Shown here: in pieces, positions 1-64,000 of the stretch | Layout of the letters: the number at the start of each line of letters is the position of its first letter | Position numbering within the stretch: the stretch's first letter is position 1 | Assembly (NCBI GenBank): GCA_022840695.1 | Contig: JALHDC010000001.1 | Coordinates: 2,516-66,515 of the forward strand | Origin: a bacterium | GTDB lineage: Bacteria > Patescibacteriota > Dojkabacteria > SC72 | Direction: 5' to 3' | DNA length: 64,000 nt | Position numbers and translations under genes: made by a program | The notes under the pieces: generated by a model | What the model was told of the DNA's origin: nothing | Database searches by the model: none | What the model saw: only the letters and a program-made list of their open reading frames with translations

Positions 1-1924
1 GGTCTATGTTATGTTCTCTTAGGTTATCATTACATCCTTGGTCAAATGCTGTTAAGTACATTATTACGGATCCTCCTTCGTTTCCATTTATGGATACTCT
101 TGTATTATTCGTATTTATGTACGGGGTTGTATTGATATTTGATATCTTCCAGCTATTACTATCATTCATTAGGCCTATTTGGTCTTCTGGGGGGATGTTA
201 TCCAAGGTTATATCGCTGTAACCAACTAAGCTTATGGTGTCATTTATTAGGAAACCTTCTCTGTAGGCATTGATTACGGTATCAGTTATATTACTTGATG
301 TACCCTCTACATTCCAGTTAAGGTATAGTTCTTGGGGTCCCAGGACAACTTGGGACAGGTCAATCATGGTAGGGATTACAAGATCTATACCCCAGTTAAA
401 ATATCTTTGCATACGGCTTATATCCACTCTTCCGTCACTTAGTAGCATATATTGGTCAAGGGTTATACTTTTGAAGTTATACATTCCTTCTAGGTTATCT
501 GTGAGGTTGGGGATTAGTTCTAGGTTAAATTCGAAGGTTACTATTTGGCTTCCTTGGGTTATTTCTATATCAGAGACTCGGGCTATATTATTTCCGCTAC
601 TATTTTTTAATGTTTTATCTGATATTACTGCCCATGTATTATTACTGTTAATTCCATACACAAGTGGGGGATTATTCCAGGAGTTATTATCTTGGAGAAT
701 CATTATTCCCAGTTCATCTGTACTGCTTGAGGTGTAGTTACTTACTATGTTTGGAAGTTGTGGAGTATTATTTGATTTACTAAACCACACTACAGTTCCT
801 TTTATTTCGTTATTACCATCAATATCCTTGGATCCCACCCTTATTTTAAGGGGGTTGTTTACCTGGGTTCCTGTATATTCTTCTGTTTTGCATCCTTTAG
901 GGGAGGTTGAGTCTTCTTCCCCTACTTCTGGAAGGAATTCCTCCTTAGTACACTGTTGGTCAGGGAGCATTAAGCAGGGCTCTTCAGGATCTCCGGTATT
1001 TGGGTCTATACAGTTAGGGTCAGTAGCAAGGAGTGAGGGGTCCCAATCGCACACATCTATATCTACAATTGGTAAATTGTCTACCTTGTAGTAGGTTTCC
1101 AAAGGAAGGGAATATTCTTTGTTTGTATTACAGAGATTTTCTGTGTAATACATTCCACTTACTTGTCCTTTAGCATTTTCTTTGAGTACTTGGGGTATGG
1201 TTAAGGAGGTTGGAGTAAAGTTTTGGGTATTATTTATTGATTCAACACAGTAGTCTTCTCCTCTAGAGCAATCAAAGGGAAGCCATTCATTGTCTATTCC
1301 GTAGTTATTGGCTCTAAAGGCATATCCCAGTCCATTTGAGGTTGGAGGGGTTGGTCTTGTTGGTATGGATGTTTGTACATTGTTTGCGGGTGAGGGATAT
1401 TTTACTGTGGTTGGGGTTGAGGAATTTAATGACAAAGAATAATTCTCACCATCCACTATCATGTTTAATGAGGTCGGAATTGATTGAGCTACATTACTCT
1501 CTGTTTTATAGCATGTAGTTCTTTGTGTGCATGTATTATTACAACCGTTTAGATATGTACAGCTTACTTCCTGAGTATCTGTACTACACAAATTATTTGG
1601 GTTAGTTGTTGTATATCCTGCTGGACAGGATGGTGCAGTACAAGATCCACTACAAGAATTATTACATGGAGGGGGAGGGCAAGGACAAGAGTAATCATCA
1701 CAACCAGAAGTTGCTTTTTCACAGACATATTCTCTGTAAAGAAACCTTCCCATTTCATCACGAACGGTTCTCCAATAACAATAATCACAACTATACATAC
1801 CTCCACTGTGTCCACAAGAATACCACCGACAACAACATTGAGCAGACACAAATTGTCTGGAAGAAACAAACAACAATATTACAAAAAATAATATTGTTAA
1901 AAATATTTTAATTAACTTCTTCAT
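1..1924 (-). CDS. Large secreted Cys/Pro-rich surface protein; start at 1924, 3' end beyond the window start. At least 641 codons in window; absent from the ORF track because there is no in-window stop.
   Basis: Manual minus-strand translation gives an uninterrupted frame from ATG at 1924-1922 to position 1. N-terminus MKKLIKIFLTILFFVILLFVSSRQFVSAQ is signal-peptide-like. It is followed by a Cys-rich block (CCCRWYSCGH...CPCPPPPCNNSCSGSCTAPSCPAGY), then a Thr/Asn/Ser-rich region. The plus-strand track ORFs 270..737, 747..1091, 1336..1518 are antisense shadows. Confidence 0.6.
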   Translation of the reverse strand, partial: MKKLIKIFLTILFFVILLFVSSRQFVSAQCCCRWYSCGHSGGMYSCDYCYWRTVRDEMGRFLYREYVCEKATSGCDDYSCPCPPPPCNNSCSGSCTAPSCPAGYTTTNPNNLCSTDTQEVSCTYLNGCNNTCTQRTTCYKTESNVAQSIPTSLNMIVDGENYSLSLNSSTPTTVKYPSPANNVQTSIPTRPTPPTSNGLGYAFRANNYGIDNEWLPFDCSRGEDYCVESINNTQNFTPTSLTIPQVLKENAKGQVSGMYYTENLCNTNKEYSLPLETYYKVDNLPIVDIDVCDWDPSLLATDPNCIDPNTGDPEEPCLMLPDQQCTKEEFLPEVGEEDSTSPKGCKTEEYTGTQVNNPLKIRVGSKDIDGNNEIKGTVVWFSKSNNTPQLPNIVSNYTSSSTDELGIMILQDNNSWNNPPLVYGINSNNTWAVISDKTLKNSSGNNIARVSDIEITQGSQIVTFEFNLELIPNLTDNLEGMYNFKSITLDQYMLLSDGRVDISRMQRYFNWGIDLVIPTMIDLSQVVLGPQELYLNWNVEGTSSNITDTVINAYREGFLINDTISLVGYSDITLDNIPPEDQIGLMNDSNSWKISNINTTPYINTNNTRVSINGNEGGSVIMYLTAFDQGCNDNLREHNID

Positions 1925-3449
1925 AATTTTCTAATAATATCTTTAATAACCTCGCATTTGTCCTTATGTTATAATAGTTATCATTTTCCCATATACCTTT
2001 CTTATTATCATCATTATACAAATTAACATATACAGATTTGAAAACCCTTGAAAGAAAAAGGTCTCTTAGCTCCATATCCTCCTGATAGGCCTCAATACAT
2101 AAAAATGAAGCATAAGAACTTGTATCCAATAAAGATAATGTCTTATTTATATCCTCCAAGAACATCAATTTTATATTATTTAATATTTCTAAAAAGAAAG
2201 GGTCGTCACTGTATTGAGAGGCTACTTTTGAGGCATAAGCCAAACTACACACATCTCTCACCCCTATCTCTCCTCTATATATATATTCGTATATCAAAGA
2301 ATCTTTAGCCATTTCTAAAGCGAAGGTCTCAAAAGATCCAATTCCCATATCTTTTACAATAAGAATATCTGGAAGAAAATTTATACTATTCTCCAATGGT
2401 AACATCTCTTCTGTGACCTCATAATTGCTCTTCTCAACAATTCTACTCAAACTTAAACTTTGTAATAAATCCTCCTCCCTAACAAAGACCTCTTGTTTTT
2501 TATTTTGTAAATTTTCTATATCCTTTTTAATTCCGTTAATATTGCAAAATTCCTTAGATAGAAGATTAAAAAATCTTCTATCTCCAATATTATTATCTAT
2601 TTCCTTAATCATATTACAACCAAAAGAGCTATTTTGAATGTGCGATATTTCCTCATTAACAGTTATAAAATCTTTCGATTCACATTCTTTATCATCACAG
2701 GATCCTCCTTCGGAAGTAGCTTCCATTTCTCTTCTATCTTCCCTGTTTTTTAGGAAATTCGCAGTCATAGATTCAAAATTAGCTATAGAGGAGACATCAA
2801 AAAAATTCGAATTTTCTTTCCCAGCATTTTTAAATAAATATGAGTCGATCCAAAGTTGATAGAGGGTTAAGTTATAAAAACCATCTGTATTATGATAAAA
2901 AGTTTCTGTATCTCCACTTTCAGACTTAATATCATATACTTCCGTAGTCACAGATTCTAAATTATCTTTTTCAAGTTTATTAAAATTCTTAATACTATCA
3001 TACAAAATTCCTTGACTATCAAGATATATTTCTTCTCCTAGCTTTAGATCTTCCAATTTAAACGTTATGAGACTATCTTCACTCAAGTTGACTGTTAAGA
3101 GAATGTTTCTTGGGATAGACCCTAAGTCCTGAATGTCCTTATCCGCGGACCAATCAAGATTTAATGAAATATCTTTATAATACAAACTCTCTCCCTTCTC
3201 TGTATCCCAGGCATTTAAATCAAATATAAAATTACTACCCTCTTCCCTTATGTTATACATTATACCCCTTACCTTGTATTCCTTCTCCCCACACTTATTC
3301 TCTACTACAAACCTCTCTAGAAATTCATACCCCCTTGGCAATATTCCGCACCTATACATGAAGAAATACCAATATCCTAGTCCTAAAATACATAATACAA
3401 AAAGGATACTTAATATCGTTAACTTCTTATTTTGGGCAGACCTATTCAT
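1908..3449 (-). CDS. Membrane-anchored acidic protein, paralog B (513 aa), unknown function
   Basis: N-terminus MNRSAQNKKLTILSILFVLCILGLGYWYFF (signal anchor) is nearly identical to the upstream paralog; the C-terminal domain is diverged. No recognisable catalytic motif. Confidence 0.6.
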   Translation of the reverse strand: MNRSAQNKKLTILSILFVLCILGLGYWYFFMYRCGILPRGYEFLERFVVENKCGEKEYKVRGIMYNIREEGSNFIFDLNAWDTEKGESLYYKDISLNLDWSADKDIQDLGSIPRNILLTVNLSEDSLITFKLEDLKLGEEIYLDSQGILYDSIKNFNKLEKDNLESVTTEVYDIKSESGDTETFYHNTDGFYNLTLYQLWIDSYLFKNAGKENSNFFDVSSIANFESMTANFLKNREDRREMEATSEGGSCDDKECESKDFITVNEEISHIQNSSFGCNMIKEIDNNIGDRRFFNLLSKEFCNINGIKKDIENLQNKKQEVFVREEDLLQSLSLSRIVEKSNYEVTEEMLPLENSINFLPDILIVKDMGIGSFETFALEMAKDSLIYEYIYRGEIGVRDVCSLAYASKVASQYSDDPFFLEILNNIKLMFLEDINKTLSLLDTSSYASFLCIEAYQEDMELRDLFLSRVFKSVYVNLYNDDNKKGIWENDNYYNIRTNARLLKILLENYEEVN

Positions 3450-3451
3450 TT

Positions 3452-4669
3452 CTACTCTGTAATTATAGATAATATAACAATTGCAACAGAATCATTAAAT
3501 ACTGATCTCCACGTATCAAATTCTCTTTTTACAAAAGGGAAAAAATTATTTAAATTATATTCCTCATACGAGGAACACATATTAGACAAGAAACAAAATT
3601 TTGCATTATAATCATTGTATGTATAGTTGCTTATCCTTACCTCGGATCCTTCAAGATTAAGATTCCTCCTTATCCCATTTAACCAGAATACTGTTTCTTC
3701 ATTAATATTATGAAAATTATACAAATAATTAATACTAGCTCCATACAATCTCAAATACTTATCAGAACTCATAGAACTACAATATTTAATATCATCCGCA
3801 AACAATCTTAAACTATCATTATATTCAGGAGGTAAAGAACCCTCTAAATAAAGAGATCCTATTAAATTACTCATATCTCCATCATTAACAATATTGTTTG
3901 TTCCATCCGGAGATTCTAAAATAGAAGTATATTCCAAACCTAATTCCTTAGCCGCATAACAAGGAAGATATGAATTCTCTAGACTGAAATATTCCATATT
4001 CTCATCTATGAAATTTTGAATCTCTTCCCTTTGTCCTTCACTCAACCAATCTTCTTCTAAAAGTTTTTTAGCTGCTAGAAGCTCTAACACATCCCTCTTA
4101 TACTGAACATTTTCATCTGTACCTTCTAATTCAGAGGTTTCCTCCTCTCCCTCTAACAACATCTCAGAATTTTCAAGACCTTTTCCCCCAAAACCATTCC
4201 TAATGATTTCAAAAATTCTAAAGAGATATTCATTCCTTTTCTCATCCATTAAAATTTTATTGCCTGATATGTTTATAATATCTGAGACATCTCTACTAAA
4301 CTCAACATCATAGTTATATCCAATCTCAAAAATATCTCCAATATAGTTACAAATTGATATCTCTTTTTCTAGGTTGTCAGATATATTCATATTGTAGACA
4401 ATGGCATCTACCAGAACGCACTCATTACTATCTTTAGGTTGTACATCTTTAATATATATATTTACATTAAAAGATCTCTCTGTAATCTTTTTACTTTCCT
4501 TTGTCTTGTATTCATACAACTCATTGTAATCACCCCAATCATTACTAACAATGGATATTGATATACCATCCTTCTTTACAAAGAAATACCAATATCCTAG
4601 TCCTAAAATACATAATACAAAAAGGATACTTAAAACTATCAACACCTTATTTTGGGCAGACCTATTCAT
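3452..4669 (-). CDS. Membrane-anchored acidic protein, paralog A (405 aa), unknown function
   Basis: N-terminus MNRSAQNKVLIVLSILFVLCILGLGYWYFF. The 5' ~90 nt of this gene (4579..4670) is ~90% identical to 3361..3450 of paralog B. Confidence 0.6.
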   Translation of the reverse strand: MNRSAQNKVLIVLSILFVLCILGLGYWYFFVKKDGISISIVSNDWGDYNELYEYKTKESKKITERSFNVNIYIKDVQPKDSNECVLVDAIVYNMNISDNLEKEISICNYIGDIFEIGYNYDVEFSRDVSDIINISGNKILMDEKRNEYLFRIFEIIRNGFGGKGLENSEMLLEGEEETSELEGTDENVQYKRDVLELLAAKKLLEEDWLSEGQREEIQNFIDENMEYFSLENSYLPCYAAKELGLEYTSILESPDGTNNIVNDGDMSNLIGSLYLEGSLPPEYNDSLRLFADDIKYCSSMSSDKYLRLYGASINYLYNFHNINEETVFWLNGIRRNLNLEGSEVRISNYTYNDYNAKFCFLSNMCSSYEEYNLNNFFPFVKREFDTWRSVFNDSVAIVILSIITE

Positions 4670-4688
4670 TAGATATATACTAGGTTAT

Positions 4689-6524
4689 TTATTTACTCTT
4701 TTCAACCTTTTTCTGCTTCTCATACATACTCTCTAATTCTTTTACAGAAGTAGCCTCTGTAATACCCTTATCTCTACCCCATTCTATTAACCTTGGAAAC
4801 CTTAAAGAAAGACTCCTCTTCCCCTTCTTCATACTTATCTCATCAGCCTCTACCGTAAAAACAATCCTAGGTTCTACCCAAACATCTGGTATTAAACTCT
4901 TCTCTACCTCAACATTATTCGGTTTCTTCTTTACAATATCCCCCTCAAAAGACTTAAAGGTATTCTTCAATTGATCATCACTAAAACCAGTACCAACATT
5001 ACATATTGCTTCAAATGTATTATTATCCTCGTTATACAAAGCTCCTAGTATAGCTCCAACACCCAAACTACTCCTTCTACCAGAACCAAAACTATATCCT
5101 ACTGCAACCAAATCTATACTATCAACCAACTTACTTTCCATTGATTTTTTCAACTTAATCCACTCATAATTCCTAACCCCTGGTAAATATGTACCAATTT
5201 TTTGCTTAACTATGACCCCCTCATGACCCTTTGCTACAGTTCTATTAAAAACCTCATACAACTCCTCTACACTCTTAACCTCCACTGTTTTATCCTTATC
5301 AATAGCACCACCAACACTCAAGGTATTCAATATCTCAACCCTTTCCTCGGTATCTTTCTCGGATATATCAACACTATCCAAATACAAAATATCAAAAGCC
5401 ATAGCCTTAACAGGTATACTCTCTCTCATATTTTTTACATCATACTTTCTTCTCCTTTGCATAGTTTCTTGAAATGTGAGGAATTTCTCAATCTTTGAAT
5501 TCCACCCTAAAACCTCGGAATCAAGAATAAAGGAATCTCTATCTATAGCCATAGCACTTTCTACTACCTCTGGAAACATTTCGGTCACATCTTCAAGGTT
5601 CCTTGTAAAAAGCTTCACTTCATACTTGTTTTCTACACTACTAAAAAGAGAGCTATTATCCTCACTCTCTAAATATTTCAACCATACAGACTCCTTGTGC
5701 CTTAACTCTCCCTTTTCATACTTATGAATCTGGCATCTTAAACCGTCATACTTACTCTGTACAAGAACAGAATCTCCCAACCTTTCGAACACCTCTTCAA
5801 AGGTAGCTACCCTTTCAACTAATCTAGACAAAACAGGAACTCCAGGCTCTATCCTAACACCCTTCAAATTCTTCTCAACCTCTTCTTTTGTATTTTCTAC
5901 TACTAACGAACATATATATCCAATATCTGCATATGCCCCATATGCCCTATCCAACTCTTCCCTTATACCTTTGTCTCCCTGTACTACAAAAGAAAAGACG
6001 TCTAAAAGGGTCTTTGAATTAACTCCAAACCTTAAAGACCCGCAAACTATCCTAGCAAAATATTTAGCTTCTAATGGAGATAGTTTTTTTAATGTATCAG
6101 CAATTATTCCATTCTTTTTCTCTACAGAACCTGTACCATATGTCTTAACTATTTTCCAAAGTATTTCATATATTTCTTCTAAAAAAAGCCCTCCTGACTT
6201 GTATTTTAATTCTTTAACAAAATATTCCAATGTGTCTCCAATATCTCCCAATTCATTCCTTTTCTTCCCAATATTCTCTTTTCTTCCCCCTACTTTCAAA
6301 ATATCTCCTAACAAAGAAACAAAACTTTTTTCAGAATAGTTAAATTCTTTATTTACAAAAAAAGGCACAACCCTTCCAAGTATTAAGTAGGAAAGAATTT
6401 GAGAATCCTCCTTGTTCAGATCTTTGTAAAAGGAAGATAAAATACTAGTCATCTCATTTCGAGAGGCTGTACTCTCTAAATTATTGAAGATTTCACATAC
6501 ACGACTGAATGTTACGTTTTTCAT
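4689..6524 (-). CDS. lig: ATP-dependent DNA ligase (three-domain Lig1/archaeal LigB type)
   Basis: Adenylation motif I SKYDGLRCQIHK (KxDGxR), motif IV EGVIVK, motif V WIKLKK, and a long N-terminal DNA-binding-domain-like region; 611 aa. Confidence 0.9.
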   Translation of the reverse strand: MKNVTFSRVCEIFNNLESTASRNEMTSILSSFYKDLNKEDSQILSYLILGRVVPFFVNKEFNYSEKSFVSLLGDILKVGGRKENIGKKRNELGDIGDTLEYFVKELKYKSGGLFLEEIYEILWKIVKTYGTGSVEKKNGIIADTLKKLSPLEAKYFARIVCGSLRFGVNSKTLLDVFSFVVQGDKGIREELDRAYGAYADIGYICSLVVENTKEEVEKNLKGVRIEPGVPVLSRLVERVATFEEVFERLGDSVLVQSKYDGLRCQIHKYEKGELRHKESVWLKYLESEDNSSLFSSVENKYEVKLFTRNLEDVTEMFPEVVESAMAIDRDSFILDSEVLGWNSKIEKFLTFQETMQRRRKYDVKNMRESIPVKAMAFDILYLDSVDISEKDTEERVEILNTLSVGGAIDKDKTVEVKSVEELYEVFNRTVAKGHEGVIVKQKIGTYLPGVRNYEWIKLKKSMESKLVDSIDLVAVGYSFGSGRRSSLGVGAILGALYNEDNNTFEAICNVGTGFSDDQLKNTFKSFEGDIVKKKPNNVEVEKSLIPDVWVEPRIVFTVEADEISMKKGKRSLSLRFPRLIEWGRDKGITEATSVKELESMYEKQKKVEKSK

Positions 6525-6525
6525 A

Positions 6526-6924
6526 CTAAGAAGGAGTATAGATATATGAGGTAGATTTTGTTAACCCCTCTTGAGACACTATCCCTTTAGCAACTAACAC
6601 ATCCATATCTCGTCTAATTGTCCTTGTTGAAACATTTGGAATTAGGCTATATATCTCACTTGGATCCATTCTACCCTCTTGTCTAATTCTTTCTAAAATT
6701 TTCATCTGCCTTTCATTAAGGCTTAAATCCAATGAAATTTTATTGGACGATATTTTTACTCTACCCTCTTCCTCATTTTCATCAAGAAATACATGATCAG
6801 TTTCTTTACTCTTCTTCTGTTTTAAAAATATAATCAAAAAAAGGGTTAAACCAAAAGTCAGAAGAGTTATTAAATTGAACAGAAAGGAGCTGCTATTTTC
6901 TTCAGAGGTTTTCATAACATACAT
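6526..6924 (-). CDS. Membrane-anchored winged-helix (DeoR-like HTH) transcriptional regulator
   Basis: N-terminal TM segment (FLFNLITLLTFGLTLFLIIFL) plus a C-terminal HTH-like segment (PSEIYSLIPNVSTRTIRRDMDVLVAKGIV). Confidence 0.5.
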   Translation of the reverse strand: MYVMKTSEENSSSFLFNLITLLTFGLTLFLIIFLKQKKSKETDHVFLDENEEEGRVKISSNKISLDLSLNERQMKILERIRQEGRMDPSEIYSLIPNVSTRTIRRDMDVLVAKGIVSQEGLTKSTSYIYTPS

Positions 6925-6995
6925 TATATATTTTAAATCAGAACTTGTTAAATCCTATTTAAAGTTTCAGGAGGTACTAGATTTAATTCAAACTA

Positions 6996-9668
6996 CTATT
7001 TCAATTCGGACATGTTATCGCCAACTGAAGCGTGGACTAGTAAAGGAACTTCAAAAGAAATAGCTTCTTCCATAATCTTTTGAGAAATCTCTACGAAGTC
7101 GTCCATCCTATTCTCCTTAACCTCAAATACTAATTCATCATGTATTTGAAGAAGAATATATGCTTCATCTTTAAAGTTTTTTTGTATTTCTTCATCTAAT
7201 TTAATCATTGCCAATTTCATAATATCTGCTTCACTTCCCTGTATAGGCATATTAACAGCTTCCCTTTGAGCTGCCTTCATCATCCTTATATTCTTAGACC
7301 TAAGTCCCCTAATATTCCTTGTAGTTCCAAACATACTCTGAACATATCCTCTCTTGTAAGCCTCCTTCTCTAGATTTCTAATATATTCTTCTACTCCTTT
7401 GTAGTGACCAAAATAGCTTTGAATGTATTCGGATGCCAAACTACTATCTATACCTAGCATACTGGCTAAACCGTAAGCTGTTTGCCCAAAAAGAATTCCA
7501 AAATTTACTGTTTTACCAATACTTCTCTCCTGCTTAGTAACATCTTCCATCTCTTTGTTTAACAACCTTGACGCTGTCGCTTTATGTATATCCAAATTAT
7601 CCCTAAAGTCCGCTATTAACAGATCATCCTTAGATATATCAGCCATTATTCTTAACTCCATTTGAGAATAGTCCATAGCTACTAGTTTAAATCCTTTCCT
7701 AGCAACAAACGATTTTCTTAATTTCTCAGCCCATTCTCCCTGTAAAGGAAGATTTTGCATATTTGGATTAACAGAGGAAAACCTTCCAGATGTCGTTCCT
7801 GTTTGTTTAAAATCTGTATGTATGGAGTGTTCTTCATTCTCTTTTGCCATTTCTAAAAGAGGAATGGTATATGTGGTATACACCTTGTTTAACTCTCTGT
7901 ATTCAAGTATCTTTGCAACACAGGGATGTGCATCTTTCAGTTCACTTAAGACCGATTCTTTTGTAGATGCCTTTTTGTTAGACGGGAGACCAAGTTCTTT
8001 GAAAAGTATATCTGAAAGCTGTTTTGGTGAATTAATATTAAATTCATGTCCCACAGTATCGTATATTTCTTTTGAGATGCTACTTATACTCTTAGATAGC
8101 TCCTCATTTATCTTTTCTAAATGTTGTATATCGACTGCTATTCCCCTACTTTCCATTCCATAGAGAATCATTGCAATTGGAATCTCTATCTTTCTTAATA
8201 CATTTAAAAAATAATCCTCTTTTACCCCAAGAAATGATTCTATACTACCCCTTGTGTAGTCATATAGCTCAATTTGATTTGCCTTTTCAATTTGACAGGC
8301 TTTTATTTCCTCTACAGTATCTAGCACTTTTCCTAATTCATTAGGAAAGATTTTTTCTCCCAATGTTTGATTAGAGTAGTCAAATGCTAGATCTTTTAGG
8401 GTATACTTACTTCTTTCGGAATTGATTAAATGGGCAAGAAGTCCGATATCGTATGAATTCTCTATTGAAATTTCTTTGAATTGTGAAACTGTGTCTTCTA
8501 GGTAATAAAATGTGGTTTCACAAACCAAAGGCTCTGTGCAACTGAAATTTTTAACTAAATAATCCCCTTTTTCACCCTTCTTGTCCACAATTCTAATCAT
8601 AAAGTAAGAGTCTCCGGTTGCGGACTCAGAGCTACTAATATAGACAACTGTTACCTTCGAGGCGCTAGTAATCATTTTATTAACATCCACATTTTCACTC
8701 CACACTATATTTTCAGTATCTGTAGAGAAAATATCTAACTGATTTGAAGTAACAACCTTTTCGTCCTCCTTTACATCATCTAACCTACTTATTAGCGATT
8801 TAAAAGAATACTTCTTAAATATTTCAACAACCCTTGCTTTATCAAAATCTTTTAACAAAGCCTCTTCTAAACGGACGTCTACGCCAACCTCCTGCTCTAT
8901 CTTAGCCAATTTTCTACTTAATTCAGCCTGCTCTACCCCCTCTAGGAGTAAATTGGCATACCTTGGCTTAATATCCTTTAAATTCTTGTATATACCATCC
9001 ATATCACCGTATTTTTTAAGCAAATCTAGTGCCGTTTTACTACCTACACCCTTGATTCCTGGAATATTATCCGAGGAGTCCCCTGCAATTCCCTTGTAAT
9101 CAACTAATTGTTCAGGATACAGACCTAAGTACTTAAATGTCCCTTCCCTATCATATGCTACCAAATCTTTAAAACTACCAGCTGGAAGGCACACCTTAAT
9201 ATTCTCATCCACTAATTGCAAAAGGTCCCTATCCCCACTAAGGATATATAGTTCTAGGTTTTCATTACTCCATTTACTGCTTCTTACATACTTAGCAATC
9301 GTACCTAATACATCGTCTCCTTCGAATCCATCCTTTTTAACAATTGGTATATTGAAAGCCTTGATAATCTCTTCTACCAATGGAAACTGATCTATCAAAG
9401 ATTGATCTGTAGGTTTTCGTGTTGCTTTGTAATCAACATACTCTAAATGCCTAAACGTTGGCTTATGAGTATCGAATGCACACAACACATATTTAGGATC
9501 AAATGTCTTCAAGGCAGAAAGTAACATAACTGTAAAACCGTATACAGCATTAACCTGAAGGCCGTCCTCCGTTTGTAAAGTTGGTGGATATGCATGAAAT
9601 GCCCTATGAATTATTGCATTAGCATCTATTGCTAGGAATCTATCCTTGTGTGTTTTAACTAAGTTCAT
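6996..9668 (-). CDS. polA: DNA polymerase I
   Basis: N-terminal 5'-3' exonuclease (FLAIDANAIIHRAFHAY...GIPGIKGVGSKTA). Polymerase motifs A (DYSQMELRIMA), B (RSIGKTVNFGILFGQTAYGL) and C (QIHDELVFEV); 890 aa. Confidence 0.93.
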   Translation of the reverse strand: MNLVKTHKDRFLAIDANAIIHRAFHAYPPTLQTEDGLQVNAVYGFTVMLLSALKTFDPKYVLCAFDTHKPTFRHLEYVDYKATRKPTDQSLIDQFPLVEEIIKAFNIPIVKKDGFEGDDVLGTIAKYVRSSKWSNENLELYILSGDRDLLQLVDENIKVCLPAGSFKDLVAYDREGTFKYLGLYPEQLVDYKGIAGDSSDNIPGIKGVGSKTALDLLKKYGDMDGIYKNLKDIKPRYANLLLEGVEQAELSRKLAKIEQEVGVDVRLEEALLKDFDKARVVEIFKKYSFKSLISRLDDVKEDEKVVTSNQLDIFSTDTENIVWSENVDVNKMITSASKVTVVYISSSESATGDSYFMIRIVDKKGEKGDYLVKNFSCTEPLVCETTFYYLEDTVSQFKEISIENSYDIGLLAHLINSERSKYTLKDLAFDYSNQTLGEKIFPNELGKVLDTVEEIKACQIEKANQIELYDYTRGSIESFLGVKEDYFLNVLRKIEIPIAMILYGMESRGIAVDIQHLEKINEELSKSISSISKEIYDTVGHEFNINSPKQLSDILFKELGLPSNKKASTKESVLSELKDAHPCVAKILEYRELNKVYTTYTIPLLEMAKENEEHSIHTDFKQTGTTSGRFSSVNPNMQNLPLQGEWAEKLRKSFVARKGFKLVAMDYSQMELRIMADISKDDLLIADFRDNLDIHKATASRLLNKEMEDVTKQERSIGKTVNFGILFGQTAYGLASMLGIDSSLASEYIQSYFGHYKGVEEYIRNLEKEAYKRGYVQSMFGTTRNIRGLRSKNIRMMKAAQREAVNMPIQGSEADIMKLAMIKLDEEIQKNFKDEAYILLQIHDELVFEVKENRMDDFVEISQKIMEEAISFEVPLLVHASVGDNMSELK

Positions 9669-9683
9669 ATTTCAATTCTACAT

Positions 9684-11558
9684 CTACTTAAACAATGTCT
9701 CAAACTCATCTCCAGTCACAACTTCTTTCTCAAGAAGGATATCTACTAATTTTTTAACATATTCCTTCTTTTCATTTAACAAATTTTTTGCATCTACATA
9801 TGCCTCGTCAATTAATCTTTTAACCTCAAAATCTATCATTCTTGCAGTATCTTCACTATATTCTTTCCCTCCACCATATGAATATCCCAAATGCTTTGTT
9901 TCTTCTAAATCCCCGTACTTAACCATACCTAACTTCTCACTCATTCCGTAATCCATTATCATTTCTCTAGCAATATTAGTGATTTGTTGAATATCGTTAG
10001 AAGCACCTGTAGATATATCTCCTAGGAAAATCTCCTCAGCTACCCTACCACCAATCCCCGTTCTTAACCAAGCCAACATTTGCTTTCTGTAAAGGAACTT
10101 TCTATCTTTCTCTGGTAAATATACGGTAACTCCACCACTTGCACCCCTGGATATTACAGATATCTGTTCAACAGGATCCGCTCCAGCGGTAAATTTTGCA
10201 ACTATTGCATGCCCTGCCTCATGATATGCTGTTTTTTCAATATCCTCTAATTCTTTGTCACCCTTTTTCTTCCTTCCTAATTTAACCTTAAGGTATGATT
10301 CCATTAGGTCTTCTTGAGATATTTTCTTCCTTCCCTCTTTCACTGCCATTATTGCAGCCTCATTTAAAAGATTCTCTAAATCTGCACCCGAATATCCGAC
10401 TGTTTTCTTAGCTAAAGTATTTAAATCTGCACTCTCTTCAAATTTCTTGTTCCTTGCATGAACATCCAGTATGGCTCTCCTACCGGTAAAATCAGGCATT
10501 GGAACAACCACAGTTCTATCAAATCTTCCTGGTCTTAAAATTGCTGGATCCAAAACATCCGGTCTATTTGTAGCAGCAAGAATTATGACGTTTTCTCTCT
10601 CTTCTAAACCATCCATCTCTACCAAGATCTGATTCAATGTTTGCTCTCCAGCTCCTGAATGGAGTACTGTTCCTCTCTTCTTAGCGACTGCATCTATTTC
10701 ATCTATGAAAACTATACATGGAGATGTTCTTCTTGCTTTTTTGAAAAGATCTCTAACCCTAGAAGCACCTGCACCAACAAGCATTTCTTCAAATTCTGAA
10801 CCAGAAGTATGGAAAAATGGAACTCCTGCTTCACCAGCTACTGCCTTAGCTAAAAGAGTCTTACCAGTTCCTGGATCTCCCGCTAAAAGTACACCTCTTG
10901 GTATTCTGGCTCCCATATCTCTATATTTTTTTGGACTTTTAAGAAAATCTATTATCTCCGTTAACTCTTCTTTTACTTCCTCTATTCCTGCAACATCATC
11001 AAATGTTATCCCAGTTCTCTTTCCCATTAACAACCTGGCCTTACTCTCTCCAAAATCCAGAATTTTACCTCCAGAAGCTTGCATGTTCTTTACCATAACA
11101 TACACTAAGATTAAGGCGGCACCTAGAAATATGAATGTAAGGACATCTCCAAATGTAATACCTAATTTAGGCTCGTAAAAATCATTTTCCAAATCCTTAA
11201 CATTTATTTCAGCATTTGTAAGGACTTGATAGAAATCGGTATCTGATGGTAACAGAGCATACCTTCTAGACAAAACCTCTACCCCATCAACTTCTTTCTT
11301 GTTCTCCAAAAGCACCATATCATCTTTCAAAATGATTTTCTCATATTTTTTCTCTGAAATTTCGGTTACTATCTGACTCACAGAGACCTCTTCCCCTTTG
11401 TAATTGATTACCTTGATTAAATATATTCCTGCAGTTAAAAGTACAGAGAGGATTACAGTAGCAACCAAACTTGGTACTCCCATCTTCCTTTTAGGAATAC
11501 TTCTTATATCTATCTTAACAACTTTGCTCTCAGCATTATCTTTTTTAGATTTATCCAT
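9684..11558 (-). CDS. ftsH: ATP-dependent zinc metalloprotease FtsH
   Basis: N-terminal TM, AAA Walker A GDPGTGKTLLAKAVAGEAGVPF, second region of homology, HEXXH zinc motif HEAGHAIVA; 624 aa. Confidence 0.95.
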   Translation of the reverse strand: MDKSKKDNAESKVVKIDIRSIPKRKMGVPSLVATVILSVLLTAGIYLIKVINYKGEEVSVSQIVTEISEKKYEKIILKDDMVLLENKKEVDGVEVLSRRYALLPSDTDFYQVLTNAEINVKDLENDFYEPKLGITFGDVLTFIFLGAALILVYVMVKNMQASGGKILDFGESKARLLMGKRTGITFDDVAGIEEVKEELTEIIDFLKSPKKYRDMGARIPRGVLLAGDPGTGKTLLAKAVAGEAGVPFFHTSGSEFEEMLVGAGASRVRDLFKKARRTSPCIVFIDEIDAVAKKRGTVLHSGAGEQTLNQILVEMDGLEERENVIILAATNRPDVLDPAILRPGRFDRTVVVPMPDFTGRRAILDVHARNKKFEESADLNTLAKKTVGYSGADLENLLNEAAIMAVKEGRKKISQEDLMESYLKVKLGRKKKGDKELEDIEKTAYHEAGHAIVAKFTAGADPVEQISVISRGASGGVTVYLPEKDRKFLYRKQMLAWLRTGIGGRVAEEIFLGDISTGASNDIQQITNIAREMIMDYGMSEKLGMVKYGDLEETKHLGYSYGGGKEYSEDTARMIDFEVKRLIDEAYVDAKNLLNEKKEYVKKLVDILLEKEVVTGDEFETLFK

Positions 11559-11587
11559 CTTGAGGAAACATAATTTAATATTTTTAA

Positions 11588-11661
11588 TAGTGGGAACTGG
11601 GATCGAACCAGTGACCTTGGGTTTATGAATCCCATGCTCTAACCAACTGAGCTATCCCACC
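11588..11661 (-). tRNA. tRNA-Met (anticodon CAT); elongator-like, Ile2/lysidine type not excluded
   Basis: Revcomp folds as a cloverleaf: acceptor GGTGGGA/TCCCACT (G1-U72), D arm GCTC-AGTTGGTTA-GAGC, anticodon loop TTCATAA, T arm ACTGG-TTCGATC-CCAGT. No encoded CCA. Confidence 0.75.
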
Positions 11662-11704
11662 AGAGATTCTTCCTATTATATCAAAGGAGATGGTAAAAAT
11701 ATAT

Positions 11705-12265
11705 TTAATTAGCTTTTCCTGAATACTCTCCTGTAGATGTATTTATCTTTAAAACATCACCTCTTTTTATGAACATTGGAACTTGAAGTCTGTATCCTGT
11801 TTCCACAGTTACTTCCTTGGTTGCAGAGTTTGATGTATTACCCTTAACTGTATCTTCGGCTTGAGTAACCTCTAATTCCATGCTTGGATTCTCTTTAACT
11901 GTTAATACTTTTTCTTCGTACATCATAATCAAGTGTGTAGATCCTTCTTTGAGAAAATTAGCATACTCACCTATTACATCTTTTGATATTGGTAATGTCT
12001 CATATGTTTGATTATCCATGAAGTAGCAATTTTCATTATCCATATACAAAAATTGCATTTCCTTTGTTTCGGGATTAATATATTCAACCTTGGTTCCTGC
12101 CTTTACCGTTTCTGTTAGAACCTGACCATTATCTAAAGCTTTTTTCTTCATTATCACCAACCCCCCCTGTCTTCCCTGGGTTTTAAGCTTTCTATCTATG
12201 AGATGAAATACTCTTCCGCTCTCTAGTATATACATTCCTTTTACCGGTTGATCTGTTAATGGCAT
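11705..12265 (-). CDS. efp: Elongation factor P
   Basis: KTQGRQGG loop (EF-P KPGKG region) and C-terminal homology (YMDNENCYFMDNQTYETL, VPMFIKRGDVLKINTSTGEYSGKA). Start placed at the internal ATG (MPLTDQPVKGMYIL); the track ORF extends to a GTG at 12307. Confidence 0.88.
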   Translation of the reverse strand: MPLTDQPVKGMYILESGRVFHLIDRKLKTQGRQGGLVIMKKKALDNGQVLTETVKAGTKVEYINPETKEMQFLYMDNENCYFMDNQTYETLPISKDVIGEYANFLKEGSTHLIMMYEEKVLTVKENPSMELEVTQAEDTVKGNTSNSATKEVTVETGYRLQVPMFIKRGDVLKINTSTGEYSGKAN

Positions 12266-12332
12266 ATATTGTTGTTGAAAAGTTAATGACAGAGATGATT
12301 TTAGCACAAGAGAAGTACATTTCCAAGAGAAA

Positions 12333-12407
12333 TGGTTGCGGGGGTCGGACTCGAACCGACGACCTCCAGGTTATGAGCCTGACGAGCTTCCACTGCTCTA
12401 CCCCGCG
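12333..12407 (-). tRNA. Initiator tRNA-fMet (CAT), CCA encoded
   Basis: Revcomp CGCGGGGTAGAGCAGTGGAAGCTCGTCAGGCTCATAACCTGGAGGTCGTCGGTTCGAGTCCGACCCCCGCAACCA. C1xA72 mismatch, anticodon loop CTCATAA and strong similarity to the bacterial initiator consensus. Confidence 0.8.
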
Positions 12408-12446
12408 TTAAGAATAGTCTGATTATACTAGCAAAAACCCTTTTAT

Positions 12447-12893
12447 TCAAATACCGGTTAGGAGGAAATCTTTCCAAATATGATATCCCCCCTCCTCATT
12501 GTTTTCTTGATTCGTACCCAATATCATTTCCATATCCTTTTCTGACTCGTCTAAGACTGCTTCAGGAATTACAAATATATACTCTCTCTCTCCAGCAAAG
12601 TTCAGTCTATCTCTTGCTTGGATCTCCAAATATTCCTTACTTTGCATGGTATCTAACAGAAGTGCCAATTCTAAATTCTTTAATCTTAATTCATCTACCT
12701 CAGAACGGGCATTTTTTAATATATCTAATTTTTGAACAGTAATGTCCGCTGAGTGAATAACATTGTAGAGGAGAAAGGCTGATACAGAGAGAAGAATGAT
12801 TTTAGTTAAAAGATTGTCGAACAATTTCTTAAATGATGGACCCTGATCTTCCTGTTTTACTCTTGTCCCTTCTTTGTAAATAAATCTATCCAT
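12447..12893 (-). CDS. FtsB/DivIC-like septum formation initiator (TM plus coiled coil)
   Basis: Single TM (IILLSVSAFLLYNVI) followed by a coiled-coil region (LKNLELALLLDTMQSKEYLEIQARDRLNFAGEREYIFVIP) typical of the FtsB family. Confidence 0.5.
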   Translation of the reverse strand: MDRFIYKEGTRVKQEDQGPSFKKLFDNLLTKIILLSVSAFLLYNVIHSADITVQKLDILKNARSEVDELRLKNLELALLLDTMQSKEYLEIQARDRLNFAGEREYIFVIPEAVLDESEKDMEMILGTNQENNEEGGYHIWKDFLLTGI

Positions 12894-13024
12894 GTATAGA
12901 TATTAACAGTATGCAGATTTTAATTCAAAAGTCCTATATATTTTTATTATTGCTCTCTACCCCTCGTGGTGATATAATTTTTTCTATATACAGTAAAACT
13001 ATATAAAATTAGGAATATAGAAAA

Positions 13025-13912
13025 GTGAGCGGAATAAATAACCCAAATTTTGAGAAAAAAGCCCATGCATTTATAGAAGATTTAAAGTCAAAAGGTCGCT
13101 CTGAATCAACAGTTATTGCATACTCCAAAGATATAGAACAGTTAGTAAACTTTTTCTCCAAAGAGGGACTCGCTTCTATGGATGATGTTGCGATTGAACA
13201 TTTAGAAAAATATAAACAAAATCTACAGGATAATAACTACACCCCAAAGAGTATTTCAAGAAAAATAAATAGTACAAGAACATTCTTTAGATTTCTTTTA
13301 GAAAATTCATTAATTAAAGATAATCCTTCAGAAAAGTTGGCTCATCCTAAGTTTGAAACAAAACCTCCAAGAATCTTAACAGAGATGGAGTACAGGGCAT
13401 TGAGAGATGTTAGTAGGGTCGATGTTAGGCTTTACTCTATTGTAGAAATTTTGTTACAAACAGGGATTAGGATTGGTGAATTAGCAGGGCTTTCTTTAGA
13501 CGATGTAAGGCAATCAAAAGATGGGAAAATTGATTTTCTATATATCAAGGCTGCAGGCAGTCATCCTGCAAGGAAGGTTCCTTTGAATAAATCAGCAAAA
13601 AAAGCTATAGATGATTATATAGAGGTAAGGCCAGAAACAGAGGACGAGACATTATTTGTAACTAAGAATGGTAGACCATTATTGGTTAGAAATATAAGAA
13701 CAGCTATAGATAAGGCATTTGAGAAGGCACAGATTAAGAATGCAAAGGTTAATGATTTAAGAAATACCTTCATCGCTCATCACCTATCAAATGGTGTAAG
13801 TTTGGTTACAGTTTCAAAACTTGTTGGACATAAAAGATTATCTACTACAGAGAAATATTTAAATCTTGTTAAGATTCAAGCTGAAGATCAGAAGAGCTTA
13901 GGAGAGCTGTAA
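13025..13912 (+). CDS. Tyrosine site-specific recombinase, XerC/XerD family
   Basis: 295 aa; C-terminal catalytic region with H-x-x-R and Tyr (VGHKRLSTTEKYLNL); N-terminal core-binding domain. Probably the housekeeping chromosome-dimer resolvase, but it ends 98 nt from the 3' end of tRNA-Ile. Confidence 0.8.
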   Translation: MSGINNPNFEKKAHAFIEDLKSKGRSESTVIAYSKDIEQLVNFFSKEGLASMDDVAIEHLEKYKQNLQDNNYTPKSISRKINSTRTFFRFLLENSLIKDNPSEKLAHPKFETKPPRILTEMEYRALRDVSRVDVRLYSIVEILLQTGIRIGELAGLSLDDVRQSKDGKIDFLYIKAAGSHPARKVPLNKSAKKAIDDYIEVRPETEDETLFVTKNGRPLLVRNIRTAIDKAFEKAQIKNAKVNDLRNTFIAHHLSNGVSLVTVSKLVGHKRLSTTEKYLNLVKIQAEDQKSLGEL

Positions 13913-14009
13913 TTGATAAATATCCGATAGAATATTAAATTTCTTTGTAAATTTCGCTATAGTCATTGGTATACTAACATTTCTCAACTCACTAAAGGTC
14001 TGGAGGGTG

Positions 14010-14083
14010 TGGGAATAGGTGGACTCGAACCACCGACCACGGCTTTATAAGAACCGCGCTCTAACCACCTGAGCTATATTCCC
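14010..14083 (-). tRNA. tRNA-Ile (anticodon TAT/UAU)
   Basis: Revcomp GGGAATATAGCTCAGGTGGTTAGAGCGCGGTTCTTATAAAGCCGTGGTCGGTGGTTCGAGTCCACCTATTCCCA. Anticodon stem CGGTT/AGCCG, loop CTTATAA. No encoded CCA. Confidence 0.65.
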
Positions 14084-14117
14084 ATAACTAGATGATTCTA
14101 CCAAAATGTAATGAAAT

Positions 14118-16646
14118 TTAGAAGCCCATTGGAGGAAATCCTTGCGAAGGTTGTTCCACTTTCTCCTCTACCTTATCCAATTGAGATCTTACCCTTATAT
14201 CATCATTTACTACATTTAAATCTCTTCCATACTTTCTTCTTGATATTTCTTTCACTATATTTGCAACTTCTTTGTTTACAGGAAGATCAAATCCAGAATC
14301 TGGGTACTGTGGACCGTATAGAGTGTTAAGTGAGAAAGGAGAAGGATATATGCCATTGTTTAGAAGTTTAACATATGCATGTCCCATTCCTTGGTTAACG
14401 ATATCCATTGAACTGATATACGATTCAAATTGTGTCTCCAAAAATTCCGCATCTTCAGCACTGCATCTGAATATGAATAGCGATCCTACATTTCCAAATA
14501 CTGCATTTCTTATATCTTCTGGTAATTGCCCAATATATTGGTGAGCTAATGTAAGGTTTAATCTATACTTTCTTGCTTCTGAGAGTATAGAATTAAATTC
14601 TTCTGTAGCAAAGTTTTGGAATTCATCGGCATAGAAGAAGAAGTCTTTTCTTTCTTTTTCGTCCATATCTTCTCTACTTAGGGCAGCAGCTAACATTTTT
14701 TGGACCAAGAGTAGACCTAAGAACGACATATTTTCTTCCCCTAATCTACCTTTTGAAAGGTTAACTATTAAAATCTTGCCTGAGTCCATAACTTCTCTGA
14801 AATCGAAAGATGATTGTGATTGTCCAATTATATTTCTAATGGCTAAGTTTGTAGTGAATTTGTCAAACTTAGATATAAAATATGTAAGAGCTTCTGATTT
14901 TGTCTTTTTGTCTGTTTTAGCTACCTGATCTGTCCAATATCTACGAACCAGTTCATCCTGTATCAAGGGTAACCAATGACTCATAACCCAATCTTCATCC
15001 TGGAGTATTCTTACAACCTCTATTAAAGTAGAGTCCTTTTTAGACATAGCGGTAAGCATAGAGTTCCTTACAGCCTGTTGGAATGCTGGTCCTGCATATC
15101 CTTGGTTATGTGGATCAAAGAGACGGATGAGGAGAGCTATGAAGCTGTTCACTATTTGATGCTTATGCTGTTCATTGTAATACTCCATGATATTGATACC
15201 AAATGGTCTTTCAAAATCTCCAGCATCAAAATATATTACATCTTCTGCCCTATCCGCAGGAATTCTCTCTAATATCATTTCTGCAGCTTGTCCGTGTGGA
15301 TCTATGAAGCAGACACCATCTCCATTATGAATATCCTGAAGTATCATTCTAACCATGAGCCATGATTTACCTGTACCTGTTTGTCCAAGTATATATGAAT
15401 GTCTTCTTCTGTCATCCCTCTTAAAACAGATAGCTTTCTTTTTTCCCCTAAAGTAGTTATTCCCTACCCATATTGTATCTTTCGAATTTATATCCGAGCT
15501 TATCTCGTTACTTGCAATCAGTTCTTTTGAGAGTAACCAGTTAACATTGGGAGTAGAGATATCTTTATTTGGGAAGTGATACAGAGCTGCTAGCTCCTCA
15601 AGGTTTAAAACTGTTTTTTCATCTTCGGGTGTTCTTCTGTATATTACATCATATACAAATTTCTTTTCTTCATTTTTGGAAATTTTTCTTTTTTTCAACC
15701 TATTAACACCTGGATTACTGTATTGGTCAAAAGCCCCGATAATATTGTCTAAATGCATTTTTGCAATTCCTTTATCTGGAGCACTAGTGATTATACGAAT
15801 TTCAGCCATAAGACCCGGTTTGGAAACCTTTTTACTAATTGCCTGCAACTTCTCTTGAGAGACATTTATTCTCTTCTTTTCAGGATCTGAATTATTACTT
15901 TCAACTTTCTGCACAAACTTTTCACCATTTTTCTGCCAACTTGAATCTGTAGGAGCAATGACTATCTGTACCAAAGCTCCTTCGTCTTCAGACATTTTAC
16001 TCAAGGTACTAAGTACATTTGCCATTGGGTCTCCAGTGAAATTTTCAGCCACCCTTATTGGACAGTACGAATCTTCATCTAGACCTAATTTTGCATAAGC
16101 AATTTCAGATTTAGGTGCGAATATATTGTACTGTTTGACTATTGCTACATCAGCATCTTGGTATGATCCTAATATTTGTTTTTCAACCAAATCAGCAAGT
16201 TTTCTAGGACAATGAACAAAGAATCTGATTTCTCCAGGAAGTCCTACTATTTCAAAACTAACACTATTGTTTACACTGAATTTCTCTGCAAGACCTTCCC
16301 CTTTTCCTCCTATTCCATAGAGATTGGCAAACATTTTCTCAGCAACTCCCAACTCTACTTCATTATTTCTCGGGACTCTAACTTCCATTAATACCCCATC
16401 CATAGCTTTTTCATCTCTATCCTTCTTTTTTAATTTTTTCTGTATATACAGAAATCCAACGACTAAACCTCCTACCAAGAGAAGAAAAAATATTATCCAG
16501 CCGTATGGAATATTACGAGTTGCTTGATTGTATAAATCACCGTATGTATCTTTAGGATATTCAACATTAGAACCAGTCTCTATTTCTGGTATTTCTTTTG
16601 GTACAGGACCAATTAATTGTGAATATGTAAATTCCCCCGGATTCAT
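14118..16646 (-). CDS. Type IV secretion-type ATPase, VirB4/VirD4 (TraC/TrwB) superfamily, with N-terminal TM anchor
   Basis: 842 aa. TM IPYGWIIFFLLLVGGLVVGFLYI. Walker A ILGQTGTGKS followed by CFIDPHGQ (compare TrwB GATGTGKS...IVDPNGD). Walker B FFFYADEFQNF. Arginine finger/Q motif EARKYRLNLTLAHQ (compare VirB4 RKxN...ATQ). Walker A lies near residue 430 of 842, proportions like VirB4. Confidence 0.65.
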   Translation of the reverse strand: MNPGEFTYSQLIGPVPKEIPEIETGSNVEYPKDTYGDLYNQATRNIPYGWIIFFLLLVGGLVVGFLYIQKKLKKKDRDEKAMDGVLMEVRVPRNNEVELGVAEKMFANLYGIGGKGEGLAEKFSVNNSVSFEIVGLPGEIRFFVHCPRKLADLVEKQILGSYQDADVAIVKQYNIFAPKSEIAYAKLGLDEDSYCPIRVAENFTGDPMANVLSTLSKMSEDEGALVQIVIAPTDSSWQKNGEKFVQKVESNNSDPEKKRINVSQEKLQAISKKVSKPGLMAEIRIITSAPDKGIAKMHLDNIIGAFDQYSNPGVNRLKKRKISKNEEKKFVYDVIYRRTPEDEKTVLNLEELAALYHFPNKDISTPNVNWLLSKELIASNEISSDINSKDTIWVGNNYFRGKKKAICFKRDDRRRHSYILGQTGTGKSWLMVRMILQDIHNGDGVCFIDPHGQAAEMILERIPADRAEDVIYFDAGDFERPFGINIMEYYNEQHKHQIVNSFIALLIRLFDPHNQGYAGPAFQQAVRNSMLTAMSKKDSTLIEVVRILQDEDWVMSHWLPLIQDELVRRYWTDQVAKTDKKTKSEALTYFISKFDKFTTNLAIRNIIGQSQSSFDFREVMDSGKILIVNLSKGRLGEENMSFLGLLLVQKMLAAALSREDMDEKERKDFFFYADEFQNFATEEFNSILSEARKYRLNLTLAHQYIGQLPEDIRNAVFGNVGSLFIFRCSAEDAEFLETQFESYISSMDIVNQGMGHAYVKLLNNGIYPSPFSLNTLYGPQYPDSGFDLPVNKEVANIVKEISRRKYGRDLNVVNDDIRVRSQLDKVEEKVEQPSQGFPPMGF

Positions 16647-16708
16647 AGTAGGACAGTAGAATCTTATGATTAAAGAATATCACACAGGGATATATATATC
16701 AAAGAAAA

Positions 16709-16999
16709 CTAGAGTGGCTCGTTACCATTCATATAGTCAACAAGTGCCTCCAAAGCAACATTGTATTTTGTTTCATCGGTGGCATCTATTACAGGAAATC
16801 CTACACCCAAATCTAGGTATTTAACTTTGTCAGTATTTGGTAAAGCTTTTTCTACAAGCTCTACTCTTTCCGGTGTGATTGGAGATGTGTCGTTTGAAGG
16901 AATTTCTACTACCGGGCTTTCGACAACAGGAGTAACTCCTACTGGCAATATCTCAGGAGTAATATTTGATTGTTCTATACTAGGTGTCATATTATTCAT
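16709..16999 (-). CDS. Hypothetical Pro/Val-rich small protein upstream of the T4SS-type ATPase
   Basis: 96-aa ORF co-oriented with and immediately upstream of the ATPase gene; low-complexity N-terminus; no recognisable motif. Confidence 0.3.
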   Translation of the reverse strand: MNNMTPSIEQSNITPEILPVGVTPVVESPVVEIPSNDTSPITPERVELVEKALPNTDKVKYLDLGVGFPVIDATDETKYNVALEALVDYMNGNEPL

Positions 17000-17027
17000 A
17001 ACCTATAATATTATATCATAAACACCT

Positions 17028-17471
17028 TTATCTTTCATACTTTCTCTTCTCGTACAGCAGTTCTCTTTCCAAATCTCTCTCCTTCTCAACTCTCTTCTTT
17101 TCATAGTTCTTCTTCCCCTTACCAAACCCAACCTCTACCTTAACCTTGCCTCTTGTAGTATACACACTGACAGGAATTAATGTAAGATTTTTCTGTTTTA
17201 ATTTTGCATCTATCTGTACAAGCTCTTTTCCTGTTACTAACAATTTTCTAGATTTTTTAGAATCATAATTCATGCTGCCATCAAATTGATATTTAGGGAT
17301 ATCTCCATTTACAAGCCATAACTCTCCCCCAACTATCTTTACATATGCATCAGACAGATTAATTCTTCCAGATTTTATTGATTTAACCTCAGCTCCTGTT
17401 AATATGATACCGGCTTCAAATGTATCTAAAATTTCGTAATTGAAAAGTGCTTTTTTATTCTTTATTTTCAT
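17028..17471 (-). CDS. smpB: SsrA-binding protein SmpB
   Basis: ALFNYEILDTFEAGIILTGAEVKSIK...GRVKVEVGFGKGKKNYEKKRVEKERDLERE matches the SmpB family throughout, including the basic C-terminal tail. Confidence 0.9.
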   Translation of the reverse strand: MKIKNKKALFNYEILDTFEAGIILTGAEVKSIKSGRINLSDAYVKIVGGELWLVNGDIPKYQFDGSMNYDSKKSRKLLVTGKELVQIDAKLKQKNLTLIPVSVYTTRGKVKVEVGFGKGKKNYEKKRVEKERDLERELLYEKRKYER

Positions 17472-17483
17472 GCGAGTATTATA

Positions 17484-19760
17484 CTACAAACCAAGCTTCC
17501 AGATTACTGAACCATCAAGTATATATATATTCTTTTCAGAGAAATCCACAACAAAATTTCTTACATCAGAAAGAACCGAATCCTTCTCTCCTCTGTAGAC
17601 ATACTGGAAAAGAAGAAGTATTTGGTTAGGATGCCTACTATCTACCCCTGATTCTATTGGTTTTTCAAATCTAAGAAATCTTCTCCCTTCAGAATCAAAC
17701 AGATACAAACCAGAATCTAATGTATCTCCTGTAAAAGCCTTACTCAAGTTTCCATAATTTCCATCAAATCCTAAAACACTCAAAGGAGCTTCGTTATACT
17801 GATTTTCATAGAAACTGTAGTTAAATCTCAAAAGGTGTGGCTCTTCAGAAATTGTTACATAGATACTAAGATCGGCTATTAAATCCGTTGATTTTTCAAA
17901 TCTATCATCAACAATATATGCATAGGTCAGACCATATCTATCACCATATGCCGAGGTTGATTTTAACAAAGCCTTTCTATCTTTAGACATGAAATAGATA
18001 TTGTCACTCGTAGTCCAAGCAACCATCTCTGTAATTTCTGCTGACTTAATATCATTAACACCCAAACCAGATAGCTGAATAAATGGGGAAAACCATCCTT
18101 CCTCGTTAAAGGCTGCTTTCAACATCCCCTGCTTTTCATCATATACATACACTCCGTTAACACCAACATATACCTGTGAAGGAGAAGTAACTAAGCCATC
18201 ATTATCTGGAAGAGTCTTAACACTTTTATCATACAAAGAAACTCTATGCACAGCTTTTCTCCCTTTATCTGCAACAAACAAATATTCATTACCATAACTA
18301 TCTAAGGATATAGCTAAATCAACAATATCGGAGCCCTCTCCAAATGATAATCTACTATCAAGATAGTTAACCATTGTTCCTCCCTCTACAAACCCTACTC
18401 TCTTGTAAAGAGAATCACCCACCTCCAAAACCCTCTCTCTTAAGGTGTGAAATTTCTCAGTATCCTCATCATTCAATTCCCCAGTTATTTCTGACAATTT
18501 CTTCTCTGCTTGGAATAGGTATGTCTCAGCAGAAGAGCTATCCGTTACAAAACTATTTTCACTTTTACTCAGTAATTCTTCAATTTGAACAAACGATTCA
18601 TTAGCTAATTTACTAATTTCTTTCGATTTCTTAGCTTTAACTGTGAAATTAATACCAAGAAGAATCAATGTCAAAATAATTAAAAACATGAAGAGAAGTT
18701 TAAATCTCTTTCCACGAAGATCCCTGACTTTGTAATCATCTATTCGCATTCCTGCTACACCAACTGGTTTTCTTCTTCCAACCCTAACCTCCGAGAATTT
18801 AGAAGCAACTCTTTTGTACCATCTCTTCTTGCCTAAGTTCTCTACAATATTTTCCGAAAGGGAGTTCCAAATATTTTTGAAGGAAGCCACAACTTTGCCC
18901 CAAAATGGTTCCACCTTCCCCCATATTCTATTGAAAATTTTTTTAACCTTAGAGAATTTTGAACTCAAATCTAATTTTTCCTTAAAATCAACAAGAACTC
19001 TTTGCTCCTGAGGTTTCTTAATCTTCTCTACTCTAGCAATAGGTTTTAACAAATTTTGAGCACTTTCTTTAACAGCATTAACTGAATCCTTGATAGTAGT
19101 TCTTTCACTTACAATCTTCTTCTGTCGCTCTTCTTTACTAAAATACAATAAAGCTTTTGTACCTTCTAAAGAACTACCAATAGCATTTAACATCTTTACG
19201 AAATCTTCTTTCTTCTTTAACACTTCCAATCTAGAGACATAGTTATTCAATATATCTGAAGAAGAAACCATTAGTAGGTCCCCTTCCTCAAGAACAACTC
19301 CTGCTGTATTTGCTTTTTTCTCTTCAAGAACTTTACCAATATCTACAAAAGAACCTTTCTTAAATGTAAATATGTCGTTCTCTCCAAAGATTCCAACATA
19401 TACTCCCTCCTCCTTTACCAAAACAATTGTAAAACTGATATCTACCCCAATCTCTTCTAATTCAATATCGTTAGCAATTAGGTCTTTTACCTTTTTGACA
19501 CCAGAGGATATTGAATCTTTCAAAGATTCGTTTGTTGTAGATGCATTGGAATACAGATATCCATCAATAATACTGTCCCAGACAAATTTTGATATTCTTT
19601 CGGATTTTACACTTTTCTCCGAAGATATTTTTAATAATGCATATATATCACCCTTTTTATCTACCTTTTTTTCTGTACTATTAAAAAAATGCCTGAATAC
19701 CTTTATAAAGGAATTACTATCCTTACTATTGGATACATATTGTTGAGCAGTTATTTCCAT
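17484..19760 (-). CDS. Bitopic membrane protein: cytoplasmic degenerate PP2C-like domain, one TM, large extracytoplasmic beta-rich domain
   Basis: 758 aa. Central TM FKLLFMFLIILTLILLGINF. The N-terminal region resembles PP2C/SpoIIE folds (GVYVGIFGENDIFTF...VVLEEGDLLMVSSSDIL) but lacks the metal-binding Asp residues. The C-terminal ~390 aa is Gly/Tyr/Asp-rich and repeat-like (possible propeller). Domain calls are tentative. Confidence 0.55.
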   Translation of the reverse strand: MEITAQQYVSNSKDSNSFIKVFRHFFNSTEKKVDKKGDIYALLKISSEKSVKSERISKFVWDSIIDGYLYSNASTTNESLKDSISSGVKKVKDLIANDIELEEIGVDISFTIVLVKEEGVYVGIFGENDIFTFKKGSFVDIGKVLEEKKANTAGVVLEEGDLLMVSSSDILNNYVSRLEVLKKKEDFVKMLNAIGSSLEGTKALLYFSKEERQKKIVSERTTIKDSVNAVKESAQNLLKPIARVEKIKKPQEQRVLVDFKEKLDLSSKFSKVKKIFNRIWGKVEPFWGKVVASFKNIWNSLSENIVENLGKKRWYKRVASKFSEVRVGRRKPVGVAGMRIDDYKVRDLRGKRFKLLFMFLIILTLILLGINFTVKAKKSKEISKLANESFVQIEELLSKSENSFVTDSSSAETYLFQAEKKLSEITGELNDEDTEKFHTLRERVLEVGDSLYKRVGFVEGGTMVNYLDSRLSFGEGSDIVDLAISLDSYGNEYLFVADKGRKAVHRVSLYDKSVKTLPDNDGLVTSPSQVYVGVNGVYVYDEKQGMLKAAFNEEGWFSPFIQLSGLGVNDIKSAEITEMVAWTTSDNIYFMSKDRKALLKSTSAYGDRYGLTYAYIVDDRFEKSTDLIADLSIYVTISEEPHLLRFNYSFYENQYNEAPLSVLGFDGNYGNLSKAFTGDTLDSGLYLFDSEGRRFLRFEKPIESGVDSRHPNQILLLFQYVYRGEKDSVLSDVRNFVVDFSEKNIYILDGSVIWKLGL

Positions 19761-19762
19761 AA

Positions 19763-20026
19763 TTATGTAAGAATTACAAACAACAAAGAAAGTAAAGTTC
19801 CTACTAGTACTATTATGGTGTACAAGAGTATGACTATGTTTACTATTTTGTTTTGTGGGGTCTTGAAGGTGTCTGCCAAAATTCTAACTCTCAAAAAGAG
19901 TAACAGAGAAAAGAATATATTCCCTACCAGTATGAGAATTATTGGTAATTTAAGAAGCGAAAGGAAGTTGAATGAAAGAATGGTATTGCTTCCTCCTAAG
20001 TTGTTTAAAAAATCATTTATATCCAC
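19763..20026 (-). CDS. Small hydrophobic membrane protein (87 aa)
   Basis: The ORF exactly fills the gap between two minus-strand genes; two predicted TM helices; no homology recognised. Confidence 0.35.
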   Translation of the reverse strand: MDINDFLNNLGGSNTILSFNFLSLLKLPIILILVGNIFFSLLLFLRVRILADTFKTPQNKIVNIVILLYTIIVLVGTLLSLLFVILT

Positions 20027-20646
20027 TATATTTCTCCTTTCTGCTTAGATTCCAAAAGATCGTACAAAATATCCTGTACTTCCCTCGGTCTCGGTATATT
20101 ATCAAATTCAATTTCTGCAGTAGCTCCTGCAGTCTGGATGTATACCGTACCGATATCAAATATACTACCAAGAGCACCTAACTGTTTATGTGATACATCC
20201 TCTATCTTGTCCAATCTTGCTTCTGCCATAGAGTGAGATACTATGCTTGTAAAATCTATATCTATAACCCTTCTGTCCGTTATGATATTCACATTGTAAA
20301 ACCATCTTGCAAATGCATATACAACTATAGAAAAAGAAATAGTTAGACATGAAAGAAAAAGTGCCAAGAAGAAAGATGTACTTTCAGCAAGACCAGATAT
20401 AACTATCTGTATTAATACTGGAATAAGCAATACAGTAAGGGCTATACCTGCATATGGGATATATATAATCCAGTGTGATCGAACAATTAAAACTACATTT
20501 TCATCTTTCTCTTTTCCATAGAATGTTAAATCCTTAGGAAATGACATAAAAGAACCGTTGTTATTCTGTTGCAAATTATCCAAGAAGGATTTTCTCAATT
20601 TCCTGAATTTCTTGGGTACTAGATTGGGATTTTCTCTTTTAGCCAT
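20026..20646 (-). CDS. Membrane protein with bacterial PH (bPH_2/YdbS-like) domain
   Basis: Two TM helices (WIIYIPYAGIALTVLLIPVLIQIVI; FFLALFLSCLTISFSIVVYAF) followed by a soluble domain typical of DUF304/bPH_2. Confidence 0.55.
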   Translation of the reverse strand: MAKRENPNLVPKKFRKLRKSFLDNLQQNNNGSFMSFPKDLTFYGKEKDENVVLIVRSHWIIYIPYAGIALTVLLIPVLIQIVISGLAESTSFFLALFLSCLTISFSIVVYAFARWFYNVNIITDRRVIDIDFTSIVSHSMAEARLDKIEDVSHKQLGALGSIFDIGTVYIQTAGATAEIEFDNIPRPREVQDILYDLLESKQKGEI

Positions 20647-20820
20647 ATATGTAAAGATATCATAGAAAAGGGAAAAGTTAAAGGGTCTGGCACTGGTCTA
20701 TCCCCCAGATATCTTTACCCAGTACAACCTTTTTGCAAAATCAGGAGGTTCTTTGGGATGTTGCAACAACAAAAATATGTACAAAAAGAGAACGATTTCC
20801 TCTTGTACAAAGGTTTTTAT

Positions 20821-20843
20821 GGGGACAGAGGAGGGTCTGACCC
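20821..20843. repeat. 23-nt GC-rich motif GGGGACAGAGGAGGGTCTGACCC (copy 1), palindromic core GGGTCnGACCC
   Basis: Identical except for the central nucleotide to 57652..57674. Both copies sit in GC-rich intergenic DNA and are each preceded 75-145 nt upstream by a degenerate AGGGTCnG...GGTC element. Copy 1 abuts the stop codon of the SpoIID-domain gene. Confidence 0.6.
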
Positions 20844-22714
20844 TACTTCTTCTCTACGTTGAAATACCAATAGTGTGATTGTTGTTGTATACGCATGTGG
20901 CCGGGAGCCATTTGATTGTATATATCCTTAAATTCATTACCGGGAATGCTAATTGTCCCCCGCTCCGTGCCATAAAAATGAACATATGTGGTTTTCCCTT
21001 CGGACAGATCTGTCTTAACAAAAGATATTGATTTTACAGGGTTATACAAAAAACTCTCCAATTCGGAAGATGAATAAGGAGATTTCGTTATGTTGCCATA
21101 ATCTACCCTATATGGACACTTCCCAAAATCACTTGGTAGTAATCTTGATAAATCGGGATTTCCTTTTACTCCTTTACCATATTTTATTAAGTATGCATTT
21201 AAAATATCTATCATTTCTTGTGGAGATAGCCAGGGAGAATGACCGCATGTTATCCCATCAGGCTTATCACCATAGCGATACCAAGATTTATAAAACCATG
21301 TCACTCCAGAAACTTTTTCCCAAGCATCGTAAAACCAGTTACTTCCACCTCCACTCTGTGTATCCCACCCTCCAATACTATCAATCCACCCACCATGCAC
21401 AGCAGCATACTGTGTGATTGCAAGATCTGCCCCACGGAACAAAACCTGACTTCGTGTACTATCAACTGCTTGTTTCCAAGTCCCTGTTTTAACACCTGCC
21501 ACATACTGATGACATGTATCACCTCTTATCGCGGAGGCTCCGTATCCTGTAACTCGCAAAGCAAATGTTCTTGCTGCAATAGCCTGTGCTTTCAATGCTT
21601 CTATATGGAAGTATTCTGGCATTTCCCCAAGACGATATAGATATTCCGTTTCGAAATCGTATGTTGCATAGGTGGGATTTACACAACCATCCTCCACAGG
21701 ATACCCACTTCTGGGACATCTTGAATTTGCACCACAATAGACAACTGTTATAGATCCCATGGTTCCACTACCAAAAGTAGGATTAGAATAGTAAAAATTC
21801 AAAATATCTCTATAACTTTGACCCGCATCAGCTCTAGCTCTAGCACCCCACTGACTCATACCGTTTCTATGTGTATATGCCCCAATAGAAAATACTCCGA
21901 AATAACCTGCTGGCGCCTGAGCTATAGAAGTACCATCCCCAGAGGTTGTATCTCCGCCACTCGATATAAACCCTGAACTTCTTGCAGCTATCAATGCAGC
22001 TTGAAGCTGTGATACCTTTTTTGTCAGATCTGTTATCTCAGAACTCAACCCACTCTTACTAGCTACCTGCTTACTCAACTCTGCCTGTAACCTAACCTTC
22101 TCTGAAGCTAACAACTCATGAGCATCATCCAAACCCTTTCTCTGACTATTCAAATCCTCCATCTGATTATCCAAATCAGCCTTACTCTCTGCTAACGAAC
22201 TAAACTCCCCCCCTATCTTCTCTACCTCTCCCCTTAACATAGATATAGTACTCTGCTTTATGAAAATACTCTCCACCAAACTCTTCCACCCCTCTTTACT
22301 TAAAAAGAAATTAGATACCTTAGACCTACTCTGTATATACAAATCACCAGAAACCTCATCAATTAATACTTTCATTTTCTCCAACTGTCCCTGCTTTTCA
22401 TTAATAGCTAAACTCTTCTCCTCTATCTCCTTCTCTGTTCTTTCAATATTTTCTTCTAACTCTGTAATCTCTTTGTTTATCAAAACAATCTTTTGGGATA
22501 TTGAATAATTACTATTACTTATCTCTTTTATTCTGCTTTCAACACTCTTTAAAACACCCTCCTTCTCTTTTAACTCTTTCTCTGTTTCAGCTATTTTATT
22601 CTCTAAATCCACTATTTCATTAGAATATATTGGGAAGTTGAAAAGAGTGAATGAATACAAAACAAAAAGAAATACGGCAAATATATTTGTGATTATTCGG
22701 GGCACTTTAGACAT
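20843..22714 (-). CDS. SpoIID/LytB-domain protein with N-terminal TM and long coiled coil
   Basis: C-terminal SpoIID signature ALKAQAIAARTFALRVTGYGASAIRGDTCHQYVAG. The N-terminal ~300 aa is a K/E-rich coiled coil after a TM anchor. The 3' third of the gene is markedly GC-richer than the surroundings. Confidence 0.75.
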   Translation of the reverse strand: MSKVPRIITNIFAVFLFVLYSFTLFNFPIYSNEIVDLENKIAETEKELKEKEGVLKSVESRIKEISNSNYSISQKIVLINKEITELEENIERTEKEIEEKSLAINEKQGQLEKMKVLIDEVSGDLYIQSRSKVSNFFLSKEGWKSLVESIFIKQSTISMLRGEVEKIGGEFSSLAESKADLDNQMEDLNSQRKGLDDAHELLASEKVRLQAELSKQVASKSGLSSEITDLTKKVSQLQAALIAARSSGFISSGGDTTSGDGTSIAQAPAGYFGVFSIGAYTHRNGMSQWGARARADAGQSYRDILNFYYSNPTFGSGTMGSITVVYCGANSRCPRSGYPVEDGCVNPTYATYDFETEYLYRLGEMPEYFHIEALKAQAIAARTFALRVTGYGASAIRGDTCHQYVAGVKTGTWKQAVDSTRSQVLFRGADLAITQYAAVHGGWIDSIGGWDTQSGGGSNWFYDAWEKVSGVTWFYKSWYRYGDKPDGITCGHSPWLSPQEMIDILNAYLIKYGKGVKGNPDLSRLLPSDFGKCPYRVDYGNITKSPYSSSELESFLYNPVKSISFVKTDLSEGKTTYVHFYGTERGTISIPGNEFKDIYNQMAPGHMRIQQQSHYWYFNVEKK

Positions 22715-22729
22715 AACAGCATTATACCA

Positions 22730-23122
22730 TTAGCTGATAATGTTTTTTACAAATTCTATTATATATGGAAGAAACACTATTAATCCTGTTGTTACAGAAA
22801 CAAAAGCACTCACTAAAACAGCTCCAGCACTAACATCTTTGGCATATTTAATATTTACCTTATACTCCAAAGAAACAGTATCACACAATGCCTCTATTGC
22901 ACTATTAACTGTTTCAGATATAAAGACCATGGATATTACTAAGCTTAATGCTATCCAATCTGTATGAGAAATTTGGAAAAAGAACCCAGCAAAGACAACC
23001 AAGAGTGCAAAGATGAGATCTATTCTAAAATTTCTTTCGTTCTTAAATATCAGCTTAATACCATTCCTAGCATGCCCTTGGCTTTTAAAAAAATTTTCTG
23101 CCTGATATTTATGATTTTTCAT
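22730..23122 (-). CDS. dgkA: Diacylglycerol/undecaprenol kinase (DgkA family)
   Basis: Three TM helices and the conserved SETVNSAIEALCD motif of prokaryotic DAGK. Confidence 0.8.
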   Translation of the reverse strand: MKNHKYQAENFFKSQGHARNGIKLIFKNERNFRIDLIFALLVVFAGFFFQISHTDWIALSLVISMVFISETVNSAIEALCDTVSLEYKVNIKYAKDVSAGAVLVSAFVSVTTGLIVFLPYIIEFVKNIIS

Positions 23123-23442
23123 TATTGGGCAATGAAGTCTAAAACTGCATTAAGTACTGTAAATATAACCATTACAAAGATAAAGCCAATAACAGCCCAT
23201 GTTAATGTCCCTTGAGCTTGCTTCACCCTAGCAGGATCCCCTGCAGATATCATCCACATATATCCTCCCTGTATTATGAATATTACACAGATCAAACCTG
23301 CCAATGGAAAAAGGTAACTTAAAAGTTTATCTACCAATGTAGCCAATGTCCCATCTGTTAACCTAGGTGGTTCCTGGGCAAACACCGGAGAAACTAGAAG
23401 AAGTCCGGAGAAAAAATATATATATTTAAATATACTTTTCAT
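23122..23442 (-). CDS. VirB2/TrbC-like small membrane pilin-type protein, paralog 1
   Basis: Signal peptide (…LLLVSPVFAQ), then two hydrophobic helices separated by the conserved loop GGYMWMISAGDPARVKQAQGTL. Confidence 0.55.
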   Translation of the reverse strand: MKSIFKYIYFFSGLLLVSPVFAQEPPRLTDGTLATLVDKLLSYLFPLAGLICVIFIIQGGYMWMISAGDPARVKQAQGTLTWAVIGFIFVMVIFTVLNAVLDFIAQ

Positions 23443-23717
23443 TATTTAGTAGTTAAAACTTCATTTATTACAAATTCTATAATTGTTGGGGATATAAATA
23501 CAAGTATTAAACCTAAAAGAGAGAATGCCATTGATCTTGTAGCATCTTTTATCTTATCCTCATCACCAAAAGAAAGTATGAACTTAAAGCCAGAAATGAC
23601 TAATGATATAACCACTATTACTACGGAGAATGAGATGGCAAAGTTTATTATAAAGAATACAAATTCTGTTAAATTCTCATACCCCGTGTTGTTAAGAATA
23701 CTTAAATCCACCAACAT
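23442..23717 (-). CDS. VirB2/TrbC-like small membrane protein, paralog 2
   Basis: Two hydrophobic helices with loop SFGDEDKIKDATRSM; start overlaps the stop of paralog 1 (translational coupling). Confidence 0.5.
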   Translation of the reverse strand: MLVDLSILNNTGYENLTEFVFFIINFAISFSVVIVVISLVISGFKFILSFGDEDKIKDATRSMAFSLLGLILVFISPTIIEFVINEVLTTK

Positions 23718-23741
23718 ACGGGTATTAATTAAAAATATCTA

Positions 23742-24086
23742 TTACTTAAGAACGTTTGTTAATACAAACTGTACTAAGATTACGGAGATAAAACAGATAA
23801 CCAAACCAACGATTGCATATGTCAATGATTTTGTTGCTTTTTCTATCTTTGATTCATCTCCAGCTGCTGTGATATATGTATATCCACTAGCTATCAATAT
23901 TGCAACACATACTAAAGCTGCTAAACCAATTACTAAGTTCAAAACATCTTTAACCCATGGTAAAAAATCTTTACTTAATGGACCTTCTGGTAAATACTCT
24001 GTACCTGTTTGTGCTAAGACTGCAGAAGCTAAGTAGAGATTAGAAGCAACTCCTGAAACTACTGCTAATATCTTGGTCATTTTCAT
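23742..24086 (-). CDS. VirB2/TrbC-like small membrane protein, paralog 3
   Basis: Signal peptide (…ASAVLAQ) plus two helices and loop ASGYTYITAAGDESKIEKATKSL. Confidence 0.55.
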   Translation of the reverse strand: MKMTKILAVVSGVASNLYLASAVLAQTGTEYLPEGPLSKDFLPWVKDVLNLVIGLAALVCVAILIASGYTYITAAGDESKIEKATKSLTYAIVGLVICFISVILVQFVLTNVLK

Positions 24087-24161
24087 ATATTCTGTTTATT
24101 AAATATTATATTAATTGTGATAATTATATATAAAGGATTAGTTTTATGCAATACTAATTCT

Positions 24162-24458
24162 TTATAACCCCAATATCTTTCCAATAACAAAATCTATTAT
24201 TGTTCTAGCTAAAAATACAATAACCAAACCTATGATTGCAGCTGTTATACCCTTTTGACCTTTTTCGATCTTTTCAGGATCTCCTGCAGCAGTTATGAAC
24301 ATATACCCTGAAGCTACTAAGATAATTACAGCAACTAAAGCTGAAAATCCTACAAAGAAATCAATTGCAGTACCCACTTTTGAATTCAAAACGGAATCAA
24401 GAGTAGGATCTCCCCAATTTATTAATTTATCTCCAATAAACTGAGTTATATTTGTCAT
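24162..24458 (-). CDS. VirB2/TrbC-like small membrane protein, paralog 4
   Basis: Loop ASGYMFITAAGDPEKIEKGQKGI between two hydrophobic helices. Confidence 0.55.
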   Translation of the reverse strand: MTNITQFIGDKLINWGDPTLDSVLNSKVGTAIDFFVGFSALVAVIILVASGYMFITAAGDPEKIEKGQKGITAAIIGLVIVFLARTIIDFVIGKILGL

Positions 24459-24474
24459 ATTCGTATATTAATAA

Positions 24475-24825
24475 TTAATTATAAATATCCAAACCCAATG
24501 TATTACTGATTATCAATAGTATTGCAACAGAAAGTAATACTACTAAAAAACCAATAATTGCATTAGTTAAAATTTCCTTCCCTTCTTTTAATTTGTCCGG
24601 ATTTCCTTGACTAGACATAAGCATATATCCAGCATATACCACTAAAACAACCACACATATCACAGCCAAAGGAACAGCGATATCTACGATGGCATCTATA
24701 AGTTGATTCTCATCGGCAATCCCACCACTCTCCAATTTACCTAAACTTTCACTTAGTTTTGAACCCAAATCCTGAGCATATGCTTTTTGCACTATTAAAT
24801 CATGAATTTTACTAATAATTTCCAT
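24475..24825 (-). CDS. VirB2/TrbC-like small membrane protein, paralog 5
   Basis: Loop AGYMLMSSQGNPDKLKEGKEIL between two hydrophobic helices; most divergent copy. Confidence 0.5.
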   Translation of the reverse strand: MEIISKIHDLIVQKAYAQDLGSKLSESLGKLESGGIADENQLIDAIVDIAVPLAVICVVVLVVYAGYMLMSSQGNPDKLKEGKEILTNAIIGFLVVLLSVAILLIISNTLGLDIYN

Positions 24826-24847
24826 AAGCCAAATTATACTATATCAA

Positions 24848-27800
24848 TTACAAATCTGCATATTCACATATTGAATTATAATCACAGAACCTACAAAGAT
24901 ATCCAGGAGTGGCAGTAAAATCTCCTCTCTTTACAGATTCTAATGTTGCAAGTAATTTTTCTTTTGATAACTCCCTTCTCTCTTCCGAGACATTAACCTC
25001 CAATTCCTTCCCTGTTTCTACATAAATATATTTAGCCTTACAAACTTTATATCCCAGTTTCTCCTCTGCGAATAATGCATACAAAGGTAATTGTAAATCA
25101 TCCTTCACGTCCTTCTCCTCTTTTTCCTTACCGGTTTTATAATCCACAATACATACCTCTGTAACACCATTGCTTTCTCCTACATAATCTATTCTGTCTA
25201 TCTTCCCTACAAAAACAGTATCCCCCAAATGAACATTAAAACCCTCCTCTAATCTAAGAGGTTTATCCTTTTCATCAAAAACTTTCTCATAATAATTTTT
25301 TAACATTTCAACACCTTCCTCTTTTCTTTCCTTTTCATGCTTACTACTTTCATAACCAGAAGAAACCCAATTCTTTTCATACAATCTGAGTAACTCCCCT
25401 ACCGTTGGCACATCAGTTATACCTTCCAATCCAGATTGAGAATGTTTTAATAGTGAATAGAAGTCCTTCATTGTATTATGAATAGTAGTTCCAAAAGAGA
25501 GGGCAGCACTTGGTCTTTGGGGAACCTTCAATATATATGCATATTCATATTTTCTAGGACATGCCTCATAGACATTAAGTTGAGAATAACTAAATCTTTT
25601 AACTAAATTCCGTTTTAAATCAGACCCCAATAAAACACCTACATCCTCATCATTTATAATATTAATTCCAACACTCTTTTCTGCCAGATTTTTAACTTCA
25701 ATATTTTTAAATTCTTCCTCCACATTCCTATCAAGTATTTCATTCAGAAATATACTTGGTTTTTTCTTTCTCTTTCCATCACCATAGAAATATGCAGCTG
25801 TGAGGAATAATTTTTCCATTGCTCTAGTTGCACCGACATAAAACAACCTTCTTTCTTCCTGGATATTAGATTCTTTTTCACTAATCTCTTCAGGCAAGGT
25901 TTCTTTTATTAAAGCCTCTGGTATTGGAATACTATCTGATCTCCCATATGCAGGAAATCTCTGTGCAACAAGATTTACTAAAAAGACAATTGGAAACTCC
26001 AAACCTTTTGAACCATGTACTGTCATAATATTTACTCCATTAAAATCTTCTAATTCTGTCTGATCTACCAAAGGTGATTCTCCAACCTCTATGCAGTAAT
26101 TGAGATAATCTACATACTCATAGATATTAGATAATGGATTATCCTTCTCATACTGCTTAACTAATTCCAAAAATTTGTTTATATTTGAAACCGCAAAAAG
26201 ATTCTCCGGATCTTCATTCTCCATAAAGGAGTCTAAATACAGGCTCTTTATCACAAACTCATACACTATTTCTAAAACTGGTCTATTATCCTTAACTCTT
26301 ACAATTGAAGAATTTAATAGATCAAGAAGCCTACTAATACCAGCAATAGCTTTAGGGGAAAGAATTTTTGCAACTTCCTCATTCTCAATATCTTCGATTT
26401 CATCACTACTTACATCCCCTAATTTCACATTCCATAGTTCCTCCAATTGCTCAAAGAGAGTTATCTTCTTCTCTCTCGCCCGTTTACTAATTTCTACATA
26501 CTCCCTTGCAGATAAATCCCATATGGACATAGAAAGTAATCGGTACATAGATATTTCATCGGAATAATCTGTCAAGACTTTAAGAAACGATACTATATTT
26601 CTAACTTCTTCTCTGAAATATAATCCTCTTGAACCACCTAGTTTATATGGAATCCCTTTATTACGAAGAGCTTGTATAAAACTCTCTGCATGAGAATTAG
26701 CTCTTACAAATATTGCAATATCAGAAAATTTATAATCTCTTTCCTTCTCATCGACAAAAGATGCCTGCCCTTTCTCATCAAAGACCTGCCCTTCACTATC
26801 TTCAACAACATATTCATCATATCCTGTTAATTTTAATATCTCCTCAGCAACCTTCTCAGCTTCTGCACTCTCATTATTTGCCACTACTAAATTAACAGGA
26901 TTATCATCTTTTTTAAAAACAGCCTTAGCCAAAAGCTTTTTCTCAATATTCTCAGTAATCTCCAACCTGTTGGGATTATTATGCTTAATTAACTGGTATG
27001 AAGCATCTAAAATCTCCTGTCTTGAACGATAGTTTTCTGTTAGAACAATTTCTTCTGCCTCTGGATATGTTTGTTTAAATTGGAGAATATTTGATATTGC
27101 AGCACCTCTAAATTTGTAAATGGCTTGATCATCATCACCAACTACAGTTAGGTGTGATGGCCCTTCTCCCAGAAGATTTACTAATACATTCTGTGCATAG
27201 TTAGTATCCTGAAATTCATCTACTAGTATATATTTAAACTGTTTCTGATATTTCTTCCTCTCTCTTAACAACCTCAGCGTAAGGGTTATTAAATCACCAA
27301 AATCTAGCTTTGAATTTTCAATCTTCAAATCCGAATACATCTTATATGTATTAGCAAGCTCATTAGTCTTTGCATACTCCTCTTTCTCCTCTTCACTGTT
27401 TTTAGGTAAACTACTCGCATATTCTAAGTATTCTTGGGGAGAGACATCCTCATCTTGAAGTCTTGAAAAGTGCCCAATCAAGTCATTTATAAATTTTGTA
27501 GAATTACCCCTTGGTCTTAAAGTTTTAAGAGGTAGATCATACAAATACCTTCTTAAAAAGATATATGCTTGAGATGTACTCATTAAAGAATATCCCCCAT
27601 CGAGACCAATATTGTAACCATCTTCTCGTAGAATTTTGTCACAAAAAGAATGAAATGTTGATATTAATGGCTCTTCATACCCATACTCCATTTCCAGATC
27701 TACTCTCTCCTGCATTTCTTGGGCAGCTTTTTCTGTAAATGTTAATGCCAATATCTCGGAAGGCTTAGCATATCCCTTCTTTATTATATGTATTATCCTT

Positions 27801-27910
27801 TGTGTTAAAACAGCCGTTTTACCAGTACCAGCTCCTGCAATTATTAATAGATCCCCTCCATTATATTCAACAGCCTTTTTTTGATTTTCGTTTAATCTGA
27901 TTTGGCTCAC
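24848..27910 (-). CDS. UvrD/PcrA-family SF1 helicase fused to a C-terminal PD-(D/E)xK nuclease with Cas4/AddB-like Fe-S cysteines
   Basis: Helicase motifs: motif I IIAGAGTGKTAVLTQRI, motif Ia ALTFTEKAAQEM, motif III VDEFQDTN, ENYRSRQEIL, motif V VHGSKGLEFPIVFLVNL. C-terminal nuclease motifs IDRIDY...VDYKTGKEK and cysteines CPRKYEY...CRFCDYNSICEY. 1020 aa; GTG start. Confidence 0.85.
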   Translation of the reverse strand: MSQIRLNENQKKAVEYNGGDLLIIAGAGTGKTAVLTQRIIHIIKKGYAKPSEILALTFTEKAAQEMQERVDLEMEYGYEEPLISTFHSFCDKILREDGYNIGLDGGYSLMSTSQAYIFLRRYLYDLPLKTLRPRGNSTKFINDLIGHFSRLQDEDVSPQEYLEYASSLPKNSEEEKEEYAKTNELANTYKMYSDLKIENSKLDFGDLITLTLRLLRERKKYQKQFKYILVDEFQDTNYAQNVLVNLLGEGPSHLTVVGDDDQAIYKFRGAAISNILQFKQTYPEAEEIVLTENYRSRQEILDASYQLIKHNNPNRLEITENIEKKLLAKAVFKKDDNPVNLVVANNESAEAEKVAEEILKLTGYDEYVVEDSEGQVFDEKGQASFVDEKERDYKFSDIAIFVRANSHAESFIQALRNKGIPYKLGGSRGLYFREEVRNIVSFLKVLTDYSDEISMYRLLSMSIWDLSAREYVEISKRAREKKITLFEQLEELWNVKLGDVSSDEIEDIENEEVAKILSPKAIAGISRLLDLLNSSIVRVKDNRPVLEIVYEFVIKSLYLDSFMENEDPENLFAVSNINKFLELVKQYEKDNPLSNIYEYVDYLNYCIEVGESPLVDQTELEDFNGVNIMTVHGSKGLEFPIVFLVNLVAQRFPAYGRSDSIPIPEALIKETLPEEISEKESNIQEERRLFYVGATRAMEKLFLTAAYFYGDGKRKKKPSIFLNEILDRNVEEEFKNIEVKNLAEKSVGINIINDEDVGVLLGSDLKRNLVKRFSYSQLNVYEACPRKYEYAYILKVPQRPSAALSFGTTIHNTMKDFYSLLKHSQSGLEGITDVPTVGELLRLYEKNWVSSGYESSKHEKERKEEGVEMLKNYYEKVFDEKDKPLRLEEGFNVHLGDTVFVGKIDRIDYVGESNGVTEVCIVDYKTGKEKEEKDVKDDLQLPLYALFAEEKLGYKVCKAKYIYVETGKELEVNVSEERRELSKEKLLATLESVKRGDFTATPGYLCRFCDYNSICEYADL

Positions 27911-28047
27911 TATTTAGAGAGTATAAATAATAAAGAGAGATATATTGTTATTCCAAGAACTATAGCAACTATTAATGCGAAAAGGAGTTTAGGGCTTGGT
28001 AATTTATTAAGTAATTTTTCTAAGCTTTTTCTTAAATCTTTTTCCAT
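27910..28047 (-). CDS. Possible 45-aa small membrane protein (not in track, below the 60-aa cut-off)
   Basis: ATG at 28047; MEKDLRKSLEKLLNKLPSPKLLFALIVAIVLGITIYLSLLFILSK; stop overlaps the helicase start codon. A short hydrophobic ORF, weak evidence. Confidence 0.25.
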   Translation of the reverse strand: MEKDLRKSLEKLLNKLPSPKLLFALIVAIVLGITIYLSLLFILSK

Positions 28048-28064
28048 ATTTTTATTCTAAAATA

Positions 28065-28949
28065 TTAATTAGCTAACTGTTTTAAAACTTTGACTTCTTT
28101 CATAATTGTCTCCTTGCTCTTTAGAGCTGGTGTTTCTAGGATGAAAGGAATGTTTTTAAATTTAGGATATTGAAGAAATTTCTTAATTGTTTCTTTACCT
28201 AATTTCCCCTCCCCTAAATTAGAGTGCCTATCCTTATTCGAGCCACACTCTGTCATCGAGTCATTTAAGTGAATACTTTTAATATTCTCTATTTTCAATT
28301 CTCTATCTAAATCTTCAACAACCCCTTCAAAATTATTCACCCAATCATATCCAGAAGCATGAGTATGTTGAGTATCTAGTACATACCCCACCCTATCTTT
28401 TTCCTTAACTCCTTCTCTCATCAATCTTAATTCTGTGAAATTCCTTCCCAAATTACTACCTGTACCTGCAGTTGTCTCTATTAGCAATTTTTGTTTCCCC
28501 TTTACCTCATCAAATACCCATTGAATACCGTAGGAGATTCTTTCTAAGCTATCTTCGTAAGATAATTCTTGTTGAGATCCAGGATGAAAACATACTCCTA
28601 ATATCTCAGCATCAATCTTTCTCTTCGTTATTAAATCAACTACTCTTTCTGCGAAATCTAGGTACACAACTAGACCCATTTTGCCTAAATGGAATAGCTG
28701 TTTATCCTTTCTAGCTAGATTAGTTAGATATATTCCATGTATTAGGATCTTTTTAATACTAGACTTTTCTAATTCATTAACAAATTTTTCAATATCTTCA
28801 TCAGGTATTGGCTTAGTCGCCCATCTCATGGGGGCAGTTGGCATAATTTGAATGGTATTTACTTCATACTTTTCTCCATTTTTTATTGAATTTTCTATAC
28901 CACCGGATGATGATACATGAATACCTAGATACATAGCATATTCTAGCAT
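28065..28949 (-). CDS. nfo: Endonuclease IV (AP endonuclease)
   Basis: LIETTAGTGSNLG, LDTQHTHASGYD, HLNDS...DRHSNLGEGKLG and FILETP match Nfo metal-binding motifs. Confidence 0.9.
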   Translation of the reverse strand: MLEYAMYLGIHVSSSGGIENSIKNGEKYEVNTIQIMPTAPMRWATKPIPDEDIEKFVNELEKSSIKKILIHGIYLTNLARKDKQLFHLGKMGLVVYLDFAERVVDLITKRKIDAEILGVCFHPGSQQELSYEDSLERISYGIQWVFDEVKGKQKLLIETTAGTGSNLGRNFTELRLMREGVKEKDRVGYVLDTQHTHASGYDWVNNFEGVVEDLDRELKIENIKSIHLNDSMTECGSNKDRHSNLGEGKLGKETIKKFLQYPKFKNIPFILETPALKSKETIMKEVKVLKQLAN

Positions 28950-28983
28950 AGATATAGATAATGAAGTATAATTATGGCTGTTT

Positions 28984-29072
28984 GGAGAGGTGCCTGAGTG
29001 GTCGAAAGGAACTCACTGCTAACGAGTCATAGGCCCAAAAGCCTATCGCGGGTTCGAATCCCGCCCTCTCCG
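28984..29072 (+). tRNA. tRNA-Ser (GCT), class II long variable arm
   Basis: Acceptor GGAGAGG/CCTCTCC, 3-bp D stem, anticodon loop CTGCTAA, variable arm ATAGGC-CCAAAA-GCCTAT, T arm GCGGG-TTCGAAT-CCCGC. Confidence 0.85.
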
Positions 29073-29083
29073 TATACAAGAAC

Positions 29084-30067
29084 CTAATCCCTTACTGCAA
29101 CACAGTACCTTTTAAGAATAGACTCCTCCTTCGCGATCTTCCCCCAGTCTTTATATATTTCAGAGACTTTTTTCATTTTATCCCCTACCAAACAATACGG
29201 ATCTACCACTCTAGATTTACAATCAATTATCTCTTCGTAATTAACACTATCTTCGTAGAATAATTCACTACTATTCATACGTTCCCAATATTTTTTCAAT
29301 AACTTATCTTTTTCTACATACTTCAAACATTTATCTAAGACATATTGATCATACTTTTCTAAATCTTTTGTGGAAATATACTCTTTCTCTAAAGCATGTT
29401 TCATAAAATCTTTTATACTCTTGAACATAATTGCACTTTTAAAACCTGCATAAAACTTATCATTTAACTCCTTAAAACATTTAGCATACTCATACCCAGC
29501 ATCAGCATTGTCGAAATACCAGGAATTTTTACCCTTGGTTTTTAGATGATTTAGAATCTTTTTTACTTTAGATTTACCATTATCAAGAAAAAGTATAATA
29601 TCCCTCGTTGAATACTCAATCCTATCCGCACATATATCTGGAAGAGAATTTTCTAAGAGAGGGAAGTTTTCCTCATTTGCAATATATTCAATATTGTATC
29701 CGTATTTCTCTAATATCTCTGGAATATTTGATCTTTCCAAAAACCTCTGTTTACTTCTGTCTTGTAAATCCTGCTTACTAATATCTCCTTCTTTTAACAC
29801 ATAATCTATGGCATGAGAAAATGCATAATGGGAAATATCATGTATTAGACCAGATATTTGTTCTTCCAGGGATGCTTTGTAGTTTCTAAGAAGTAAAAAT
29901 ACTCCAACTGAATGATCATATCTATTTCTGGAATGATTAAAGAAACCCTTAGAGTATCCAGCCTGATCAATATTTTTAAGCCTTTGAATAGCTTTTGAAT
30001 TTAACAACTCTACTATCACTTCATCTTCTATAGAAGAATCTCCCCAAACTTGGTCTTGTAAAATCAT
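29084..30067 (-). CDS. HD-domain phosphohydrolase
   Basis: RYDHSVGV ... HDISHYAFSH (H..HD..H metal-binding pattern); 327 aa. Confidence 0.7.
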   Translation of the reverse strand: MILQDQVWGDSSIEDEVIVELLNSKAIQRLKNIDQAGYSKGFFNHSRNRYDHSVGVFLLLRNYKASLEEQISGLIHDISHYAFSHAIDYVLKEGDISKQDLQDRSKQRFLERSNIPEILEKYGYNIEYIANEENFPLLENSLPDICADRIEYSTRDIILFLDNGKSKVKKILNHLKTKGKNSWYFDNADAGYEYAKCFKELNDKFYAGFKSAIMFKSIKDFMKHALEKEYISTKDLEKYDQYVLDKCLKYVEKDKLLKKYWERMNSSELFYEDSVNYEEIIDCKSRVVDPYCLVGDKMKKVSEIYKDWGKIAKEESILKRYCVAVRD

Positions 30068-30109
30068 TCTTTATTCTAACAAAAATATCTTAGAAATTTT
30101 TCATCACTT

Positions 30110-31009
30110 TTAATTCAAAGTAATACTACTCATCACTTCATCTAAAAGTGGTAAAACCTCCTCATCAGGATTTCCTATGATCTTTACACCATAACTACTC
30201 CCTGTTTCTGTTCCCATACCACTATCATACTCAAACGAAAGAGTATCGAATGATAAGACACCTGCAGACAATCCACATAATGGATGGAATTCATCAACAT
30301 TCGCATTATCCAAATCATTCCAATATAGGCTAGATTCAACTCTTCTCCCTCTAAAATCTATGAAAGAAAATTCTGTATAATCTCCATCCGCAATTACGGT
30401 AACTGTAGGCATAGCCTCATCAGGATCACTACTAAGATTATAATCTGTAGTTAAGCCATTAATCACATCTATATATGACTGAGGAGTATCCGAGAATCTT
30501 CCAACAGAAGAACAAATATCAATACCTCCTATACCCATTACAGCATATACTTGAAGAACTTCCTCATCCTCATCTGTCAGAATAGAAAGACCTGTTAAAC
30601 CTTGATACTCAGCATCCATTAACATATCTGTTCCGTCTCCATCCACATACTCTACAATACTCCACCCTTCAGGAAGTTGAGCAGTTATGTAATCTCCCAC
30701 GAAATCAGAAGAAAGAGCAACAGCATCTTCCTCTTTTTCATCTTGATCCTCCTCTTCCCCATCAGGATCTGGAGTATCAGAACTGGAACCTTCTTCACCT
30801 GCAGGTTCATAATTAGCAAAATAGTAGCCTGCATATGCAGCTGCACCCAAAAGCAACATTACTCCCAATACTATTAAAACTGTTTTTAGTCCTTTTCCCT
30901 TTGGTTTACTCGCAGTAGCAACAGTAGGTGTAGCTACACCCTCTTTAGGAGCCTCTGTCTTCACAGCATTCTCCATCGAAGGTGCTCCTTGATTTAAATC
31001 TGATTCCAT
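30110..31009 (-). CDS. Membrane-anchored acidic protein, family with conserved EGWSIxEYxDGDGTDMLMD motif (paralog 1)
   Basis: TM LKTVLIVLGVMLLLGAAAYAGYYF, then a D/E-rich linker and the block LPEGWSIVEYVDGDGTDMLMDAEYQGLTGL, shared with 32628..33458. Confidence 0.55.
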   Translation of the reverse strand: MESDLNQGAPSMENAVKTEAPKEGVATPTVATASKPKGKGLKTVLIVLGVMLLLGAAAYAGYYFANYEPAGEEGSSSDTPDPDGEEEDQDEKEEDAVALSSDFVGDYITAQLPEGWSIVEYVDGDGTDMLMDAEYQGLTGLSILTDEDEEVLQVYAVMGIGGIDICSSVGRFSDTPQSYIDVINGLTTDYNLSSDPDEAMPTVTVIADGDYTEFSFIDFRGRRVESSLYWNDLDNANVDEFHPLCGLSAGVLSFDTLSFEYDSGMGTETGSSYGVKIIGNPDEEVLPLLDEVMSSITLN

Positions 31010-31116
31010 AGAAATAATGGATAAAATTATTTAATCCATTGTAGCACAATCCCTTACTTTGAAAAGATATCTCACCATTATGCTAAAATATATTATTAAA
31101 TTATTTTGTTAAAACA

Positions 31117-31518
31117 ATGAAATATATATATCTATATCTACTCACATTCTTAGTTTTTCTTGTAATAGATTTTGTGTGGTTAAATTGGATAGCAAAAAAT
31201 CTATATGCTGAAAAAATTGGTCACCTACTCGCAGAAAATGCAAATCTCGTTCCCGCTCTGATTTTCTACCTACTCTTTGTCGTAGGAGCTATTATATTTG
31301 CAGTACTACCAGGATATGAAGCAAAATCCATAGGAAAAACAATTTTCTTAGGAGCACTCTTTGGAATGATGACATATGCAACATATGACTTAACAAACTT
31401 AGCAACACTAAAAAATTGGCCTATCTCTGTAACCATAATAGACATAATATGGGGGACATCTCTTTCTACAGTAACTGCAGTAGCAGGATACTACATCGCT
31501 AATTTTTTAAATGTTTAA
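31117..31518 (+). CDS. Small polytopic membrane protein (DUF2177-like)
   Basis: Four predicted TM helices; 133 aa; family assignment from memory only. Confidence 0.45.
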   Translation: MKYIYLYLLTFLVFLVIDFVWLNWIAKNLYAEKIGHLLAENANLVPALIFYLLFVVGAIIFAVLPGYEAKSIGKTIFLGALFGMMTYATYDLTNLATLKNWPISVTIIDIIWGTSLSTVTAVAGYYIANFLNV

Positions 31519-31520
31519 AT

Positions 31521-32309
31521 ATGTTAGAAATATTACCATTACTTCTAAAAGTTGCACTTTCAATATTTATATATATGACCCTCTTCTACTCTCTTTCCTT
31601 AATTATAAAGAGAAGTGACATTGTAGACATTGGGTGGGGATTAGGATTCATACTCGTTGCCCTTGTGTCTCTTTTTTCCCAATCATATTTAACAGATCGA
31701 GCTATTCTTGTTTTCTTCCTAGTCTTGTTTTGGGGATTAAGGTTAGCATCACATATATATTTTAGAAACAAAGGCAAGGAGGAAGATTATAGATATCAGC
31801 AGTTTAAAAAAGATTGGGGAGATACTTTTTACATTCGTTCATACTTCCAAATATTCCTCCTACAAGGCTTCTTTATGCTAATTGTATCACTACCAATAAT
31901 ATTCATAGCTAAGTTCTCTGATTCGCCACTTGGTTATACAGACATCATTGGTCTCTCAATCTGGATCCTAGGATTCCTTCTAGAATCTAATGCTGATTCT
32001 CAACTCAAAAGATTTATAACAAAGAAAAAGGAAGGAAAAACAGAAACCAGATTTGCTAATATTGGTCTTTGGAAATACTCTAGACATCCCAACTACTTTG
32101 GAGAAATACTACAATGGTGGGGTATTGGGGTTGTTGCTCTTTCTGTATCATTAGGATATGTATCCTTAATAGGGCCACTTTTCATTTCATATTTAATAAT
32201 TTTTGTTTCTGGAATACCACTTCTAGAGAAGAAATTTAAAAATGATCCAGAGTGGAATGAATATGTAAGAAGGACACGACTACTACTCCCATTTCCAAAG
32301 AAGATCTAA
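31521..32309 (+). CDS. DUF1295/steroid-5-alpha-reductase-like membrane methyltransferase-fold protein
   Basis: Polytopic; conserved WKYSRHPNYFGE motif near the C-terminus. Confidence 0.6.
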   Translation: MLEILPLLLKVALSIFIYMTLFYSLSLIIKRSDIVDIGWGLGFILVALVSLFSQSYLTDRAILVFFLVLFWGLRLASHIYFRNKGKEEDYRYQQFKKDWGDTFYIRSYFQIFLLQGFFMLIVSLPIIFIAKFSDSPLGYTDIIGLSIWILGFLLESNADSQLKRFITKKKEGKTETRFANIGLWKYSRHPNYFGEILQWWGIGVVALSVSLGYVSLIGPLFISYLIIFVSGIPLLEKKFKNDPEWNEYVRRTRLLLPFPKKI

Positions 32310-32329
32310 GTATTACCATTTAAGAATAA

Positions 32330-32614
32330 ATGATATATACTAGGGCTATGGAAGAATCAAAAAATAAAGATAATTCCTTCCTAACTGGTTTAAGCATTAC
32401 TCTTGGAACCATAGTAATCGGATTAATCAGCTACATAGTATATACAACAGATTTTCAAACAGAGAAATTAAGATGTGAATACAATGGATGGGCATATGCT
32501 CATGGGGAAACCTTTGATGCTTCAGATGGGTGTAATATGTGTTCTTGTAATAATGGAGAGGTTGTATGTACTTTAATGGGTTGCGACCAACAACCCACTG
32601 TCGATTTAAATTAA
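32330..32614 (+). CDS. Small membrane-anchored Cys-rich protein
   Basis: TM LTGLSITLGTIVIGLISYIVY, then a 6-Cys segment (CEYNGWAYAHGETFDASDGCNMCSCNNGEVVCTLMGC). Confidence 0.4.
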   Translation: MIYTRAMEESKNKDNSFLTGLSITLGTIVIGLISYIVYTTDFQTEKLRCEYNGWAYAHGETFDASDGCNMCSCNNGEVVCTLMGCDQQPTVDLN

Positions 32615-32627
32615 ATATATTATAACT

Positions 32628-33458
32628 ATGGAAGTAGAACAGAATATTGATACAACTATTCAAAAGGACGATGGTGTTAATACAAAAAATCCTTCTGATG
32701 GGAATAAGGATATCTGGGTTATTCTTTTAAATGTGTTTCTTGCCTTGGTAACAATCCTCCTCCTTGGATATGTAGCATATAGGAATGGATATATTGATTT
32801 AGATAATGTATTTAAACCTAAAGAACAAACAGAGGAAGAATCAAATGAGGAGAATGATGCTTCCAATGATTTAGTTATACAGGAGAATGGGGAAACAACA
32901 TTAAATACATACGAGGGAGAAGTTCTCTCTGCAATACTTCCTAGTGGTTGGAGCATAACGGAGTATATGGATGGAGATGGAACAGATATGTTAATGGATA
33001 CTGTTGAATATACTGGTTTGACAGGCCTCACTGTATCATACAATAATGTACCAATACTTGAATTAATAGCTGTTTCAGGTATCGGTTTCATTGGATGTCC
33101 TGAATTACCTATATTTACAGATAGTAGTGAAGCCTACCTACAGGAACAGGTAGAGATGAATGAAGAAATCCAGGAAAATATGGTTACTTATGATTATACC
33201 AATACCCCATATTCTGATTTTCAATGGTTTGGAAAAGATTTTAGGAGGGTTGGAACAACACTATACTTTGATACAGTAGCAGGTAATGAATATTTTGAAC
33301 CACAGTGTGAGGGAGGCTTAGTGACTGTACCAGGACTTAGATTTGAGGATTCGGATGGATATGAGGGAGTAGCATATTTCTATAATATAAACGAAGAAGC
33401 ATCTGCAGAACAATTGGAAACATTAGATAATATATTGGCTAGTATGATGGAGATATAG
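32628..33458 (+). CDS. Membrane-anchored acidic protein, EGWSIxEYxDGDGTDMLMD family (paralog 2)
   Basis: TM IWVILLNVFLALVTILLLGYVAY; LPSGWSITEYMDGDGTDMLMDTVEYTGLTGL, homologous to 30110..31009. Confidence 0.55.
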   Translation: MEVEQNIDTTIQKDDGVNTKNPSDGNKDIWVILLNVFLALVTILLLGYVAYRNGYIDLDNVFKPKEQTEEESNEENDASNDLVIQENGETTLNTYEGEVLSAILPSGWSITEYMDGDGTDMLMDTVEYTGLTGLTVSYNNVPILELIAVSGIGFIGCPELPIFTDSSEAYLQEQVEMNEEIQENMVTYDYTNTPYSDFQWFGKDFRRVGTTLYFDTVAGNEYFEPQCEGGLVTVPGLRFEDSDGYEGVAYFYNINEEASAEQLETLDNILASMMEI

Positions 33459-33468
33459 AATCTTTATC

Positions 33469-33888
33469 TGGTGGAGACGACGGGAATTGAACCCATGTCC
33501 AAAAGCATTGTTTAGCACCATGTACAAACATAGTTAACCTTGTATAGTAAGATATTTCTAGAAAGGTTAACAAAAAGAAATATCCCCTCGATTATGTTTC
33601 TAAGTTAGTTACCCTATCGATCAAATAACCAACCGTACCCTGATAACGACTATCTATAATCCCTCATCAGGGAAAAGGATAATAGACACTAACTAAAATA
33701 TTTAGTTAGACCTTATGCAAAGTTAAATGCATAAGCTGGAGCAGCAAAAGCAGCTCTTAACTTAGCAGTAAACTCATTAGCAAAGGCGACAATCTTATTT
33801 TCTACACTTAAGCTGTGTGTTGAATAACGACTCAACGAACGGTTTGTGATAACTAAACGCAAACTTCTGTCGAAAGCCTTACGTCCCC
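33469..33888 (-). ncRNA. ssrA: tmRNA (ssrA)
   Basis: 5' GGGGACGUAAGGCUUUCGAC (conserved UUCGAC). 3' tRNA-like end GGACAUGGGUUCAAUUCCCGUCGUCUCCACCA with CCA encoded. Acceptor pairing includes G3-U70 (Ala identity). Internal open frame ...AFANEFTAKLRAAFAAPAYAFNFA-UAA is a candidate tag. smpB is present at 17 kb. Confidence 0.8.
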
Positions 33889-33919
33889 ATATTGATAAAG
33901 AACATTGGTATTATACCAT

Positions 33920-34216
33920 TTATTTATATACTTTTCTACTTCCAGAATGCCCCCCTATGGTTAATAAAAGAATAATATTCCCATCCTCAAACCTCCAAAG
34001 TATTCTAATATCTCCACTAACCCTAGAAGTGTACGTCCGGGCACCATAGGAACTATACACGATATGCGTTCTTAATCCTGGATTTGAAGGATCCTTTCTT
34101 AATTTTTTCAATACAGAAACTATCCTAAAAGCTAACTCCCTATTTTTCTTAGTTAACCTTTTAAACTCCTTTTTATATTTTGCTGTTAAATGTATTACAA
34201 AATTATTCTTCTCCAT
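33920..34216 (-). CDS. RelE/ParE-family type II toxin
   Basis: 98 aa; YGARTYTSRVSGDIRILWRFEDGNIILLLTIGGHS is a typical RelE/ParE C-terminal region; overlaps the upstream small ORF by 14 nt. Confidence 0.65.
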   Translation of the reverse strand: MEKNNFVIHLTAKYKKEFKRLTKKNRELAFRIVSVLKKLRKDPSNPGLRTHIVYSSYGARTYTSRVSGDIRILWRFEDGNIILLLTIGGHSGSRKVYK

Positions 34217-34508
34217 TTATCAAGGATGAGAAATAATCATCTATTTCTTTTGAGTTTCTTAAAGCAATCGTTTTCCCCTCCTTGTACTCCTTTATTCCAT
34301 CTTCTATATCCTTTGCCAATTGGGGATCATCTATATACTCCTCAGAACCAAGATGAAAACCTTCAACATCCTTGGTAAGAACATATCTCACATACTCAGG
34401 AAAGGAATATCCATATATTCTCGCCTTAGATTCAGCAATATCCATCAATCGACTTGGAAATGTTATCTGTCTTGTAACACTTTTTTTATAGTCTATACTC
34501 TTAGTCAT
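34203..34508 (-). CDS. Putative cognate antitoxin (101 aa)
   Basis: Immediately upstream of and overlapping the toxin; acidic C-terminus; N-terminal region could form an RHH/DNA-binding fold (inference). Confidence 0.45.
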   Translation of the reverse strand: MTKSIDYKKSVTRQITFPSRLMDIAESKARIYGYSFPEYVRYVLTKDVEGFHLGSEEYIDDPQLAKDIEDGIKEYKEGKTIALRNSKEIDDYFSSLINGEE

Positions 34509-34570
34509 TCGTATATAAATTGTATAGTTTAATATACAATCTTAACACAAAAACAACACAATAGGAATAG

Positions 34571-35341
34571 TTATTTTCTAAATTCCCACATTGCCAAACT
34601 AACAGCAACGGAAAGATTCAATGATTCTAATTCCTTACTATGTGGAATATATACACTCTCCCCTACCTTCTCATCATTAGGTGACAACCCTTTACTCTCA
34701 TTCCCAAATATTAAAGATACTGGTTCTTTAAATTCAACCTCTGAAATACTTCTATTTCCACCCAATACAAAAGAGTACCTATTATGATTCCCAAACCTCT
34801 CAACATATTCCCCGATACTTGAAAAATATTCGAAGTTAATCTTAAAAAGATTTCCCATCGTCGAACTTATTACCTTAGGGGAAAATACATCCACACCAGA
34901 TCCCACTATTGCTAAATTCTTAAATTCAAAACCAACCATACTTCGTATAATGGTACCAACATTGCCCATATTCCTTGGTTCAACAAGAACAATATGATTT
35001 TCATTCACAACTAATTCAGAGCTATACTTTCTAAAAACACCTACAGCATATGTATTCTCCTTGAAAGCTATTTTCCCTATCAATCTATCGTTATATTCCA
35101 AAGGAATATCTCTTTGTTTACAAAGATCAACTATTTCCTTAACTCCGTCAAACCTTTCAGAGTCTTTCCTTAGGAGAACTTTAATCACACTCTCAGATCT
35201 TCCTTTTAAAAGATCTAAAGTTGGATAGATACCAAATGCATATGAGTGATCGAACTTCTTCTGATATTTCTTCAATTTACCAATACCCTCATTCATATCC
35301 CTATTTCCTCTTTGATGTCTTAGAAATCTTCTTTTTCCCAC
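34571..35341 (-). CDS. SpoU/TrmH-family RNA 2'-O-methyltransferase
   Basis: SPOUT motifs LVEPRNMGNVGTIIRS, LIFGNESKGL, IPHS...LNLSVAVSL; N-terminal L30e-like substrate-binding region. Confidence 0.85.
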   Translation of the reverse strand: MGKRRFLRHQRGNRDMNEGIGKLKKYQKKFDHSYAFGIYPTLDLLKGRSESVIKVLLRKDSERFDGVKEIVDLCKQRDIPLEYNDRLIGKIAFKENTYAVGVFRKYSSELVVNENHIVLVEPRNMGNVGTIIRSMVGFEFKNLAIVGSGVDVFSPKVISSTMGNLFKINFEYFSSIGEYVERFGNHNRYSFVLGGNRSISEVEFKEPVSLIFGNESKGLSPNDEKVGESVYIPHSKELESLNLSVAVSLAMWEFRK

Positions 35342-36371
35342 TTACCAGATCCCATTTTTCTTTCCTAATAACCAAATATGCCTCCTCTACTTTCTTTTTA
35401 GTTTCATCCAAAAGCTTGTTCTTCCTTTCTAACTCCTGCTGTATGAGAACTTCTTTTTGATATAGTTCATATATACTATTCAAAAATCCAACCAACAAAG
35501 CAACATATGCAAAGAATTTAGCCCATATTGATAGATTCATCATGTTGTAGTATTCAAGGTTTAGAAATGGAAGGAAGAATATTTGAGAAAGAAGTAAAAA
35601 GGAAATTGCAAATATTAACCAAAATTGGAAATTATCATATTGCCACTCTTTTTGGAACATATATCCAATAAAGGAAAGAAGAAGAAACATTAAAGTAATT
35701 ATTCCTGCAAATACCACCCACAATGAATCCTCTATGACATTTGAGAGTACAAATGACGCTACTACTCCAGAAAAAAGAACAAACATACCGACTACAAACA
35801 ACATAATCCTCTTCTCATTCCATTTAGAATTCTTTTCTCTTAGCTCTCTCTTCCCAAAGATCCAGCTAAAAAAGAGAATTAAGGAAAGAAAAGCTCTAGA
35901 CAGTATTGATGAGAAAGGATATATTTCTCCTGGAGTATATGTAAAGAGATTTCTAAAATCCCCAATATCTATAACTAACTGTACAACATCTAATACTCCA
36001 ACAGCCAAAAACCCTATCCCTAAAAGAAGGAAAGTTAAACTTTCTTTCTGTGTATAGTACCTAAGCATAGCTATTAAACCTGCAAATATCGCAAATACTC
36101 CAGAAAGTAGTACTGCGAAGTATTGAAAATCCTTTATCCAAACTATCTCCCCAACAAAACAAGCCAATATTAAGAAAGATAGAAGGGAAATTAACATCAT
36201 AAGAAATTGTAACCCTACATGAGTTCTATCTAATTTTACTCTTTCCATAGTCATTAATTTAAAATTAAAATACAAACTTAGAAAACGATATATCCACATT
36301 TCTCTCAGCATATGGGGCGCATATCGTAATATTTCCTTGACCATCTTGGGAAATGTAATAACCAGATCCAT
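35301..36371 (-). CDS. Polytopic membrane protein with C-terminal coiled-coil tail; true start probably near 36254
   Basis: 7-8 predicted TM helices. The track ORF overlaps the upstream pilin-like gene by ~100 nt, so the internal ATG MTMERVKLD is the likelier start. Confidence 0.5.
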   Translation of the reverse strand: MDLVITFPKMVKEILRYAPHMLREMWIYRFLSLYFNFKLMTMERVKLDRTHVGLQFLMMLISLLSFLILACFVGEIVWIKDFQYFAVLLSGVFAIFAGLIAMLRYYTQKESLTFLLLGIGFLAVGVLDVVQLVIDIGDFRNLFTYTPGEIYPFSSILSRAFLSLILFFSWIFGKRELREKNSKWNEKRIMLFVVGMFVLFSGVVASFVLSNVIEDSLWVVFAGIITLMFLLLSFIGYMFQKEWQYDNFQFWLIFAISFLLLSQIFFLPFLNLEYYNMMNLSIWAKFFAYVALLVGFLNSIYELYQKEVLIQQELERKNKLLDETKKKVEEAYLVIRKEKWDLVSGKKKISKTSKRK

Positions 36372-36885
36372 TTACAGACTTACTTGAAGGGTCTGTGGGC
36401 AGAGAAATAACTCCACCATCTGAACTACCATTAGATGTTAAGAAGGATAGGTCTACAAGCCCCTTACAATCGTACGGACCTATTTTACATATCTCGTTAC
36501 CAACAGCAATGCATTCACTGTTTATTGGTATATTAGAAGGAATCTCTCCTTTAGAATCGATATAGTTGCTTACGGCTGTAAGTATGGATGCAACATCAGC
36601 ACTTCTATGAACATTTCTTTCATCAGCACCCTGTTTTTCTGGATTTAATACTAGATATCCAAGAAACCCTATTACGAAAAATGCAGATATTATTACTAGA
36701 AAATCCAGTATGGAAAATCCTTTATTAAGAGGCTTTCCCTCTACTTTTTGCTGTAATTGCTCCTTATAGAGCAAATCAATACCAGAATTTGGAGCAGTTT
36801 TACCTTCTTGCATATCTATATAATACATAAGAGTGAGAAAAGTTCCAACTACATTCGCATATCCTTTGAGATAATAATTTATCAT
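36265..36885 (-). CDS. Type IV pilin-like protein (class III signal peptide)
   Basis: KGFSILDFLVIISAFFVIGFLGYLVL resembles the prepilin G/FxxxE leader and N-terminal hydrophobic helix (Asp instead of Glu at +5); C-terminal region with Cys pairs. Confidence 0.5.
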   Translation of the reverse strand: MINYYLKGYANVVGTFLTLMYYIDMQEGKTAPNSGIDLLYKEQLQQKVEGKPLNKGFSILDFLVIISAFFVIGFLGYLVLNPEKQGADERNVHRSADVASILTAVSNYIDSKGEIPSNIPINSECIAVGNEICKIGPYDCKGLVDLSFLTSNGSSDGGVISLPTDPSSKSVNGSGYYISQDGQGNITICAPYAERNVDISFSKFVF

Positions 36886-37088
36886 TATCCCAGATTTTAT
36901 TATTACCTATAGTTTAATAACTAGTGAATATAGTATTTCACATTAATCGAGAATACTGTTATAACAAGCTTCTCGGCCTCTTAGATCTAATTATCCACAA
37001 TTGAAATATTTATGTGATTAACTGCTCAAAGAAAAAAGTGCCTGTATTAAAAATGCTATAATTTTTCAATAAATTAAGGCTAGAAAAT

Positions 37089-37433
37089 ATGGAATTCTCT
37101 TTAAATGATGATCCTATGATATTAGTGTATGTAACATGCAATAGTATTGAACAAGCTGAAAGCATTGGAGAGCAGATTATGCAGAAGAAGCTTTGTGCAT
37201 GTGTAAATATATTTAAAGAAATGCAACCAATGTTCTTTTGGCCACCTAAAACAGGAAAAATAGATAAAAGTAAAGAAGTCGTATTAATATTGAAAAGTGT
37301 TAAGACTAAATATAGTGATATAGAAAAGGAGGTTACGAAACTTCATACCTACGAAGTGCCTTGTATATTTGCAATACCTGTTACTTTTGTAGCAGATTCT
37401 TACTGGGAATGGTTAAAAGGTGAAATGGAATAG
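37089..37433 (+). CDS. cutA: Divalent-cation tolerance protein CutA
   Basis: VYVTCNSIEQAESIGEQIMQKKLCACVNI ... EVVLILKS ... LHTYEVPCIFAIPV matches the CutA1 family across its length. Confidence 0.85.
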   Translation: MEFSLNDDPMILVYVTCNSIEQAESIGEQIMQKKLCACVNIFKEMQPMFFWPPKTGKIDKSKEVVLILKSVKTKYSDIEKEVTKLHTYEVPCIFAIPVTFVADSYWEWLKGEME

Positions 37434-37441
37434 AGTTTTAA

Positions 37442-37530
37442 CGGAGGGAGAGGGATTCGAACCCCCGGTCCTACGATTGTAAGACAGAGCTTTTCGAGAG
37501 CTCCCCTTTCGACCACTCAGGCATCCCTCC
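37442..37530 (-). tRNA. tRNA-Ser (CGA), class II
   Basis: Revcomp GGAGGGATGCCTGAGTGGTCGAAAGGGGAGCTCTCGAAAAGCTC...GGGGGTTCGAATCCCTCTCCCTCCG. Anticodon stem GAGCT/AGCTC, loop CTCGAAA. Confidence 0.85.
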
Positions 37531-37573
37531 TAACAATGCAGTATTATACAATGAATATTGATCAAAAGAATGC

Positions 37574-38254
37574 TTAAACCTCCTCTAAAGGAATGTATTC
37601 ACCATAACTCATCTTGTCTAACCAACCCCACTTCTTTATATCCTCATACAAAATCTTTTCTTGAAGCAATACAAATATTGGATCCTTATCTTTTGAATTT
37701 ACCAAAAGAATTAATGCTTTGGGAAAATTAAGCTTTGTTCTTACAATTAAAAGTATGGTTTCTTCTCTTTTTGTAAAGAAAAAACTATCTAACATATACC
37801 ACTCATACAACTTATCCCCTGTTTCTATTCCCCTAGCAGTTATTCGATGCTTAACCTTCAAAGGTTTAGTTGTACCAGCGACATACAGAAGAAAAAGCAT
37901 AGAAAGGATTGCTGCCATTAATAGGTAGTTACCTAAGATTGCTAGTAACAAAGAAAATAGAAGAGAGAGAACAACTACTATTAAAAATCCCTTATTATCA
38001 AACTTAAATTGATACCTATCAAATGCACTCCATTCAAAAAGCTTAATATTCTGAACAACCTTATCTGTTTGTACAGGATCCTCCTCTAATTTAACTTCCT
38101 TTCGTACAATTTCCCTCCTCCTATTATCTTTCTCCTCCTCTACTGCCTTTTTCTTTGCATCCATTATCTTCTTCTCTCTTTCTCGGAGGCTCTTTTCTCC
38201 AGAAATTATTTCAAGTAGTTTTTCAAAATCCTTTTTCTCTTCATTATTTTTCAT
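37574..38254 (-). CDS. Membrane protein with Lys/Glu-rich N-terminal region, unknown function
   Basis: 226 aa; charged N-terminal ~80 aa, two TM helices, C-terminal soluble domain. Confidence 0.45.
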   Translation of the reverse strand: MKNNEEKKDFEKLLEIISGEKSLREREKKIMDAKKKAVEEEKDNRRREIVRKEVKLEEDPVQTDKVVQNIKLFEWSAFDRYQFKFDNKGFLIVVVLSLLFSLLLAILGNYLLMAAILSMLFLLYVAGTTKPLKVKHRITARGIETGDKLYEWYMLDSFFFTKREETILLIVRTKLNFPKALILLVNSKDKDPIFVLLQEKILYEDIKKWGWLDKMSYGEYIPLEEV

Positions 38255-38261
38255 ATTTTAA

Positions 38262-38630
38262 TCATATAATAAATGAGAATATTAATACAACAACAAGAAT
38301 AGATATCCCCCAGGTAATTGTTAATATATGGAAGAAATTTAAAAGTAATACTGTTAATAATCCAATTGTTAAAATTGCAGAATATTTTACAGAATACACT
38401 ATTATATTTCTCCTACTATCCCCTCTTCTGAATATTTTTAAAAGAATATAAAATATCGAAGTAAGGATAGATATACAAGATATAGCAATCAAAGATAATA
38501 GTGTAAATATATTTATCCAGTTATATTCTCCTAAATGATTTGTAGGTAGAAAATTCTGATTATTTAACAAATAGTACAAAAGAGTTACAGGTGTAATAGA
38601 GAGAATTATTAATGATAGTACAAATTTCAT
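38262..38630 (-). CDS. Small polytopic membrane protein, unknown function
   Basis: 122 aa, four hydrophobic helices; co-oriented with and immediately upstream of the previous gene. Confidence 0.4.
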   Translation of the reverse strand: MKFVLSLIILSITPVTLLYYLLNNQNFLPTNHLGEYNWINIFTLLSLIAISCISILTSIFYILLKIFRRGDSRRNIIVYSVKYSAILTIGLLTVLLLNFFHILTITWGISILVVVLIFSFII

Positions 38631-38706
38631 AATTTTTTATTATCTAGGTTTTAACTTCTTAATTATACCCAATTATTATTTATTAATAATTTTTAATTAT
38701 ACTTCT

Positions 38707-39378
38707 ATGAATATACTAATTATAGAGAATTCAAAGACTCTTTCCCAACTTCTTTTTAAAACTCTTAACTCCTACGGATATTCTGTATCTGTTGATGATA
38801 AAAATTTTTCAAGTCAAAACCTAATTAAAAGTAAAATATTTGATGTATGCATAATGAATACTAATTTAGGTGATACTTTAAGCAAGAAGATATTGAAATA
38901 TATAGTAGATAAATCAACAAATACTAAAATATTAGGGATCTGTAATAGAGGTAGTTGGGTAGAAAAGGTTGAATTTTTAAAAAGAGGTGGAGATGATGTC
39001 CTTACCTACCCTTTTCCAATACAAGAGTTACTAGCTAGAATTCAATCTTTAATGAGAAGACCTAAGAATTATGTAGATAAAAACCTATATATTGGAGACT
39101 TTATGTTGGATTTAGATAATAAGTCTGTATATAAAGACAATGCGGATATGGATATTAGAAAAAAAGAGTATGATCTTTTTGAATATTTAGTCAGGAATAA
39201 AGACAGGGTTATATCAAGATGTGAACTCCTCGATCATGTATGGGATTATAGAGAGTACATAGGGTCTAATACGATAGATGTACATATAAAAAGGTTAAGA
39301 GATAAACTTCAAGATAAGACTTTAATAGAAACTGTCCATGGAGTTGGATACCAAGTAAAAGAGCCTAAAGCATCATAG
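38707..39378 (+). CDS. OmpR/PhoB-family winged-helix response regulator (orphan, atypical receiver)
   Basis: C-terminal trans_reg_C-like region (KKEYDLFEYLVRNKDRVISRCELLDHVW...IDVHIKRLRDKL...VHGVGYQV). The N-terminal receiver-like domain does not show a clear acid pocket; no kinase gene adjacent. Confidence 0.65.
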   Translation: MNILIIENSKTLSQLLFKTLNSYGYSVSVDDKNFSSQNLIKSKIFDVCIMNTNLGDTLSKKILKYIVDKSTNTKILGICNRGSWVEKVEFLKRGGDDVLTYPFPIQELLARIQSLMRRPKNYVDKNLYIGDFMLDLDNKSVYKDNADMDIRKKEYDLFEYLVRNKDRVISRCELLDHVWDYREYIGSNTIDVHIKRLRDKLQDKTLIETVHGVGYQVKEPKAS

Positions 39379-40492
39379 GCATGACTAGATGGACAAAACT
39401 ATCATCCCCGTCTATCTTAAATACTCCTGGTTTAACTGCTTCTGAACACTCAAAAAGTATATTTTCGGAATCTAAGTGATTAAGTATGTCAGAAAGAAGT
39501 TTTGCACTAAAAGCTATCTTTAGATCCTCTCCCTCTACTTTACAACCAAAGTTACTCTCATTTTTACCTAAATCAGCTTGAGTAGCGGAAAGAGATATTT
39601 GATCTGATTTAGAAGATATATCTAATATCATCTTATTTCCTAAAACAGATCTAGCAATAATATTGACTATCTTTAAAGAATTTAGAAATACTTCTCTCTC
39701 TATACTACATTTAGTTTTAAATCCTGTAGGTATAATCTGTTTATATTCAGGAAATTCACCATCTATTAACCTAGATATTAAATCTATATCTCCAACTCTA
39801 AACATAACTTGATTCTTATCCTCTATTAAATAGATTGATAATAGTTCATCAGAATCATTACTTGTCTCAGAGATTATATATGAAAGCTCTATTAAAGCTC
39901 TTACAGGAATTAAGAAACTCCTATTCTTAGATGTTTTTCCAACCTTAATAACCTGTCTAGATAATCTCAAACCATCAGTTGCTATTAAAGCCACCTGATC
40001 ATCCTCTATTTCAAATTTGACACCTGTTAATACCGGTTTAATATCATCAGTAGCAGCAGCAAAAGCAACTCTATTAATGGCCATAACTAAATCTGCTTTA
40101 TTAATCTGAATAAACGGATCTTCCTTCTTTTCTACAGATGGAATTGTAGGAAAATCATCAGAAGGCATAGTATTAAAACTTGCAGTATTGTTAGATGTTG
40201 ATATATTGAAATTTTGTTTTTCAACTTCTACCTGAACAACCTCTTCTGGAATTGAATTTACAAAATCTGTTAATTGTTTAGCAGGTATAGTTACTTTTCC
40301 CTCATCTGTAATATCAGCACCTATCCAGGTATTGATACTTAGTTCTAAATCAGTTGCCTTGATAATCAATTTATTCTTTTCACTTTCGAATAGTACATTG
40401 TTTAATATTGGAAGACCAGGTTTATTACTAACTACCCTACTTACAATATTCAAATATTTTGAGAATGTATCTTGATTACAAGAAAACTTCAT
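39365..40492 (-). CDS. dnaN: DNA polymerase III beta sliding clamp
   Basis: MKFSCNQDTFSKYLNIVSRVVSNKPGLPILNNVLFE is typical of the DnaN N-terminus; 375 aa; located downstream of dnaA. Confidence 0.9.
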   Translation of the reverse strand: MKFSCNQDTFSKYLNIVSRVVSNKPGLPILNNVLFESEKNKLIIKATDLELSINTWIGADITDEGKVTIPAKQLTDFVNSIPEEVVQVEVEKQNFNISTSNNTASFNTMPSDDFPTIPSVEKKEDPFIQINKADLVMAINRVAFAAATDDIKPVLTGVKFEIEDDQVALIATDGLRLSRQVIKVGKTSKNRSFLIPVRALIELSYIISETSNDSDELLSIYLIEDKNQVMFRVGDIDLISRLIDGEFPEYKQIIPTGFKTKCSIEREVFLNSLKIVNIIARSVLGNKMILDISSKSDQISLSATQADLGKNESNFGCKVEGEDLKIAFSAKLLSDILNHLDSENILFECSEAVKPGVFKIDGDDSFVHLVMPMML

Positions 40493-40935
40493 ATATGTAT
40501 TTTAATATTTTAATTGAGGCAGTTATGTTATTCATTTTAACATTTTTTTATACCAAAAAGAATGAATCTGTCTAATTCTTAATTAATATATATAAATAGT
40601 AATAGTTATAGTAGTAAGTGTGTATATGTAGATAATTATAGAAAGTACTGAAAGAAACATTTCCAGAACAGACTTTTCTTTCATTTTTCTCCTGTGAATA
40701 ATTTAAGTATTAAATTTTCCTTTAACTATGTTAAAAATCTTTTATTAAAAAGATTTCTTACTGTGGATTACTTTGTGGTATATGTGTTGGATAATTACTT
40801 ATATCTTGTGGGTATCGATATTTGCGTAAATCTTTATATACCAATGTTTCTACGAAATTAAAAGATCTTTAGAGTGTGGGTAATATGATAACTTATCAGT
40901 AGATATACAGTACTTATCCACATACTTATCCTCAC
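40493..40935. promoter_or_regulatory. Candidate oriC: AT-rich dnaA-dnaN intergenic region with DnaA boxes
   Basis: Perfect TTATCCACA at 40914..40922; one-mismatch boxes at 40763..40771 (TGTGGATTA), 40875..40883 (TGTGGGTAA) and 40926..40934 (TTATCCTCA); very AT-rich stretch 40500..40740. Further boxes lie upstream of dnaA at 42491..42499 and 42550..42558. Confidence 0.55.
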
Positions 40936-42405
40936 CTAACTTCTTAATATCTTAATACACTTATCGATCTTTTCATCTGTTCTACGGTCATTCCCTCTTA
41001 AGGCTTCTATTTTTTCGTATGCATGTATAACTGTTGTATGGTCCTTTCTATTTACTTCTTTTGCTACCCTTTCAAGTGGCATATCCAACTCCTTTCGAAG
41101 TATATACATTACAATCTGTCTGCACTTTGCTACATATGCTGTTCTTCTATTTCCCTTTATTTCATTTGGTTTTACATCAAACACCTCTGATACTGTTTTT
41201 ATGACCTTGGTAGGTGTAATTCTTTTTCTCTTTGTATCAATATCTATTTGCAGTATTTTTGCTACATCCTCTTCTGTTGGATTAATACCTAACTTGAAAA
41301 GAGATACAACTTTAGTTAGTGCTCCCTCTAGCTCCCTTATATTGCTTTCTACATTTTTGGCTATCAATTCTATATATTCATCAGGTATTGAGTAGTTCCT
41401 ATCTGTTAAACACTGTCTTAGTATGGCTATTCTTGTTTCGTAATCTGGTGCTTGGATATCCGCAACCATCCCTCCTTCAAATCTAGATCTTAGTCTATCA
41501 GTGATATTCTTTATTTCCTTAGGAGGTCTATCTGATGCTAGTATTATCTGTTTATTAGCTTGGTATAGGGTATTAAAGGTATGAAATAGCTCCTCTTGTG
41601 TTCTAGGGTATGTTTCCACGAACTGGACATCGTCTATGATTAAAAGGTCCACTGCCCTGTATTTATTCCTAAAATCCTCATTTCTTTTTGTCCTAATAGC
41701 CTCAACCATTTCATTTAGGAATTGTTCTATTGATATGTAAACAACCTTTTTATTTGAATCTTTTCTCAATATCTCATTTCCAATAGCTTGCATAAGGTGT
41801 GTTTTTCCTACACCTGTCTCTCCGTAGTAGAAAACAGGATTATATGCATTTCCAAGATCTTCTAAAACTGCCTGTGCTACAGCCTCTGCTAATCTATTAT
41901 TGGAACCAACTATGAAGTTAGAAAAAAGATACTTAGGGTTTAGGTGTGACTCTTCTAATGACTTTTTATACAAGTGTTCCTCTTTCTCAGCTGAGGAAAA
42001 AAGATCTAGGACCTCTTCTTCCTTTTCCGAACCTGGATTATGATACTCATATCTTGGTTTACTACTTTCTTTAGATTTTTCCCTTAAGTTTATTTCCAAT
42101 TCAAAATTCCTATCACAAGTTTTTTGAAGAGCATTTTTAATTGCATACTGATAATCTTTTAAAATCTTCTCTCTTTTATATGCAGCATCACAAGACATCT
42201 GCACTACTCCATTATTTATTGACTCTATATATACATTCCCAAAGAGACCACCAAATTCTCTCACCCCGATTGCTTGTTTCAAATACTCTTGAGCTACTTT
42301 CCATACTTCATCTGGATCCCATTCATTATCGTTATTACTCACAACAGTAGTGTTACTTGGTATCTTTTCAAAATGATTTTTAAAGTCTGCTTTGTTCATT
42401 AGCAT
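40936..42405 (-). CDS. dnaA: Chromosomal replication initiator DnaA
   Basis: Walker A GETGVGKTHLMQAIGNEI, Walker B LLIIDDVQFV, sensor/arginine regions, C-terminal DNA-binding helix VAMYILRKELDMPLERVAKEV...HTTVIHAYEKI. Confidence 0.95.
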   Translation of the reverse strand: MLMNKADFKNHFEKIPSNTTVVSNNDNEWDPDEVWKVAQEYLKQAIGVREFGGLFGNVYIESINNGVVQMSCDAAYKREKILKDYQYAIKNALQKTCDRNFELEINLREKSKESSKPRYEYHNPGSEKEEEVLDLFSSAEKEEHLYKKSLEESHLNPKYLFSNFIVGSNNRLAEAVAQAVLEDLGNAYNPVFYYGETGVGKTHLMQAIGNEILRKDSNKKVVYISIEQFLNEMVEAIRTKRNEDFRNKYRAVDLLIIDDVQFVETYPRTQEELFHTFNTLYQANKQIILASDRPPKEIKNITDRLRSRFEGGMVADIQAPDYETRIAILRQCLTDRNYSIPDEYIELIAKNVESNIRELEGALTKVVSLFKLGINPTEEDVAKILQIDIDTKRKRITPTKVIKTVSEVFDVKPNEIKGNRRTAYVAKCRQIVMYILRKELDMPLERVAKEVNRKDHTTVIHAYEKIEALRGNDRRTDEKIDKCIKILRS

Positions 42406-42658
42406 AAATAAAAAATAATAAGGCAGTTTAAAGGGGGGCAGTCACATGGCCGATTGGGACTTTTATCCATTATAATGATTTCGAAAGAAATGTGGATATG
42501 TTTCTAAATAGAATATTAAAATCTCCTAATAAAGGCACTTTTTAACAATGGTGGATAACTCTAGTAATTTTAGAGTCTTTTTATACAATTCTTTTAAATT
42601 TTTAAATATCCCTTATTATACTTGGCATTTTACAATATCAACTGTATAATAACGCTGT

Positions 42659-42841
42659 ATGAAAAGAACATATCAACCAAAAAATGTAAAAAGAATCAAA
42701 AAACTTGGGTTTAGAGCTAGATCTAAAACCGTTGGTGGTCGAAAGGTACTTAAAAGAAAAAGAGCGAAGGGAAAGAAAATCCTTTCTGTGAGTGAGGAGT
42801 ACAAGCTTTTAAGAAAAAAGCATACAAAAAGTATAAGATAG
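42659..42841 (+). CDS. rpmH: 50S ribosomal protein L34 (with C-terminal extension)
   Basis: [40 protein letters not shown] matches the L34 consensus; canonical position upstream of rnpA. Confidence 0.88.
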
Positions 42842-42847
42842 ATATAT

Positions 42848-43183
42848 ATGCTTCCTAAAAAATTTCGTTTACCGGTAGAAAATTTCGAAAATGTATATCG
42901 TACTGGTAAAAAAGTGCGGGGGAAGTACGGAATGTTAGTTTTTTCTGAGAATAATGTAGATAATCCAAGGATAGGTTTTGTTGTTAGTAAAAAGATAGGT
43001 AATGCTGTCATGCGACATAGAATGACAAGATTACTAAGAAACTCTTTTTTAGATTCGGTTAATGAATTAAATATCTCAGAGGCAAGTTTTGATTTTCAGT
43101 ATGTGGCATTTGTGTATTGTGATAAATATTCCCTACTTAAGGAGGAAGTAAAGAATCAATTAATACAGATAAAGAATGATTAA
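42848..43183 (+). CDS. rnpA: RNase P protein component
   Basis: KKFRLPVENFENVY...GFVVSKKIGNAVMRHRMTRLLR (RNR motif region). Confidence 0.85.
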   Translation: MLPKKFRLPVENFENVYRTGKKVRGKYGMLVFSENNVDNPRIGFVVSKKIGNAVMRHRMTRLLRNSFLDSVNELNISEASFDFQYVAFVYCDKYSLLKEEVKNQLIQIKND

Positions 43184-43418
43184 ATATATTCTGTTAAAGA
43201 TTATAAAGGGATATCAGAAAGTTTTTTCCTTTGACCATGGTTTTATAGGAAAAGTATTCCCCAACACAAGATATTGCAGATTTGTACCTACTTGCTCGGA
43301 GTATAGTTATGAAGCAATTAATAGATATGGTGTTTTAAAAGGTATTCAAATATCATTTAAAAGATTTGTAAGATGTAATCCATGGAATAGGTCTGAAAGA
43401 TATGATCCTGTTCCTTAA
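43176..43418 (+). CDS. yidD: Membrane protein insertion efficiency factor YidD
   Basis: CRFVPTCSEYSYEAINRYG conserved cysteine motif; 80 aa; overlaps the rnpA stop. Confidence 0.85.
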   Translation: MIKYILLKIIKGYQKVFSFDHGFIGKVFPNTRYCRFVPTCSEYSYEAINRYGVLKGIQISFKRFVRCNPWNRSERYDPVP

Positions 43419-43470
43419 GCTCGATTTATGATATATTCGCTATCATTGTATTATTTTTATTATTAAAAAT

Positions 43471-44322
43471 ATGTTTTCAGCAATTTGGAACAATATATTC
43501 TACTTTCCAGTTCTAAATCTTTTAGTTATTTTTCATAATATTCTTTTTGATAATTTAGGGTTGGCGATAATCGCCGTTGCTATTATCTTCAGATTTCTAC
43601 TTCTTCCTTTGATGAAGAATCAAACAGAGATGACGAAAAAAATGGCATCTCTTAAACCCCAAATAGATGCATTACAGAAGAAGTATAAGAATAATCCTGA
43701 GAAACTATCTCAAGAACAAATAAAGCTTTATAAAAAAGTAGGCTACAATCCTTTAGGTTGTTTAGTTACTTTTATTCCTCAGTTGTTAGTACTTTCTGTT
43801 TTGATTCAAGTTATTCGAAATGTCACAAATAATGATTTAGATGGCATATATCCTTTTCTTCAAAATTGGTTGAGCGATGGTGGTTCGTTGAGTATTAATA
43901 CAAAGTTTTTATTTTGGGATTTAACAAAATCATACAATGATGTCTCTGCAGAGGTTGGGAAATTTGCAGTAGAATCCTTACTCTACCTTTTCTTAGCTGT
44001 ATTAGTAGGTTTTTCTCAGTACTTAATGTCTAAATTTACACAGAATATACAGGGAACTGAAAAGAAGGAAGAGAAGAAAAAGAAAGAGGCTGATATGTCT
44101 GCTGATGAAATGCAAAAGCAAATGTCTAAATCTTTTATGTATATTCTTCCATTTACAACTGTATTTATTGCTGTAAGTGCTCCTGCTGCATTAAGTCTCT
44201 ACTGGGTAATTCAATCCTTTATGTTAGTAATTCAGTATATGGTATTAGATTGGGATAAGACGAAAAAGGGTGTCCAGAATCTTTTGACAATGAATAGAGA
44301 TAAAAAGGATTTGAAAAAATAA
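43471..44322 (+). CDS. yidC: Membrane protein insertase YidC/Oxa1 (short form)
   Basis: Five TM core, conserved position after yidD, K-rich C-terminal tail (KKEEKKKKEADMSADEMQKQM). Confidence 0.8.
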   Translation: MFSAIWNNIFYFPVLNLLVIFHNILFDNLGLAIIAVAIIFRFLLLPLMKNQTEMTKKMASLKPQIDALQKKYKNNPEKLSQEQIKLYKKVGYNPLGCLVTFIPQLLVLSVLIQVIRNVTNNDLDGIYPFLQNWLSDGGSLSINTKFLFWDLTKSYNDVSAEVGKFAVESLLYLFLAVLVGFSQYLMSKFTQNIQGTEKKEEKKKKEADMSADEMQKQMSKSFMYILPFTTVFIAVSAPAALSLYWVIQSFMLVIQYMVLDWDKTKKGVQNLLTMNRDKKDLKK

Positions 44323-44361
44323 TGTCCTAATTGTTTGAAGCTAAATTTTTAATATTATCTT

Positions 44362-44841
44362 ATGAAAGATAAAGAAATAATTAAGTTCATGAAAAAAGAG
44401 GTTGATGAATTATGTTCTCTTTTGAATGTTGATTGTGAGAACAGATGTGAAATGGAGGAAGGTGAGGAGGGAGTTAAGTATATAAAAGTGTATTTTGATG
44501 GTGAAGATCTAGGATATATGATTGGAAGTCATGGTAGACATCTTGATTCTATACAGTACATATTGCAATTAATAATGGGAAAAGAGCTGGAACAGGATCC
44601 TAATTATAGAGTTCTTGTGGATGTTAGTGGATATCGAGAGGAAAAAAATAGTAAGTTAGAGGAGATGGCTATGCAAAAAGCAGATGATGTTCGAATTCTT
44701 GGAGAAGAAATAGAATTGCCCCCTATGAAGCCTTCTGATAGAAGAGTAATACATGTTGTTTTGTCTAAATTTGAAGATATAGAAACTGAAAGTATAGGAG
44801 AGGGAAGAGACAGGAGGATTGTCATAAAGCCTATTAAGTAG
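44362..44841 (+). CDS. jag: Jag/KhpB RNA-binding protein (KH plus R3H)
   Basis: KH-like GYMIGSHGRHLDSIQYIL and R3H-like PSDRRVIHVVL; canonical position after yidC. Confidence 0.8.
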   Translation: MKDKEIIKFMKKEVDELCSLLNVDCENRCEMEEGEEGVKYIKVYFDGEDLGYMIGSHGRHLDSIQYILQLIMGKELEQDPNYRVLVDVSGYREEKNSKLEEMAMQKADDVRILGEEIELPPMKPSDRRVIHVVLSKFEDIETESIGEGRDRRIVIKPIK

Positions 44842-44866
44842 ACTTAGTAAGTGATAAAATTGCTTA

Positions 44867-46303
44867 ATGCAAAGAAAATTTATCAATAAAGAAAGAGTAT
44901 TTATTATTACTGTTTTCTTTCTTTCTTCCATATGTCTTTCTATTCTATTTCAAGAATCTTTGTATAAATCATTGTTCCTCCTGCTAACTATTTTAATCTG
45001 GGGAGTATCCACTTTTTATACAAAAAGTATTTCTCTTTCCTCTTTTCTGTATATATTATTTGTTCTTCCATTCAATGTTACCTTACAACTCCCCCACTCT
45101 GTTCATATCGTTGGTACAGAGGTTTTGTTATCTACTCCATTCGTCTCAGGAATTTATGTTAATTACTTAGTCCCTACGGTTTCAATCCTAGATATTGCGG
45201 TTTTGCTTTTTCTGGCTTCTGCTATAGTGGAAAATGGTATTTCTGTTTATTGGAGACTATTAAAAAATTGGAAAAATGGAGTTTTAATTTTTTTAATTAT
45301 ATTAATTGCCCAAGCTTTAATGCTTAGTAGTTTCCTCTCGCTGTTTAACTCTATCCGATTATTTTTATATATCCTTTTTGTCATAACGATAGTAGTAGAG
45401 TTTAAAAAGAAATTTTCTCCTAAAACATATTCCTCTGTTCTTTTAATCTTCCTTTCTAATACTATTGTTCAAGGAGTAAGTAGTATGATTCAATTTACCA
45501 GAGGATCTTCATTGGGTATGAATTTTATCGGAGAATCACAGGTTGTAACTGGTATGCAGGGATCTAGTTTTTTAGAGTTGGGAGGACAATTATTTCTAAG
45601 GGGGTATGGCACATTCCCTCACCCTAATTTATTAGCCGGATACGTTCTTTTAAGTATACTTGTTGGAATTCTATTCTTTGAGAGACAGAAAATATTATCA
45701 ACTATTTTAATTATATTTTCCTTTATTGTTCTACTTTTTACCTTTTCAAGGGTATCAATACTTCTTGCTGGAATATTTTTCTTAGCTATTTTTATGAAAA
45801 AGATTATAAGTAAAAAATATATACTTAGTTCTTTCGTTCCCACTCTGCTATTTGAAAGATTTATGAATCTGTTCAATAACGGAGATAGTGGTTTGAATGA
45901 CAGGATATTACTTCTAAAGAAGAGTTTTGAATCATTGAAAGATAATTGGTTCTTAGGAGTGGGAGTTGGGAACTTTGTTAAATCTATGGAAAAGATGATT
46001 CCTAGGACTGCAAGGGGAATACCATTATTACAACCAGTTCACAACATTTTTATTCTTGCTATTTCTGAATTAGGATCAATTGGTTTCCTATCTTTTGTAT
46101 ATGTACTCTTTTACTTTTGTATATCTAGTATTAAGAGATGGAATTTAATAAAGAGTCTAGTAGTTCTCTATATTTTAATCATAGGAAGTTTTGATCACTA
46201 TCTTTTCTCTCTTCCTCAAGGATTAATGATATTCTCACTTCTTTTGATAATTCTCTGTTTAGATCATCTGTACGATGATAAAGAGGATATAAAGAAGAAT
46301 TAA
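44867..46303 (+). CDS. O-antigen ligase/Wzy_C-family polytopic membrane protein (possible O-oligosaccharyltransferase)
   Basis: About 12 TM helices. Loop with FTFSRVSILLAGIF...NDRILLLKKSFESLKDNWFLGVGVGNF...PVHNIFILAISELGSIGFL resembles the Wzy_C/WaaL/PglL signature (R...G.G.G.F...H.N...E.G). Confidence 0.45.
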   Translation: MQRKFINKERVFIITVFFLSSICLSILFQESLYKSLFLLLTILIWGVSTFYTKSISLSSFLYILFVLPFNVTLQLPHSVHIVGTEVLLSTPFVSGIYVNYLVPTVSILDIAVLLFLASAIVENGISVYWRLLKNWKNGVLIFLIILIAQALMLSSFLSLFNSIRLFLYILFVITIVVEFKKKFSPKTYSSVLLIFLSNTIVQGVSSMIQFTRGSSLGMNFIGESQVVTGMQGSSFLELGGQLFLRGYGTFPHPNLLAGYVLLSILVGILFFERQKILSTILIIFSFIVLLFTFSRVSILLAGIFFLAIFMKKIISKKYILSSFVPTLLFERFMNLFNNGDSGLNDRILLLKKSFESLKDNWFLGVGVGNFVKSMEKMIPRTARGIPLLQPVHNIFILAISELGSIGFLSFVYVLFYFCISSIKRWNLIKSLVVLYILIIGSFDHYLFSLPQGLMIFSLLLIILCLDHLYDDKEDIKKN

Positions 46304-47167
46304 GCCTATCCCCTCCTTTTTACTTATATAATACTTCTTTCCTAGTATCGCAAAAAGTATAAATATAACAGTTGCAAAGATGAGGAAAAGGAATTCCTCC
46401 ATGAAAGGCTTGAAATCAAGAGTTGTTATAAAAGAGGAGATACTTGTAACAAGAAGAATATCAAATATTGTAGAACCTAATATATTCCCCAACCCTATTT
46501 GTAGATTTCCCTTCTTTATTATTGCCAGTGAGGTTATTAACTCTGGTATAGATGTCCCTATAGCTAATATGAAGTATCCCACGGTTGTTTTTGCTAATCC
46601 ATAGCTTTCTGCAAAAAGTACAATATTATCTACACAAATCTTTCCAGAAAATATTAATAACCCAAAGGAAACCAAAAGGATTAATACATTAAATCTCGTC
46701 TTACTTGCTATTGTAATAGTATGGTTGTTATGTTTGGCAAGGTATATAGCAATGATTAATAAAATTACTGCTACTATTCCAATAATCCAATTCATTTTAA
46801 ATCCGAAGAGTAGGATAATGAGGAAGAATGATGAAAACATTATTAAGTTTGTGGGAATATTTCTCTTTATATCTATTTCGGATAGTTTATAGTTAGAAAA
46901 TAGTGCTAATATTCCTAATATCAATGATGATTTAACTATTGCGCTTCCTAATATTGTAGATATTGCAATTTCTGGGTGTCCAGTCATGGTTGAATATGTA
47001 CTTATCACCAGATCAGGCAGAGAAGTCCCTAGTGCTATGAGAGTAAAACCTATTAAAAAGCTACTAATCCTTATTTTTTTAGCTAATGCTATAGATTGCT
47101 CTATGAAGATCTCTGCAGACTTAATAAGAAAGAGTAACGAGAGTATTGCGAGTAAAATTTGAGGCAT
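46259..47167 (-). CDS. CaCA-family cation/Ca2+ antiporter (YrbG-like)
   Basis: Two alpha-repeat motifs GTSLPDLVISTYS and GTSIPELITSLAI; ~10 TM helices. Confidence 0.75.
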   Translation of the reverse strand: MPQILLAILSLLFLIKSAEIFIEQSIALAKKIRISSFLIGFTLIALGTSLPDLVISTYSTMTGHPEIAISTILGSAIVKSSLILGILALFSNYKLSEIDIKRNIPTNLIMFSSFFLIILLFGFKMNWIIGIVAVILLIIAIYLAKHNNHTITIASKTRFNVLILLVSFGLLIFSGKICVDNIVLFAESYGLAKTTVGYFILAIGTSIPELITSLAIIKKGNLQIGLGNILGSTIFDILLVTSISSFITTLDFKPFMEEFLFLIFATVIFILFAILGKKYYISKKEGIGLILLYILFIIVQMI

Positions 47168-47236
47168 ACTATTTTAAGAATGAATTATCCTTATGAATAG
47201 TACCATATATTAGGTATTTGTAGAAGTTTTTATGGG

Positions 47237-47254
47237 AACGGAGAGAGAGGGATT
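47237..47254. repeat. 18-nt exact direct repeat of the 3' end of tRNA-Ser(GGA) (AACGGAGAGAGAGGGATT), att-like
   Basis: Identical to 48031..48048 (discriminator, acceptor 3' strand and part of the T stem of the tRNA at 48033..48119). The two copies bracket only the ClpP-like gene. Confidence 0.5.
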
Positions 47255-47271
47255 TCTCAAAATGATTCTTT

Positions 47272-47955
47272 TTATATAACTTCATCAATAAATCCCATTT
47301 GAAGTGCTTGTTCAGATGTTAGATATGTTCCAACACCCATGTTTGCTTTCATTAAATCTTGAACACTTTCAGGAGTCATATCCTTTCCTGCTTTATTAAC
47401 CCTGTCCGCAACTATTTCCGAATATAATGTATATAGGGCTCGAGATTCTGCAATTTGGTGTTCTATTCTGTCGACTTCTCCCTCAACATATGTACTTATA
47501 GGATGGAAAAGCATTCTTGAATTTTCTGGCATCTGTCTAATATCGCCTGCCTGTATAATAAGAGCTCCCATCGACATTATCGGTCCATATCCTGTGATTG
47601 TTATTGGAACATTATGCTTTCGGGAGAACACTCTTAAAAGATCGTGAACTCCAAAGCCTGAATTCACAGAACCTCCAAAAGAGGAGAAATTAACCTGAAG
47701 GTGACTGAGGTCATTCTCATCATTTTCTATCTTGTATAAATCTGTGCTTACCTGTTTAAACATCTCTTGGTCTACTCTTCCATTGACAGTAATCTGGGGT
47801 TCTTGCCTGCGTAACCTTTCTGGAGAAATAATCCCATCGTATCTTTCATAAAATCCTTTTGGAACTTCTTGGCTCTTTCCAATCTCCTTTATTGCATCAC
47901 CGGATAAAGATGTTTGTCTATCTATGTACTTTGGGTAATCTTCTTGTCCTGTCAT
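47272..47955 (-). CDS. ClpP-family (S14) serine protease-like protein with N-terminal extension
   Basis: NFSSFGGSVNSGFGVHDLL...ITGYGPIMSMGALII...SRMLFHPIS aligns to the ClpP active-site regions (Ser in MSMG, His in FHP). No clpX adjacent. Lies inside the tRNA-Ser direct repeats, so a phage prohead-protease-type origin is possible. Confidence 0.7.
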   Translation of the reverse strand: MTGQEDYPKYIDRQTSLSGDAIKEIGKSQEVPKGFYERYDGIISPERLRRQEPQITVNGRVDQEMFKQVSTDLYKIENDENDLSHLQVNFSSFGGSVNSGFGVHDLLRVFSRKHNVPITITGYGPIMSMGALIIQAGDIRQMPENSRMLFHPISTYVEGEVDRIEHQIAESRALYTLYSEIVADRVNKAGKDMTPESVQDLMKANMGVGTYLTSEQALQMGFIDEVI

Positions 47956-48032
47956 AAAAGAATATTAACAGTAATATAAATAAATAACAAGATAATCAGA
48001 TAGTAGTTGTTTTTCAAGAAATTAGGCCGAAA

Positions 48033-48119
48033 CGGAGAGAGAGGGATTCGAACCCTCGGTATGATTTCTCATACGCACGCTCTCCAAGCGTGTCCTTTCG
48101 ACCACTCAGGCATCTCTCC
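48033..48119 (-). tRNA. tRNA-Ser (GGA), class II
   Basis: Revcomp GGAGAGATGCCTGAGTGGTCGAAAGGACACGCTTGGAGAGCGTG...CGAGGGTTCGAATCCCTCTCTCTCCG. Anticodon stem CACGC/GCGTG, loop TTGGAGA. Confidence 0.85.
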
Positions 48120-48183
48120 CTATATTTAGGCTATTCTATCAAATGTTGTTGATATTAACTAGATTAGAAGATAATATTAATTA

Positions 48184-48906
48184 ATGAAAGATTTTCCTAA
48201 AAAAATCTGGTTAATAGTCCTCTTCTTTTTATTACTATCCCTTTCGATCAATCTACTAAAAGAAAATCATGAAAAAGAGGAAGTACTCGGAATAAATAAT
48301 AAAAATATTGAGGAGGTAGTAATAGAAGAAAGCCTTAATATTGCAAAAGCACAGCTAGATATATCTAATAAAAGTGTAGAAAAGAATGAAGTCTATGTCC
48401 CCTACTATTGGAAGAATGGTTTAAATGTTGATTCTAAAGATTATTTATTAGGATATATTCCTTCTATTAATAGTTTTTATGAGTATTATGTATCTAAAAA
48501 TAAGATACTATTAGGAGTTAATCCTCGAAAATATGATTATGATATGGAAGAGGTAATGAATGTCGTAGATAATCGAGAGATGATATTTTCAAATGGTATT
48601 TTGAATGAAAGTCAGTATTTTCAGTGGGAAGAAAATTTATGTGATTCTTTCAGGTTGGATTCTGTAGGGAAGAAAATTTTTACCTGTTTAAACTGGTTGA
48701 ATTGGAGTGGAATTGAATTATCTAAGAAAAGTTTTGTATTAACAGATTGTAGTATAGAAGATACTGATGGATATTGCTTATTTGAGGAGTATAGTGAGAT
48801 ATACTATGATAGTAAGAAGTTAGGAGAAAAAAGGTGTTTCCAGAATGAGAATGAAGAATATCTTTGTGATTATGATGAGTATGTTAAACAAATAGAATAT
48901 AATTAA
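48184..48906 (+). CDS. Secreted/membrane-anchored Cys-containing protein, unknown function (240 aa)
   Basis: N-terminal hydrophobic segment IWLIVLFFLLLSLSINLL; eight Cys in the C-terminal half; first gene of a three-gene plus-strand block between two minus-strand tRNAs. Confidence 0.5.
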   Translation: MKDFPKKIWLIVLFFLLLSLSINLLKENHEKEEVLGINNKNIEEVVIEESLNIAKAQLDISNKSVEKNEVYVPYYWKNGLNVDSKDYLLGYIPSINSFYEYYVSKNKILLGVNPRKYDYDMEEVMNVVDNREMIFSNGILNESQYFQWEENLCDSFRLDSVGKKIFTCLNWLNWSGIELSKKSFVLTDCSIEDTDGYCLFEEYSEIYYDSKKLGEKRCFQNENEEYLCDYDEYVKQIEYN

Positions 48907-48923
48907 ATTTATTTACTGCCTTA

Positions 48924-50678
48924 ATGAGATTTATTAAATCATTTATATTTTCACTCTTTCTCATAATACTTCTCCCCTCCACCATTCTTGCCAGAGAGAT
49001 TATTAGAGAGGAAGACGGAGAAAGATGCATAGATTTGGAAGCTGCTTATGCAGATATTAATGATTCGAGTAAGGCATTGACAGGGCAGGATAATAGTGTT
49101 GATGCGGTTAAGAGAGTAAATACCGTAGCTTCTCTGACTAATATTATGTCAATCTTAATAGGAGATAGTATTTACTGTGTGAACGATGAAGCTTCTGTAT
49201 CGAATATCGGGGGATCAGATGACAATGGGCTTATTGGACAGTTATTAAATGCAAATTCACAAATGATTGCTTCGTTCCCGACAGTCAATGTCGGGCAACA
49301 CCTTGCCGAGGAGTTTATCCCTGGTTATCGCGACAATGTAGGAATTTTTGCATTGGGGATAGGAGATTATGAAGAAGATGATCTTGATAAAGAGGAAAGG
49401 AAGGGACAAAAAAGAATAAAGCAAATACAAGAGAAGGTGACAGATCCCTTACAAGAGCAATTTTTAGAAGATGCTAACCAAATTATTGAAGAGAGTGAAA
49501 ATTTGGAAAGTGTAGATACTTCAAACCCTGTTACAAATTCTGGTTATAACTATTTAAAGGATAATTTACATCTTGATGAGATTTGGGGTACTTTTAGAAA
49601 TATTGCCTACCTGGGATATGTAATTATTATTATTATTGTTGGTTTCATGATCATGTTCCGGAAGAATCTTCCTGGGCAAATCGTTGTATCGTTGGGAAAT
49701 ACAATCCCCCAGATTATATTCGGGCTCATTTTAGTAACATTTAGTTTCGCCATTGTTGGAATAGTTATGGATGTAGGTAAAACATCAATGAAAGTGATAG
49801 GTTCTATGTTTGTATCTGTGTATAAAGAGGAAGATCCTACTGTAACGGAGGAAGATTTGGTAGGAGTTGAAGATATTGGTTCCTTAACCGATGAAGCCTT
49901 AATAACTGCTAAACAGGACGGTTTTATAGTCTCTAATCTAAGAAAGCTGCCATTGATAGGCGAGAATTTAGCTGATTCATATTCTGGAACTGCCGGAACA
50001 GTTAAGAAAATTGTTGGACAATCAGTTGGTATATTTACATTAACTGCATTAGCAGATGTGATGACTAAGAATATTCAAAATATGCATTTTGATGTAAATA
50101 TTTTGGGGGTTGATTTGGTTTTGGATATCGCTGCGGAGACAATAAAGAGCATTATAACCCTTCCTCTGAATGCGATAAAAGTTGGTTTAACAACCTTTCT
50201 TATTAGAAACATATTACTTCTCCTAGTTTGTCTATATGCTTCTTTTAAATTGTTCATTACGATGTTAATGACATATCTTAAATTATTCATCAATGTCATA
50301 TTTGGCCCTATTCAGATAATGTTAGGTTCTCTTCCTGGAAATTTCTCTTCAACAACAAAATGGTTTAAATCCGTTATTGCAAATGTATTCACATTTGTAG
50401 GAATATACTTAGTTATAAATGTATTTGCATTCATATCTTCTGCAGTTGATCCTGCTCAATTCAATTTTTTTGGAAATAAAGGAGTATTTTGGCCAGATTG
50501 GATAGTCTCTTTAGAGGGAGTTATTTTAATAGCAGGCTATCTATTTGCAGCTAATATGCCAACAATAATTAATGGTGCACTAAAGATAGAGCAAAGTAAG
50601 GAGATGTCTATGGTTGGCCAATCAGTACAGAAGGCTGCAGGAAAAATACCTTTTATAGGTGGAATGTTTAATGGTTAG
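48924..50678 (+). CDS. Large polytopic membrane protein with signal peptide and ~200-aa extracytoplasmic domain (possible VirB6/TrbL-like)
   Basis: 584 aa. Cleavable-looking signal (FIFSLFLIILLPSTILA), then an acidic ectodomain, then at least 6 TM helices (IAYLGYVIIIIIVGFMIMF; IIFGLILVTFSFAIVGIVM; LLLLVCLYASFKLFITMLMTYL; VFTFVGIYLVINVFAFI; VILIAGYLFAANMP). Architecture, not sequence identity, suggests VirB6/TrbL. Confidence 0.55.
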   Translation: MRFIKSFIFSLFLIILLPSTILAREIIREEDGERCIDLEAAYADINDSSKALTGQDNSVDAVKRVNTVASLTNIMSILIGDSIYCVNDEASVSNIGGSDDNGLIGQLLNANSQMIASFPTVNVGQHLAEEFIPGYRDNVGIFALGIGDYEEDDLDKEERKGQKRIKQIQEKVTDPLQEQFLEDANQIIEESENLESVDTSNPVTNSGYNYLKDNLHLDEIWGTFRNIAYLGYVIIIIIVGFMIMFRKNLPGQIVVSLGNTIPQIIFGLILVTFSFAIVGIVMDVGKTSMKVIGSMFVSVYKEEDPTVTEEDLVGVEDIGSLTDEALITAKQDGFIVSNLRKLPLIGENLADSYSGTAGTVKKIVGQSVGIFTLTALADVMTKNIQNMHFDVNILGVDLVLDIAAETIKSIITLPLNAIKVGLTTFLIRNILLLLVCLYASFKLFITMLMTYLKLFINVIFGPIQIMLGSLPGNFSSTTKWFKSVIANVFTFVGIYLVINVFAFISSAVDPAQFNFFGNKGVFWPDWIVSLEGVILIAGYLFAANMPTIINGALKIEQSKEMSMVGQSVQKAAGKIPFIGGMFNG

Positions 50679-50689
50679 AGGTAAATGCA

Positions 50690-52630
50690 ATGGATAAAAA
50701 AAACGATTTAAACATATATGATTCGATTTTTAGTTTCATATTTGATGCTCAAGAAAAGAAAAGAAATAAACCGTTTCCTAAAAATATTGATGGAATGTCC
50801 GATTATGCTTCTGCTTTAGTTGAAATAGGTACTCAACCACTACTCTATCCCTTAGAATCAGCATTTAAATCCATTAATAGTAGTGTTGCAAAAGCAACCT
50901 CCATAGATTTAGGTGGAGGTATTTCAGCTGGATTGGGATCTGGAGCCTTTATGAATCCATCAAAATATTCCAAATCAGAAGTATCTAAAAATAGGGCAAG
51001 AGCTAAGTGGGCTTCTATAGGGGGATCCCTACATTATGCAATCGATGGGGCATTAATATCTTTGTATGCGAAATCAAATGGAGCTTCTTCGAGAACGGCA
51101 TATGAGGCAGGTGATCTCTTCAAGGAACTTTTGAAAGAAGAAATATATTCAGGATATAAATACTCAAATCACCATATATTTGGATCCGATTCTTTATCAA
51201 AAAAGGAAATAGAGGAAAAATCTAAGTCGAAGAGAAATGATCAAATATTCGGATATCGTTCTAAGGAGGAAATATTAGGATCAGAAGAAGAATTTTTTAA
51301 TAGGGCTGTTCAATTAAGAGCCTCTACCCTATCAGGATTGAATCCAAAACTTTCGAAATCTTGGTTAATTGCAAATGTTAAGGATTTACAAAAGGAACCT
51401 TCTAAAAATGAAAGAATAAAAAAGACTGCACAATTACTTTCCTTGCAAGGTTTAGATATGAAAGAAGGTCTTAATGTCGGATATTCTCTTTGGGGAAGTG
51501 CTAAGACATCCGATTTAGGATTATTCAGAGTTGGAGATGAAGTATGGAAATCAAAAAAAGAAGAAATAAGTAGAAATTATAATTTAGATAGGCAAGATAT
51601 TGGGAAGATTGAATATTATAGAGAAATAGAAGATATTAAAGAGAGGGAGAAAGCAGTATATACTTTTTTGAAGAATGATAAAAATTTGGATCCCAAAATT
51701 GCTTTTAATATTGCAAAGGAAATATCCAATATTCAGGTAAATGATGGGAATACCATTGCAAAGAATTCTATATATTGGTCATTAGCAGCTGATATTACAG
51801 AAAAACTAAAAAAAGATGGTAATTATGTAGAAATACCAGAAGTTAAAAAAAGGGTAGAGTCAATCCTACAACCATCTTCTAAATCAACTTTGGGAATGAA
51901 ATTTGAGAGGGGAATACTTATAGGAAATTGGTTAGCAAATAGTGGTTCTTGGGGATCTATATTAGTTGATGGAAATTGGGAGAAATTTGGAGTTGAGGAT
52001 ATTAACTTTACTAAAATAGTTGAGCCTGTATCTGTTAAGAAAGATGGTGAAGAGATAGGAACTTATTACAAAGGGGCTAATTCTGTTATTGGTAGATTAT
52101 TAGGTGATTTTTATTATTTTCATCCCAATAATTTAATAAAGGGATTATTTATTGATGGGAGTCTTTGGCTTAAGTGGGCCTGTGATAAGCAAGGGAATCT
52201 AAATACTAAAAGTTTCGCATATTTGATGAGTCAATTGAGTCTTAATAATTCACTGTCTTTCTTAATGAAACCTTTTAGGGGACTGACAAACAATGTTATT
52301 AAGATAATCAATCCTTTTTTTGAAGGGACAAAGAGATTTTTGAAAGGATTTTTTACCAAAATGTTAGGAGCTACTGGAATTGGTGGAATTTTGGTTAATC
52401 TTTTGATGAATGCAATCTCTGATAAATTTGCATATGTAATTAATCAAATTGTTATGGTTGTAGTATTAGGAGCAATAGGGATAGTATTTGTGATATTTGA
52501 TGCCTCTGGAGTAATGTATTCAGATGAGCCAATTAATACAGTAAAAGGGAAGGAGGATACCCAAGAGAATATTAATAACGAGAAGATATTTACTGATGAT
52601 GATTTTTTTGTAGATACTAGTGATAATTAA
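50690..52630 (+). CDS. Large protein with C-terminal TM helices, unknown function (646 aa)
   Basis: Soluble Lys/Ser/Gly-rich N-terminal 540 aa, then two or three TM helices (MLGATGIGGILVNLLMNAI; VINQIVMVVVLGAIGIVFVIF) and an acidic tail. Confidence 0.5.
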   Translation: MDKKNDLNIYDSIFSFIFDAQEKKRNKPFPKNIDGMSDYASALVEIGTQPLLYPLESAFKSINSSVAKATSIDLGGGISAGLGSGAFMNPSKYSKSEVSKNRARAKWASIGGSLHYAIDGALISLYAKSNGASSRTAYEAGDLFKELLKEEIYSGYKYSNHHIFGSDSLSKKEIEEKSKSKRNDQIFGYRSKEEILGSEEEFFNRAVQLRASTLSGLNPKLSKSWLIANVKDLQKEPSKNERIKKTAQLLSLQGLDMKEGLNVGYSLWGSAKTSDLGLFRVGDEVWKSKKEEISRNYNLDRQDIGKIEYYREIEDIKEREKAVYTFLKNDKNLDPKIAFNIAKEISNIQVNDGNTIAKNSIYWSLAADITEKLKKDGNYVEIPEVKKRVESILQPSSKSTLGMKFERGILIGNWLANSGSWGSILVDGNWEKFGVEDINFTKIVEPVSVKKDGEEIGTYYKGANSVIGRLLGDFYYFHPNNLIKGLFIDGSLWLKWACDKQGNLNTKSFAYLMSQLSLNNSLSFLMKPFRGLTNNVIKIINPFFEGTKRFLKGFFTKMLGATGIGGILVNLLMNAISDKFAYVINQIVMVVVLGAIGIVFVIFDASGVMYSDEPINTVKGKEDTQENINNEKIFTDDDFFVDTSDN

Positions 52631-52724
52631 AACTCCCCGATAGTATATTAAATTTGCTTAATATAAGGGCTATAGTTGTTATTGTAGTACGATGTTACAT
52701 CTACCTTAAAGGAAAGAATGTTTA

Positions 52725-52801
52725 TGGCGTACCTGGCCGGAATCGAACCGACAACCTACTGCTTAGAAGGCAGTTGCTCTATCCGATTGAGCTACAGGTA
52801 C
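52725..52801 (-). tRNA. tRNA-Arg (TCT), CCA encoded
   Basis: Revcomp GTACCTGTAGCTCAATCGGATAGAGCAACTGCCTTCTAAGCAGTAGGTTGTCGGTTCGATTCCGGCCAGGTACGCCA; anticodon loop CTTCTAA. Confidence 0.85.
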
Positions 52802-52845
52802 ATGACAAGAGCCATTTTATCAATAAATGAGGTTAAAATAAAGGA

Positions 52846-53139
52846 TTAGTTAACATTTAGAACAGATATCATAACTCCACCCTGTCTTTTTGGGAATCTT
52901 TTTAGAAATTCTGGGAACTTCTCTGGAAGGAATTCGATCTTTGTTTCTTTCTCAGAAAATTCATAATTCTTCAAATATTCTTGCCCTTCTTCCCAATTCA
53001 TACTTTTTAGATCATCTATTATTTTATTTTTATCAACCTTTGGTTTTACAGAACTTTTTGCAATAAGTTTAATCTTTACTCCTTGTTCATTACTTTCTAT
53101 TACAGAGATCTCTTTTTCTATTTCTTTATCTAATTCCAA
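52846..53139 (-). CDS. Hypothetical 97-aa protein
   Basis: Lys/Glu-rich ORF; no motif recognised. Confidence 0.35.
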   Translation of the reverse strand: MELDKEIEKEISVIESNEQGVKIKLIAKSSVKPKVDKNKIIDDLKSMNWEEGQEYLKNYEFSEKETKIEFLPEKFPEFLKRFPKRQGGVMISVLNVN

Positions 53140-53189
53140 ATCCCAATCTTTGTCTGTTTCAAATAAGTTCTTATCCTTTGCTTCCTTAG

Positions 53190-53992
53190 TTAGTAGCTCT
53201 TGATGCTATCAGATATAACTTCGCTTTTTAGAGAATCTTCTATAATCAGCCATTTATCAGATAGTCCTCTTAGTTCACTTTCTCCCTCCTCTATACCTAT
53301 TTTCTTCAGATCTTCCACACCAGCATCCACATCAGCCTTAGAAAGGACGGTATATTCCTCTTTAGATCCCCCTGTTATTGCTCCACTATTATTAAGTGCC
53401 AATAGTTCTGTGCTAGAGTATCCTTGGAATGTAAAAAGTTGACCAGAAGGTAGATTATATTCTTCTCCAACTTCTATAGCTGTAATTCCAGCTACCGTTA
53501 AAGTGGTACATTTAACAGATGTATCTGAATCTAATGTATAGACTTTTCCTTTTGTAGAAAGTGTGCTTCCTGCAGGAAGGTTAAGTGCTGCTGTCCCATC
53601 ATTACAATCCTCTTTTATTTGGTAGATCTGGATTTCTCCACACTTTCACTTTTTACAGGTATCTTAAGATTTTCAAAGTCTATCTCTTTTATATTCTCAT
53701 CTCCTTGAAATTCCCTCTCTATACTTACCTCTTTCGCTTCTACATATATTTTAACTTTAACGAGTAATGCTGTATTTAAATATATAAAGCCAACTAAAAG
53801 AATTAAAAGGACAACGGATATAGCTACTAAAGGTGCCAATTTCTTAAGTTTTATTGGTATTGGAATATTATTAAAAAAGTTTTTAATCTTTTCCCCAATT
53901 GCTCCTACATTAGGTTTAAAGTTCCTTCTTTCCTTTATCCTTTTTTCTGGTTGTATCTTTTTGGGATCCTGTGTTTTCTGGCTAAAATCCAC
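53190..53992 (-). pseudogene. Frameshifted gene: N-terminal TM-anchored part (53615..53992, GTG start) and C-terminal beta-rich part continuing to 53190 in another frame
   Basis: The frame that ends at TTA 53615..53617 is followed in the +1/-1 frame by an uninterrupted, protein-like frame from 53645 to the stop at 53190 (…TLTVAGITAIEVGEEYNLPSGQLFTFQGYSS…). That frame has no canonical start before the TTG at 53402. The junction lies in an A-rich stretch (ccaaataaaagagg). Confidence 0.4.
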
Positions 53993-54072
53993 CTTAGAAA
54001 GATCAGGATCAATAACAATGGGGAAATCTTCGTTATTGTTATTAGCAGAAGGTAAATCCTCATCTAGAGAAA

Positions 54073-54510
54073 TTAACAGACAATTGCACTATCTATTCTT
54101 TTTTGAAAATCAGATATGTTGGGAGTATCTTCTTGTTTCTCTACAACAGCTTCTACCTTTGGTGTTGTTTTCTGCTTTGGAGGATTTATTCTATTGGCAT
54201 AGTTAATCTCTTCCTTCTCCCAAATGTCCTCTGTTGGGAAGGATGGAACATCTATTGTTGAAATCCCCGCTAGTTTTGCGTTCCTTAATCCAGTTGGATT
54301 TTTTATAATCTGAGCTACTAATAATTTCTCACTTTCATCTGCTGTTTCTAATAGGACTTTTAGATTAATTGGGCTAATCAAAAGATCTGTTTCTTCTGCA
54401 AAAGTGAGTACGATCCTTTCATTTTGAGAATCTAATATCGCAGTAACAATATCTGTTAATTCGTCATCCTTATTTATTACTATTTTTGTAATTTTCTTTT
54501 CTTCTTCCAT
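54073..54510 (-). CDS. Hypothetical 145-aa protein downstream of the FtsA/PilM-like gene
   Basis: Start overlaps the stop of the upstream actin-like ATPase gene (coupled); no TM helix; no motif recognised. Confidence 0.45.
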   Translation of the reverse strand: MEEEKKITKIVINKDDELTDIVTAILDSQNERIVLTFAEETDLLISPINLKVLLETADESEKLLVAQIIKNPTGLRNAKLAGISTIDVPSFPTEDIWEKEEINYANRINPPKQKTTPKVEAVVEKQEDTPNISDFQKRIDSAIVC

Positions 54511-55742
54511 TACAATTCTTTCTCTTTCATATCATATACAAATTTAGTTAATGCTGCAGGTGTAATATCAAATATGTTTCTCAAATTCCCACTATTATCC
54601 TTTATGCAATCTAGTTTCTCAGGTGTAAAAAAATCGATTTTAGGTACTACTGGAAAAGGTAGAAACTTTTTCCAAGGAAATTCTAACATAACTTCTTTCA
54701 TCTCCGGTAATAAGGATCCTCCACCACATAAATATATTTGTGTGGGAAAGGAACTAATGTCATCACAGTATGAAAGAGCGGATTTTAGTGTTTTCATCCA
54801 TAATTTAGCTACTGGATACACAATTTTCTGAACATCCCTTGAGAGTTCCCTGTTTAAAGTCTTTTGTGAATATTTAATTTTTCTTTGTTCTGCATATCTA
54901 TATTCTAAATCAAGCATTTTTGCTATTTCTTTAGTAAAAGTTCTTCCTCCAAATGCAAACATTTTAGTTTCTACAACATTTCCCTTCTCCACTACGGCAA
55001 TATCTGTTGTCCCTCCTCCGATATCTATGAAGATTGCAGAAAAATCTCTGTTTGATGATCCAGAGTATGCCCTGGCTACAGCAAAAGGTTGAGAAACTAT
55101 TCCTAATACATTTAATTGAATCTCTGAAGCCACCTTTTTTAATGCTTCTGTGTATGTTTTTGGAGCAAATGATGCATAAAAGTGTAATCGAACATCCCTC
55201 CCTTTATACCCAACTAAAGAATCAACTGGCATTCCCCCTATTTCCAATCCTGTTTGTGTAATATGTAATATCTCAATATCATCGTTAGTTAACCCAATTC
55301 TTTGGCTTAAATCTTCCTTTCCGCTTGCCTCTATCTTATGTCTAATTTGAGAAAGTATCCTTCCTTCCTCCTTTTCTGTGACTTCTTTTTCATAATTTTC
55401 TTCTCTTTGATAATTAACTACTATGGATACTCCTTGTATATATTCTCCAGCTATACCCATAACAACATTTTTAGGAAATTGTTCTTCTGGTAGGCGATCA
55501 GTTAATTCGGAAATGGCAAGTCTGCAATTCTCTAAAACAGTATCTAAATTTTTGATAATGCCACTCTTCATCGCATGTTGTTGTTGCTCTACCCTTGAAA
55601 TTTTCTTTACTTCAATACCTAAATCATTAATTGAAAAAAGTATACTCTTGAGTTGTTCTGTCCCAATATCCAAAGCCACTATGTTATCTCCCGCTCTCAG
55701 AGAACTTTTGGGAGATGTTTTCAAAAAAGGCAGATTTAGCAT
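54510..55742 (-). CDS. Actin-like ATPase of the FtsA/PilM family
   Basis: Phosphate-1 ALDIGTEQLK, phosphate-2/adenosine motifs FIDIGGGTTDIAVV and YLCGGGSLLPEM; 410 aa. No ftsZ adjacent. The downstream small TM protein could be PilN-like, so FtsA versus PilM is unresolved. Confidence 0.75.
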   Translation of the reverse strand: MLNLPFLKTSPKSSLRAGDNIVALDIGTEQLKSILFSINDLGIEVKKISRVEQQQHAMKSGIIKNLDTVLENCRLAISELTDRLPEEQFPKNVVMGIAGEYIQGVSIVVNYQREENYEKEVTEKEEGRILSQIRHKIEASGKEDLSQRIGLTNDDIEILHITQTGLEIGGMPVDSLVGYKGRDVRLHFYASFAPKTYTEALKKVASEIQLNVLGIVSQPFAVARAYSGSSNRDFSAIFIDIGGGTTDIAVVEKGNVVETKMFAFGGRTFTKEIAKMLDLEYRYAEQRKIKYSQKTLNRELSRDVQKIVYPVAKLWMKTLKSALSYCDDISSFPTQIYLCGGGSLLPEMKEVMLEFPWKKFLPFPVVPKIDFFTPEKLDCIKDNSGNLRNIFDITPAALTKFVYDMKEKEL

Positions 55743-55780
55743 ACAAAAAGTATATCATATTTGTATCTTTTAGAAAGCTT

Positions 55781-57463
55781 TTAGATTACTGCAACAAGGA
55801 TGATTGGTTCTCTTTCTGTTTTTTTGAATATCAACTTGCTTAACTGCTTCTCGATATTTTGAACGAGGATCTTTTCTTCGAATTTACCTTCTTTTAGTGA
55901 CTTTTTCTCCCAATCCCTATGTATATCGAAGATGAGATTTTGTATTTCTTTTAGTAATGATTGAGAGCTTTTTAGATATACGAAACCTCTTGAGATAAAT
56001 CTTGGTTTTCCAATAATCTTTTTATTTTTTGAACTCAAATTTAATACTACAGAAAACATCCCGTATTCTGAAAGTTGTTTTCTATCTTTTAATACAACAT
56101 CTCCTATATCTCCTACTCCTAAACCATCTATTAAGATTGGTTTTGATTCAACCTTCTTACCTTTATTCCAATAATAGCCGTCATAATTCCAAATTTGACC
56201 ATCTTCTGTTAAAAAAACCCTATTTTTATCAAAACCCCATTTAATTAAATTCTTTTTATGGAAATATCTGAATGTTAATGAACCGTGTACGGGCATGATG
56301 TATTTAGGTTGAACCATCTCTAGCATCATTTTTAAATCTTCCTGATTTCCATGTCCTGTTGAATGGACCTTAGTGTCTACATCATCCTTTATTAGATCCA
56401 CTCCGAAATCCAATATTCTATCAGTCATCCTTTCTATGGTCGTGATGTTCTCTGGAATTTCCGAAGAAGAAAGGATAACTAAATCACCTCTCTTTAATTT
56501 TATGTATTTATGTTCATTGAGAGAAATTCTATTTAATACTGCAAATCTTTCTCCTTGGCTTCCAGTACATAGTATCAAAAGCTCGTTGTCTGAATATTTG
56601 TTTATATCTCTCTCTTTTATTAAGAATTTGTCTTCTATGGTTATATATCTTTTTTCTCTAGCAATAGCTATTGCTTGATCAAGGCTTCTTCCGGATATTA
56701 ATATCTTTCTATTAGTTTTTTTTGCAATTTCTATAAGAGAATATAGTCTGGTAATCAAAGAAGAAAAAGCAGAAACAATTACTCTACCATTATGTTTAGA
56801 TATTATTTCCTCTAAATTCTTTGATATTTCAGTCTCAGATGGAGCTTTTCCAGGTGTTGATACATTAGTACTTTCCATTAGTGCTAAATCTATCTTTCCT
56901 CGTAGACCTCTAAGTTTTTCATAATCACTTTGTGGCTCATTTGCTGGTTCCTTGTCTATTTTAAAATCTCCTGAAAAGAAGATATTTCCTTTTGGAGTTT
57001 CTAAAAATATTGAAAAAGCATCTGGAATACTATGATTAATTCCTATAAAGGTTGCCTTGAAATTTCTTCCTATATTAATTCGTGATTTTCTATCTACCTC
57101 ATATATCTTAACCTTGTTTTCCATTTTATATTCTTTCATTTTTGCCTCAATTAAGGCTTTTGCAAAACCTCCCGCATATATTGGGGGATAGTTCAATTCA
57201 GGCAGTATCCACTTTAAAGCTCCAGTATGATCTAAATGACCATGTGTTATTAATATGGCCTTTACCTTCTGTTTATTTTGTCTGAGATATTTTATATTTG
57301 GTATTAAATAATCAATACCGTACATCTCGTGTCCAGGGAATGAGTACCCTGCATCTATCATAACTATTTCATCACCGTACTGAACAAAATTTGAATTTCT
57401 TCCAATCTCTGACGTTCCGGAAAGTGTACATAGTTGTAACATTTCTTTTCTATTATCTTTCAT
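55781..57463 (-). CDS. rnj: Ribonuclease J (metallo-beta-lactamase/beta-CASP)
   Basis: ITHGHLDHTGAL (HxHxDH), beta-CASP motifs and a C-terminal domain; 560 aa. Confidence 0.9.
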   Translation of the reverse strand: MKDNRKEMLQLCTLSGTSEIGRNSNFVQYGDEIVMIDAGYSFPGHEMYGIDYLIPNIKYLRQNKQKVKAILITHGHLDHTGALKWILPELNYPPIYAGGFAKALIEAKMKEYKMENKVKIYEVDRKSRINIGRNFKATFIGINHSIPDAFSIFLETPKGNIFFSGDFKIDKEPANEPQSDYEKLRGLRGKIDLALMESTNVSTPGKAPSETEISKNLEEIISKHNGRVIVSAFSSLITRLYSLIEIAKKTNRKILISGRSLDQAIAIAREKRYITIEDKFLIKERDINKYSDNELLILCTGSQGERFAVLNRISLNEHKYIKLKRGDLVILSSSEIPENITTIERMTDRILDFGVDLIKDDVDTKVHSTGHGNQEDLKMMLEMVQPKYIMPVHGSLTFRYFHKKNLIKWGFDKNRVFLTEDGQIWNYDGYYWNKGKKVESKPILIDGLGVGDIGDVVLKDRKQLSEYGMFSVVLNLSSKNKKIIGKPRFISRGFVYLKSSQSLLKEIQNLIFDIHRDWEKKSLKEGKFEEKILVQNIEKQLSKLIFKKTEREPIILVAVI

Positions 57464-57651
57464 CTTTTATCTAATTATATTATCTATACCCTCTTCAAAC
57501 CATTATACAGGTTTCGAAGAAGATCTGTTTTGGGAAGGGGAAATCTTTAAGATATGTATATTCTATCACAGAGATCGTTATATGACCAGGGTCGGACGAG
57601 GGTCAGGCCTCCTCCTTCCGTAGGGTTGTGCTACCAAAGCTTTTGGAAAAG

Positions 57652-57674
57652 GGGGACAGAGGAGGGTCAGACCC
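57652..57674. repeat. 23-nt GC-rich motif GGGGACAGAGGAGGGTCAGACCC (copy 2)
   Basis: Matches 20821..20843 except for the central nucleotide; lies in the rnj/valS divergent intergenic region; preceded by CAGGGTCGGACGAGGGTCAGGCC and followed by CCCCAAAGGGG. Confidence 0.6.
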
Positions 57675-57710
57675 CAAAGGGGATTGTGATATAATTGGGA
57701 TTATTGATAT

Positions 57711-59963
57711 ATGAAGGAAGAATTACCAAAATCATACAATTCGGATGTGGAAGTTGAGATATATTCTCTTTGGGAGGGTTCTGGCCTTTCAAATCCAGAT
57801 AATATGGCAAAATATCTTAAAGAAGCTGGATATGATGTTAAAAAACCCTTTACCATAACTCTTCCTCCTCCTAATGCTAATGGGAATCTTCATTTGGGAC
57901 ATGTATGTGGGTATTCTTTTCATGATGTGATGGGTCGATATATGAGAATGACTGGACATCCCACCCTACTTCTTCCTGGAAAAGATCATGCTGGGATACA
58001 AACAGAGAGTGTTTTTACAAAGATTCTGGAAAAGGAAGGAAAAAGTAAAAGTGAAATGGGAAGAGAGGAATTTTTTAGAAGAAGTTATGAATTTTGTACA
58101 GAGAATGCAAAAAATGCAAGAGAACAAGAGAAGAGGATTGGTCTCTCAGCAGATTATAGTAGAGAGTTTTTCACTTTAGATCCTAGATTGACGAAAATTG
58201 TTTATGAAACATTTTATAAAATGTTTGAAGAAGGGTTGGTATATAGGGATAAAAGGATAATTAATCAATGTCCGAATTGCCATACTGCATTGGCAGATGT
58301 TGATACTGAGCATGAAGAAAGAAGGGGAATATTCGCATATATTAAATATCCAATTGTTGGGAAAGATAAAGAATATATTACTGTTGCAACCACTAGACCG
58401 GAAACTATGCTTGGAGATACTGCAGTTGCAGTTAATCCAAACGATGAGAGGTATAAGGATTTGGTTGGGAAAAAGGTAATATTGCCAATAGCTAATAGAG
58501 AAATTCCAGTAATAGCAGATGAAAGTATTGATATGGAGTTAGGGACAGGGGCTCTTAAGGTAACACCAGCTCATTCTCCAATAGATTTCGAGTTAGGTAA
58601 AAGGTATGGTCTTGAGGTTCGTAATGTTATTAATGAAAATGCCAAGATGGAGGGAGATATTCCTGAACGATTTAAAGGTATGGGTACAATAGAATGTTCC
58701 AAAGCCTTATGCGAAGAATTAGAAAAAGAAGGATTATTGGAAAAAATAGAGAATATTAAGCATGATGTCATGATTTGTGAGAGGTGTAAAACTCTTATAG
58801 AGCCAATAATTTCTAATCAATGGTATTTAGATGTAAAACCTCTTGCTGATAAAGCTTTGGAAGAGATAAGGAAGGGCAATATTAAGGTTATTCCAATTGG
58901 ACAACAGAAAGCTTTAGAACATTTTTATGAAAATATTGAACCTTGGTGTATATCTAGACAATTATGGTGGGGCCAAAGAATTCCTGTTTGGTACAGTGGA
59001 GGAAAGAAATTATATGATTGGTTACAGGAAAATGAAGGAAAAGGTGTGGATGATTATGAAAATGAGACTGGAGAAGAAGCTACAGGTACAGGAAAGATTC
59101 ATTTAGGAGAGGAACAACCAAATGTAGAGAATAATGAAATATGGGAACAGGATGAGGATGTTTTTGATACATGGTTTAGTTCGGGACAGTGGCCTTTCTC
59201 AACCTTAGGTGGGCCAGAGGGAGAGGATTTTAAAAAATACTACCCTACTCAAGTAATGACTCATGCTAGAGACATTCTTTTCTGGTGGTCAGCAAGAATG
59301 ATAATGATGGGAATATATAAAACTGGAGAAGTTCCGTATAACACGGTATTTCTTACCGGTATGATCTTGGCTGCAGATGGCTCTAAGATGTCAAAGAGCA
59401 AAGGGAATGGTGTTGAGCCAAAGGAAATCTTTGAAAAGTATGGAGCAGATTCTTTAAGAATGTGGTATTACTCGGATGCTCTACCCGGATCTAATGCACC
59501 ATTGAGGGAGGAAAAGATAAAGGGGAATAGAAATTTTGTTAATAAAATATGGAATGCCAGTAGATTTATAGTAATGAATATAGATGATAAAGAAATGGGG
59601 GAAATTTCAAATTTTAAGATTACCGAAAGTGAAAGAATTAACATAACAAAAGATCATATAGGTAAGGTGAGTAGGTATATGGAGAAGTATCAATTTAACT
59701 TAGGGGCGGAGGCCATTAGGGAGTTCTTCTGGCATCAGTTATGTGATGTATGGATAGAGGAAATAAAGAATGATATTAAGGATGAAGGGATAGGTAGTGA
59801 AAAGAGAATAAAATCGTTATCAGAATTGTTGTATATATTGAAAGAAAATCTAAAGATAATGCATCCATTTGTACCTTTTGTTACCGAAGCTGTATGGCAA
59901 GAGCTAGTAAAGTTAGGTTTGGCTGATGGTATATTAATGTCTCAGCAAATGATGTCCCATTAG
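57711..59963 (+). CDS. valS: Valyl-tRNA synthetase (compact, without C-terminal coiled coil)
   Basis: HIGH region PPPNANGNLHLGH, KMSKS (SKMSKSKGN), and the ValRS-type block DVFDTWFSSGQWPFSTLGGPE...DILFWWSARMIMMG; 750 aa. Confidence 0.9.
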   Translation: MKEELPKSYNSDVEVEIYSLWEGSGLSNPDNMAKYLKEAGYDVKKPFTITLPPPNANGNLHLGHVCGYSFHDVMGRYMRMTGHPTLLLPGKDHAGIQTESVFTKILEKEGKSKSEMGREEFFRRSYEFCTENAKNAREQEKRIGLSADYSREFFTLDPRLTKIVYETFYKMFEEGLVYRDKRIINQCPNCHTALADVDTEHEERRGIFAYIKYPIVGKDKEYITVATTRPETMLGDTAVAVNPNDERYKDLVGKKVILPIANREIPVIADESIDMELGTGALKVTPAHSPIDFELGKRYGLEVRNVINENAKMEGDIPERFKGMGTIECSKALCEELEKEGLLEKIENIKHDVMICERCKTLIEPIISNQWYLDVKPLADKALEEIRKGNIKVIPIGQQKALEHFYENIEPWCISRQLWWGQRIPVWYSGGKKLYDWLQENEGKGVDDYENETGEEATGTGKIHLGEEQPNVENNEIWEQDEDVFDTWFSSGQWPFSTLGGPEGEDFKKYYPTQVMTHARDILFWWSARMIMMGIYKTGEVPYNTVFLTGMILAADGSKMSKSKGNGVEPKEIFEKYGADSLRMWYYSDALPGSNAPLREEKIKGNRNFVNKIWNASRFIVMNIDDKEMGEISNFKITESERINITKDHIGKVSRYMEKYQFNLGAEAIREFFWHQLCDVWIEEIKNDIKDEGIGSEKRIKSLSELLYILKENLKIMHPFVPFVTEAVWQELVKLGLADGILMSQQMMSH

Positions 59964-60049
59964 GGACATATATTTCTCACTATAACGAAATAAGTATATA
60001 ATCTAAGCATAGATTATATTTTTAATCTAATTTTGAAACTGAACTATTA

Positions 60050-61495
60050 ATGAATAATAAAAAACTATACATAACAACTACTCTCCCCTATGTTAATGCT
60101 GAACCACACATCGGTCATGCCTTAGAATTTGTACAGGCAGATGCAATATCTAGATATTTTAAACAAAAATTGGGTAGGGATAATGTTTTTTTTAATGTTG
60201 GAACAGATGAACATGGACAAAAGATGCTAGAACATGCAAAAAAAGAGGGATTAGATGTTAAAGATTTTGTAGATAAGTACTCTCAAAGATTCAAAGACTA
60301 CTGTAAACTATTTTTTGTTGAATATGACAGTTTTTATAGAACTTCTAACAAAGAACATCATAAAGCTGCTCAGGAATTTTGGAAAAGATGTGAAGAGAAT
60401 GGAGATATATACAAGAAAAAATACAGTGGGTGGTATTGTGTAGGGTGTGAGAGATTTATTACAGAAAAGGAATTGGTTGATGGCAAATGCCCTGACCATG
60501 CCAAAGTTCCCGAGCTTAAGGAGGAGGAAAACTACTTTTTTAAGTTATCTAAATATAAAGATTCATTACTGAATTGGTTAGATGAAAATCCTGATGTATT
60601 AAAGCCTAAGAGTAAATTGCAGGAGTTAAAGGGGATAATTGCAGATATAGAAGATATTAGTATTTCTAGATTAAGAGAGAATCTTCCATGGGGAATAGAG
60701 GTTCCAAACGATCCAGAACAGGTTCTTTATGTTTGGTTTGATGCATTAACCAATTATGTAAATGTATTAGGTTTTGGCAGTGATGAAAAGAGATTAAATG
60801 AATGGTGGCCAGGAATTCAACTATTTGGTCCTGATAATTTAAGATTTCAAGGTTGTATCTGGCAAGGAATGTTGGCATCCATTGGATTACCACATACTCA
60901 AAAGCTTTTAGAACACGGAATGATTTTAGGACCAGATGGAAGAAAAATGGCTAAAACATTAGGTAATGTAATATCTCCATTTGATCAAGAAGAAAAGTAT
61001 GGAGCTGAAATAGTTAGATTCTACCTTCTAACAGGTATAGTTACCTATGGGGACAGCCCCTACAAGGAGGATGATTTAGTTAATATGTATAATTCAAGAT
61101 TAGCTAATAATTTTGGAAACCTACTTAACAGAGTAATACATCTTTCAAATAGTAGAGAGGTAGAAATTAATGACGAATCTAAGATTGAGAAAGATTTTAA
61201 GGATAAGGTTGATCAGTATGAGGGTGAGATACAAAAACTGTATGAAGATTATGAAATAGCTCTTGCAGGAGAGAAAATAGATTCTTTAGCAGATTGGGGG
61301 AATAAATATATTACCGAAAAGGAGCCTTGGAGTAAGGATATGGACAAGGAGAATGTTCAGAATATCTTAAATAACCTTAGTTATCTACTAAGTATAGTCA
61401 TTAAGTACTACATTCCCATAATTCCTGTCAGTTGTGAAAAAGCCAAGGAGGCATTAGAGAAAAAAGAGACAATAATACTGTTTAATAAGATTTAG
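60050..61495 (+). CDS. metG: Methionyl-tRNA synthetase (core, no C-terminal tRNA-binding domain)
   Basis: TTTLPYVNAEPHIGHA (HIGH), zinc-knuckle cysteines CVGCERF...CPDH, KMSKS-like KMAKTLGN; 481 aa. Confidence 0.9.
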   Translation: MNNKKLYITTTLPYVNAEPHIGHALEFVQADAISRYFKQKLGRDNVFFNVGTDEHGQKMLEHAKKEGLDVKDFVDKYSQRFKDYCKLFFVEYDSFYRTSNKEHHKAAQEFWKRCEENGDIYKKKYSGWYCVGCERFITEKELVDGKCPDHAKVPELKEEENYFFKLSKYKDSLLNWLDENPDVLKPKSKLQELKGIIADIEDISISRLRENLPWGIEVPNDPEQVLYVWFDALTNYVNVLGFGSDEKRLNEWWPGIQLFGPDNLRFQGCIWQGMLASIGLPHTQKLLEHGMILGPDGRKMAKTLGNVISPFDQEEKYGAEIVRFYLLTGIVTYGDSPYKEDDLVNMYNSRLANNFGNLLNRVIHLSNSREVEINDESKIEKDFKDKVDQYEGEIQKLYEDYEIALAGEKIDSLADWGNKYITEKEPWSKDMDKENVQNILNNLSYLLSIVIKYYIPIIPVSCEKAKEALEKKETIILFNKI

Positions 61496-61546
61496 TATAT
61501 TTAAATATATGCTATACTAAAATTATTAAAAAGATAAAACTGCCTA

Positions 61547-62104
61547 ATGTTTAAAACGGATAAACAACCAAAATCCATTAATTTCTTAGATGCACTATAT
61601 TCTCCTAATGATCTTTGGGCAAATGCATATGTTTGGCTTGTTAATATAGGAAAATATCTTCTGATATTTGTTCAAGTTGTGGTTTTGATTGTTTTTTTCT
61701 CTAGGTTTGTACTAGATAGAAAAAATAATGACCTTACAGAGGAGATTAATAATAAGGTTGTATTGTTATCCAATGAAAATTGGAAGAAGAATTCTGCTCT
61801 TTTTGAAAACTACCAATCTCTTTTACTAGACAGTAAAAAAGTTAGAGAAGGTCAGCAAATTAACTCCACAGTAGTTAGTGAGTTAATAAATGGTGTCCCC
61901 TCTTCGCTTAAGTTAGAAAATTTTACCTTTAATGAGGGAAAGGTTTCTTTTCATTTAACAACATCAAATTTAGATGCTGTTAATAATTATGAATCTGCTT
62001 TGAAAAATAACCCTAACTATTACGATGTTAGATTTTCTATTAGTAAAGATAGGACAGAGGTTAGTGTAAGAGTTACCTTTAATCTTTATCCTGCAACAAA
62101 ATAA
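61547..62104 (+). CDS. PilN-like bitopic membrane protein (tentative)
   Basis: Short cytoplasmic N-terminus, one TM (YLLIFVQVVVLIVFF), periplasmic-type C-terminal domain; architecture only. Confidence 0.35.
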   Translation: MFKTDKQPKSINFLDALYSPNDLWANAYVWLVNIGKYLLIFVQVVVLIVFFSRFVLDRKNNDLTEEINNKVVLLSNENWKKNSALFENYQSLLLDSKKVREGQQINSTVVSELINGVPSSLKLENFTFNEGKVSFHLTTSNLDAVNNYESALKNNPNYYDVRFSISKDRTEVSVRVTFNLYPATK

Positions 62105-62718
62105 TGAAGGAAAAGAATATTAATACAACAGAATATATCAAAATTATTAAAGAATCTCCTGAAAAGAAGAAGTCATATATATTTTTTGGATTTTCGGTAT
62201 TTGTAATGATAATTTTAATCGCATTTGCAATTAGACCAACGATTTTGACTATAACGAGGATAAATAAAGAAATAAAAGAGAAGAGTACAGTTAATTCTCT
62301 CTTAAAAAAGAAGATAGAAACTTTGAGTGAATTAGATAAACAGTATGCTACAGAAAGAAAGAATTTTGATAATTTAGAATTAATATTTCCAGCAGATGGG
62401 AATTTCAGTCTATTTATGTCAAATATAGATGCAGTAGCTGCTAGAAATGGTTTTGCTTTAATGGCTGTTAATTTTGATAATTACAAAGGAGATAGTTTTA
62501 ATGTTGCTACAAAGGTCTTGGTCCCAAAGGCAGTGAGATTAAGTATCAAGGGGAAGGATTCTAATCTGATCAACCTACTCCGAGATTTAGAGGCATTACC
62601 AATGTATCCCGTGGTTGAGTCAGTATCATTCTCTACCCAAAGGGATAAGGATAATTTGAATTCATTTAGTTTGAATTTAAGAATATACAATATAGAGAAT
62701 AATAATTTTTACAAATAG
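62104..62718 (+). CDS. PilO-like bitopic membrane protein (tentative)
   Basis: TM FFGFSVFVMIILIAFAI followed by a coiled coil and an alpha/beta domain; start overlaps the previous stop. Confidence 0.35.
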   Translation: MKEKNINTTEYIKIIKESPEKKKSYIFFGFSVFVMIILIAFAIRPTILTITRINKEIKEKSTVNSLLKKKIETLSELDKQYATERKNFDNLELIFPADGNFSLFMSNIDAVAARNGFALMAVNFDNYKGDSFNVATKVLVPKAVRLSIKGKDSNLINLLRDLEALPMYPVVESVSFSTQRDKDNLNSFSLNLRIYNIENNNFYK

Positions 62719-62722
62719 AGGT

Positions 62723-62965
62723 ATGGATATAATTAAAAAATCTATGTTTGTTTTAATACTCCTTTTGGTAGTTGTTTTAGCCTGGATAGGTTCTTCTATA
62801 TATTTTCAAAATAGTAATATAGATATAAATCCTAATGCTAATTCATACACAAGTCAGATTAAAAACCAATTTGATTTAGCAGAATTAGAAATGATAACAG
62901 AGAGAACAGGTAAAAGTTTTCCTGTTTCTCCTGAAGAATTTCTTTCTTTAATAGGTAGAGATTAG
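62723..62965 (+). CDS. Small bitopic membrane protein (80 aa)
   Basis: [23 protein letters not shown]; third gene of the PilN/PilO-like cluster. Confidence 0.3.
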
Positions 62966-64000
62966 TCTATATAGTCGTCTAACTTCTGTTGTGCAGACTT
63001 TTCCTTTAGCTTCTTTAATGCTTTTGCTTCTATCTGTCTTATTCTTTCTCTAGTTACTCCGAATTCTTTCCCAACTTCCTCCAATGTTCTAGATACACCA
63101 TCATCTAAACCAAATCTTAATGAAAGCACTCGTCTTTCTCTGTCTTGTAGACTATCAAGAATCTCATGTAACTGATTCTTTAAATATTCTCCTGTTGCAT
63201 AATCTTCTGGAGACTGTGACCAATCATCTGGGATAATATCTTGTAATTTACTATCTTTCTCCTCTCCTATTGGAGTTGCGAGTGATGTAGGATTCTGTTT
63301 AATTTTTCTTATCTCAGCAATCTTTTCTATCTCTATATCCATCTCTTTTGCAATTTCCTCATCTGTAGCAGGTCTTCCCAGTTTTGTAGCCAATGTATTA
63401 CTGACTTTATTAAACTTGTTTATTGTTTCGATCATATGTACAGGGACTCTGATAGTTCTTGCTTGATCAGCAATAGCTCTTGTAATAGCTTGTCTAATCC
63501 ACCATGTAGCATATGTAGAAAACTTAAAACCTTTTTTATAATCAAACTTCTCTACTGCTCTCATTAAACCTATATTTCCCTCCTGTATGAGGTCTAAGAG
63601 TTCTAAATTACTCTTACTGTATTTCTTTGCTATACTTACAACCAATCTTAGGTTTGCAGTAATTAATAGTTGTGATGCTTCGTTATCTCCTTTTTCTATT
63701 CTTTTTGCTAATATTACTTCTTCCTCACCTGTGAGTAATGGAATTCTCCCTATTTCATAAAGATATGATCGTATTGCATCTGTTGATATATTGGTCTGTA
63801 TATTTTTTAGGATTCGGATTTTTCCTTCAAGTGTTAGTTCCTCTTTTGCATTAGTCTCGATATCATCCTCTGGTTCTAAAACCTCTATCTCATTTTCTTG
63901 TAACTTTTCAAAAATTTCATCCAGAAGTTCGATATCTTCCTCTATTGTAGGAAAAACATCTAAAAGATCCTCTTGTGTAAGGAAACCTCTTTCTTTTCCC
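62962..64000 (-). CDS. rpoD: RNA polymerase sigma-70 factor (RpoD/SigA), 5' end beyond the window
   Basis: Region 2 [11 protein letters not shown]...[60 protein letters not shown] and region 4 [27 protein letters not shown]. The frame continues open upstream of the track's internal start at 63645 to the window end. Confidence 0.9.

Follow-up and report, generated by a model that had tools for sequence, protein, structure and literature searches.

Two adjacent predicted surface-protein genes of a Saccharibacteria bacterium share a 90-nt signal-anchor block at a probable site of recombination

Two neighboring genes downstream of a DNA ligase gene, here called A and B, begin with almost the same sequence and continue with unrelated-looking bodies. 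The question raised by this locus is how such a common 5' end has arisen and been maintained, and whether it takes part in recombination between genes for surface proteins. An earlier note on the same DNA interpreted the repeat as a local duplication or a gene conversion, compared the genes with variable surface-protein families and proposed that the common 5' block could mediate recombination between copies. This interpretation is partly supported by the analysis presented here, which covered a stretch of 64 kb (hereafter the window) and the corresponding loci of related bacteria. The features of the locus are listed in Table 1.

Both open reading frames of the earlier note are confirmed, as is the repeat at their 5' ends. 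The two copies of the block are aligned without gaps over 90 nt, are identical at 83 of these positions (92%), comprise a longest perfect run of 53 nt and have a start-to-start spacing of 1220. The reported DNA match of about 90% therefore holds (83/90), while the accompanying 2-nt indel was a coordinate miscount, the two extra bases being plain mismatches. Each copy extends from 1 nt 5' of the ATG to the end of codon 30, and the encoded N-termini of A (MNRSAQNKVLIVLSILFVLCILGLGYWYFF) and B (MNRSAQNKKLTILSILFVLCILGLGYWYFF) are identical at 26 of 30 residues. In a BLASTP comparison of the two proteins residues 1-36 were aligned (81% identity, E=1e-15) and no other significant match was obtained. 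The block thus consists of anchor codons and the remaining parts of the proteins are unalignable by this method, in agreement with the proposed arrangement of a conserved signal anchor ahead of divergent ectodomains. The identity of the two copies is far above chance: given the same amino acids and independent codon choice, the probability that codons 14-29 are all identical is about 10^-6.4.

The block is the sole long direct repeat within the window. The expectation of further copies was not borne out there, since a DNA repeat search, tblastn with the 36-aa N-terminus and a motif scan revealed no third copy in the 64 kb. The exact A and B sequences had no match in contig collections that apparently lack the source genome. 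A search for the block pattern in such collections returned a single match among genome contigs, the 2.8-kb Saccharibacteria contig L003, and none among metagenome contigs.

Table 1. Positions of the features of the locus within the 64-kb window.
Feature	Position	Strand	Description
Gene C (5' part)	1..1924	-	>641 aa, truncated by the window edge; second module gene, encoding a large Cys-rich secreted protein
Replaced hypervariable segment	1477..3169	-	End part of B (from about residue 95) and about 145 aa of C, its Cys-rich head
Gene B	1908..3449	-	513 aa; unannotated member of a signal-anchored family
Block copy 2	3361..3450	-	Gene B, 1 nt and codons 1-30
1,220-bp unit	3451..4670	-	One block, A body and 2-nt spacer; missing in four close strains; direct repeat at the boundaries
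Gene A	3452..4669	-	405 aa; predicted single-pass (N-in) membrane protein
Putative B-to-A conversion tract	4581..4633 (partner 3361-3413)	-	Block nt 41-89, inside the 53-nt perfect run; from segment-wise differences
Block copy 1	4581..4670	-	Gene A, 1 nt and codons 1-30; basic N-tail MNRSAQNK and transmembrane signal anchor
Promoter-like element	4677..4705	-	TTGAAA-17 nt-TAGTAT, ends 7 nt before the A ATG
ATP-dependent DNA ligase	4689..6524	-	Pfam match; conserved upstream flank, last gene before the collapse of conservation

In both proteins the anchor comprises a basic tail and an approximately 22-residue hydrophobic stretch ending with YWY(F/Y)F. The h-region, about 22 aa long, lacks an AXA site, and by inspection the N-termini of A and B are probably uncleaved signal anchors, with a predicted N-in topology. 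Two other assignments of this N-terminus were considered and rejected. A lipoprotein would require a lipobox ([LVI][ASTVI][GAS]C), which is absent: F-V-L-C-I has Leu at position -1, and so do the LVLC, FFLC and LSLC sequences of relatives. A type IV pilin or pseudopilin is not consistent with MNRSAQNK-VLIVLSIL, which has neither Gly before the helix nor Glu at +5, and no match to Pfam N_methyl was found. One of the three loci matched with alignment A3, L011, was discarded: it encodes a Ser/Thr kinase of another organism, unrelated to the family, with a transmembrane helix that happens to read LIGLGYWYFF.

Gene B starts 2 nt after the stop codon of A, and its own stop codon overlaps the start of C. 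It belongs to a family (P0003-P0041) defined here from alignments A3 and A6 and represented by no Pfam or NCBIfam model. A profile search assigned 39 clusters at 50% identity to this family, most of them matched over the full length (about 450-560 aa) and all carrying the N-terminal anchor; the family is apparently restricted to Saccharibacteria. B itself (P0003) can be aligned over its entire length with P0004-P0008 (26-45% identity) and carries the motifs YEFLExF, KGIIYNI (C..KEY.VKGIIYNI) and FDxNxWD, the invariant Cys278/Cys302 and a C-terminal GxW...YDxRxNARxLKLL motif. The B family provides the first gene of a three-gene module X-C-D, comprising an anchor protein (X), a large Cys-rich secreted protein (C) and a small membrane protein (D). 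The order B-C is found in the window and in L004, L005, L007, L009, and L010. Relatives contain a second copy of the module elsewhere in the genome, and in one of them X-C-D occurs twice within a 760-kb contig. The two blocks on this contig are only 71/90 identical, and homogenization is for this reason not general to the B family.

Sequence searches of Pfam, NCBIfam, and PDB yielded no match for A, B, C or D. The AlphaFold models of A and B are poor (pLDDT 52.6 and 43.1), and Foldseek found no match in PDB at E<=1e-3. The weak Foldseek matches are mostly (alpha/alpha)6 toroids, which may serve as a lead only. A literature search for a described hypervariable surface family of Saccharibacteria returned nothing specific. 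The protein family is uncharacterized and the three-gene module is previously undescribed; the homogenized repeat is a familiar phenomenon.

The family of gene A is rare, with one other member, P0002 (60% identity), and a profile search revealed no new ones. The position upstream of C, taken by B in the window, is filled by A in L001, where the gene order is ligase-A-C. The L001 orthologue shows about the same divergence as the core genes beside it (72% nucleotide identity in a single HSP of 8.4 kb), and A is therefore old. The bodies of A and B are 19% identical in a forced global alignment, which corresponds to background. A matched the B-family profile over residues 1-87 only, via P0002 (E=1.6e-6), with no full-length match, while hhalign paired A 1-159 with B 10-174 at 97.7% probability, with a score dominated by the anchor. 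The juxtamembrane motifs of the B family have only faint mirrors in A (YNELYEY, VYNMNISD). The predicted order of secondary structure elements is the same in both proteins: a transmembrane helix, a short helix, a beta domain, a long helix, and an all-alpha C-terminal part. The anchor alone is convincingly common to A and the B family, similarity past it being weak, and A can be regarded as a very divergent relative or analogue of the B family, able to fill the same slot.

The block itself is a mosaic. The two copies show 0/24 differences at nt 1-24, 7/16 at nt 25-40 and 0/49 at nt 41-89, followed by 20/31 at nt 90-120. Over nt 25-40 and 90-120 each gene follows its own kind, A being similar to its orthologue L001_A and B to its counterparts in other strains, and everything past nt 89 is family-specific. 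The segment nt 41-89 is of B type in both copies: it differs at 5-8 positions from the B genes found in close strains and at 16 from the L001 orthologue of A. Between strains this segment changes at about the neutral local rate, as judged from 30-34/300 differences in the 3' end of the ligase gene. The nearest block to that of A is the block of B (82/90), not that of its own orthologue (67/90). The body of B is nearest to L004 (45% amino acid identity), although no block is more distant than that of L004 (55/90), so that block relationships are incongruent with body relationships. Such a mosaic of identical and family-specific segments makes gene conversion the best explanation of the nucleotide identity. 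The alternative of a recent local duplication is unlikely, considering the background similarity of the bodies and the age of A. The short tract probably passed from B to A after the split from the sister strains; its direction is tentative, like its timing, because the sole A orthologue is distant (about 70% nucleotide identity) and represents a weak "A-type" reference.

Comparison with close strains revealed that the locus differs by exactly one repeat unit. The strains L003, L005, L006, and L007 have the order ligase-block-B and lack A, including L005, the closest strain to the window. Their ligase genes are about 91-96.5% identical to that of the window (96.5-98.5% at the amino acid level), PolA is 95.6% identical and the HTH protein 100% identical in amino acid sequence. 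In blastn alignments all four match the window collinearly as far as 4578-4580, and the match continues from 3450 with unchanged subject coordinates. The absence of one 1,220-bp unit marks a recombination boundary, which agrees with the proposed role of the block as a recombination site; the identical synteny in relatives that would have pointed to a simple ancient duplication was not observed. The ligase homology of the close strains runs on into block copy 1, and the homology to B genes of relatives starts at block copy 2. Conservation collapses past the ligase stop codon, the amino acid identity to close strains being 25-32% for B and 54-73% for C. According to HSP boundaries, the replaced segment has no nucleotide homology to the close strains and is most closely related to L004. 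The C head is likewise of L004 type and co-varies with the body of B.

The putative promoter of gene A has its -35 box inside the last codons of the ligase gene. No Shine-Dalgarno sequence is present between TAGTAT and the ATG of A, and this arrangement suggests a leaderless mRNA; the 9/12 match of the element is of a kind common by chance in the AT-rich DNA here. The same architecture, with a diverged spacer, precedes family members at other loci in L002, L008, L009, and L010. In L002 and L008, the copy at the second locus is accompanied by a duplicate of the ligase 3' end as well as by the promoter.

The most probable reading, to which we assign a probability of about 70%, is that adjacent genes for signal-anchored surface proteins carry a block homogenized by conversion and are located in a recombination-prone region, in which A is gained or lost and the B ectodomain is exchanged jointly with the C head. 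A and B would be single-pass signal-anchored proteins of a Saccharibacteria (TM7) bacterium, with ectodomains predicted to be exposed at the surface. The block would encode the cytoplasmic tail and the transmembrane anchor, whose conservation at the protein level across both families is presumably due to membrane function. The two copies would additionally have been homogenized at the DNA level by at least one short conversion tract, carrying B-type sequence (nt 41-89) into A. The left homology arm of the recombination-prone region could consist of the ligase gene, which is conserved, the promoter-like element and the block itself. Gene A would be gained or lost through exchanges between or at the blocks. 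Exchanges between two conserved stretches, the 5' 290 nt of B and the body of C, would replace the B ectodomain and the C head as one piece. Natural competence of Saccharibacteria has been reported (PMC10633639), which makes homologous recombination with imported DNA plausible as a driver.

Block identity could also be explained with no recombination, by purifying selection acting on the protein, as an anchor or sorting signal, or on nucleotides, as an initiation region, an sRNA target or a structured RNA. Conservation of the N-terminal 30 residues indeed exceeds that of the ectodomains by far, in both families and across lineages, and GGATATTGGTATTTCTT is invariant in 8 of the 10 aligned blocks, with one-base variants in L005/L006 and in L004. 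However, selection on the protein leaves synonymous sites free, contrary to the codon identity calculated above, and the 5-8 changes that the same 49 nt carry between close strains are mostly synonymous, which indicates no general nucleotide constraint. The fold of the block is no better than that of shuffled sequences (z = -0.23 to 0.31) and no Rfam match was found, which argues against a structured RNA or riboswitch, and alternating identical and family-specific segments are unlike uniform constraint. This explanation is therefore improbable. It is hardly credible that one gene was recently duplicated in tandem and that all but the anchor then diverged very fast, although the genes are adjacent, have the same orientation and predicted structural order and are linked by the profile-profile match. 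The anchor dominates that match, BLASTP finds nothing past residue 36, the divergence of the L001 orthologue makes the A/B split ancient, and an ancient duplication alone cannot give a segment of 49 nt without differences. An assembly artefact, in which haplotypes ligase-block-A-C and ligase-block-B-C were joined via the block or a repeat was mis-resolved, deserves attention for an uncultured metagenome-assembled genome, particularly as both single-gene orders exist (ligase-A-C in L001; ligase-B-C in L003, L005, and L007) and the block holds a perfect repeat. This repeat, however, is shorter than commonly used final k-mers, the copies differ family-specifically at 7 positions, and the junction of the A stop codon (TAG), AA and the block ATG is unique and differs from the A-to-C junction of L001. 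The contig is of considerable length (239,603 bp) and there are two contigs on record for both proteins, making an artefact very improbable.

Programmed variation would assign the promoter-ATG-anchor block the role of a site at which cassettes are inserted, excised or switched, by a recombinase or by Campbell-type recombination of circles, resulting in surface switching within a population. An indel of exactly one repeat unit is what integration or excision of a circle (block and A body) should produce, the ectodomains are hypervariable, and the second-locus copies of L002 and L008 indicate that the whole 5' module has moved. Nevertheless, this possibility is quite remote: no gene for a recombinase, integrase or transposase was found adjoining the locus, either in the window or in relatives, positions 1500-5000 contain no simple-sequence tracts or suitable inverted repeats, and no conserved dyad symmetry was detected in the block. 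Nor were silent cassettes and their arrays, hypermutable tracts or invertible elements found. The copy numbers, two blocks within the window and a pair of modules on the 760-kb contig of a relative, do not indicate a multi-copy variable surface family of the kind with which the earlier note compared the genes. A further reading, also unlikely, is that promoter, leaderless ATG and anchor block make up a portable expression and docking module of naturally competent, epibiotic Saccharibacteria, with ectodomain cassettes captured, stacked in tandem and popped out via homologous recombination. If true, this would mean a recombinase-free, integron-like change of the surface module (X ectodomain and C head), which could determine the host bacterium to which the cell can attach.

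The preferred reading, conversion of the block within a recombination-prone region, shares some features with known systems. Intragenomic conversion between copies, a trait of variation families, is indicated here by the 0/49 segment flanked by family-specific sequence and by the incongruent block and body relationships. The babA/babB/babC genes of Helicobacter pylori are nearly identical at their 5' ends, signal sequence included, have divergent middles and show intragenomic conversion and strain-variable locus exchange; their products are outer-membrane beta-barrel adhesins, the 3' ends are also conserved and phase variation occurs via CT repeats. Near-identical 5' ends with an anchor, divergent bodies and conversion between copies make the A/B locus similar to bab, but it belongs to a monoderm-like CPR bacterium, encodes predicted single-pass anchored proteins, has no repeat-tract switch and is limited to 90 nt of common sequence at the gene starts. 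In the vsp, vlp, and vsa systems of Mycoplasma, conserved 5' UTR and signal-peptide blocks precede 5-30 lipoprotein genes, which are switched by site-specific invertases or poly-A/TA tracts. The likeness to them includes a promoter-leader-signal block before divergent surface domains, tandem genes, a small-genome host-dependent bacterium and the block as a recombination substrate, whereas the locus studied here has two copies and lacks a lipobox (Leu before Cys), an invertase and tracts. The pneumococcal cps locus, located between dexB and aliA, exemplifies allelic replacement of a surface locus flanked by housekeeping genes in a naturally transformable organism. As in cps, identity falls from >90% to unalignable right where a conserved flanking gene ends, the alleles, ancient and highly divergent, would be exchanged through homologous recombination in the flanks, and the organism is naturally competent (PMC10633639). 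Unlike in cps, the cassette comprises parts of one or two protein genes (B body and C head) rather than a biosynthetic operon, and one homology arm is itself protein-coding, spanning the anchor and residues 1-95 of B. With no silent cassettes, hypermutable tracts or invertible elements found, the locus resembles antigenic- or phase-variation families only by analogy at the population level.

Overall, the repeat represents ordinary concerted evolution of a signal-anchor 5' end, and its value is that of a marker for a recombination breakpoint and for a new module. Little is known about the genes behind the host range of Saccharibacteria, which live attached to bacterial hosts. We infer a host-interaction role for the module, as well as surface exposure, membrane topology and a leaderless promoter, from sequence features. 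Saccharibacteria are now manipulable via natural transformation (PMC10633639). The locus is a strain-hypervariable, lineage-restricted surface module with clear recombination boundaries beside conserved replication genes, and this module is a concrete candidate, readily targeted, for determinants of host specificity or immune exposure.

The minus strand of the window encodes, in this order, FtsH, DNA polymerase I, a small HTH_DeoR protein (TM helix at the N-terminus, DeoR-like HTH at the C-terminus), an ATP-dependent DNA ligase and the adjacent genes A, B, and C. The product of C is secreted, Cys-rich and more than 641 aa long within the window. At related loci a three-gene unit recurs, comprising a first-slot gene X (B or A), C (990-1325 aa) and D (329-354 aa, TM helix at the N-terminus). 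Two such units lie on one 760-kb contig of a relative, after PolA-HTH-ligase and after YchF (L009, L010). The order is ligase-B-C at L005, L006, and L007, and C-D-B-C, equal to two tandem units, at L002 and L008. In the distant relative L001 (ligase 69.5% identical at the amino acid level) the order is ligase-A-C, so that A occupies the slot of B. The C genes of L009 (11620-15483) and L010 (11602-15579) contain inserted repeats, GDRTHV...YKMWYxGxDGSNWRIY, matching a GH130/BNR-like beta-propeller (Pfam E=5e-14) and missing from the C of the window. Strain L005 has a 100% identical HTH protein, although the neighbouring DNA differs by 4-10%.

Coordinates of features in the window and of promoter-like elements in relatives
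Feature	Position	Strand	Remarks
FtsH	9684-11558	-	
DNA polymerase I (PolA)	6996-9668	-	
HTH_DeoR protein	6526-6924	-	between PolA and ligase
ATP-dependent DNA ligase	4689-6524	-	Pfam
Promoter-like element	4677-4705	-	TTGAAA-17 nt-TAGTAT-7 nt-ATG, in front of A
Gene A	3452..4669	-	405 aa ORF; 19-nt spacer after ligase
Gene B	1908..3449	-	513 aa ORF; start 2 nt past A stop
Gene C	1-1924	-	ATG at 1924; 17-nt overlap with B end; runs off window
Direct repeat (block)	4581-4670 / 3361-3450		
tRNA-Ile, anticodon TAT (UAU)	14009-14083	-	near two tRNA-Met
tRNA-Met(CAT)	11587-11662		
tRNA-Met(CAT)	12333-12407		
tmRNA	33469-33888	-	420 nt, Rfam 102 bits
Inverted repeat, 92 nt	30610-30701 / 32912-33003		75% complementary, arms 2.2 kb apart
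ORF with inverted-repeat arm	30110-31009	-	
ORF with inverted-repeat arm	32628-33458	+	
Promoter-like element, L002	1852-1890		
Promoter-like element, L008	2073-2113		
Promoter-like element, L009	9963-10003		
Promoter-like element, L010	9963-10003		

Elsewhere in the window, the tRNA-Ile carries an anticodon uncommon among bacteria, and the predicted tag of the tmRNA, VENKIVAFANEFTAKLRAAFAAPAYAFNFA, is unusually long and does not end in the usual ALAA. The opposite ORFs holding the 92-nt inverted repeat may be diverged inverted paralogues.

The products of A and B begin with MNRSAQNKVLIVLSILFVLCILGLGYWYFF and MNRSAQNKKLTILSILFVLCILGLGYWYFF, respectively, and align in BLASTP through residues 1-36 alone (81% identity, E=1e-15), in agreement with the near-identical 5' ends and diverged remainder described in the earlier note. 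At the DNA level, 83 of 90 nt are identical in a direct repeat with a spacing of exactly 1220 nt, extending from 1 nt 5' of each ATG to the end of codon 30. The repeat is ungapped; the 2-nt indel previously ascribed to it was a coordinate slip, all else in that observation being upheld. This block pair is the sole long direct repeat of the 64 kb, and no third copy was found in the window by repeat search, tblastn, or motif scan. In the genome collection the block had a sole match, on the “uncultured Candidatus Saccharibacteria” MAG contig L003, whose ligase shares 96.5% protein identity with that of the window. The window itself comes from a Saccharibacteria (TM7) bacterium. With the codon usage of the window as reference, the probability that codons 14-29 are identical by independent codon choice, given the shared amino acids, is about 10^-6.4, so the identity of the blocks resides in the DNA itself and not only in the encoded protein.

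No sequence matches to A, B, or C were found in Pfam, NCBIfam, or PDB, and neither the B family nor the X-C-D module is described in the libraries searched. Among 5.8 billion proteins A has one homologue (P0002, 60% identity) and B has five, close to distant (26-45%). An exhaustive search of 1.84 billion cluster representatives with a B-family profile matched 39 clusters, mostly of 445-558 aa and full-length to the profile. A basic tail and a long hydrophobic helix, in many cases with YWY at its end, open each of the 37 full-length members inspected. The family further conserves a juxtamembrane region (YEFLExF, KGIIYNI, FDxNxWD), two cysteines that are invariant and a motif at the C-terminus; its middle is variable. 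Gene A matches this profile convincingly through the anchor only (hhalign, A 1-159: 97.7% probability, with the first 30 residues dominating the score). AlphaFold2 gave poor models (pLDDT 52.6 for B and 43.1 for A), both of which run from a TM helix through a short helix, a beta domain and a long helix to an all-alpha C-terminal part; if A is related to B at all, the relationship is therefore ancient and the divergence very deep. Lipoprotein and pilin identities were rejected for both. Foldseek found no significant matches to the B model; its weak ones, mostly (alpha/alpha)6 toroids, can serve as a lead only. Together with the propeller in C of L009 and L010, this toroid theme hints at glycan binding or processing. 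An unrelated Ser/Thr kinase-TPR protein of a high-GC organism (L011, about 10001-10156; TM helix LIGLGYWYFF) was dismissed as a chance match to the search pattern, so the YWY-type motif alone is not diagnostic.

The element in front of A, with its -35 box within the last ligase codons, probably represents a promoter giving leaderless mRNA, although chance matches of this kind are common in such AT-rich DNA (35 found against 25.5 expected). The shared architecture, TTGAAA or TTGCAA, 17 nt, TAnnAT, 7-8 nt and ATG without a Shine-Dalgarno sequence, is kept with a diverged spacer before family members at unlinked loci, such as L010, which follows YchF and not ligase. At L002 and L008 a copy of the ligase 3' end (GTTGAAAAGG...) and the element precede the second-locus B gene, which adjoins gene D and not ligase; this footprint indicates that the second copy arose by duplication of a ligase-adjacent gene with its putative promoter. 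The B gene of the window has lost direct contact with the putative promoter and has to rely for its expression on read-through and coupling from A.

Alignment of the first 120 nt of all copies, with differences tallied per segment, revealed a mosaic. A and B of the window are identical over nt 1-24. Over nt 25-40 they differ at 7 sites, A differing from L001_A at 4 and from B genes at 8-9, and B from the B genes of other strains at 1-2. Over nt 41-89 there are again no differences between A and B, while both differ from close-strain B genes at 5-8 sites and from L001_A at 16; over nt 90-120 A and B differ at 20, each copy resembling its own family. Such B-type sequence inside A-type flanks is the signature of a putative short B-to-A gene-conversion tract, the direction being tentative since it is based on a single distant A orthologue. 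Block and body relationships are incongruent: the block of A is nearest to that of B (82/90, against 67/90 for its own orthologue), and the body of B is nearest to L004, yet the L004 block is the most distant (55/90). Between the window and close strains there are 30-34 differences in the last 300 nt of ligase (about 10%) and 5-8 in the 49-nt segment (10-16%). The block thus drifts between strains at roughly the local rate and is under no special constraint at the nucleotide level; the homogenization of A and B probably postdates the strain split. As RNA the block folds no better than its shuffles, and no Rfam family matches it.

Comparison with relatives' loci by blastn, as the earlier note had proposed, uncovered two kinds of difference. 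The close strains L003, L005, L006, and L007 follow the window collinearly (90-95% nt) from PolA/ligase through the block of A, stopping at 4578-4580; without a shift in subject coordinates, homology restarts at 3450..3169, which holds the block of B and about 200 nt (78-82%). Relative to these strains the window thus has an extra 1,220 bp, comprising the A body and a second block and bounded exactly by the direct repeat. Unequal or Campbell-type recombination at the block would be expected to give this structure, as would, read the other way, deletion between the repeats. From 3169 to about 1477, covering B from residue ~95 to its end and the first ~145 residues of C, no nucleotide homology to close strains was found; the nearest relative is L004 (B body 45% aa, C head with the same Cys pattern), and in L007 homology restarts within C (about 80%). 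Strains this similar in the flank (ligase DNA 91.5-96.5%, HTH protein 100% identical) thus have B proteins that share only 25-32% identity. The closest strain by ligase, L005, lacks A, and the window and L001 share a single 8.4-kb HSP (72%) spanning ligase and most of A; the history of A may be one of repeated loss or, alternatively, of import. The Cys-rich head of C (about 145 aa, especially about 1477-1924) occurs in discrete types, CCC(R/K)WYSC...PCPPPPCNNSC in the window and L004 and LCR..CRGNYC...CTPVPCKGC in L005 and L007; head type and B ectodomain type vary together, as though these parts interacted.

Overall, the block probably encodes a functionally conserved signal anchor of predicted surface proteins, homogenized in this genome by gene conversion. 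Ligase, the putative promoter and the block would form the left homology arm of a surface-module locus prone to recombination (probability of the whole reading about 0.7). Since Saccharibacteria are naturally competent (PMC10633639), divergent alleles could plausibly be exchanged by homologous recombination. Pure constraint on the anchor without recombination is unlikely, being contradicted by synonymous drift between strains. An assembly chimera is less probable still: the junction between the A end and the block is unique sequence, and the block copies differ in a family-specific manner. Of the two origins first proposed, local duplication or gene conversion, the mosaic (0/49) favours the latter; a recent duplication is the least probable explanation, since A is old and the bodies of A and B show only background similarity.

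The locus behaves similarly to H. pylori bab paralogues, Mycoplasma variable lipoprotein genes and allelic replacement at surface loci with conserved flanks in transformable bacteria. The suggested resemblance to variable surface-protein families does not extend to true phase variation, whose defining features, copy number and switch, are missing here (two copies in the 64-kb window, two modules in the 760-kb contig of a relative). A programmed cassette-switching system is very unlikely, searches at the locus for a recombinase, inverted repeats, simple-sequence tracts and silent cassettes having found none. That a signal-anchor 5' end evolves in concert and marks a recombination boundary is a well-known phenomenon; more speculatively, and with considerable doubt, the promoter-anchor block might be a site at which ectodomain cassettes dock without a recombinase, these cassettes setting the host specificity of the epibiont.

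Follow-up and report, generated by a model that had tools for sequence, protein, structure and literature searches.

A single-pass ATPase of the VirB4/VirD4 branch with a VirB4-like N-terminal fold in Candidatus Dojkabacteria

The window analyzed here, a 64-kb stretch of a Candidatus Dojkabacteria (WS6, Patescibacteria) chromosome, contains an ORF (14118..16646, minus strand, ATG start) encoding an 842-aa membrane-anchored protein with a DUF8128 region and a T4CP-type ATPase motor, as assigned from the ORF itself, profile searches and an identical public protein. The sequence-only reading had located this ORF and quoted its motifs, all of which we found, without naming the strand. The public protein (P0001, 100% identity) carries the precomputed domains PF26449, PF10412, PF01935 and PF02534. 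Comparison with three orthologues gave pS values of 0.72–0.79 (saturated) versus pN values of only 0.10–0.19; the gene is real, strongly conserved and under purifying selection, a pattern far beyond chance.

Hydropathy (2.64) and charge asymmetry indicate a single N-terminal transmembrane (TM) helix (16443..16505, minus strand; aa ~48–68), and the one TM segment proposed earlier corresponds to the hydrophobic helix at aa 50–68. In the structural model a helix spans residues 48–82, with high pLDDT from aa ~50. The N-terminal tail is acidic (net −4) and the segment after the helix is lysine-rich (+3), indicating an N-out/C-in topology. Of 38 diverse representatives of the family, 36 likewise have a single N-terminal TM helix. 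It is followed by a predicted cytoplasmic domain, Pfam DUF8128 (15531..16400, minus strand; aa ~83–372), and a conserved inter-domain linker motif EELAALYHFP...TPNVNWL (15534..15599, minus strand; aa 350–371), in which E351, H357 and P359 are invariant.

The C-terminal half, where the sequence-only reading had put the NTPase core, is a RecA-like nucleotide-binding domain (NBD) of the VirB4/VirD4/HerA type (14181..15494, aa ~385–822; this and the following features are on the minus strand). It includes Walker A GQTGTGKS (15363..15386, aa 421–428; G421, G424, G426 and K427 invariant) and the FIDPHG motif (15291..15308, aa 447–452; D449, P450 and G452 invariant). The two align without gaps to GATGTGKS...IVDPNG of TrwB, confirming the TrwB-like spacing noted before. 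Between Walker A and Walker B lies an all-alpha insertion (14817..15179, aa ~490–610) in the same place as the all-alpha domain of TrwB, modeled as helices 492–509, 520–533, 541–549, 551–561, 565–577, 580–599 and 601–607 and also backed by the TrwB_AAD_bind profile match. Walker B FFFYADEF (14619..14642, aa 669–676; D674 and E675 invariant) is followed by EARKYRLNLTLAHQ (14538..14579, aa 690–703), aligned to GRKAGLRVVAGLQ of TrwB and containing a candidate arginine finger (R692/K693) and a candidate sensor (Q703), all invariant. Residues K427, D674, E675, R692, K693 and Q703 do not vary across 72 homologues with identity down to 37%. The RK...Q motif described earlier as VirB4-like is thus present, but it occurs throughout the FtsK-HerA superfamily and hence is not specific to VirB4.

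As first proposed, this single-pass P-loop ATPase belongs to the VirB4/VirD4 branch within the FtsK-HerA superfamily: its top Pfam and NCBIfam matches are VirD4/TraD/TrwB-type coupling proteins. T4SS-DNA_transf (PF02534; 37.0 bits, GA 20.1) and TrwB_AAD_bind (PF10412; 24.6 bits, GA 20.5) score above threshold, as does the DUF87/HerA central domain (30.6 bits, GA 23.2), which overlaps the T4CP match with a lower score. AAA_10 (PF12846) remains below threshold (14.5 bits, GA 27.5), and the Pfam search returned no match to CagE_TrbE_VirB (PF03135), the VirB4 profile that the sequence-only reading had named. Its preference for secretion ATPases over chromosome translocases holds, as the profile search found neither an FtsK_SpoIIIE motor nor a gamma (KOPS-binding) domain, and a multi-TM N-terminus is likewise absent. 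NCBIfam T4CP equivalogs all score far under their cut-offs (CD1115 46.7/250, TraD 44.5/366, TrbC 30.1/647 bits), VirB4_plasma gives 16.4 bits against a cut-off of 590, and the PADLOC mad8 profile, at 60.8 bits, exceeds the Pfam T4CP scores. PF26449 is precomputed N-terminal to the ATPase for P0001 and for all 240 homologues among the matches listed; this assignment is a precomputed annotation, the ORF itself giving no PF26449 match when run against the Pfam profiles. By sequence, the motor is closest to the coupling proteins, sharing with them a RecA-like NBD, Walker A/B motifs and the intervening all-alpha domain. The coupling-protein N-terminus typically, although not universally, has two TM helices joined by a short periplasmic loop; the Dojkabacteria ATPase has one helix.

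Each half of the model finds its match in VirB4 or coupling-protein structures. The N-terminal half, left unexplained by the sequence-only reading, is modeled as a domain resembling the VirB4 N-terminal domain (NTD), preceding the motor as it does in VirB4. The likeness is structural only, as the two NTDs share 6% sequence identity and hhalign comparison of DUF8128 with one VirB4 NTD gave a probability of 1.6%. In R388, the N-terminal domain of VirB4 fastens the protein to VirB3 and VirB8 of the inner-membrane complex. No mention of DUF8128 was found in the literature searched; the VirB4-like docking-domain fold of DUF8128 is previously undescribed, while the gene class is already catalogued.

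Downstream, the gene adjoins tRNA-Ile (14009–14083) and converges with a conserved neighbor, a Xer-type tyrosine recombinase (13025..13912, plus strand; XerC 165, XerD 160 and XerA 151 bits, all below the equivalog cut-offs). Other Dojkabacteria share the order SmpB, small ORF, ATPase, Xer, DivIC, EF-P, FtsH, PolA, so that the surroundings represent housekeeping synteny rather than a mobile element, in line with the earlier impression. An Rfam scan detected tRNAs and tmRNA only, and the GC content is not anomalous.

Of the secretion components anticipated elsewhere in the window, the VirB2-like array was recovered as three T4SS pilin paralogues matching PF18895, all on the minus strand (23122..23442, 50.3 bits; 24162..24458, 43 bits; 24475..24825, 37.7 bits) and located 6.5–8 kb from the ATPase gene. 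The proposed VirB6 candidate (48924–50678) is polytopic, but it has no match in Pfam, NCBIfam, PHROG or PDB sequences; the same searches returned nothing for the 646-aa and 758-aa neighbors. The 64-kb window contains no VirB4, VirB3, VirB8 or supported VirB6, and no relaxase or other transfer gene.

The family comprises 4,918 clusters (50% identity) at E ≤ 1e-30. In Patescibacteria the gene is core and near-universal; the family is chromosomal, syntenic and vertically inherited there, with the architecture TM helix, DUF8128 and T4CP-type motor. Outside the phylum, the 913-aa "DUF87 domain-containing protein" WP_144625398.1 of Bacillus subtilis plasmid NRS6116_2 is homologous and collinear across both domains (BLASTP 7e-36 over aa 129–761; family HMM 266 bits). 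Its gene lies immediately upstream of a replication-relaxation family (relaxase-family) gene in a Tcp-type conjugation operon that encodes a separate VirB4 (AAA_10, 285 bits). A homologue of the same architecture here holds the coupling-protein slot beside a relaxase-family gene, a classical conjugative context that the Dojkabacteria window lacks. The T4CP of pLS20, considered for comparison, is of a different, two-TM type. Haloarchaeal plasmids also carry homologues, co-existing with true VirB4 in operons, while the best plasmid match, a motor-only gene among transposases in Sulfitobacter, was uninformative. Full-length homologues with both domains aligned over aa ~85–762 (identity about 21–22%) are encoded by the lytic phages SPO1 (gp27.4) and G (gp156; phrog_5156) of Bacillus, which have no T4SS, so family members are able to function where no secretion channel exists. 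An IMG/VR scan identified relatives on only five contigs, all of them motor only, and the Patescibacteria-type gene therefore shows no sign of viral origin.

Among named systems, the coupling proteins VirD4/TraG/TraD/TrwB (TrwB of R388, PDB 1E9R; DotL; Cagbeta) usually have two TM helices, whereas the Dojkabacteria ATPase adds a ~300-aa cytoplasmic VirB4-NTD-like domain to its single one and is not encoded near a relaxase or T4SS core genes. Compared with VirB4 (TrwK of R388, PDB 7O42/8RTD; Thermoanaerobacter pseudethanolicus VirB4 CTD, 4AG5), it lacks a VirB4 profile signal, possesses its own TM anchor and is encoded away from the T4SS core: instead of virB3/trsD/virB6, its neighbors are SmpB, the small ORF, tRNA-Ile, Xer and DivIC. 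The HerA, DptH and mad8 ATPases and FtsK/TcpA are also among the nearest known systems. Patescibacteria "T4CP homologues" were catalogued in 2025 by Quinonero-Coronel et al. (PMC12102498) as VirD4-type profile matches, about one t4cp1 per genome, typically far from virB4 and without relaxases; that work already suggested their exaptation and does not describe DUF8128 or a VirB4-like N-terminal domain. Our ATPase comes from the same phylum, and its likeness to the t4cp1 genes is at the class level, not gene by gene.

The sequence-only reading called this gene product the motor of a type IV secretion machine, which goes too far. Dojkabacteria genomes are listed with a separate VirB4 in published tables, plasmid operons encode VirB4 alongside members of the family, and in Southlakia the T4CP homologue was reported as non-essential and the T4SS genes as essential (PMC12102498), which does not imply that this homologue is of the DUF8128 type. 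On balance, we lean towards a membrane-anchored second ATPase of the Patescibacteria T4SS-like system, co-opted for a non-conjugative role. An ATPase ring at the cytoplasmic membrane face would dock through the TM helix and the VirB4-like domain onto a T4SS-like platform, to which the nearby VirB2-like pilins and a VirB4 core encoded elsewhere in the genome may contribute, and would spend ATP on passing a macromolecular substrate, be it DNA, RNA or protein, between itself and the channel. The housekeeping neighborhood and the lack of a relaxase nearby hint that this role is probably one in epibiont–host exchange; DNA uptake or effector delivery, as originally suggested, would be conceivable forms of it. 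Several observations count against the proposed role: the window holds no T4SS core genes and no physical or genetic link of the ATPase to a T4SS emerged, the Southlakia T4CP homologue is reportedly dispensable, phages SPO1 and G carry the architecture without a T4SS, the NTD likeness is confined to structure, the NCBIfam equivalog scores are far too low, and mad8 outscores the Pfam T4CP profiles.

A second VirB4-type ATPase, powering the machine or pilus assembly rather than substrate coupling, would explain why both domains are VirB4-like in fold, the VirD4-like motifs then reflecting shared ancestry only. We consider this unlikely given the missing CagE_TrbE_VirB match and the subthreshold AAA_10 score; moreover, the family profile misses TrwK and other PDB VirB4s at E ≤ 1 and two genuine VirB4s at E ≤ 10, a true VirB4 already accompanies the family in Bacillus and haloarchaeal operons, where the Bacillus homologue adjoins the relaxase-family gene, and Dojkabacteria are listed as VirB4-positive. 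Genomic linkage could point elsewhere, to an autonomous FtsK-like DNA translocase anchored in the membrane and acting with Xer and the divisome in chromosome dimer resolution or segregation: of 60 loci, 24 have a Xer-type gene within 3 kb downstream, on the opposite strand, and 17–19 have DivIC, this linkage extends across Dojkabacteria and Microgenomatia, though upstream genes differ between the groups, and the phage homologues make channel-free action possible. However, FtsK and gamma-domain signals are lacking, FtsK is structurally distant from the model, the Xer gene is convergent with linkage limited to one clade, and FtsK-like genes occur in the phylum; replacement of FtsK was accordingly demoted and seems quite improbable.

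Equally improbable to us is a HerA/DptH/mad8-like ATPase of defense or DNA processing, or a phage-derived function, unrelated to secretion. No nuclease, Sir2, NurA or methylase is adjacent, and no HerA partner nuclease (NurA, Sir2 etc.) occurs in conserved family neighborhoods; defense islands are patchy, in contrast to this core, syntenic and near-universal gene; the TM helix and VirB4-like NTD differ from the HAS-barrel architecture of HerA, and viral relatives are restricted to the five motor-only contigs. The adjacent tRNA-Ile and integrase-family gene, together with homologues in plasmid conjugation operons, might suggest that the ATPase serves an integrated conjugative element as its coupling protein, but we find this hardly credible: the recombinase is Xer-like and the SmpB-to-PolA block is conserved in other Dojkabacteria, which led us to reject a tRNA/integrase genomic island, and the window has no relaxase or transfer gene and unremarkable GC content.

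For the favored second-ATPase role, a VirB4-type docking domain on a near-universal "orphan T4CP" offers a testable idea of how it may plug into the T4SS-like machine, which proved essential in the single species tested among these host-dependent bacteria. The architecture also provides a handle on the evolution of coupling proteins from VirB4, and its plasmid and lytic phage relatives offer tractable Bacillus systems for function; with the gene class already catalogued and annotated, the finding is incremental and not a new system. More speculatively, and with doubt outweighing belief, DUF8128 ATPases could form a third, ancient branch of T4SS ATPases, a "missing link" placing a VirB4 docking domain on a VirD4-like motor, distributed over Patescibacteria chromosomes, Firmicutes and haloarchaeal plasmids and SPO1-like phages, and co-opted in Patescibacteria as a core non-conjugative translocase (e.g., of host-derived nucleic acid or effectors at the epibiont–host interface), possibly with a fast-evolving small upstream partner.

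As for such partners, four divergent loci encode ~750–800-aa proteins lacking Pfam domains upstream of the ATPase, but these showed no detectable mutual similarity and were discarded. A possible small partner is the product of a 96-aa acidic, Pro/Thr-rich ORF (16709..16999, minus strand) located 62 nt upstream of the ATPase on the same strand. All Dojkabacteria loci have an ORF of 96–112 aa here, though its sequence is not conserved, and a small same-strand gene lies within 300 nt upstream in 58 of 78 family loci.

An ATG-initiated minus-strand ORF at 14118–16646 specifies an 842-aa ATPase. Its boundaries agree exactly with those proposed in the sequence-only reading, and all motifs quoted there were found: Walker A GQTGTGKS (aa 421–428), FIDPHG (aa 447–452), Walker B FFFYADEF (aa 669–676) and EARKYRLNLTLAHQ (aa 690–703). 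From Walker A to DPHG the protein aligns without gaps to TrwB, the R388 coupling protein (GATGTGKS...IVDPNG). Its one hydrophobic helix (aa 50–68) is preceded by an acidic tail and followed by a lysine-rich segment, suggesting an N-out/C-in single-pass anchor; 36 of 38 diverse relatives possess a single N-terminal helix. Residues K427, D674, E675, R692, K693 and Q703 are invariant in 72 homologues (down to 37% identity), and comparison with three orthologues gave pN of 0.10–0.19 with synonymous sites saturated. Both features indicate, at the sequence level, a functional gene on which purifying selection acts.

The C-terminal motor (aa ~385–822) matches the Pfam profiles T4SS-DNA_transf (37 bits; GA 20.1) and TrwB_AAD_bind (24.6 bits; GA 20.5), placing it in the proposed VirB4/VirD4 superfamily, while TraG-D_C (19.5 bits) stays below GA. 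An overlapping DUF87/HerA match scores lower than T4SS-DNA_transf (30.6 bits), and the Pfam scan returned no FtsK_SpoIIIE, gamma-domain or CagE_TrbE_VirB match, so the best match is neither FtsK nor HerA. The best NCBIfam matches, VirD4-like CD1115 and TraD, are all far below equivalog cut-offs. Against all PDB sequences, the family profile retrieved TrwB (4e-7), DotL (9e-7) and HerA (5e-4), and neither VirB4 nor FtsK at E ≤ 1. A tblastn search with the motor against 72,556 plasmids matched 514 records, in which annotated genes were all T4CP-type. By sequence, the motor groups with coupling proteins. Fold comparison of the modelled motor scored the Gram-positive VirB4 C-terminal domain highest (4AG5; 29.3, 2.8 Å), then the DptH C-domain (27.4), TrwB (26.4), HerA (24.8), DotL (23.3), Cagbeta (22.4), FtsK (17.0) and TcpA (16.8); the model places it in the VirB4/VirD4/HerA group, finer placement being beyond the reach of fold alone. 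We hold the classification as a VirB4/VirD4-type ATPase with high confidence.

The N-terminal domain (NTD; aa ~83–372) corresponds to DUF8128 (PF26449). Its structural match probably falls on the N-terminal domain of TrwK, the R388 VirB4, since no other RecA-like ATPase occurs among its structure matches; at the sequence level this link has no counterpart (6% identity; hhalign probability of 1.6% against one VirB4 N-terminal half). The predicted architecture is thus a transmembrane helix, a VirB4-NTD-like domain and a VirD4-like motor. The linker joining the two domains carries a conserved motif, EELAxxxHxP...TPNIxWL, in which E351, H357 and P359 do not vary.

T4CP-type genes in minimal genomes have already been published: Quinonero-Coronel et al. 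2025 (PMC12102498) reported 5,713 T4CP homologues, distributed over 2,918 of 3,035 Patescibacteria genomes, just 148 of the homologues being near virB4, along with few relaxases. Exaptation was suggested there, as the homologue of Southlakia proved non-essential; the tables of that study list Dojkabacteria as VirB4-positive and split T4CP into t4cp1 and t4cp2. In Southlakia, the T4SS and pilin array are essential, and the T4SS cluster lacks a recognisable coupling protein (Wang et al. 2023). A 2025 review treats Patescibacteria systems as a new T4SS type. None of these three sources mentions a VirB4-like NTD; the hybrid architecture adds a new variant to a known gene class and deserves modest attention.

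Clustered at 50% identity, the matches of an exhaustive search form 20,891 groups at E ≤ 1e-3 and 4,918 at E ≤ 1e-30; most have 780–870 aa and align over their full length. Named members come from Dojkabacteria, Woese-, Levy-, Davies-, Curtiss-, Roizman-, Shapirobacteria and WWE3, and from Doudna-, Uhr-, Moran-, Magasanik-, Portnoy- and Staskawiczbacteria. Many MAG records carrying the Patescibacteria-type gene have Gammaproteobacteria, Pseudomonadales, Bathyarchaeia, Limisphaerales or Saccharibacteria in their titles (e.g., loci L014, L020, L022, L023, L036 and L052); the L009 protein shares 77% identity with that of Dojkabacteria, and the taxonomy of such records appears unreliable.

A 913-aa homologue with the same two domains (BLASTP 7e-36 over aa 129–761; family HMM 266 bits) is encoded by a B. 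subtilis plasmid immediately upstream of a gene of the replication-relaxation family; genes for TcpD, TcpE and a separate VirB4 (AAA_10, 285 bits) follow. A haloarchaeal megaplasmid, that of Haladaptatus (L090, 4693–11733), carries consecutive VirB4-like, DUF8128-like and T4CP-like genes; there the DUF8128-like protein is a separate 350-aa product flanked by VirB4-like (1072-aa) and T4CP-like (895-aa) products, a split version of the DUF8128-ATPase architecture. Both plasmid VirB4s are missed by the family HMM. The family is therefore a paralogue co-existing with VirB4, and its homologues occupy the coupling-protein slot of conjugative operons; the earlier designation of the ATPase as "the motor" of a T4SS is not supported.

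Homologues point to Candidatus Dojkabacteria (WS6), within the Patescibacteria/CPR, as the source. The ATPase gene has unremarkable GC content nearby and lies in a window rich in housekeeping genes (ATP-dependent ligase, PolA, FtsH, EF-P, SmpB, tmRNA, dnaA/dnaN, RNase J and two tRNA synthetases). Locally the order is SmpB, an ORF of ~100 aa, ATPase, tRNA-Ile, Xer (convergent), DivIC, EF-P, FtsH, PolA and ligase, and it is kept in other Dojkabacteria with an 85%-identical ATPase. It follows that this is a vertically inherited chromosomal gene, outside any mobile element as originally proposed. The adjoining tRNA and tyrosine recombinase could evoke a genomic island, which this conserved order rules out, and the recombinase scores XerC/XerD/XerA-like; an ICE-borne coupling protein is extremely improbable. 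A translocase linked to Xer and the divisome would account for these neighbours: among 84 family loci, 60 have enough flank, and 24 of these have Xer ≤3 kb downstream, invariably on the opposite strand, with DivIC following it in 17–19. The pair (12447–13912 in the window) recurs in Dojkabacteria and Microgenomatia despite differing upstream genes, and is absent downstream in Paceibacteria, ABY1, Doudnabacteria and WWE3 loci, so inherited synteny explains the linkage as well as function does. We consider such a translocase improbable.

A VirB4-like assembly ATPase would agree with the NTD match and the top-scoring fold; the coupling-protein grouping and the co-existence with VirB4 argue the other way, and this role is unlikely. 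Equally improbable as the Xer-linked translocase is a HerA/DptH/mad8-like defence or phage function. Lytic Bacillus phages with no T4SS encode full-length homologues, a VirB4-NTD-like domain plus motor (SPO1 gp27.4, L088 4776–7496; phage G gp156; phrog_5156).

The protein is an intact, single-pass anchored VirB4/VirD4-clade ATPase with a predicted VirB4-type NTD, core and syntenic in the phylum; we favour a role in a T4SS-like system. In R388, the VirB4 NTD docks with VirB3 and VirB8. The ATPase may form a ring at the membrane, where its helix and NTD would dock it onto a T4SS-like inner-membrane platform; it could then energise macromolecule delivery through or from a channel that bears the pilus, serving interaction with the host rather than conjugation. 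The T4SS link is an even call, and classification and link taken together are slightly better than that. Of the original interpretation, the superfamily, pilin theme and non-mobile context stand; the motor role, the VirB6 partner and the proposed substrate found no support.

The VirB2-like array is confirmed, with three T4SS_pilin (PF18895) genes (23122–23442, 24162–24458 and 24475–24825). Seven such genes, the last encoding a 332-aa protein with a pilin domain, occupy the equivalent place in L001 (487–3674), a relative with an 85%-identical ATPase. In the window, a 152-aa ORF between pilin genes (23578–24036, opposite strand) looks spurious. A Walker A scan of all window ORFs of ≥150 aa picked up FtsH, the ATPase, DnaA, a helicase of UvrD type and, by chance, a Clp-protease-like protein, hence no VirB4 within the 64 kb. 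The 584-aa VirB6-like candidate has a signal sequence and at least five TM segments, and Pfam, NCBIfam, PHROG and PDB-sequence searches with it were empty. Weak PilN-like and PilO-like matches at the window end (61547–62718, plus strand), both below GA, suggest that the window encodes type IV pilus assembly proteins besides the T4SS pilins.

In 58 of 78 family loci, a small same-strand gene (≤230 aa) lies ≤300 nt upstream of the ATPase (position −1; e.g., L004 7568–7981, L005 7500–7973, L066 and L010). At least four sequence types lack mutual similarity, with C-terminal motifs LPxTxxQ..RWLAEWC, VxVAxxLNDPYILDxxHD, IPGVNKFFxxQEAKIKTDKI and GNPxDxxTWxxxLLDRxLKK; these proteins may act as partners or adaptors, each specific to a lineage. 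In Dojkabacteria, an acidic Pro/Thr/Glu-rich ORF of 96–112 aa is always present between smpB and the ATPase (window 16709–16999, minus strand; L001 9645–9938; L007 9588–9923; L008 4071–4379; L009 2480–2818). It shows no BLAST similarity between genomes with 71–85%-identical ATPases, and, if a gene at all, encodes a disordered, hypervariable protein.

Tandem Pfam-less proteins of 513 and 405 aa (1908–3449 and 3452–4669, minus strand) start with an almost identical signal anchor (MNRSAQNK.L..LSILFVLCILGLGYWYFF), diverge beyond it, and are probably duplicated surface proteins. Overlapping genes beside the tmRNA gene (33920–34508, minus strand) encode 98-aa and 101-aa products, the former with a weak YafQ-toxin match (21.4 bits, below GA); in this minimal genome the two may form a type II toxin-antitoxin pair. 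Two Pfam-less membrane-anchored proteins (30110–31009, minus strand; 32628–33458, plus strand) have a common block, LPxGWSIxEYxDGDGTDMLMD..EYxGLTGL, and look like secreted paralogues on either side of the tmRNA region.

Follow-up and report, generated by a model that had tools for sequence, protein, structure and literature searches.

The window (the whole 64-kb stretch of DNA that was analysed) is an origin-proximal region of the chromosome of a Candidatus Dojkabacteria member (Patescibacteria/CPR) with a tiny, reduced genome; homologues of its genes bear that name. The replication origin lies inside the window, which contains both dnaA and dnaN and in which the cumulative GC skew reaches its minimum at 40–42 kb, and compositional or GC anomalies are absent. 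The original prediction had listed an ATPase, five small VirB2-like subunits and a VirB6/TrbL-like membrane protein from a type IV secretion system (T4SS), interleaved with smpB, dgkA, nfo and dnaA. The three parts are present and coincide exactly with open reading frames (ORFs), and the interleaving is borne out: dgkA, nfo (AP endonuclease) and the Xer-type recombinase are identified by Pfam, and smpB and dnaA through orthologues that match Pfam SmpB and Bac_DnaA. As had also been claimed, profile scans of ∼48 ORFs, and inspection of the others by eye, turned up no member of a relaxase, transposase or plasmid-replication family.

Five adjacent genes on the reverse strand, pil1 (23122–23442), pil2 (23442–23717), pil3 (23742–24086), pil4 (24162–24458) and pil5 (24475–24825), encode VirB2-like pilins, each with two hydrophobic helices in a hairpin topology. 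All five exceed the curated cut-off of the Pfam T4SS_pilin family (PF18895; 27.3–50.3 bits against 26.6), with pil2 doing so by 0.7 bits, and the VirB2-like assignment was thereby upheld. The NCBIfam Mbov_0395 pilin-like model (NF045849, cut-off 40) likewise matches all five, with pil3 above the cut-off (45.8), one pilin at 39.9 and three below. The paralogues are mutually 18–42% identical, and an HMM built from them found no sixth copy in the window. Each of the five has a one-to-one positional orthologue in two other Dojkabacteria (L086 and L087).

Directly after the last pilin gene, on the same strand, come dgkA (22730–23122; Pfam DAGK_prokar, 112.9 bits) and a gene encoding a 623-residue SpoIID-domain protein (20843–22714; SpoIID, 44.5 bits) with an N-terminal anchor and a coiled coil. 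The two junctions are a 1-nucleotide overlap and a 15-nucleotide gap, a terminator-like hairpin (20809–20778) immediately follows the SpoIID gene, and the pilin–dgkA–SpoIID arrangement is kept in both L086 and L087. The SpoIID protein may be a partner that remodels the cell wall, analogous to VirB1. Beyond it, also on the reverse strand, lie genes for a bPH_2 membrane protein (20026–20646) and a DUF5657 protein with two transmembrane (TM) helices (19763–20026), both identified by Pfam, a 758-residue single-TM protein with no assigned function (17484–19760), smpB (17028–17471) and a 96-residue protein (16709–16999). The genes from 16709 to 20646 are co-directional, with intergenic gaps of 0–62 nucleotides, and their order is kept in L086 and L087. 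The pilin array and the ATPase gene are separated by 6.5 kb within a single co-directional gene run.

The ATPase gene (14118–16646, reverse strand) encodes a membrane-anchored P-loop protein of 842 residues, comprising a single N-terminal TM helix (residues 50–68), an N-terminal domain of ∼330 residues (DUF8128) and a T4CP/VirD4-type motor domain with a Walker A motif at 421–428 and a Walker B motif at 674–675. Both motifs (GQTGTGKS and D674–E675) are invariant across 33 homologues. The protein passes three Pfam thresholds (T4SS-DNA_transf, 37 bits, cut-off 20.1; DUF87, 30.6, cut-off 23.2; TrwB_AAD_bind, 24.6, cut-off 20.5) and has no match to Pfam CagE_TrbE_VirB. Its top NCBIfam matches are to VirD4-like CD1115 and TraD families, none of which reaches its equivalog cut-off, the best for the motor being CD1115 (46.7 against 250). 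These profiles favour the coupling-protein (VirD4/T4CP) families, and the ATPase is a member of a CPR-wide T4CP-like family. The best match to its predicted fold is full-length VirB4 (TrwK), at low TM-scores (0.23) and from a model whose motor domain is weak (pLDDT 45–60) and whose underlying alignment is shallow; an apparently VirB4-like N-terminal domain on a T4CP-like ATPase would be a modest new detail. The ATPase is 71–79% identical to its counterparts, as compared with 68–71% for FtsH and 56% for PolA, and is far better conserved than the pilins (43–67%) or the VirB6-like protein (34–46%). The Xer-type tyrosine recombinase gene adjoins it, in a position also kept in L086 and L087 (76–77% identity).

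The VirB6-like gene belongs to a tight three-gene module on the forward strand, 6.5 kb from dnaA. The first gene (48184–48906) encodes a 240-residue protein, N-terminally anchored or secreted, with six invariant cysteines and no family or PDB match; its orthologues lie immediately upstream of the VirB6-like gene at 15 loci, and it resembles VirB8-type subunits in position and size, making it a candidate for that role. The second (48924–50678) encodes the polytopic protein of 584 residues, with a signal peptide, an outer domain of ∼200 residues, at least five TM helices and two motifs, GFMIMFR and TFSF, that are invariant. Pfam, NCBIfam and PDB-sequence searches return nothing for it, and neither it nor ten distant relatives match Pfam TrbL. 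Its predicted fold (mean pLDDT 69.5) matches DotA and TrwI, and it is this structural match, in place of any sequence match, that suggests a VirB6 assignment; that much of the proposed VirB6/TrbL identity stands, and the TrbL profile does not support it. In other CPR lineages its homologues are encoded in genomic linkage with pilin arrays, and a divergent VirB6-like family so linked in Microgenomatia-type loci is a modest new detail. At none of 79 loci with a VirB6-like homologue is a P-loop ATPase of the VirB4-like or T4CP-like kind encoded within 10 kb, which makes the physical evidence for the parts acting in concert indirect. The third gene (50690–52630) encodes a 646-residue protein with C-terminal TM helices and orthologues only in Dojkabacteria. 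It is homologous to longer proteins with C-terminal peptidase domains, with collinear BLASTP matches to L047 (7e-10) and L003 (3e-6); the L047 version carries Peptidase_M23 (37.5 bits), which parallels the adjacency of VirB6 and hydrolase genes in Southlakia (SEML1_0007) and pCF10.

Neither VirB4-family nor VirB3/PrgI-family profile matches were found within the window, nor was a recognisable TrsD or VirB8, and single-sequence phmmer searches with PrgH, PrgI, PrgJ, PrgK and PcfC of pCF10 gave no match there. The parts list is incomplete and, taken alone, cannot yield a working T4SS. As had been proposed, the T4SS-type genes are chromosomal and set among core genes; they are vertically inherited, in a reduced CPR genome. 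‘Dispersed’ overstates their arrangement, because the ATPase and pilins are 6.5 kb apart and the VirB6-like gene is part of a compact module near oriC.

A T4SS of this type has been described. Wang et al. 2023 (PMC10633639) found both the T4SS of Southlakia epibionticum and the pilin array in it to be essential, and a survey of 3,035 genomes, Dojkabacteria included, reported arrays of 2–11 VirB2-like pilins, T4CP genes remote from virB4, a location close to dnaA and few relaxases (Quinonero-Coronel et al. 2025; PMC12102498). With these features already published, the observation made in the window is not new; the literature favours the proposed role at the host interface (PMC10633639, PMC12857230). 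We therefore conclude that the window contains real, scattered parts of the known patescibacterial pilus-bearing T4SS, a new example and not a new kind.

The two other Dojkabacteria keep the same gene order, down to the one-to-one succession of the pilins, indicating vertically inherited core genes and not mobile-element remnants. We consider it probable that three loci in this origin-proximal region, all vertically inherited, belong to the described Patescibacteria-type T4SS, a monoderm machine derived from conjugation that no longer has a relaxase and has acquired VirB2-like pilins. It would work as follows. The pilins would insert into the membrane as two-helix hairpins and be built into a short pilus or conduit on the VirB6-like platform, with energy for assembly supplied by a VirB4 ATPase acting with VirB3/PrgI from genes beyond the window; the presence of VirB4 in this genome is assumed from other Dojkabacteria. 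The SpoIID protein, and in relatives also M23-peptidase versions of the 646-residue protein, would remodel the wall. The resulting structure may make contact with a host bacterium, to attach to it or to exchange macromolecules, and the T4CP-like ATPase, a putative membrane-anchored hexameric translocase evolving and inherited independently of the pilus machine, may feed it substrate.

The place of the ATPase in this scheme bears on two alternatives. Its superfamily assignment stands; its membership in the machine is uncertain, because SEML1_0293 of Southlakia, which has the same architecture, is dispensable and encoded away from the T4SS cluster, which is essential. It is possible, although unlikely, that two unrelated systems are present, with the pilins and VirB6-like module forming a T4SS-like pilus and the ATPase exapted to take up DNA, to handle the chromosome or for some other step of translocation across a membrane, close to the pilins only through class-wide conservation of gene order. 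The dispensability of SEML1_0293 beside an essential T4SS cluster and the disparity in conservation described above would fit such a division, as would the absence of ATPase homologues from the 79 VirB6-like loci, the equal synteny of the core genes alongside, and the finding that only 148 of 5,713 CPR T4CP homologues lie near virB4, for which exaptation was raised by the survey's authors (PMC12102498). Conjugation coupling proteins are nevertheless its sole family matches, its predicted fold is nearest a T4SS ATPase, its gene is found within ten genes of the pilins in each of the three Dojkabacteria compared, and direct support for any other function is nil. Conversely, the ATPase might itself assemble the pilus, its VirB4-like N-terminal domain joined to a T4CP-like motor so as to replace or merge VirB4 and VirD4. 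No other T4SS-type ATPase is encoded in the 64 kb surrounding oriC, its profiles point to T4CP, its synteny with the pilin array is conserved and VirB4 adjoins none of the VirB6-like homologues examined; we regard this as quite improbable, given that Dojkabacteria genomes appear as VirB4-positive in the survey (PMC12102498), that Southlakia has both SEML1_0293 and a separate 612-residue VirB4 (SEML1_0008), and that the motor model is as weak as noted.

Decay of an integrated conjugative element or plasmid, its non-functional remnants scattered by rearrangement, is suggested by the usual source of T4SS genes (mobile elements), the incomplete parts list and the recombinase beside the ATPase. This reading, already disfavoured, is one to which we give almost no credence: every gene is intact and the ATPase motifs are invariant, conservation is on par with housekeeping genes, the shared gene order extends to the recombinase, and GC anomaly, relaxase and transposase are all absent. 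Equally far-fetched is over-annotation of generic two-helix and helical membrane proteins with no role in secretion. Short hydrophobic proteins and helical bundles do attract weak matches, and the narrow margin of pil2 and the structure-based VirB6 assignment invite that concern; but five adjacent genes pass a curated threshold and match a second, independent pilin model, the pilin and VirB6-like families are adjacent in other lineages, and the homologous Southlakia array is essential.

Among known systems, the Mycoplasma ICE pilin-like family (NF045849, Mbov_0395) comes from a mobile conjugative element with relaxase-type machinery, unlike the window. The best near-full-length ATPase relatives in a plasmid collection are archaeal proteins (∼25% identity over 78–86% of the query) that cover both DUF8128 and the motor, but split over two genes; the record examined (H2) is typed non-mobilizable. 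TrwK/VirB4 of R388 (7o42, 7o43, 8rtd) is 5–11% identical to the ATPase over the matched chains, and the latter differs in its own N-terminal TM helix and T4CP-leaning profiles, in a low-confidence model. TrwI/VirB6 of R388 (7o3v) and DotA of the Legionella Dot/Icm system (9ngy) share ∼10% identity with the 584-residue protein, which adds the N-terminal outer domain and a central hydrophilic insert, in the style of an ‘extended VirB6’, and belongs to a monoderm. Gram-positive MPF-FATA conjugation (pCF10 PrgH/PrgI/PrgJ/PrgK/PcfC) shares the monoderm architecture, a VirB6-like protein with a wall-hydrolase gene nearby and the CD1115 match of the motor, whereas pCF10 has a relaxase and adhesins and lacks pilins. 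The Southlakia system (SEML1_0006–0019) is alike in several respects: a divergent PF18895 pilin array (six there, five here), a polytopic VirB6-like protein recognised by structure only, a nearby large membrane protein with a peptidase domain, adjacent dnaA/dnaN, an absent relaxase and a separate T4CP-like ATPase (SEML1_0293) with an N-terminal extension of ∼400 residues. There, VirB4, PrgI/VirB3, VirB6-like protein, hydrolases and pilins are encoded in one cluster; here the window lacks VirB4 and VirB3, and the pilin array, VirB6-like module and ATPase form three loci across 36 kb. The T4CP-like gene lies 6.5 kb from the pilins in the window, as compared with ∼255 kb from the cluster in Southlakia.

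The window carries tRNAs and a tmRNA, its G+C content lies between 28 and 39% across its whole length, and close homologs of its proteins carry the name Candidatus Dojkabacteria or candidate division WS6; this lineage belongs to the Candidate Phyla Radiation (CPR)/Patescibacteria. The presence of dnaA (40936–42405) and dnaN (39365–40492), a cumulative GC skew minimum at 40–42 kb, and a strand bias in which left-hand genes are mainly on the minus strand and right-hand genes mainly on the plus strand together indicate that the window spans the replication origin.

The original prediction described three parts of a type IV secretion system (T4SS) in this DNA, and ORFs matching each of them exactly were recovered: a VirB4/VirD4-superfamily ATPase of 842 residues (14118–16646, minus strand), five VirB2-like pilins (pil1 to pil5) and a polytopic VirB6/TrbL-like protein of 584 residues (48924–50678, plus strand). 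These parts had been regarded as dispersed and interleaved with core genes. The interleaving was borne out (dgkA and smpB lie between the pilins and the ATPase, and dnaA is also in the window); the dispersal was overstated, since the ATPase and pilin genes lie in one conserved gene run. From 27910 to 14118 every gene is read from the minus strand, with gaps of 0–75 nucleotides between neighbors, save for one of 196 nucleotides. The run begins with a UvrD/PD-(D/E)XK helicase-nuclease, followed by the five pilins, dgkA and a SpoIID-domain protein; after the 196-nucleotide gap, which contains a terminator-like hairpin (20809–20778), come a bPH_2 protein, a DUF5657 protein, a 758-residue protein, smpB, a 96-residue protein and the ATPase. 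A promoter scan gave a match count equal to the shuffled expectation, and we retain the hairpin as weak evidence. The same gene order is found in two further Dojkabacteria; their ATPases share 79 and 71% identity with that in the window. The trio between the pilin unit and the ATPase (17484–20646, minus strand), comprising the bPH_2 membrane protein, the two-helix transmembrane (TM) DUF5657 protein and the single-TM 758-residue protein, is kept in all three Dojkabacteria; the last of these evolves rapidly (37–41% identity), and the DUF5657 protein resembles a VirB3-like partner in no more than size and topology.

The five pilin genes (23122–23442, 23442–23717, 23742–24086, 24162–24458 and 24475–24825, all minus strand) are located 16 kb from dnaA. 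All five products exceed the curated threshold of the T4SS_pilin family (PF18895, cut-off 26.6 bits; scores of 50.3, 27.3, 45.1, 43.0 and 37.7), so that the profile searches support their membership of a T4SS family. The NCBIfam Mbov_0395 pilin-like model likewise matches every one of them, in one case above its cut-off, and all five fall below the cut-off of the TrbC family (PF04956; best score 27.7 versus 27.9). In each protein, a short, conserved polar loop links two strongly hydrophobic helices; its motif is G-[DN]-x-x-K, with an invariant glycine followed by aspartate in four proteins and by asparagine in pil5; pil1 and pil3 have an additional N-terminal hydrophobic leader. An HMM built from the five pilins detected no sixth copy within the window. 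The paralogs are 18–42% identical to one another, and each scores best against the pilin in the same position of the other locus, forming one-to-one positional orthologs. The array is therefore old, with each member retained separately, and its genes are not recent duplicates, a pattern that speaks for distinct structural roles (major and minor pilins) rather than antigenic variation. The pilins are predicted to polymerize into an extracellular filament; a report on a different cultivated organism of this phylum describes tubular structures that are suggestive at most (bioRxiv 10.64898/2026.06.21.733656).

Profile searches likewise placed the ATPase among T4SS-type proteins, with scores above threshold for T4SS-DNA_transf (37 versus 20.1 bits), TrwB_AAD_bind (24.6 versus 20.5) and DUF87. 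Its Walker A motif (GQTGTGKS) and Walker B residues (D674-E675) are invariant. The best NCBIfam models, CD1115 (VirD4-like; 46.7 versus a cut-off of 250) and SXT_TraD (44.5 versus 366), score far below equivalog level. Among VirB4 sequence families, CagE_TrbE_VirB gave no match, and VirB4_plasma (16.4 bits versus 590) matched the P-loop only. By sequence, the motor is coupling-protein-like. Its layout departs from that of a canonical type IV coupling protein (T4CP), in which a TM anchor directly precedes the motor: a single TM helix is followed by a domain of ∼330 residues, assigned to PF26449 (DUF8128) by a precomputed match on an identical database protein, before the motor begins. The best near-full-length relatives in a plasmid collection were pairs of haloarchaeal genes, each encoding one of the two domains as a separate protein.

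Fold comparison gave a different result for this protein. An AlphaFold2 model was built from a shallow alignment (71–96% identity), with pLDDT values of ∼75–85 in the N-terminal domain and 45–60 in the motor. Its match to TrwK of R388 was well ahead of those to EccE3 (8.2), a VirB4 C-terminal domain (7.7), Cag-beta/VirD4 (7.6), HerA (7.3), TcpA (6.5) and TrwB (5.7). The top 14 Foldseek matches were all TrwK chains (∼850–930 aligned columns, with one shorter chain at 492; E values of 3e-9 to 3e-6), and no coupling protein was returned at E ≤ 0.001. These matches suggest, with low confidence because the model is of poor quality, that the motor is T4CP-like and carries DUF8128 as a VirB4-like domain at its N-terminus. 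A bolder reading, in which the DUF8128 ATPase, near-universal in the CPR, is a VirB4/VirD4 hybrid that assembles the Dojkabacteria pilus as the motor of a one-ATPase T4SS, has as its context the synteny of the ATPase with the five-pilin array and the fact that no VirB4 is seen near the VirB6-like genes; we consider it very improbable.

The VirB6-like gene lies 24 kb from the pilins and 6.5 kb from dnaA, between genes for a 240-residue protein (48184–48906) and a 646-residue protein (50690–52630), both also on the plus strand. Its product gave no match in searches of Pfam, NCBIfam or PDB sequences (the last also empty with a 34-sequence profile), and Pfam TrbL matched none of ten distant VirB6-like relatives. 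The predicted structure contains at least five TM helices in a VirB6-type fold, with generic helical bundles alone ranking below the matches to DotA (from the Legionella Dot/Icm system) and TrwI (R388). The VirB6/TrbL-like label would thus hold at the level of predicted fold, and not at that of sequence similarity to Pfam TrbL or a solved VirB6. The 240-residue protein showed no sequence signal of a VirB8. A homolog search with the 646-residue protein returned 29 proteins, none with a Pfam domain; the one named by source is from Dojkabacteria. The protein is collinear with longer proteins of paralogous modules, one of which (in locus L047, from another genome) ends in a Peptidase_M23 domain.

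A profile search of a 1.84-billion-protein library placed 4,091 cluster representatives in the VirB6-like family at E ≤ 0.001; among the best 150 of these 4,091 matches, none provided a bridge to an annotated VirB6. We analyzed by phmmer the neighborhoods of 79 loci with VirB6-like homologs from species-representative genomes. Dojkabacteria have two paralogous modules, one being the dnaA-proximal trio of 240-residue, VirB6-like and 646-residue proteins and the other containing a VirB6-like paralog ∼5 kb upstream of a 670-residue UvrD helicase. At 11 Microgenomatia-type loci (Levyibacteriota, Roizmanbacteria and relatives), one to seven T4SS_pilin genes occur no more than 10 kb from the VirB6-like homolog. 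None of the 79 loci has a P-loop ATPase of VirB4-like or T4CP-like type within that distance. For Microgenomatia and Gracilibacteria, a recent survey described VirB6 homologs as ‘scarce or absent’ (PMC12102498); a large, Pfam-invisible family with a predicted VirB6/DotA-like fold, encoded beside pilin arrays, could fill part of that gap.

Two further observations concern such loci from other genomes. In three of Microgenomatia type (L046, at 16172–18283 for example, L061 and L080), the first two array genes are long (306–472 residues) with the T4SS_pilin domain at the C-terminus only, and they adjoin a gene for a 435-residue protein with an OmpR-type DNA-binding domain; the long proteins may be pilins extended considerably at the N-terminus. 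Several contigs with CPR-type VirB6-like and pilin genes, among L049, L053, L061, L065, L075, L079, L080 and L083, are labeled ‘uncultured Gammaproteobacteria’ or ‘Pseudomonadales’, probably through a mistake in binning or taxonomy.

Identities to the Dojkabacteria loci place the ATPase (71–79%) at or above FtsH (68–71%), EF-P (63–67%) and PolA (56%); the pilins (43–67%) and the VirB6-like protein (34–46%, with DnaA from the same loci at 60–74%) are lower than the ATPase. These values point to housekeeping-level constraint on the ATPase and to fast-evolving envelope parts. The Dojkabacteria layout is split into three units: the pilin-dgkA-SpoIID genes, the T4CP-like ATPase and the oriC-proximal VirB6-like module.

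We weighed and rejected two other accounts of these genes. The pilins might have been over-annotated, being generic two-helix membrane proteins; five adjacent genes all exceeding a curated PF18895 threshold, together with the matches to a second pilin model, speak against this. The genes might also be scattered remnants of an integrative element or plasmid. As originally predicted, a scan of ∼48 window ORFs found no relaxase or transposase, and the only integrase, the sole tyrosine recombinase in the window, is Xer-type; its position is conserved, with 76–77% identity in other Dojkabacteria. These absences, the even G+C content (0.32–0.39), the conserved synteny and the positionally conserved Xer speak against a mobile-element remnant. 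A decaying element also does not fit the housekeeping-level constraint on the ATPase, the old and separately kept pilins and the conserved gene order.

The window contains several other unusual features. A tRNA-Ile with anticodon UAU (14009–14083, minus strand) directly follows the ATPase gene; AUA decoding by such a tRNA is uncommon in bacteria. Two tRNA-Met (CAU) genes lie nearby (11587–11662 and 12333–12407, minus strand), one of which could instead serve as an initiator or be a tRNA-Ile of the lysidine type. The tmRNA (102 bits; within 33469–34508, minus strand) immediately adjoins a YafQ/RelE-like toxin and putative antitoxin pair. The DNA ligase (4689–6524, minus strand) is ATP-dependent rather than of the NAD-dependent LigA type, and its ortholog in one of the two syntenic Dojkabacteria (L087) matches Pfam DNA_ligase_A_N/M/C. 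A 94-residue membrane-anchored protein (32330–32614, plus strand) contains a cysteine-rich domain matching Pfam Pacifastin_I (37.5 bits versus a threshold of 27.9), an arthropod-type serine-protease inhibitor family that is odd in a CPR bacterium. A pair of secreted or anchored paralogs (30110–31009, minus strand; 32628–33458, plus strand) shares the motif LP(E/S)GWSI(V/T)EY(V/M)DGDGTDMLMD, belongs to no Pfam family and flanks DUF2177 and DUF1295 membrane proteins. At 1–4669 (minus strand), tandem paralogs of 513 and 405 residues with near-identical N-termini (MNRSAQNK..LSILFVLCILGLGYWYFF) and no Pfam match lie downstream of a cysteine-rich ORF that is cut by the window's left edge and spans at least 636 residues; these genes may form a surface-protein cluster. 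PilM/FtsA-like, PilN-like and PilO-like genes with weak Pfam matches (54510–55742, minus strand; 61547–62718, plus strand) represent components of a type IV pilus, which is the second envelope machine known to be essential in Saccharibacteria.

The original prediction of a T4SS-like apparatus in an epibiotic lineage was right in kind, but the system it describes has already been published. Transposon sequencing showed that Southlakia epibionticum cannot grow epibiotically without a dnaA-adjacent T4SS cluster, six pilins among its genes, and no coupling protein or relaxase was recognizable in that cluster (Wang et al. 2023; PMC10633639). A survey of 3,035 genomes defined a Patescibacteria-specific VirB4 clade nested in MPF-FATA, with 441 arrays of 2–11 pilins (mean identity 25%), few relaxases, dnaA nearby, and T4CP genes mostly distant from virB4 (5,713 homologs in 2,918 genomes, 148 of them near virB4); its Table S1 includes VirB4-positive Dojkabacteria genomes, and the preprint lists Dojkabacteria among T4SS lineages (Quinonero-Coronel et al. 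2025; PMC12102498). In a 2025 review, these systems count as a recognized T4SS subgroup, and the pilus is speculated to be a conduit to the host (PMC12857230).

The window shares with this subgroup its pilin array, a chromosomal site near dnaA, the lack of a detected relaxase and a CPR host. VirB4 and VirB3 are missing from its parts list: no Patescibacteria-clade VirB4, VirB3/PrgI or TrsD was recognizable within the 64 kb. Searches of the window ORFs and 87 loci with PrgH, PrgI, PrgJ (VirB4), PrgK, PrgL and PcfC (T4CP) of the Gram-positive conjugation machinery of pCF10 gave no phmmer match at E ≤ 10, the queries being too distant to be informative; hhalign of the ATPase alignment (shallow, Neff 1.6) reached PrgJ (E 0.11) and PcfC (E 0.018) in the Walker B region only. 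Southlakia encodes a protein with the layout of the window ATPase (SEML1_0293; 921 residues, TrwB_AAD_bind 402–719, DUF87 405–618) far from its T4SS cluster, scored as non-essential at all time points, and its VirB4 is a separate 612-residue protein, SEML1_0008 (Wang et al. supplementary tables; PMC10633639). The shared layout therefore places the window ATPase in the CPR-wide class of T4CP homologs, and its role in the T4SS machine is doubtful.

We conclude that the window holds parts of a published system and no new kind of system. To that system it adds, modestly, a divergent VirB6-like family, proposed from its fold and tied to pilin arrays; M23-bearing relatives of the 646-residue gene; five pilins whose orthology is ancient; and possibly, from the structural model, a VirB4-like N-terminal domain in a T4CP-like ATPase. 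Few machines have been shown to be essential to a cultivated Patescibacterium living as an epibiont, and the T4SS is among them. The pairing of a VirB6-like gene with a nearby membrane-anchored wall hydrolase is found in Southlakia and in pCF10 as well.

Follow-up and report, generated by a model that had tools for sequence, protein, structure and literature searches.

Two GC-rich islands in a 64-kb stretch of Dojkabacteria DNA, hereafter the window, are very probably REP sequences of a REP/RAYT system that belongs to this branch of the Patescibacteria (CPR). This identification is made because in relatives the box that defines the islands flanks a RAYT gene in inverted orientation, because elements bounded by the box recur at unrelated, non-homologous loci, and because one such element is present in some genomes and absent from others at an orthologous site. 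A sequence-only reading of the window had offered a REP-like element as one of its guesses, and that guess is now strongly supported. REP (repetitive extragenic palindromic) sequences are short repeats that RAYT, a domesticated transposase, spreads through a genome. As far as the sequences can tell, the first island (copy 1, at the SpoIID/bPH junction) would be a non-autonomous REPIN-like unit of ~160 bp, and the second (copy 2, between rnj and valS) a shorter direct doublet. A tblastn search finds no RAYT gene within the 64-kb window, so that the link to the enzyme rests on relatives.

The box and its two doublets in the window

On the plus strand, the 23-mer GGGGACAGAGGAGGGTC[T/A]GACCC occurs at 20821-20843 and 57652-57674. 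No further match with up to three mismatches is found elsewhere in the 64-kb window, and 100 dinucleotide-preserving shuffles yield none at all, which bears out the earlier claim that the motif is present at both sites and unlikely to be there by chance. The 5-1-5 palindrome at its core, GGGTCnGACCC, has exact copies at these two sites only, again as first described. The box itself is a 22-mer made of two 11-mer units, GGGACAGAGGA followed by GGGTCWGACCC, the latter being the outer, palindromic unit; a generalised form is GGGWCWGAnnn + GGGTCWGACCC. GC content reaches 68% in the box, 43% across 20682-20844 and 60% across 57589-57674, in a window that is, as had been stated, about 33% GC overall. 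Both copies of the box in the window are extragenic. The ends read (A/T)AGGGTC and lack the GTAG head known from enterobacterial and pseudomonad REPs; in the window, GTAG occurs at copy 1 alone, where it derives from the stop codon of the host gene. A GTAG-type head is a feature of particular RAYT groups, not of all. Taken singly, the box folds weakly as GGG.CAGA/TCTG.CCC (-4.5 kcal/mol, z = -1.6). A predicted terminator hairpin within the box, with a 5-bp stem and a 3-nt loop, is not credible.

Upstream of the main box, each island carries a second, degenerate one (Table 1). These are the looser upstream elements of the sequence-only reading; they are real and prove to be degenerate copies of the 22-mer, but the spacing of 75-145 nt assigned to them does not hold, the start-to-start distances being 139 nt in copy 1 and 64 nt in copy 2. 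The complementary heptamers CCTCCTC (57609-57615) and CCTCTTG (20799-20805) are present as claimed. When the two islands are aligned directly, their likeness is limited to the boxes. Pfam agrees with the naming of the flanking genes, which match SpoIID, bPH_2, RNase J and class I tRNA synthetase, the last being the gene called valS.

Table 1. Assigned features, with positions in the window, and the SpoIID/bPH spacers of four other Dojkabacteria genomes, with positions in the locus named
Feature	Positions	Strand	Remarks
Copy 1, REPIN-like inverted REP doublet	20682-20844	.	Boundaries from BLAST and alignment
Copy 1 left REP box, degenerate, GGGTCTGGCACTGGTCTATCCC	20683-20704	-	Reverse complement GGGATAGACCAGTGCCAGACCC
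Copy 1 right REP box, GGGACAGAGGAGGGTCTGACCC	20822-20843	+	23-mer of the sequence-only reading without its first G
Terminator-like hairpin in copy 1 spacer	20768-20809	-	Sense strand of both flanking genes
Copy 2, short direct REP doublet	57589-57674	+	17/22 direct versus 13/22 inverted
Copy 2 left REP box, degenerate, GGGTCGGACGAGGGTCAGGCCT	57589-57610	+	
Copy 2 right REP box, GGGACAGAGGAGGGTCAGACCC	57653-57674	+	
Extended -10 promoter-like sequence of valS, TGATATAAT	57687-57695	+	Read from sequence; conserved in L017 and L002
SpoIID/bPH spacer, L075	2454-2500		47 nt; single 11-mer GGGCCAGACCC
SpoIID/bPH spacer, L076			40 nt; no box
SpoIID/bPH spacer, L077			29 nt; no box
SpoIID/bPH spacer, L078	2382-2500		119 nt; 36-nt mini-doublet GGGTCAGGCC-N14-GGGTCTAACCCC

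Copy 1 consists of two inverted REP boxes around a spacer of ~117 nt, giving a whole unit of ~160 bp with the terminal units A-GGGTCTGrCmC ... GGGTCTGACCC-T. Its left box matches the right one at 16 of 22 positions when inverted and at 13 of 22 when read directly, and departs from the consensus at three positions on the minus strand; its right box is the same 22-mer that flanks the RAYT gene in the contigs L026 and L043. Because its boxes are inverted, copy 1 appears to fit the definition of a REPIN. Both neighbouring genes lie on the minus strand, a SpoIID-domain gene (stop codon 20843-20845) and a gene for a bPH_2-domain membrane protein (ATG 20646). Contact between the island and the SpoIID stop codon had been noticed, as mere abutting; the stop codon in fact overlaps the last base of the box. 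The spacer, which is conserved as well as the boxes are, contains a hairpin with a 12-bp stem and an 8-nt loop, followed by the U-run TATTTTTGTT. Two G-U pairs in the stem become A-C mismatches if it is read on the plus strand, and the hairpin sequence is kept in L022, L046, L059 and L049, three of which have a single mismatch in the stem. We infer from these features a putative terminator. Separately, a TATGAT lies 12 nt before the ATG of the bPH gene (20664-20659, minus strand), similar to the promoter-like element of valS.

Copy 2 sits between the divergent genes rnj (ATG 57463, minus strand) and valS (ATG 57711, plus strand). The gap from its right box to the valS start, given before as ~40 nt, measures 36 nt. 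Copy 2 is classed as a direct REP doublet because the orientation match favours the direct reading. The putative extended -10 sequence TGATATAAT lies 15 nt upstream of the valS ATG, in host sequence outside the element, and its position places the right box over the -35 region of valS. A scan for two-hexamer promoters does not return TGATATAAT because it has no -35 match; the same kind of scan returns no promoter that uses the box, and the box as a -35 element is rejected. There is no Shine-Dalgarno sequence between the extended -10 and the ATG (57687-57713), which suggests that the valS mRNA may be leaderless or nearly so.

The RAYT gene of related Dojkabacteria

In two low-GC contigs, L026 and L043, a gene for a protein of 143 aa is flanked equidistantly by GGGTCTGACCCCAGTCTGTCCC and GGGACAGAGGAGGGTCAGACCC, which are inverted copies of each other matching at 19 of 22 positions. 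The sample that yielded L026 is also the source of L017 and L022 (contig Ga0255347_1000181, 87% identical to the window). The protein matches Pfam Y1_Tnp (PF01797) with 40.5 bits against a cut-off of 23, and the NCBIfam equivalog 'REP-associated tyrosine transposase' (REP_Tyr_transpos) with E = 5e-22 and 78.3 bits against a curated cut-off of 80; NCBIfam models for IS200/IS605 give no match at E <= 0.01. An HUH motif (HFH) and a Y..NP tyrosine motif are invariant or nearly so among 24 homologues, with H59 and H61 invariant and Y120, N124 and P125 conserved in at least 90%. Searched against the PDB, a profile of the family reaches E. coli TnpA_REP (4ER8) at E = 7e-10 and the TnpA of ISDra2, an IS200/IS605 element, at E = 0.3. 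The family profile was required for this, as phmmer with a single RAYT missed TnpA_REP. The homologues are 53-94% identical and form a clade, some members of which are named as Dojkabacteria in NCBI records, and the JGI annotation of some already reads 'REP element-mobilizing transposase RayT'. Together these features point to an HUH/tyrosine transposase of the REP-associated (RAYT) type, putatively single-copy and at a fixed locus between rny and tgt.

The order rny-RAYT-tgt is found at every place returned, for four proteins that are 56-80% identical to the RAYT of L026. The RAYTs of L026 and L043 are ~90% identical to each other, and both have tgt as a neighbour. Inverted box doublets flank the gene in L026, L043, L063, L064, L065, L067, L068 and L069. 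In L026 and L063 the two boxes match at 19-22 of 22 positions when inverted and lie 506 nt apart, the match in L063 being perfect. Across the six further Dojkabacteria loci, whose RAYTs have 56-80% identity to that of L026, the box varies together with the RAYT; for instance, it has drifted to GGTCTGTCCTAGATCTGACCC in L067 and L068. One flanked gene, constant in position and accompanied by a box that co-varies with it, is the signature described for RAYTs in the REPIN/RAYT literature (PMC3116915; bioRxiv 10.1101/2021.07.10.451892), and the assignment to a REP/RAYT system is made because the present genes show it.

By analogy with the systems of E. coli and Pseudomonas, the RAYT would recognise the box in its folded, single-stranded form (PMC3116915; bioRxiv 10.1101/2021.07.10.451892), would cut beside it, and would occasionally copy or excise a doublet without duplicating the target. 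Such rare copying and excision would leave scattered, near-identical copies together with filled and unfilled sites.

The convergent tgt gene shares its 3' end with the REP box that follows the RAYT in L026 (3174-3198), L063 (3439-3467) and L065 (3456-3478); it is the REP that supplies the final ~8 codons of Tgt (KGLTPVCP in L026).

RAYT genes flanked by tandem arrays of GGGWCWGACCC, with two to six units at an 11-bp period, also occur on high-GC (52-74%) contigs from soil and sediment, at L034 (100-900), L036 (1300-2084), L061 (480-1426) and ~40 other loci. The sole named relative of the L034/L036 family is a Gaiellaceae protein with 62% identity, and the L034/L036, L061 and Dojkabacteria lineages are 28-31% identical to one another. 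Closer RAYTs from CPR genomes (L070, L071 and L072, with 43%, 34% and 31% identity to the Dojkabacteria protein) have unrelated boxes. The apparent sharing of the GGGWCWGACCC code with RAYTs that are ~30% identical and belong to Actinomycetota-like soil bacteria is an unexplained oddity. If true, the shared 11-mer code would imply that a REP code has either been kept since very ancient times or been exchanged between CPR cells and their hosts.

Dispersal of the elements, and filled and empty sites

A 21-mer scan of one genome per species returned two CPR assemblies. In one (L001), a Dojkabacteria MAG, the region between rplT and pheS holds two boxes at a distance of 170 nt; the other (L002), labelled Saccharibacteria, shows synteny with copy 2. 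Scanning metagenomes with GGGACAGASSMRGGTCNGACCC gave 60 loci, ~14 of them low-GC and ~45 at 52-74% GC; a scan of viral contigs for the box gave no matches. Contig Ga0255347_1000181 has both islands (L017 and L022) and 82-88% identity to the window; contigs of the L002 type are ~76% identical to it.

Over 161-164 nt, elements of the copy-1 type in L022, L046, L059, L049 and L055 share 84-87% identity with 20682-20844, and the likeness stops exactly at A-GGGTC...GACCC-T. Counting all copies, this type occupies four unrelated loci, three besides SpoIID/bPH. It is found at the syntenic SpoIID/bPH junction in L022, between tRNA genes and enolase in L046, L049 and L055, directly 3' of a gene for a 484-aa protein in L059 and, in a diverged form, between rplT and pheS in L001, L005 and L020. 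The copy-2 type is likewise conserved in relatives, at the syntenic rnj/valS position in L017, L002, L032 and L051, and it recurs at a different, unrelated site in L019. As to the orientation of the paired boxes, the RAYT flanks and the long element fit an inverted arrangement at 15-22 of 22 positions and a direct one at 11-16. For copy 1 and its relatives the figures are 15-18 inverted and 11-15 direct; for copy 2 and its relatives they are 16-18 direct and 11-13 inverted, all read in the knowledge that the near-palindromic units blur orientation.

The SpoIID/bPH junction provides the comparison of filled and empty sites. The spacer there measures 196 nt in the window, the 160-bp element is present in the window and in L022, and it is absent from the junction in four other Dojkabacteria genomes (L075-L078; Table 1). 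This pattern reads as gain or loss at a fixed site. No target-site duplication is seen in the flanks of copy-1-type elements or at the SpoIID/bPH junction. The solitary 11-mer of L075 could be the original target or a deletion scar left between the palindromic terminal units; taken together, that 11-mer and the mini-doublet of L078 may be either products of decay and deletion or target-like sequences.

The elements lie outside genes, next to stop codons, with the exception of one doublet that lies in frame within tsaD, and their orientation relative to neighbouring genes goes both ways and is inconsistent. Their density appears low: the 64-kb window has two doublets, and related contigs have a handful of exact boxes each. 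In the tsaD case, ~90 bp between two REP boxes lie in frame inside the gene (L049 7940-8030, equivalent to L055 10512-10600). The product is 367 aa long in L049 compared with 336 aa in L046, with a 23-aa insertion at the REP doublet, and GSDPGLSL, encoded by the first box, stands in place of the orthologue's GTDPDVDL. Another difference between these contigs concerns the distance from tRNA-Leu to the enolase-side REPIN, which is 59 bp in L046 (12131-12188) and ~1 kb longer in L049 (4617-5594); the extra DNA holds a minus-strand ORF of 351 aa, which extends into the REPIN element.

Alternative readings and relation to known systems

The elements may affect local expression, through the hairpin and terminator-like stem at the SpoIID stop codon and through the box over the -35 region of valS. 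E. coli REPs near termination codons can stall ribosomes, according to work cited in the RepRanger paper. We treat such effects as side effects, since other copies have no consistent orientation to their neighbours. A bolder proposal, which we regard as unlikely, is that the Dojkabacteria REP/RAYT system is no passive junk but long-lived and retained by its host, with boxes built into expression signals, a selected ~160-bp 'cargo' spacer and an 11-mer code shared with distant RAYTs.

The boxes might instead be operator or promoter-proximal sites for a dimeric or tandem-binding protein, perhaps the RAYT, conserved for regulation and not for mobility. We consider this unlikely; valS, the bPH-domain gene and other genes would then be the targets of such a protein. 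The outer unit is indeed a perfect 5-1-5 palindrome, and the 11-bp period of the units is about one helical turn. In copy 2 the right box ends 15 nt before TGATATAAT and is identical at all 22 positions in L017, L002 and L019, with coding DNA in L002 at ~76% identity to the window; at pheS (L001) and at the bPH gene (minus strand), too, a -10-like hexamer follows a box at 15-18 nt. The enolase copy, however, is 37 nt, not 15 nt, from its -10-like hexamer, some elements have no correctly oriented gene downstream, and the doublet within tsaD lies inside a reading frame. The bPH promoter-like sequence, moreover, persists in relatives without the 160-bp element (four on one count, L075 and L076 on another). 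No candidate regulator was found, and the association with a flanked RAYT accounts for the same data without one. An operator or promoter role may exist as an added, secondary function, although the data can be explained without it.

Far less probable is a family of small structured RNAs, such as an sRNA, a riboswitch-like leader or a long terminator, which was another guess of the sequence-only reading. GC-rich islands within AT-rich genomes are often RNAs, a long stem can join the ends of copy 1 on both strands (z = -1.6 on the plus strand and -2.8 on the minus strand), and the spacer has its terminator-like hairpin with strand-specific G-U pairs. Copy 2, in turn, folds no better than shuffled sequence (z = -0.03 and -0.8). 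Among the RNA and DNA folds computed for both islands and for single boxes, copy 1 on the minus strand alone exceeds a modest or zero gain in stability. Rfam 15, run over the whole window at gathering score, returns tRNAs and a tmRNA elsewhere and none at the islands, and at E <= 10 the best matches within both islands reach 11-16 bits against cut-offs of 39-80. None of these is credible. An RNA family is unlikely because of this lack of an Rfam match, because the differences among copies in the arms are not compensatory, because copies occur in both orientations relative to their neighbours, and because one copy is an in-frame insertion within a protein gene. Boxes of the same family also flank a transposase gene, 506 nt apart.

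The tmRNA gene of the window (33469-33888, minus strand; 102 bits in Rfam) departs from the family consensus in its larger size and greater divergence: a long insertion follows the tag-coding part, and the pseudoknot helices match weakly.

An origin as MITEs of a DDE insertion sequence, or as ends of an active IS200/IS605 element (PATE), is equally hard to credit: copy 1 does have terminal inverted repeats of ~23 bp and, at ~160 bp, a typical MITE size, and the associated protein falls within the Y1_Tnp superfamily common to IS200, but these readings are contradicted because there is no target-site duplication, because the gene stays fixed between rny and tgt down to 56% identity, because the ends are identical inverted repeats, which those of IS200/IS605 are not, and because both the family profile and NCBIfam favour TnpA_REP over IS200/IS605 TnpA; the sole gene found with these ends, moreover, encodes a Y1 HUH enzyme and not a DDE transposase.

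As REP/RAYT elements, the islands most resemble the REPIN-RAYT systems of Pseudomonas fluorescens and other Gammaproteobacteria described by Bertels and Rainey. Both have short, GC-rich, extragenic repeats that occur mostly as doublets, with an inverted doublet apparently able to form a long hairpin (here copy 1). Both have a RAYT, in Dojkabacteria putatively single-copy, that is flanked by its own repeat and holds a constant position in related genomes, a box that changes with the RAYT lineage, and presence or absence at orthologous sites without target duplication. The Dojkabacteria system differs in that its host is an ultra-small CPR genome and in that its copies, judged from the 64-kb window and related contigs, apparently number tens at most and not hundreds. 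Copy 1, at ~160 bp, has a long conserved spacer with a terminator-like hairpin, unlike typical REPIN spacers; copy 2 is a direct doublet; and the box is made of tandem 11-mers and not of one ~14-bp palindrome. REPINs occur in about 10% of bacteria, and classical REPINs typically number in the hundreds (PMC3116915; bioRxiv 10.1101/2021.07.10.451892).

The REP/BIME elements and TnpA_REP of E. coli are similar in being extragenic, often right after stop codons, and in the match of the RAYT profile to 4ER8, but the Dojkabacteria box has no GTAG head and an unrelated sequence, and the RAYT has 143 aa where E. coli TnpA_REP has 165. With IS200/IS605 and PATEs the system has in common the HUH/Y1 superfamily (PF01797) and hairpin-dependent transposition without target duplication; it differs in its fixed gene locus and in ends that are inverted repeats of one box and not distinct left and right hairpins. 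MITEs such as the Correia elements of Neisseria are also small, non-coding intergenic units with terminal inverted repeats that may carry promoter or terminator signals. Here, in contrast, there is no target duplication, no DDE parent was found, and the ends are those that flank a Y1 enzyme.

The elements are thus probably of a known kind, REP/RAYT with REPIN-like units, and what is new in the searchable literature is their occurrence in Dojkabacteria (CPR). To our knowledge, research on REP/RAYT systems has been confined almost wholly to Proteobacteria. A literature search that combined RAYT or REPIN with Patescibacteria or CPR found no relevant paper in the searchable literature, neither Patescibacteria nor CPR is mentioned in the RepRanger paper, and a search for the 11-mers returned primer coincidences only. 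The exact sequences given here, for example the box GGGGACAGAGGAGGGTCTGACCCT, are supplied for a biochemical test of a CPR RAYT. A REP family would also explain the recurrent GC-rich islands of these genomes, so that annotators can avoid labelling them as RNA genes or operators. With a RAYT at one locus across Dojkabacteria, boxes that co-vary with it and mobile doublets, such a system appears to persist in a CPR genome streamlined to about one megabase. Because such genomes hold little dispensable DNA, its persistence bears on the argument that REP elements are long-term residents, tolerated or used by their hosts.
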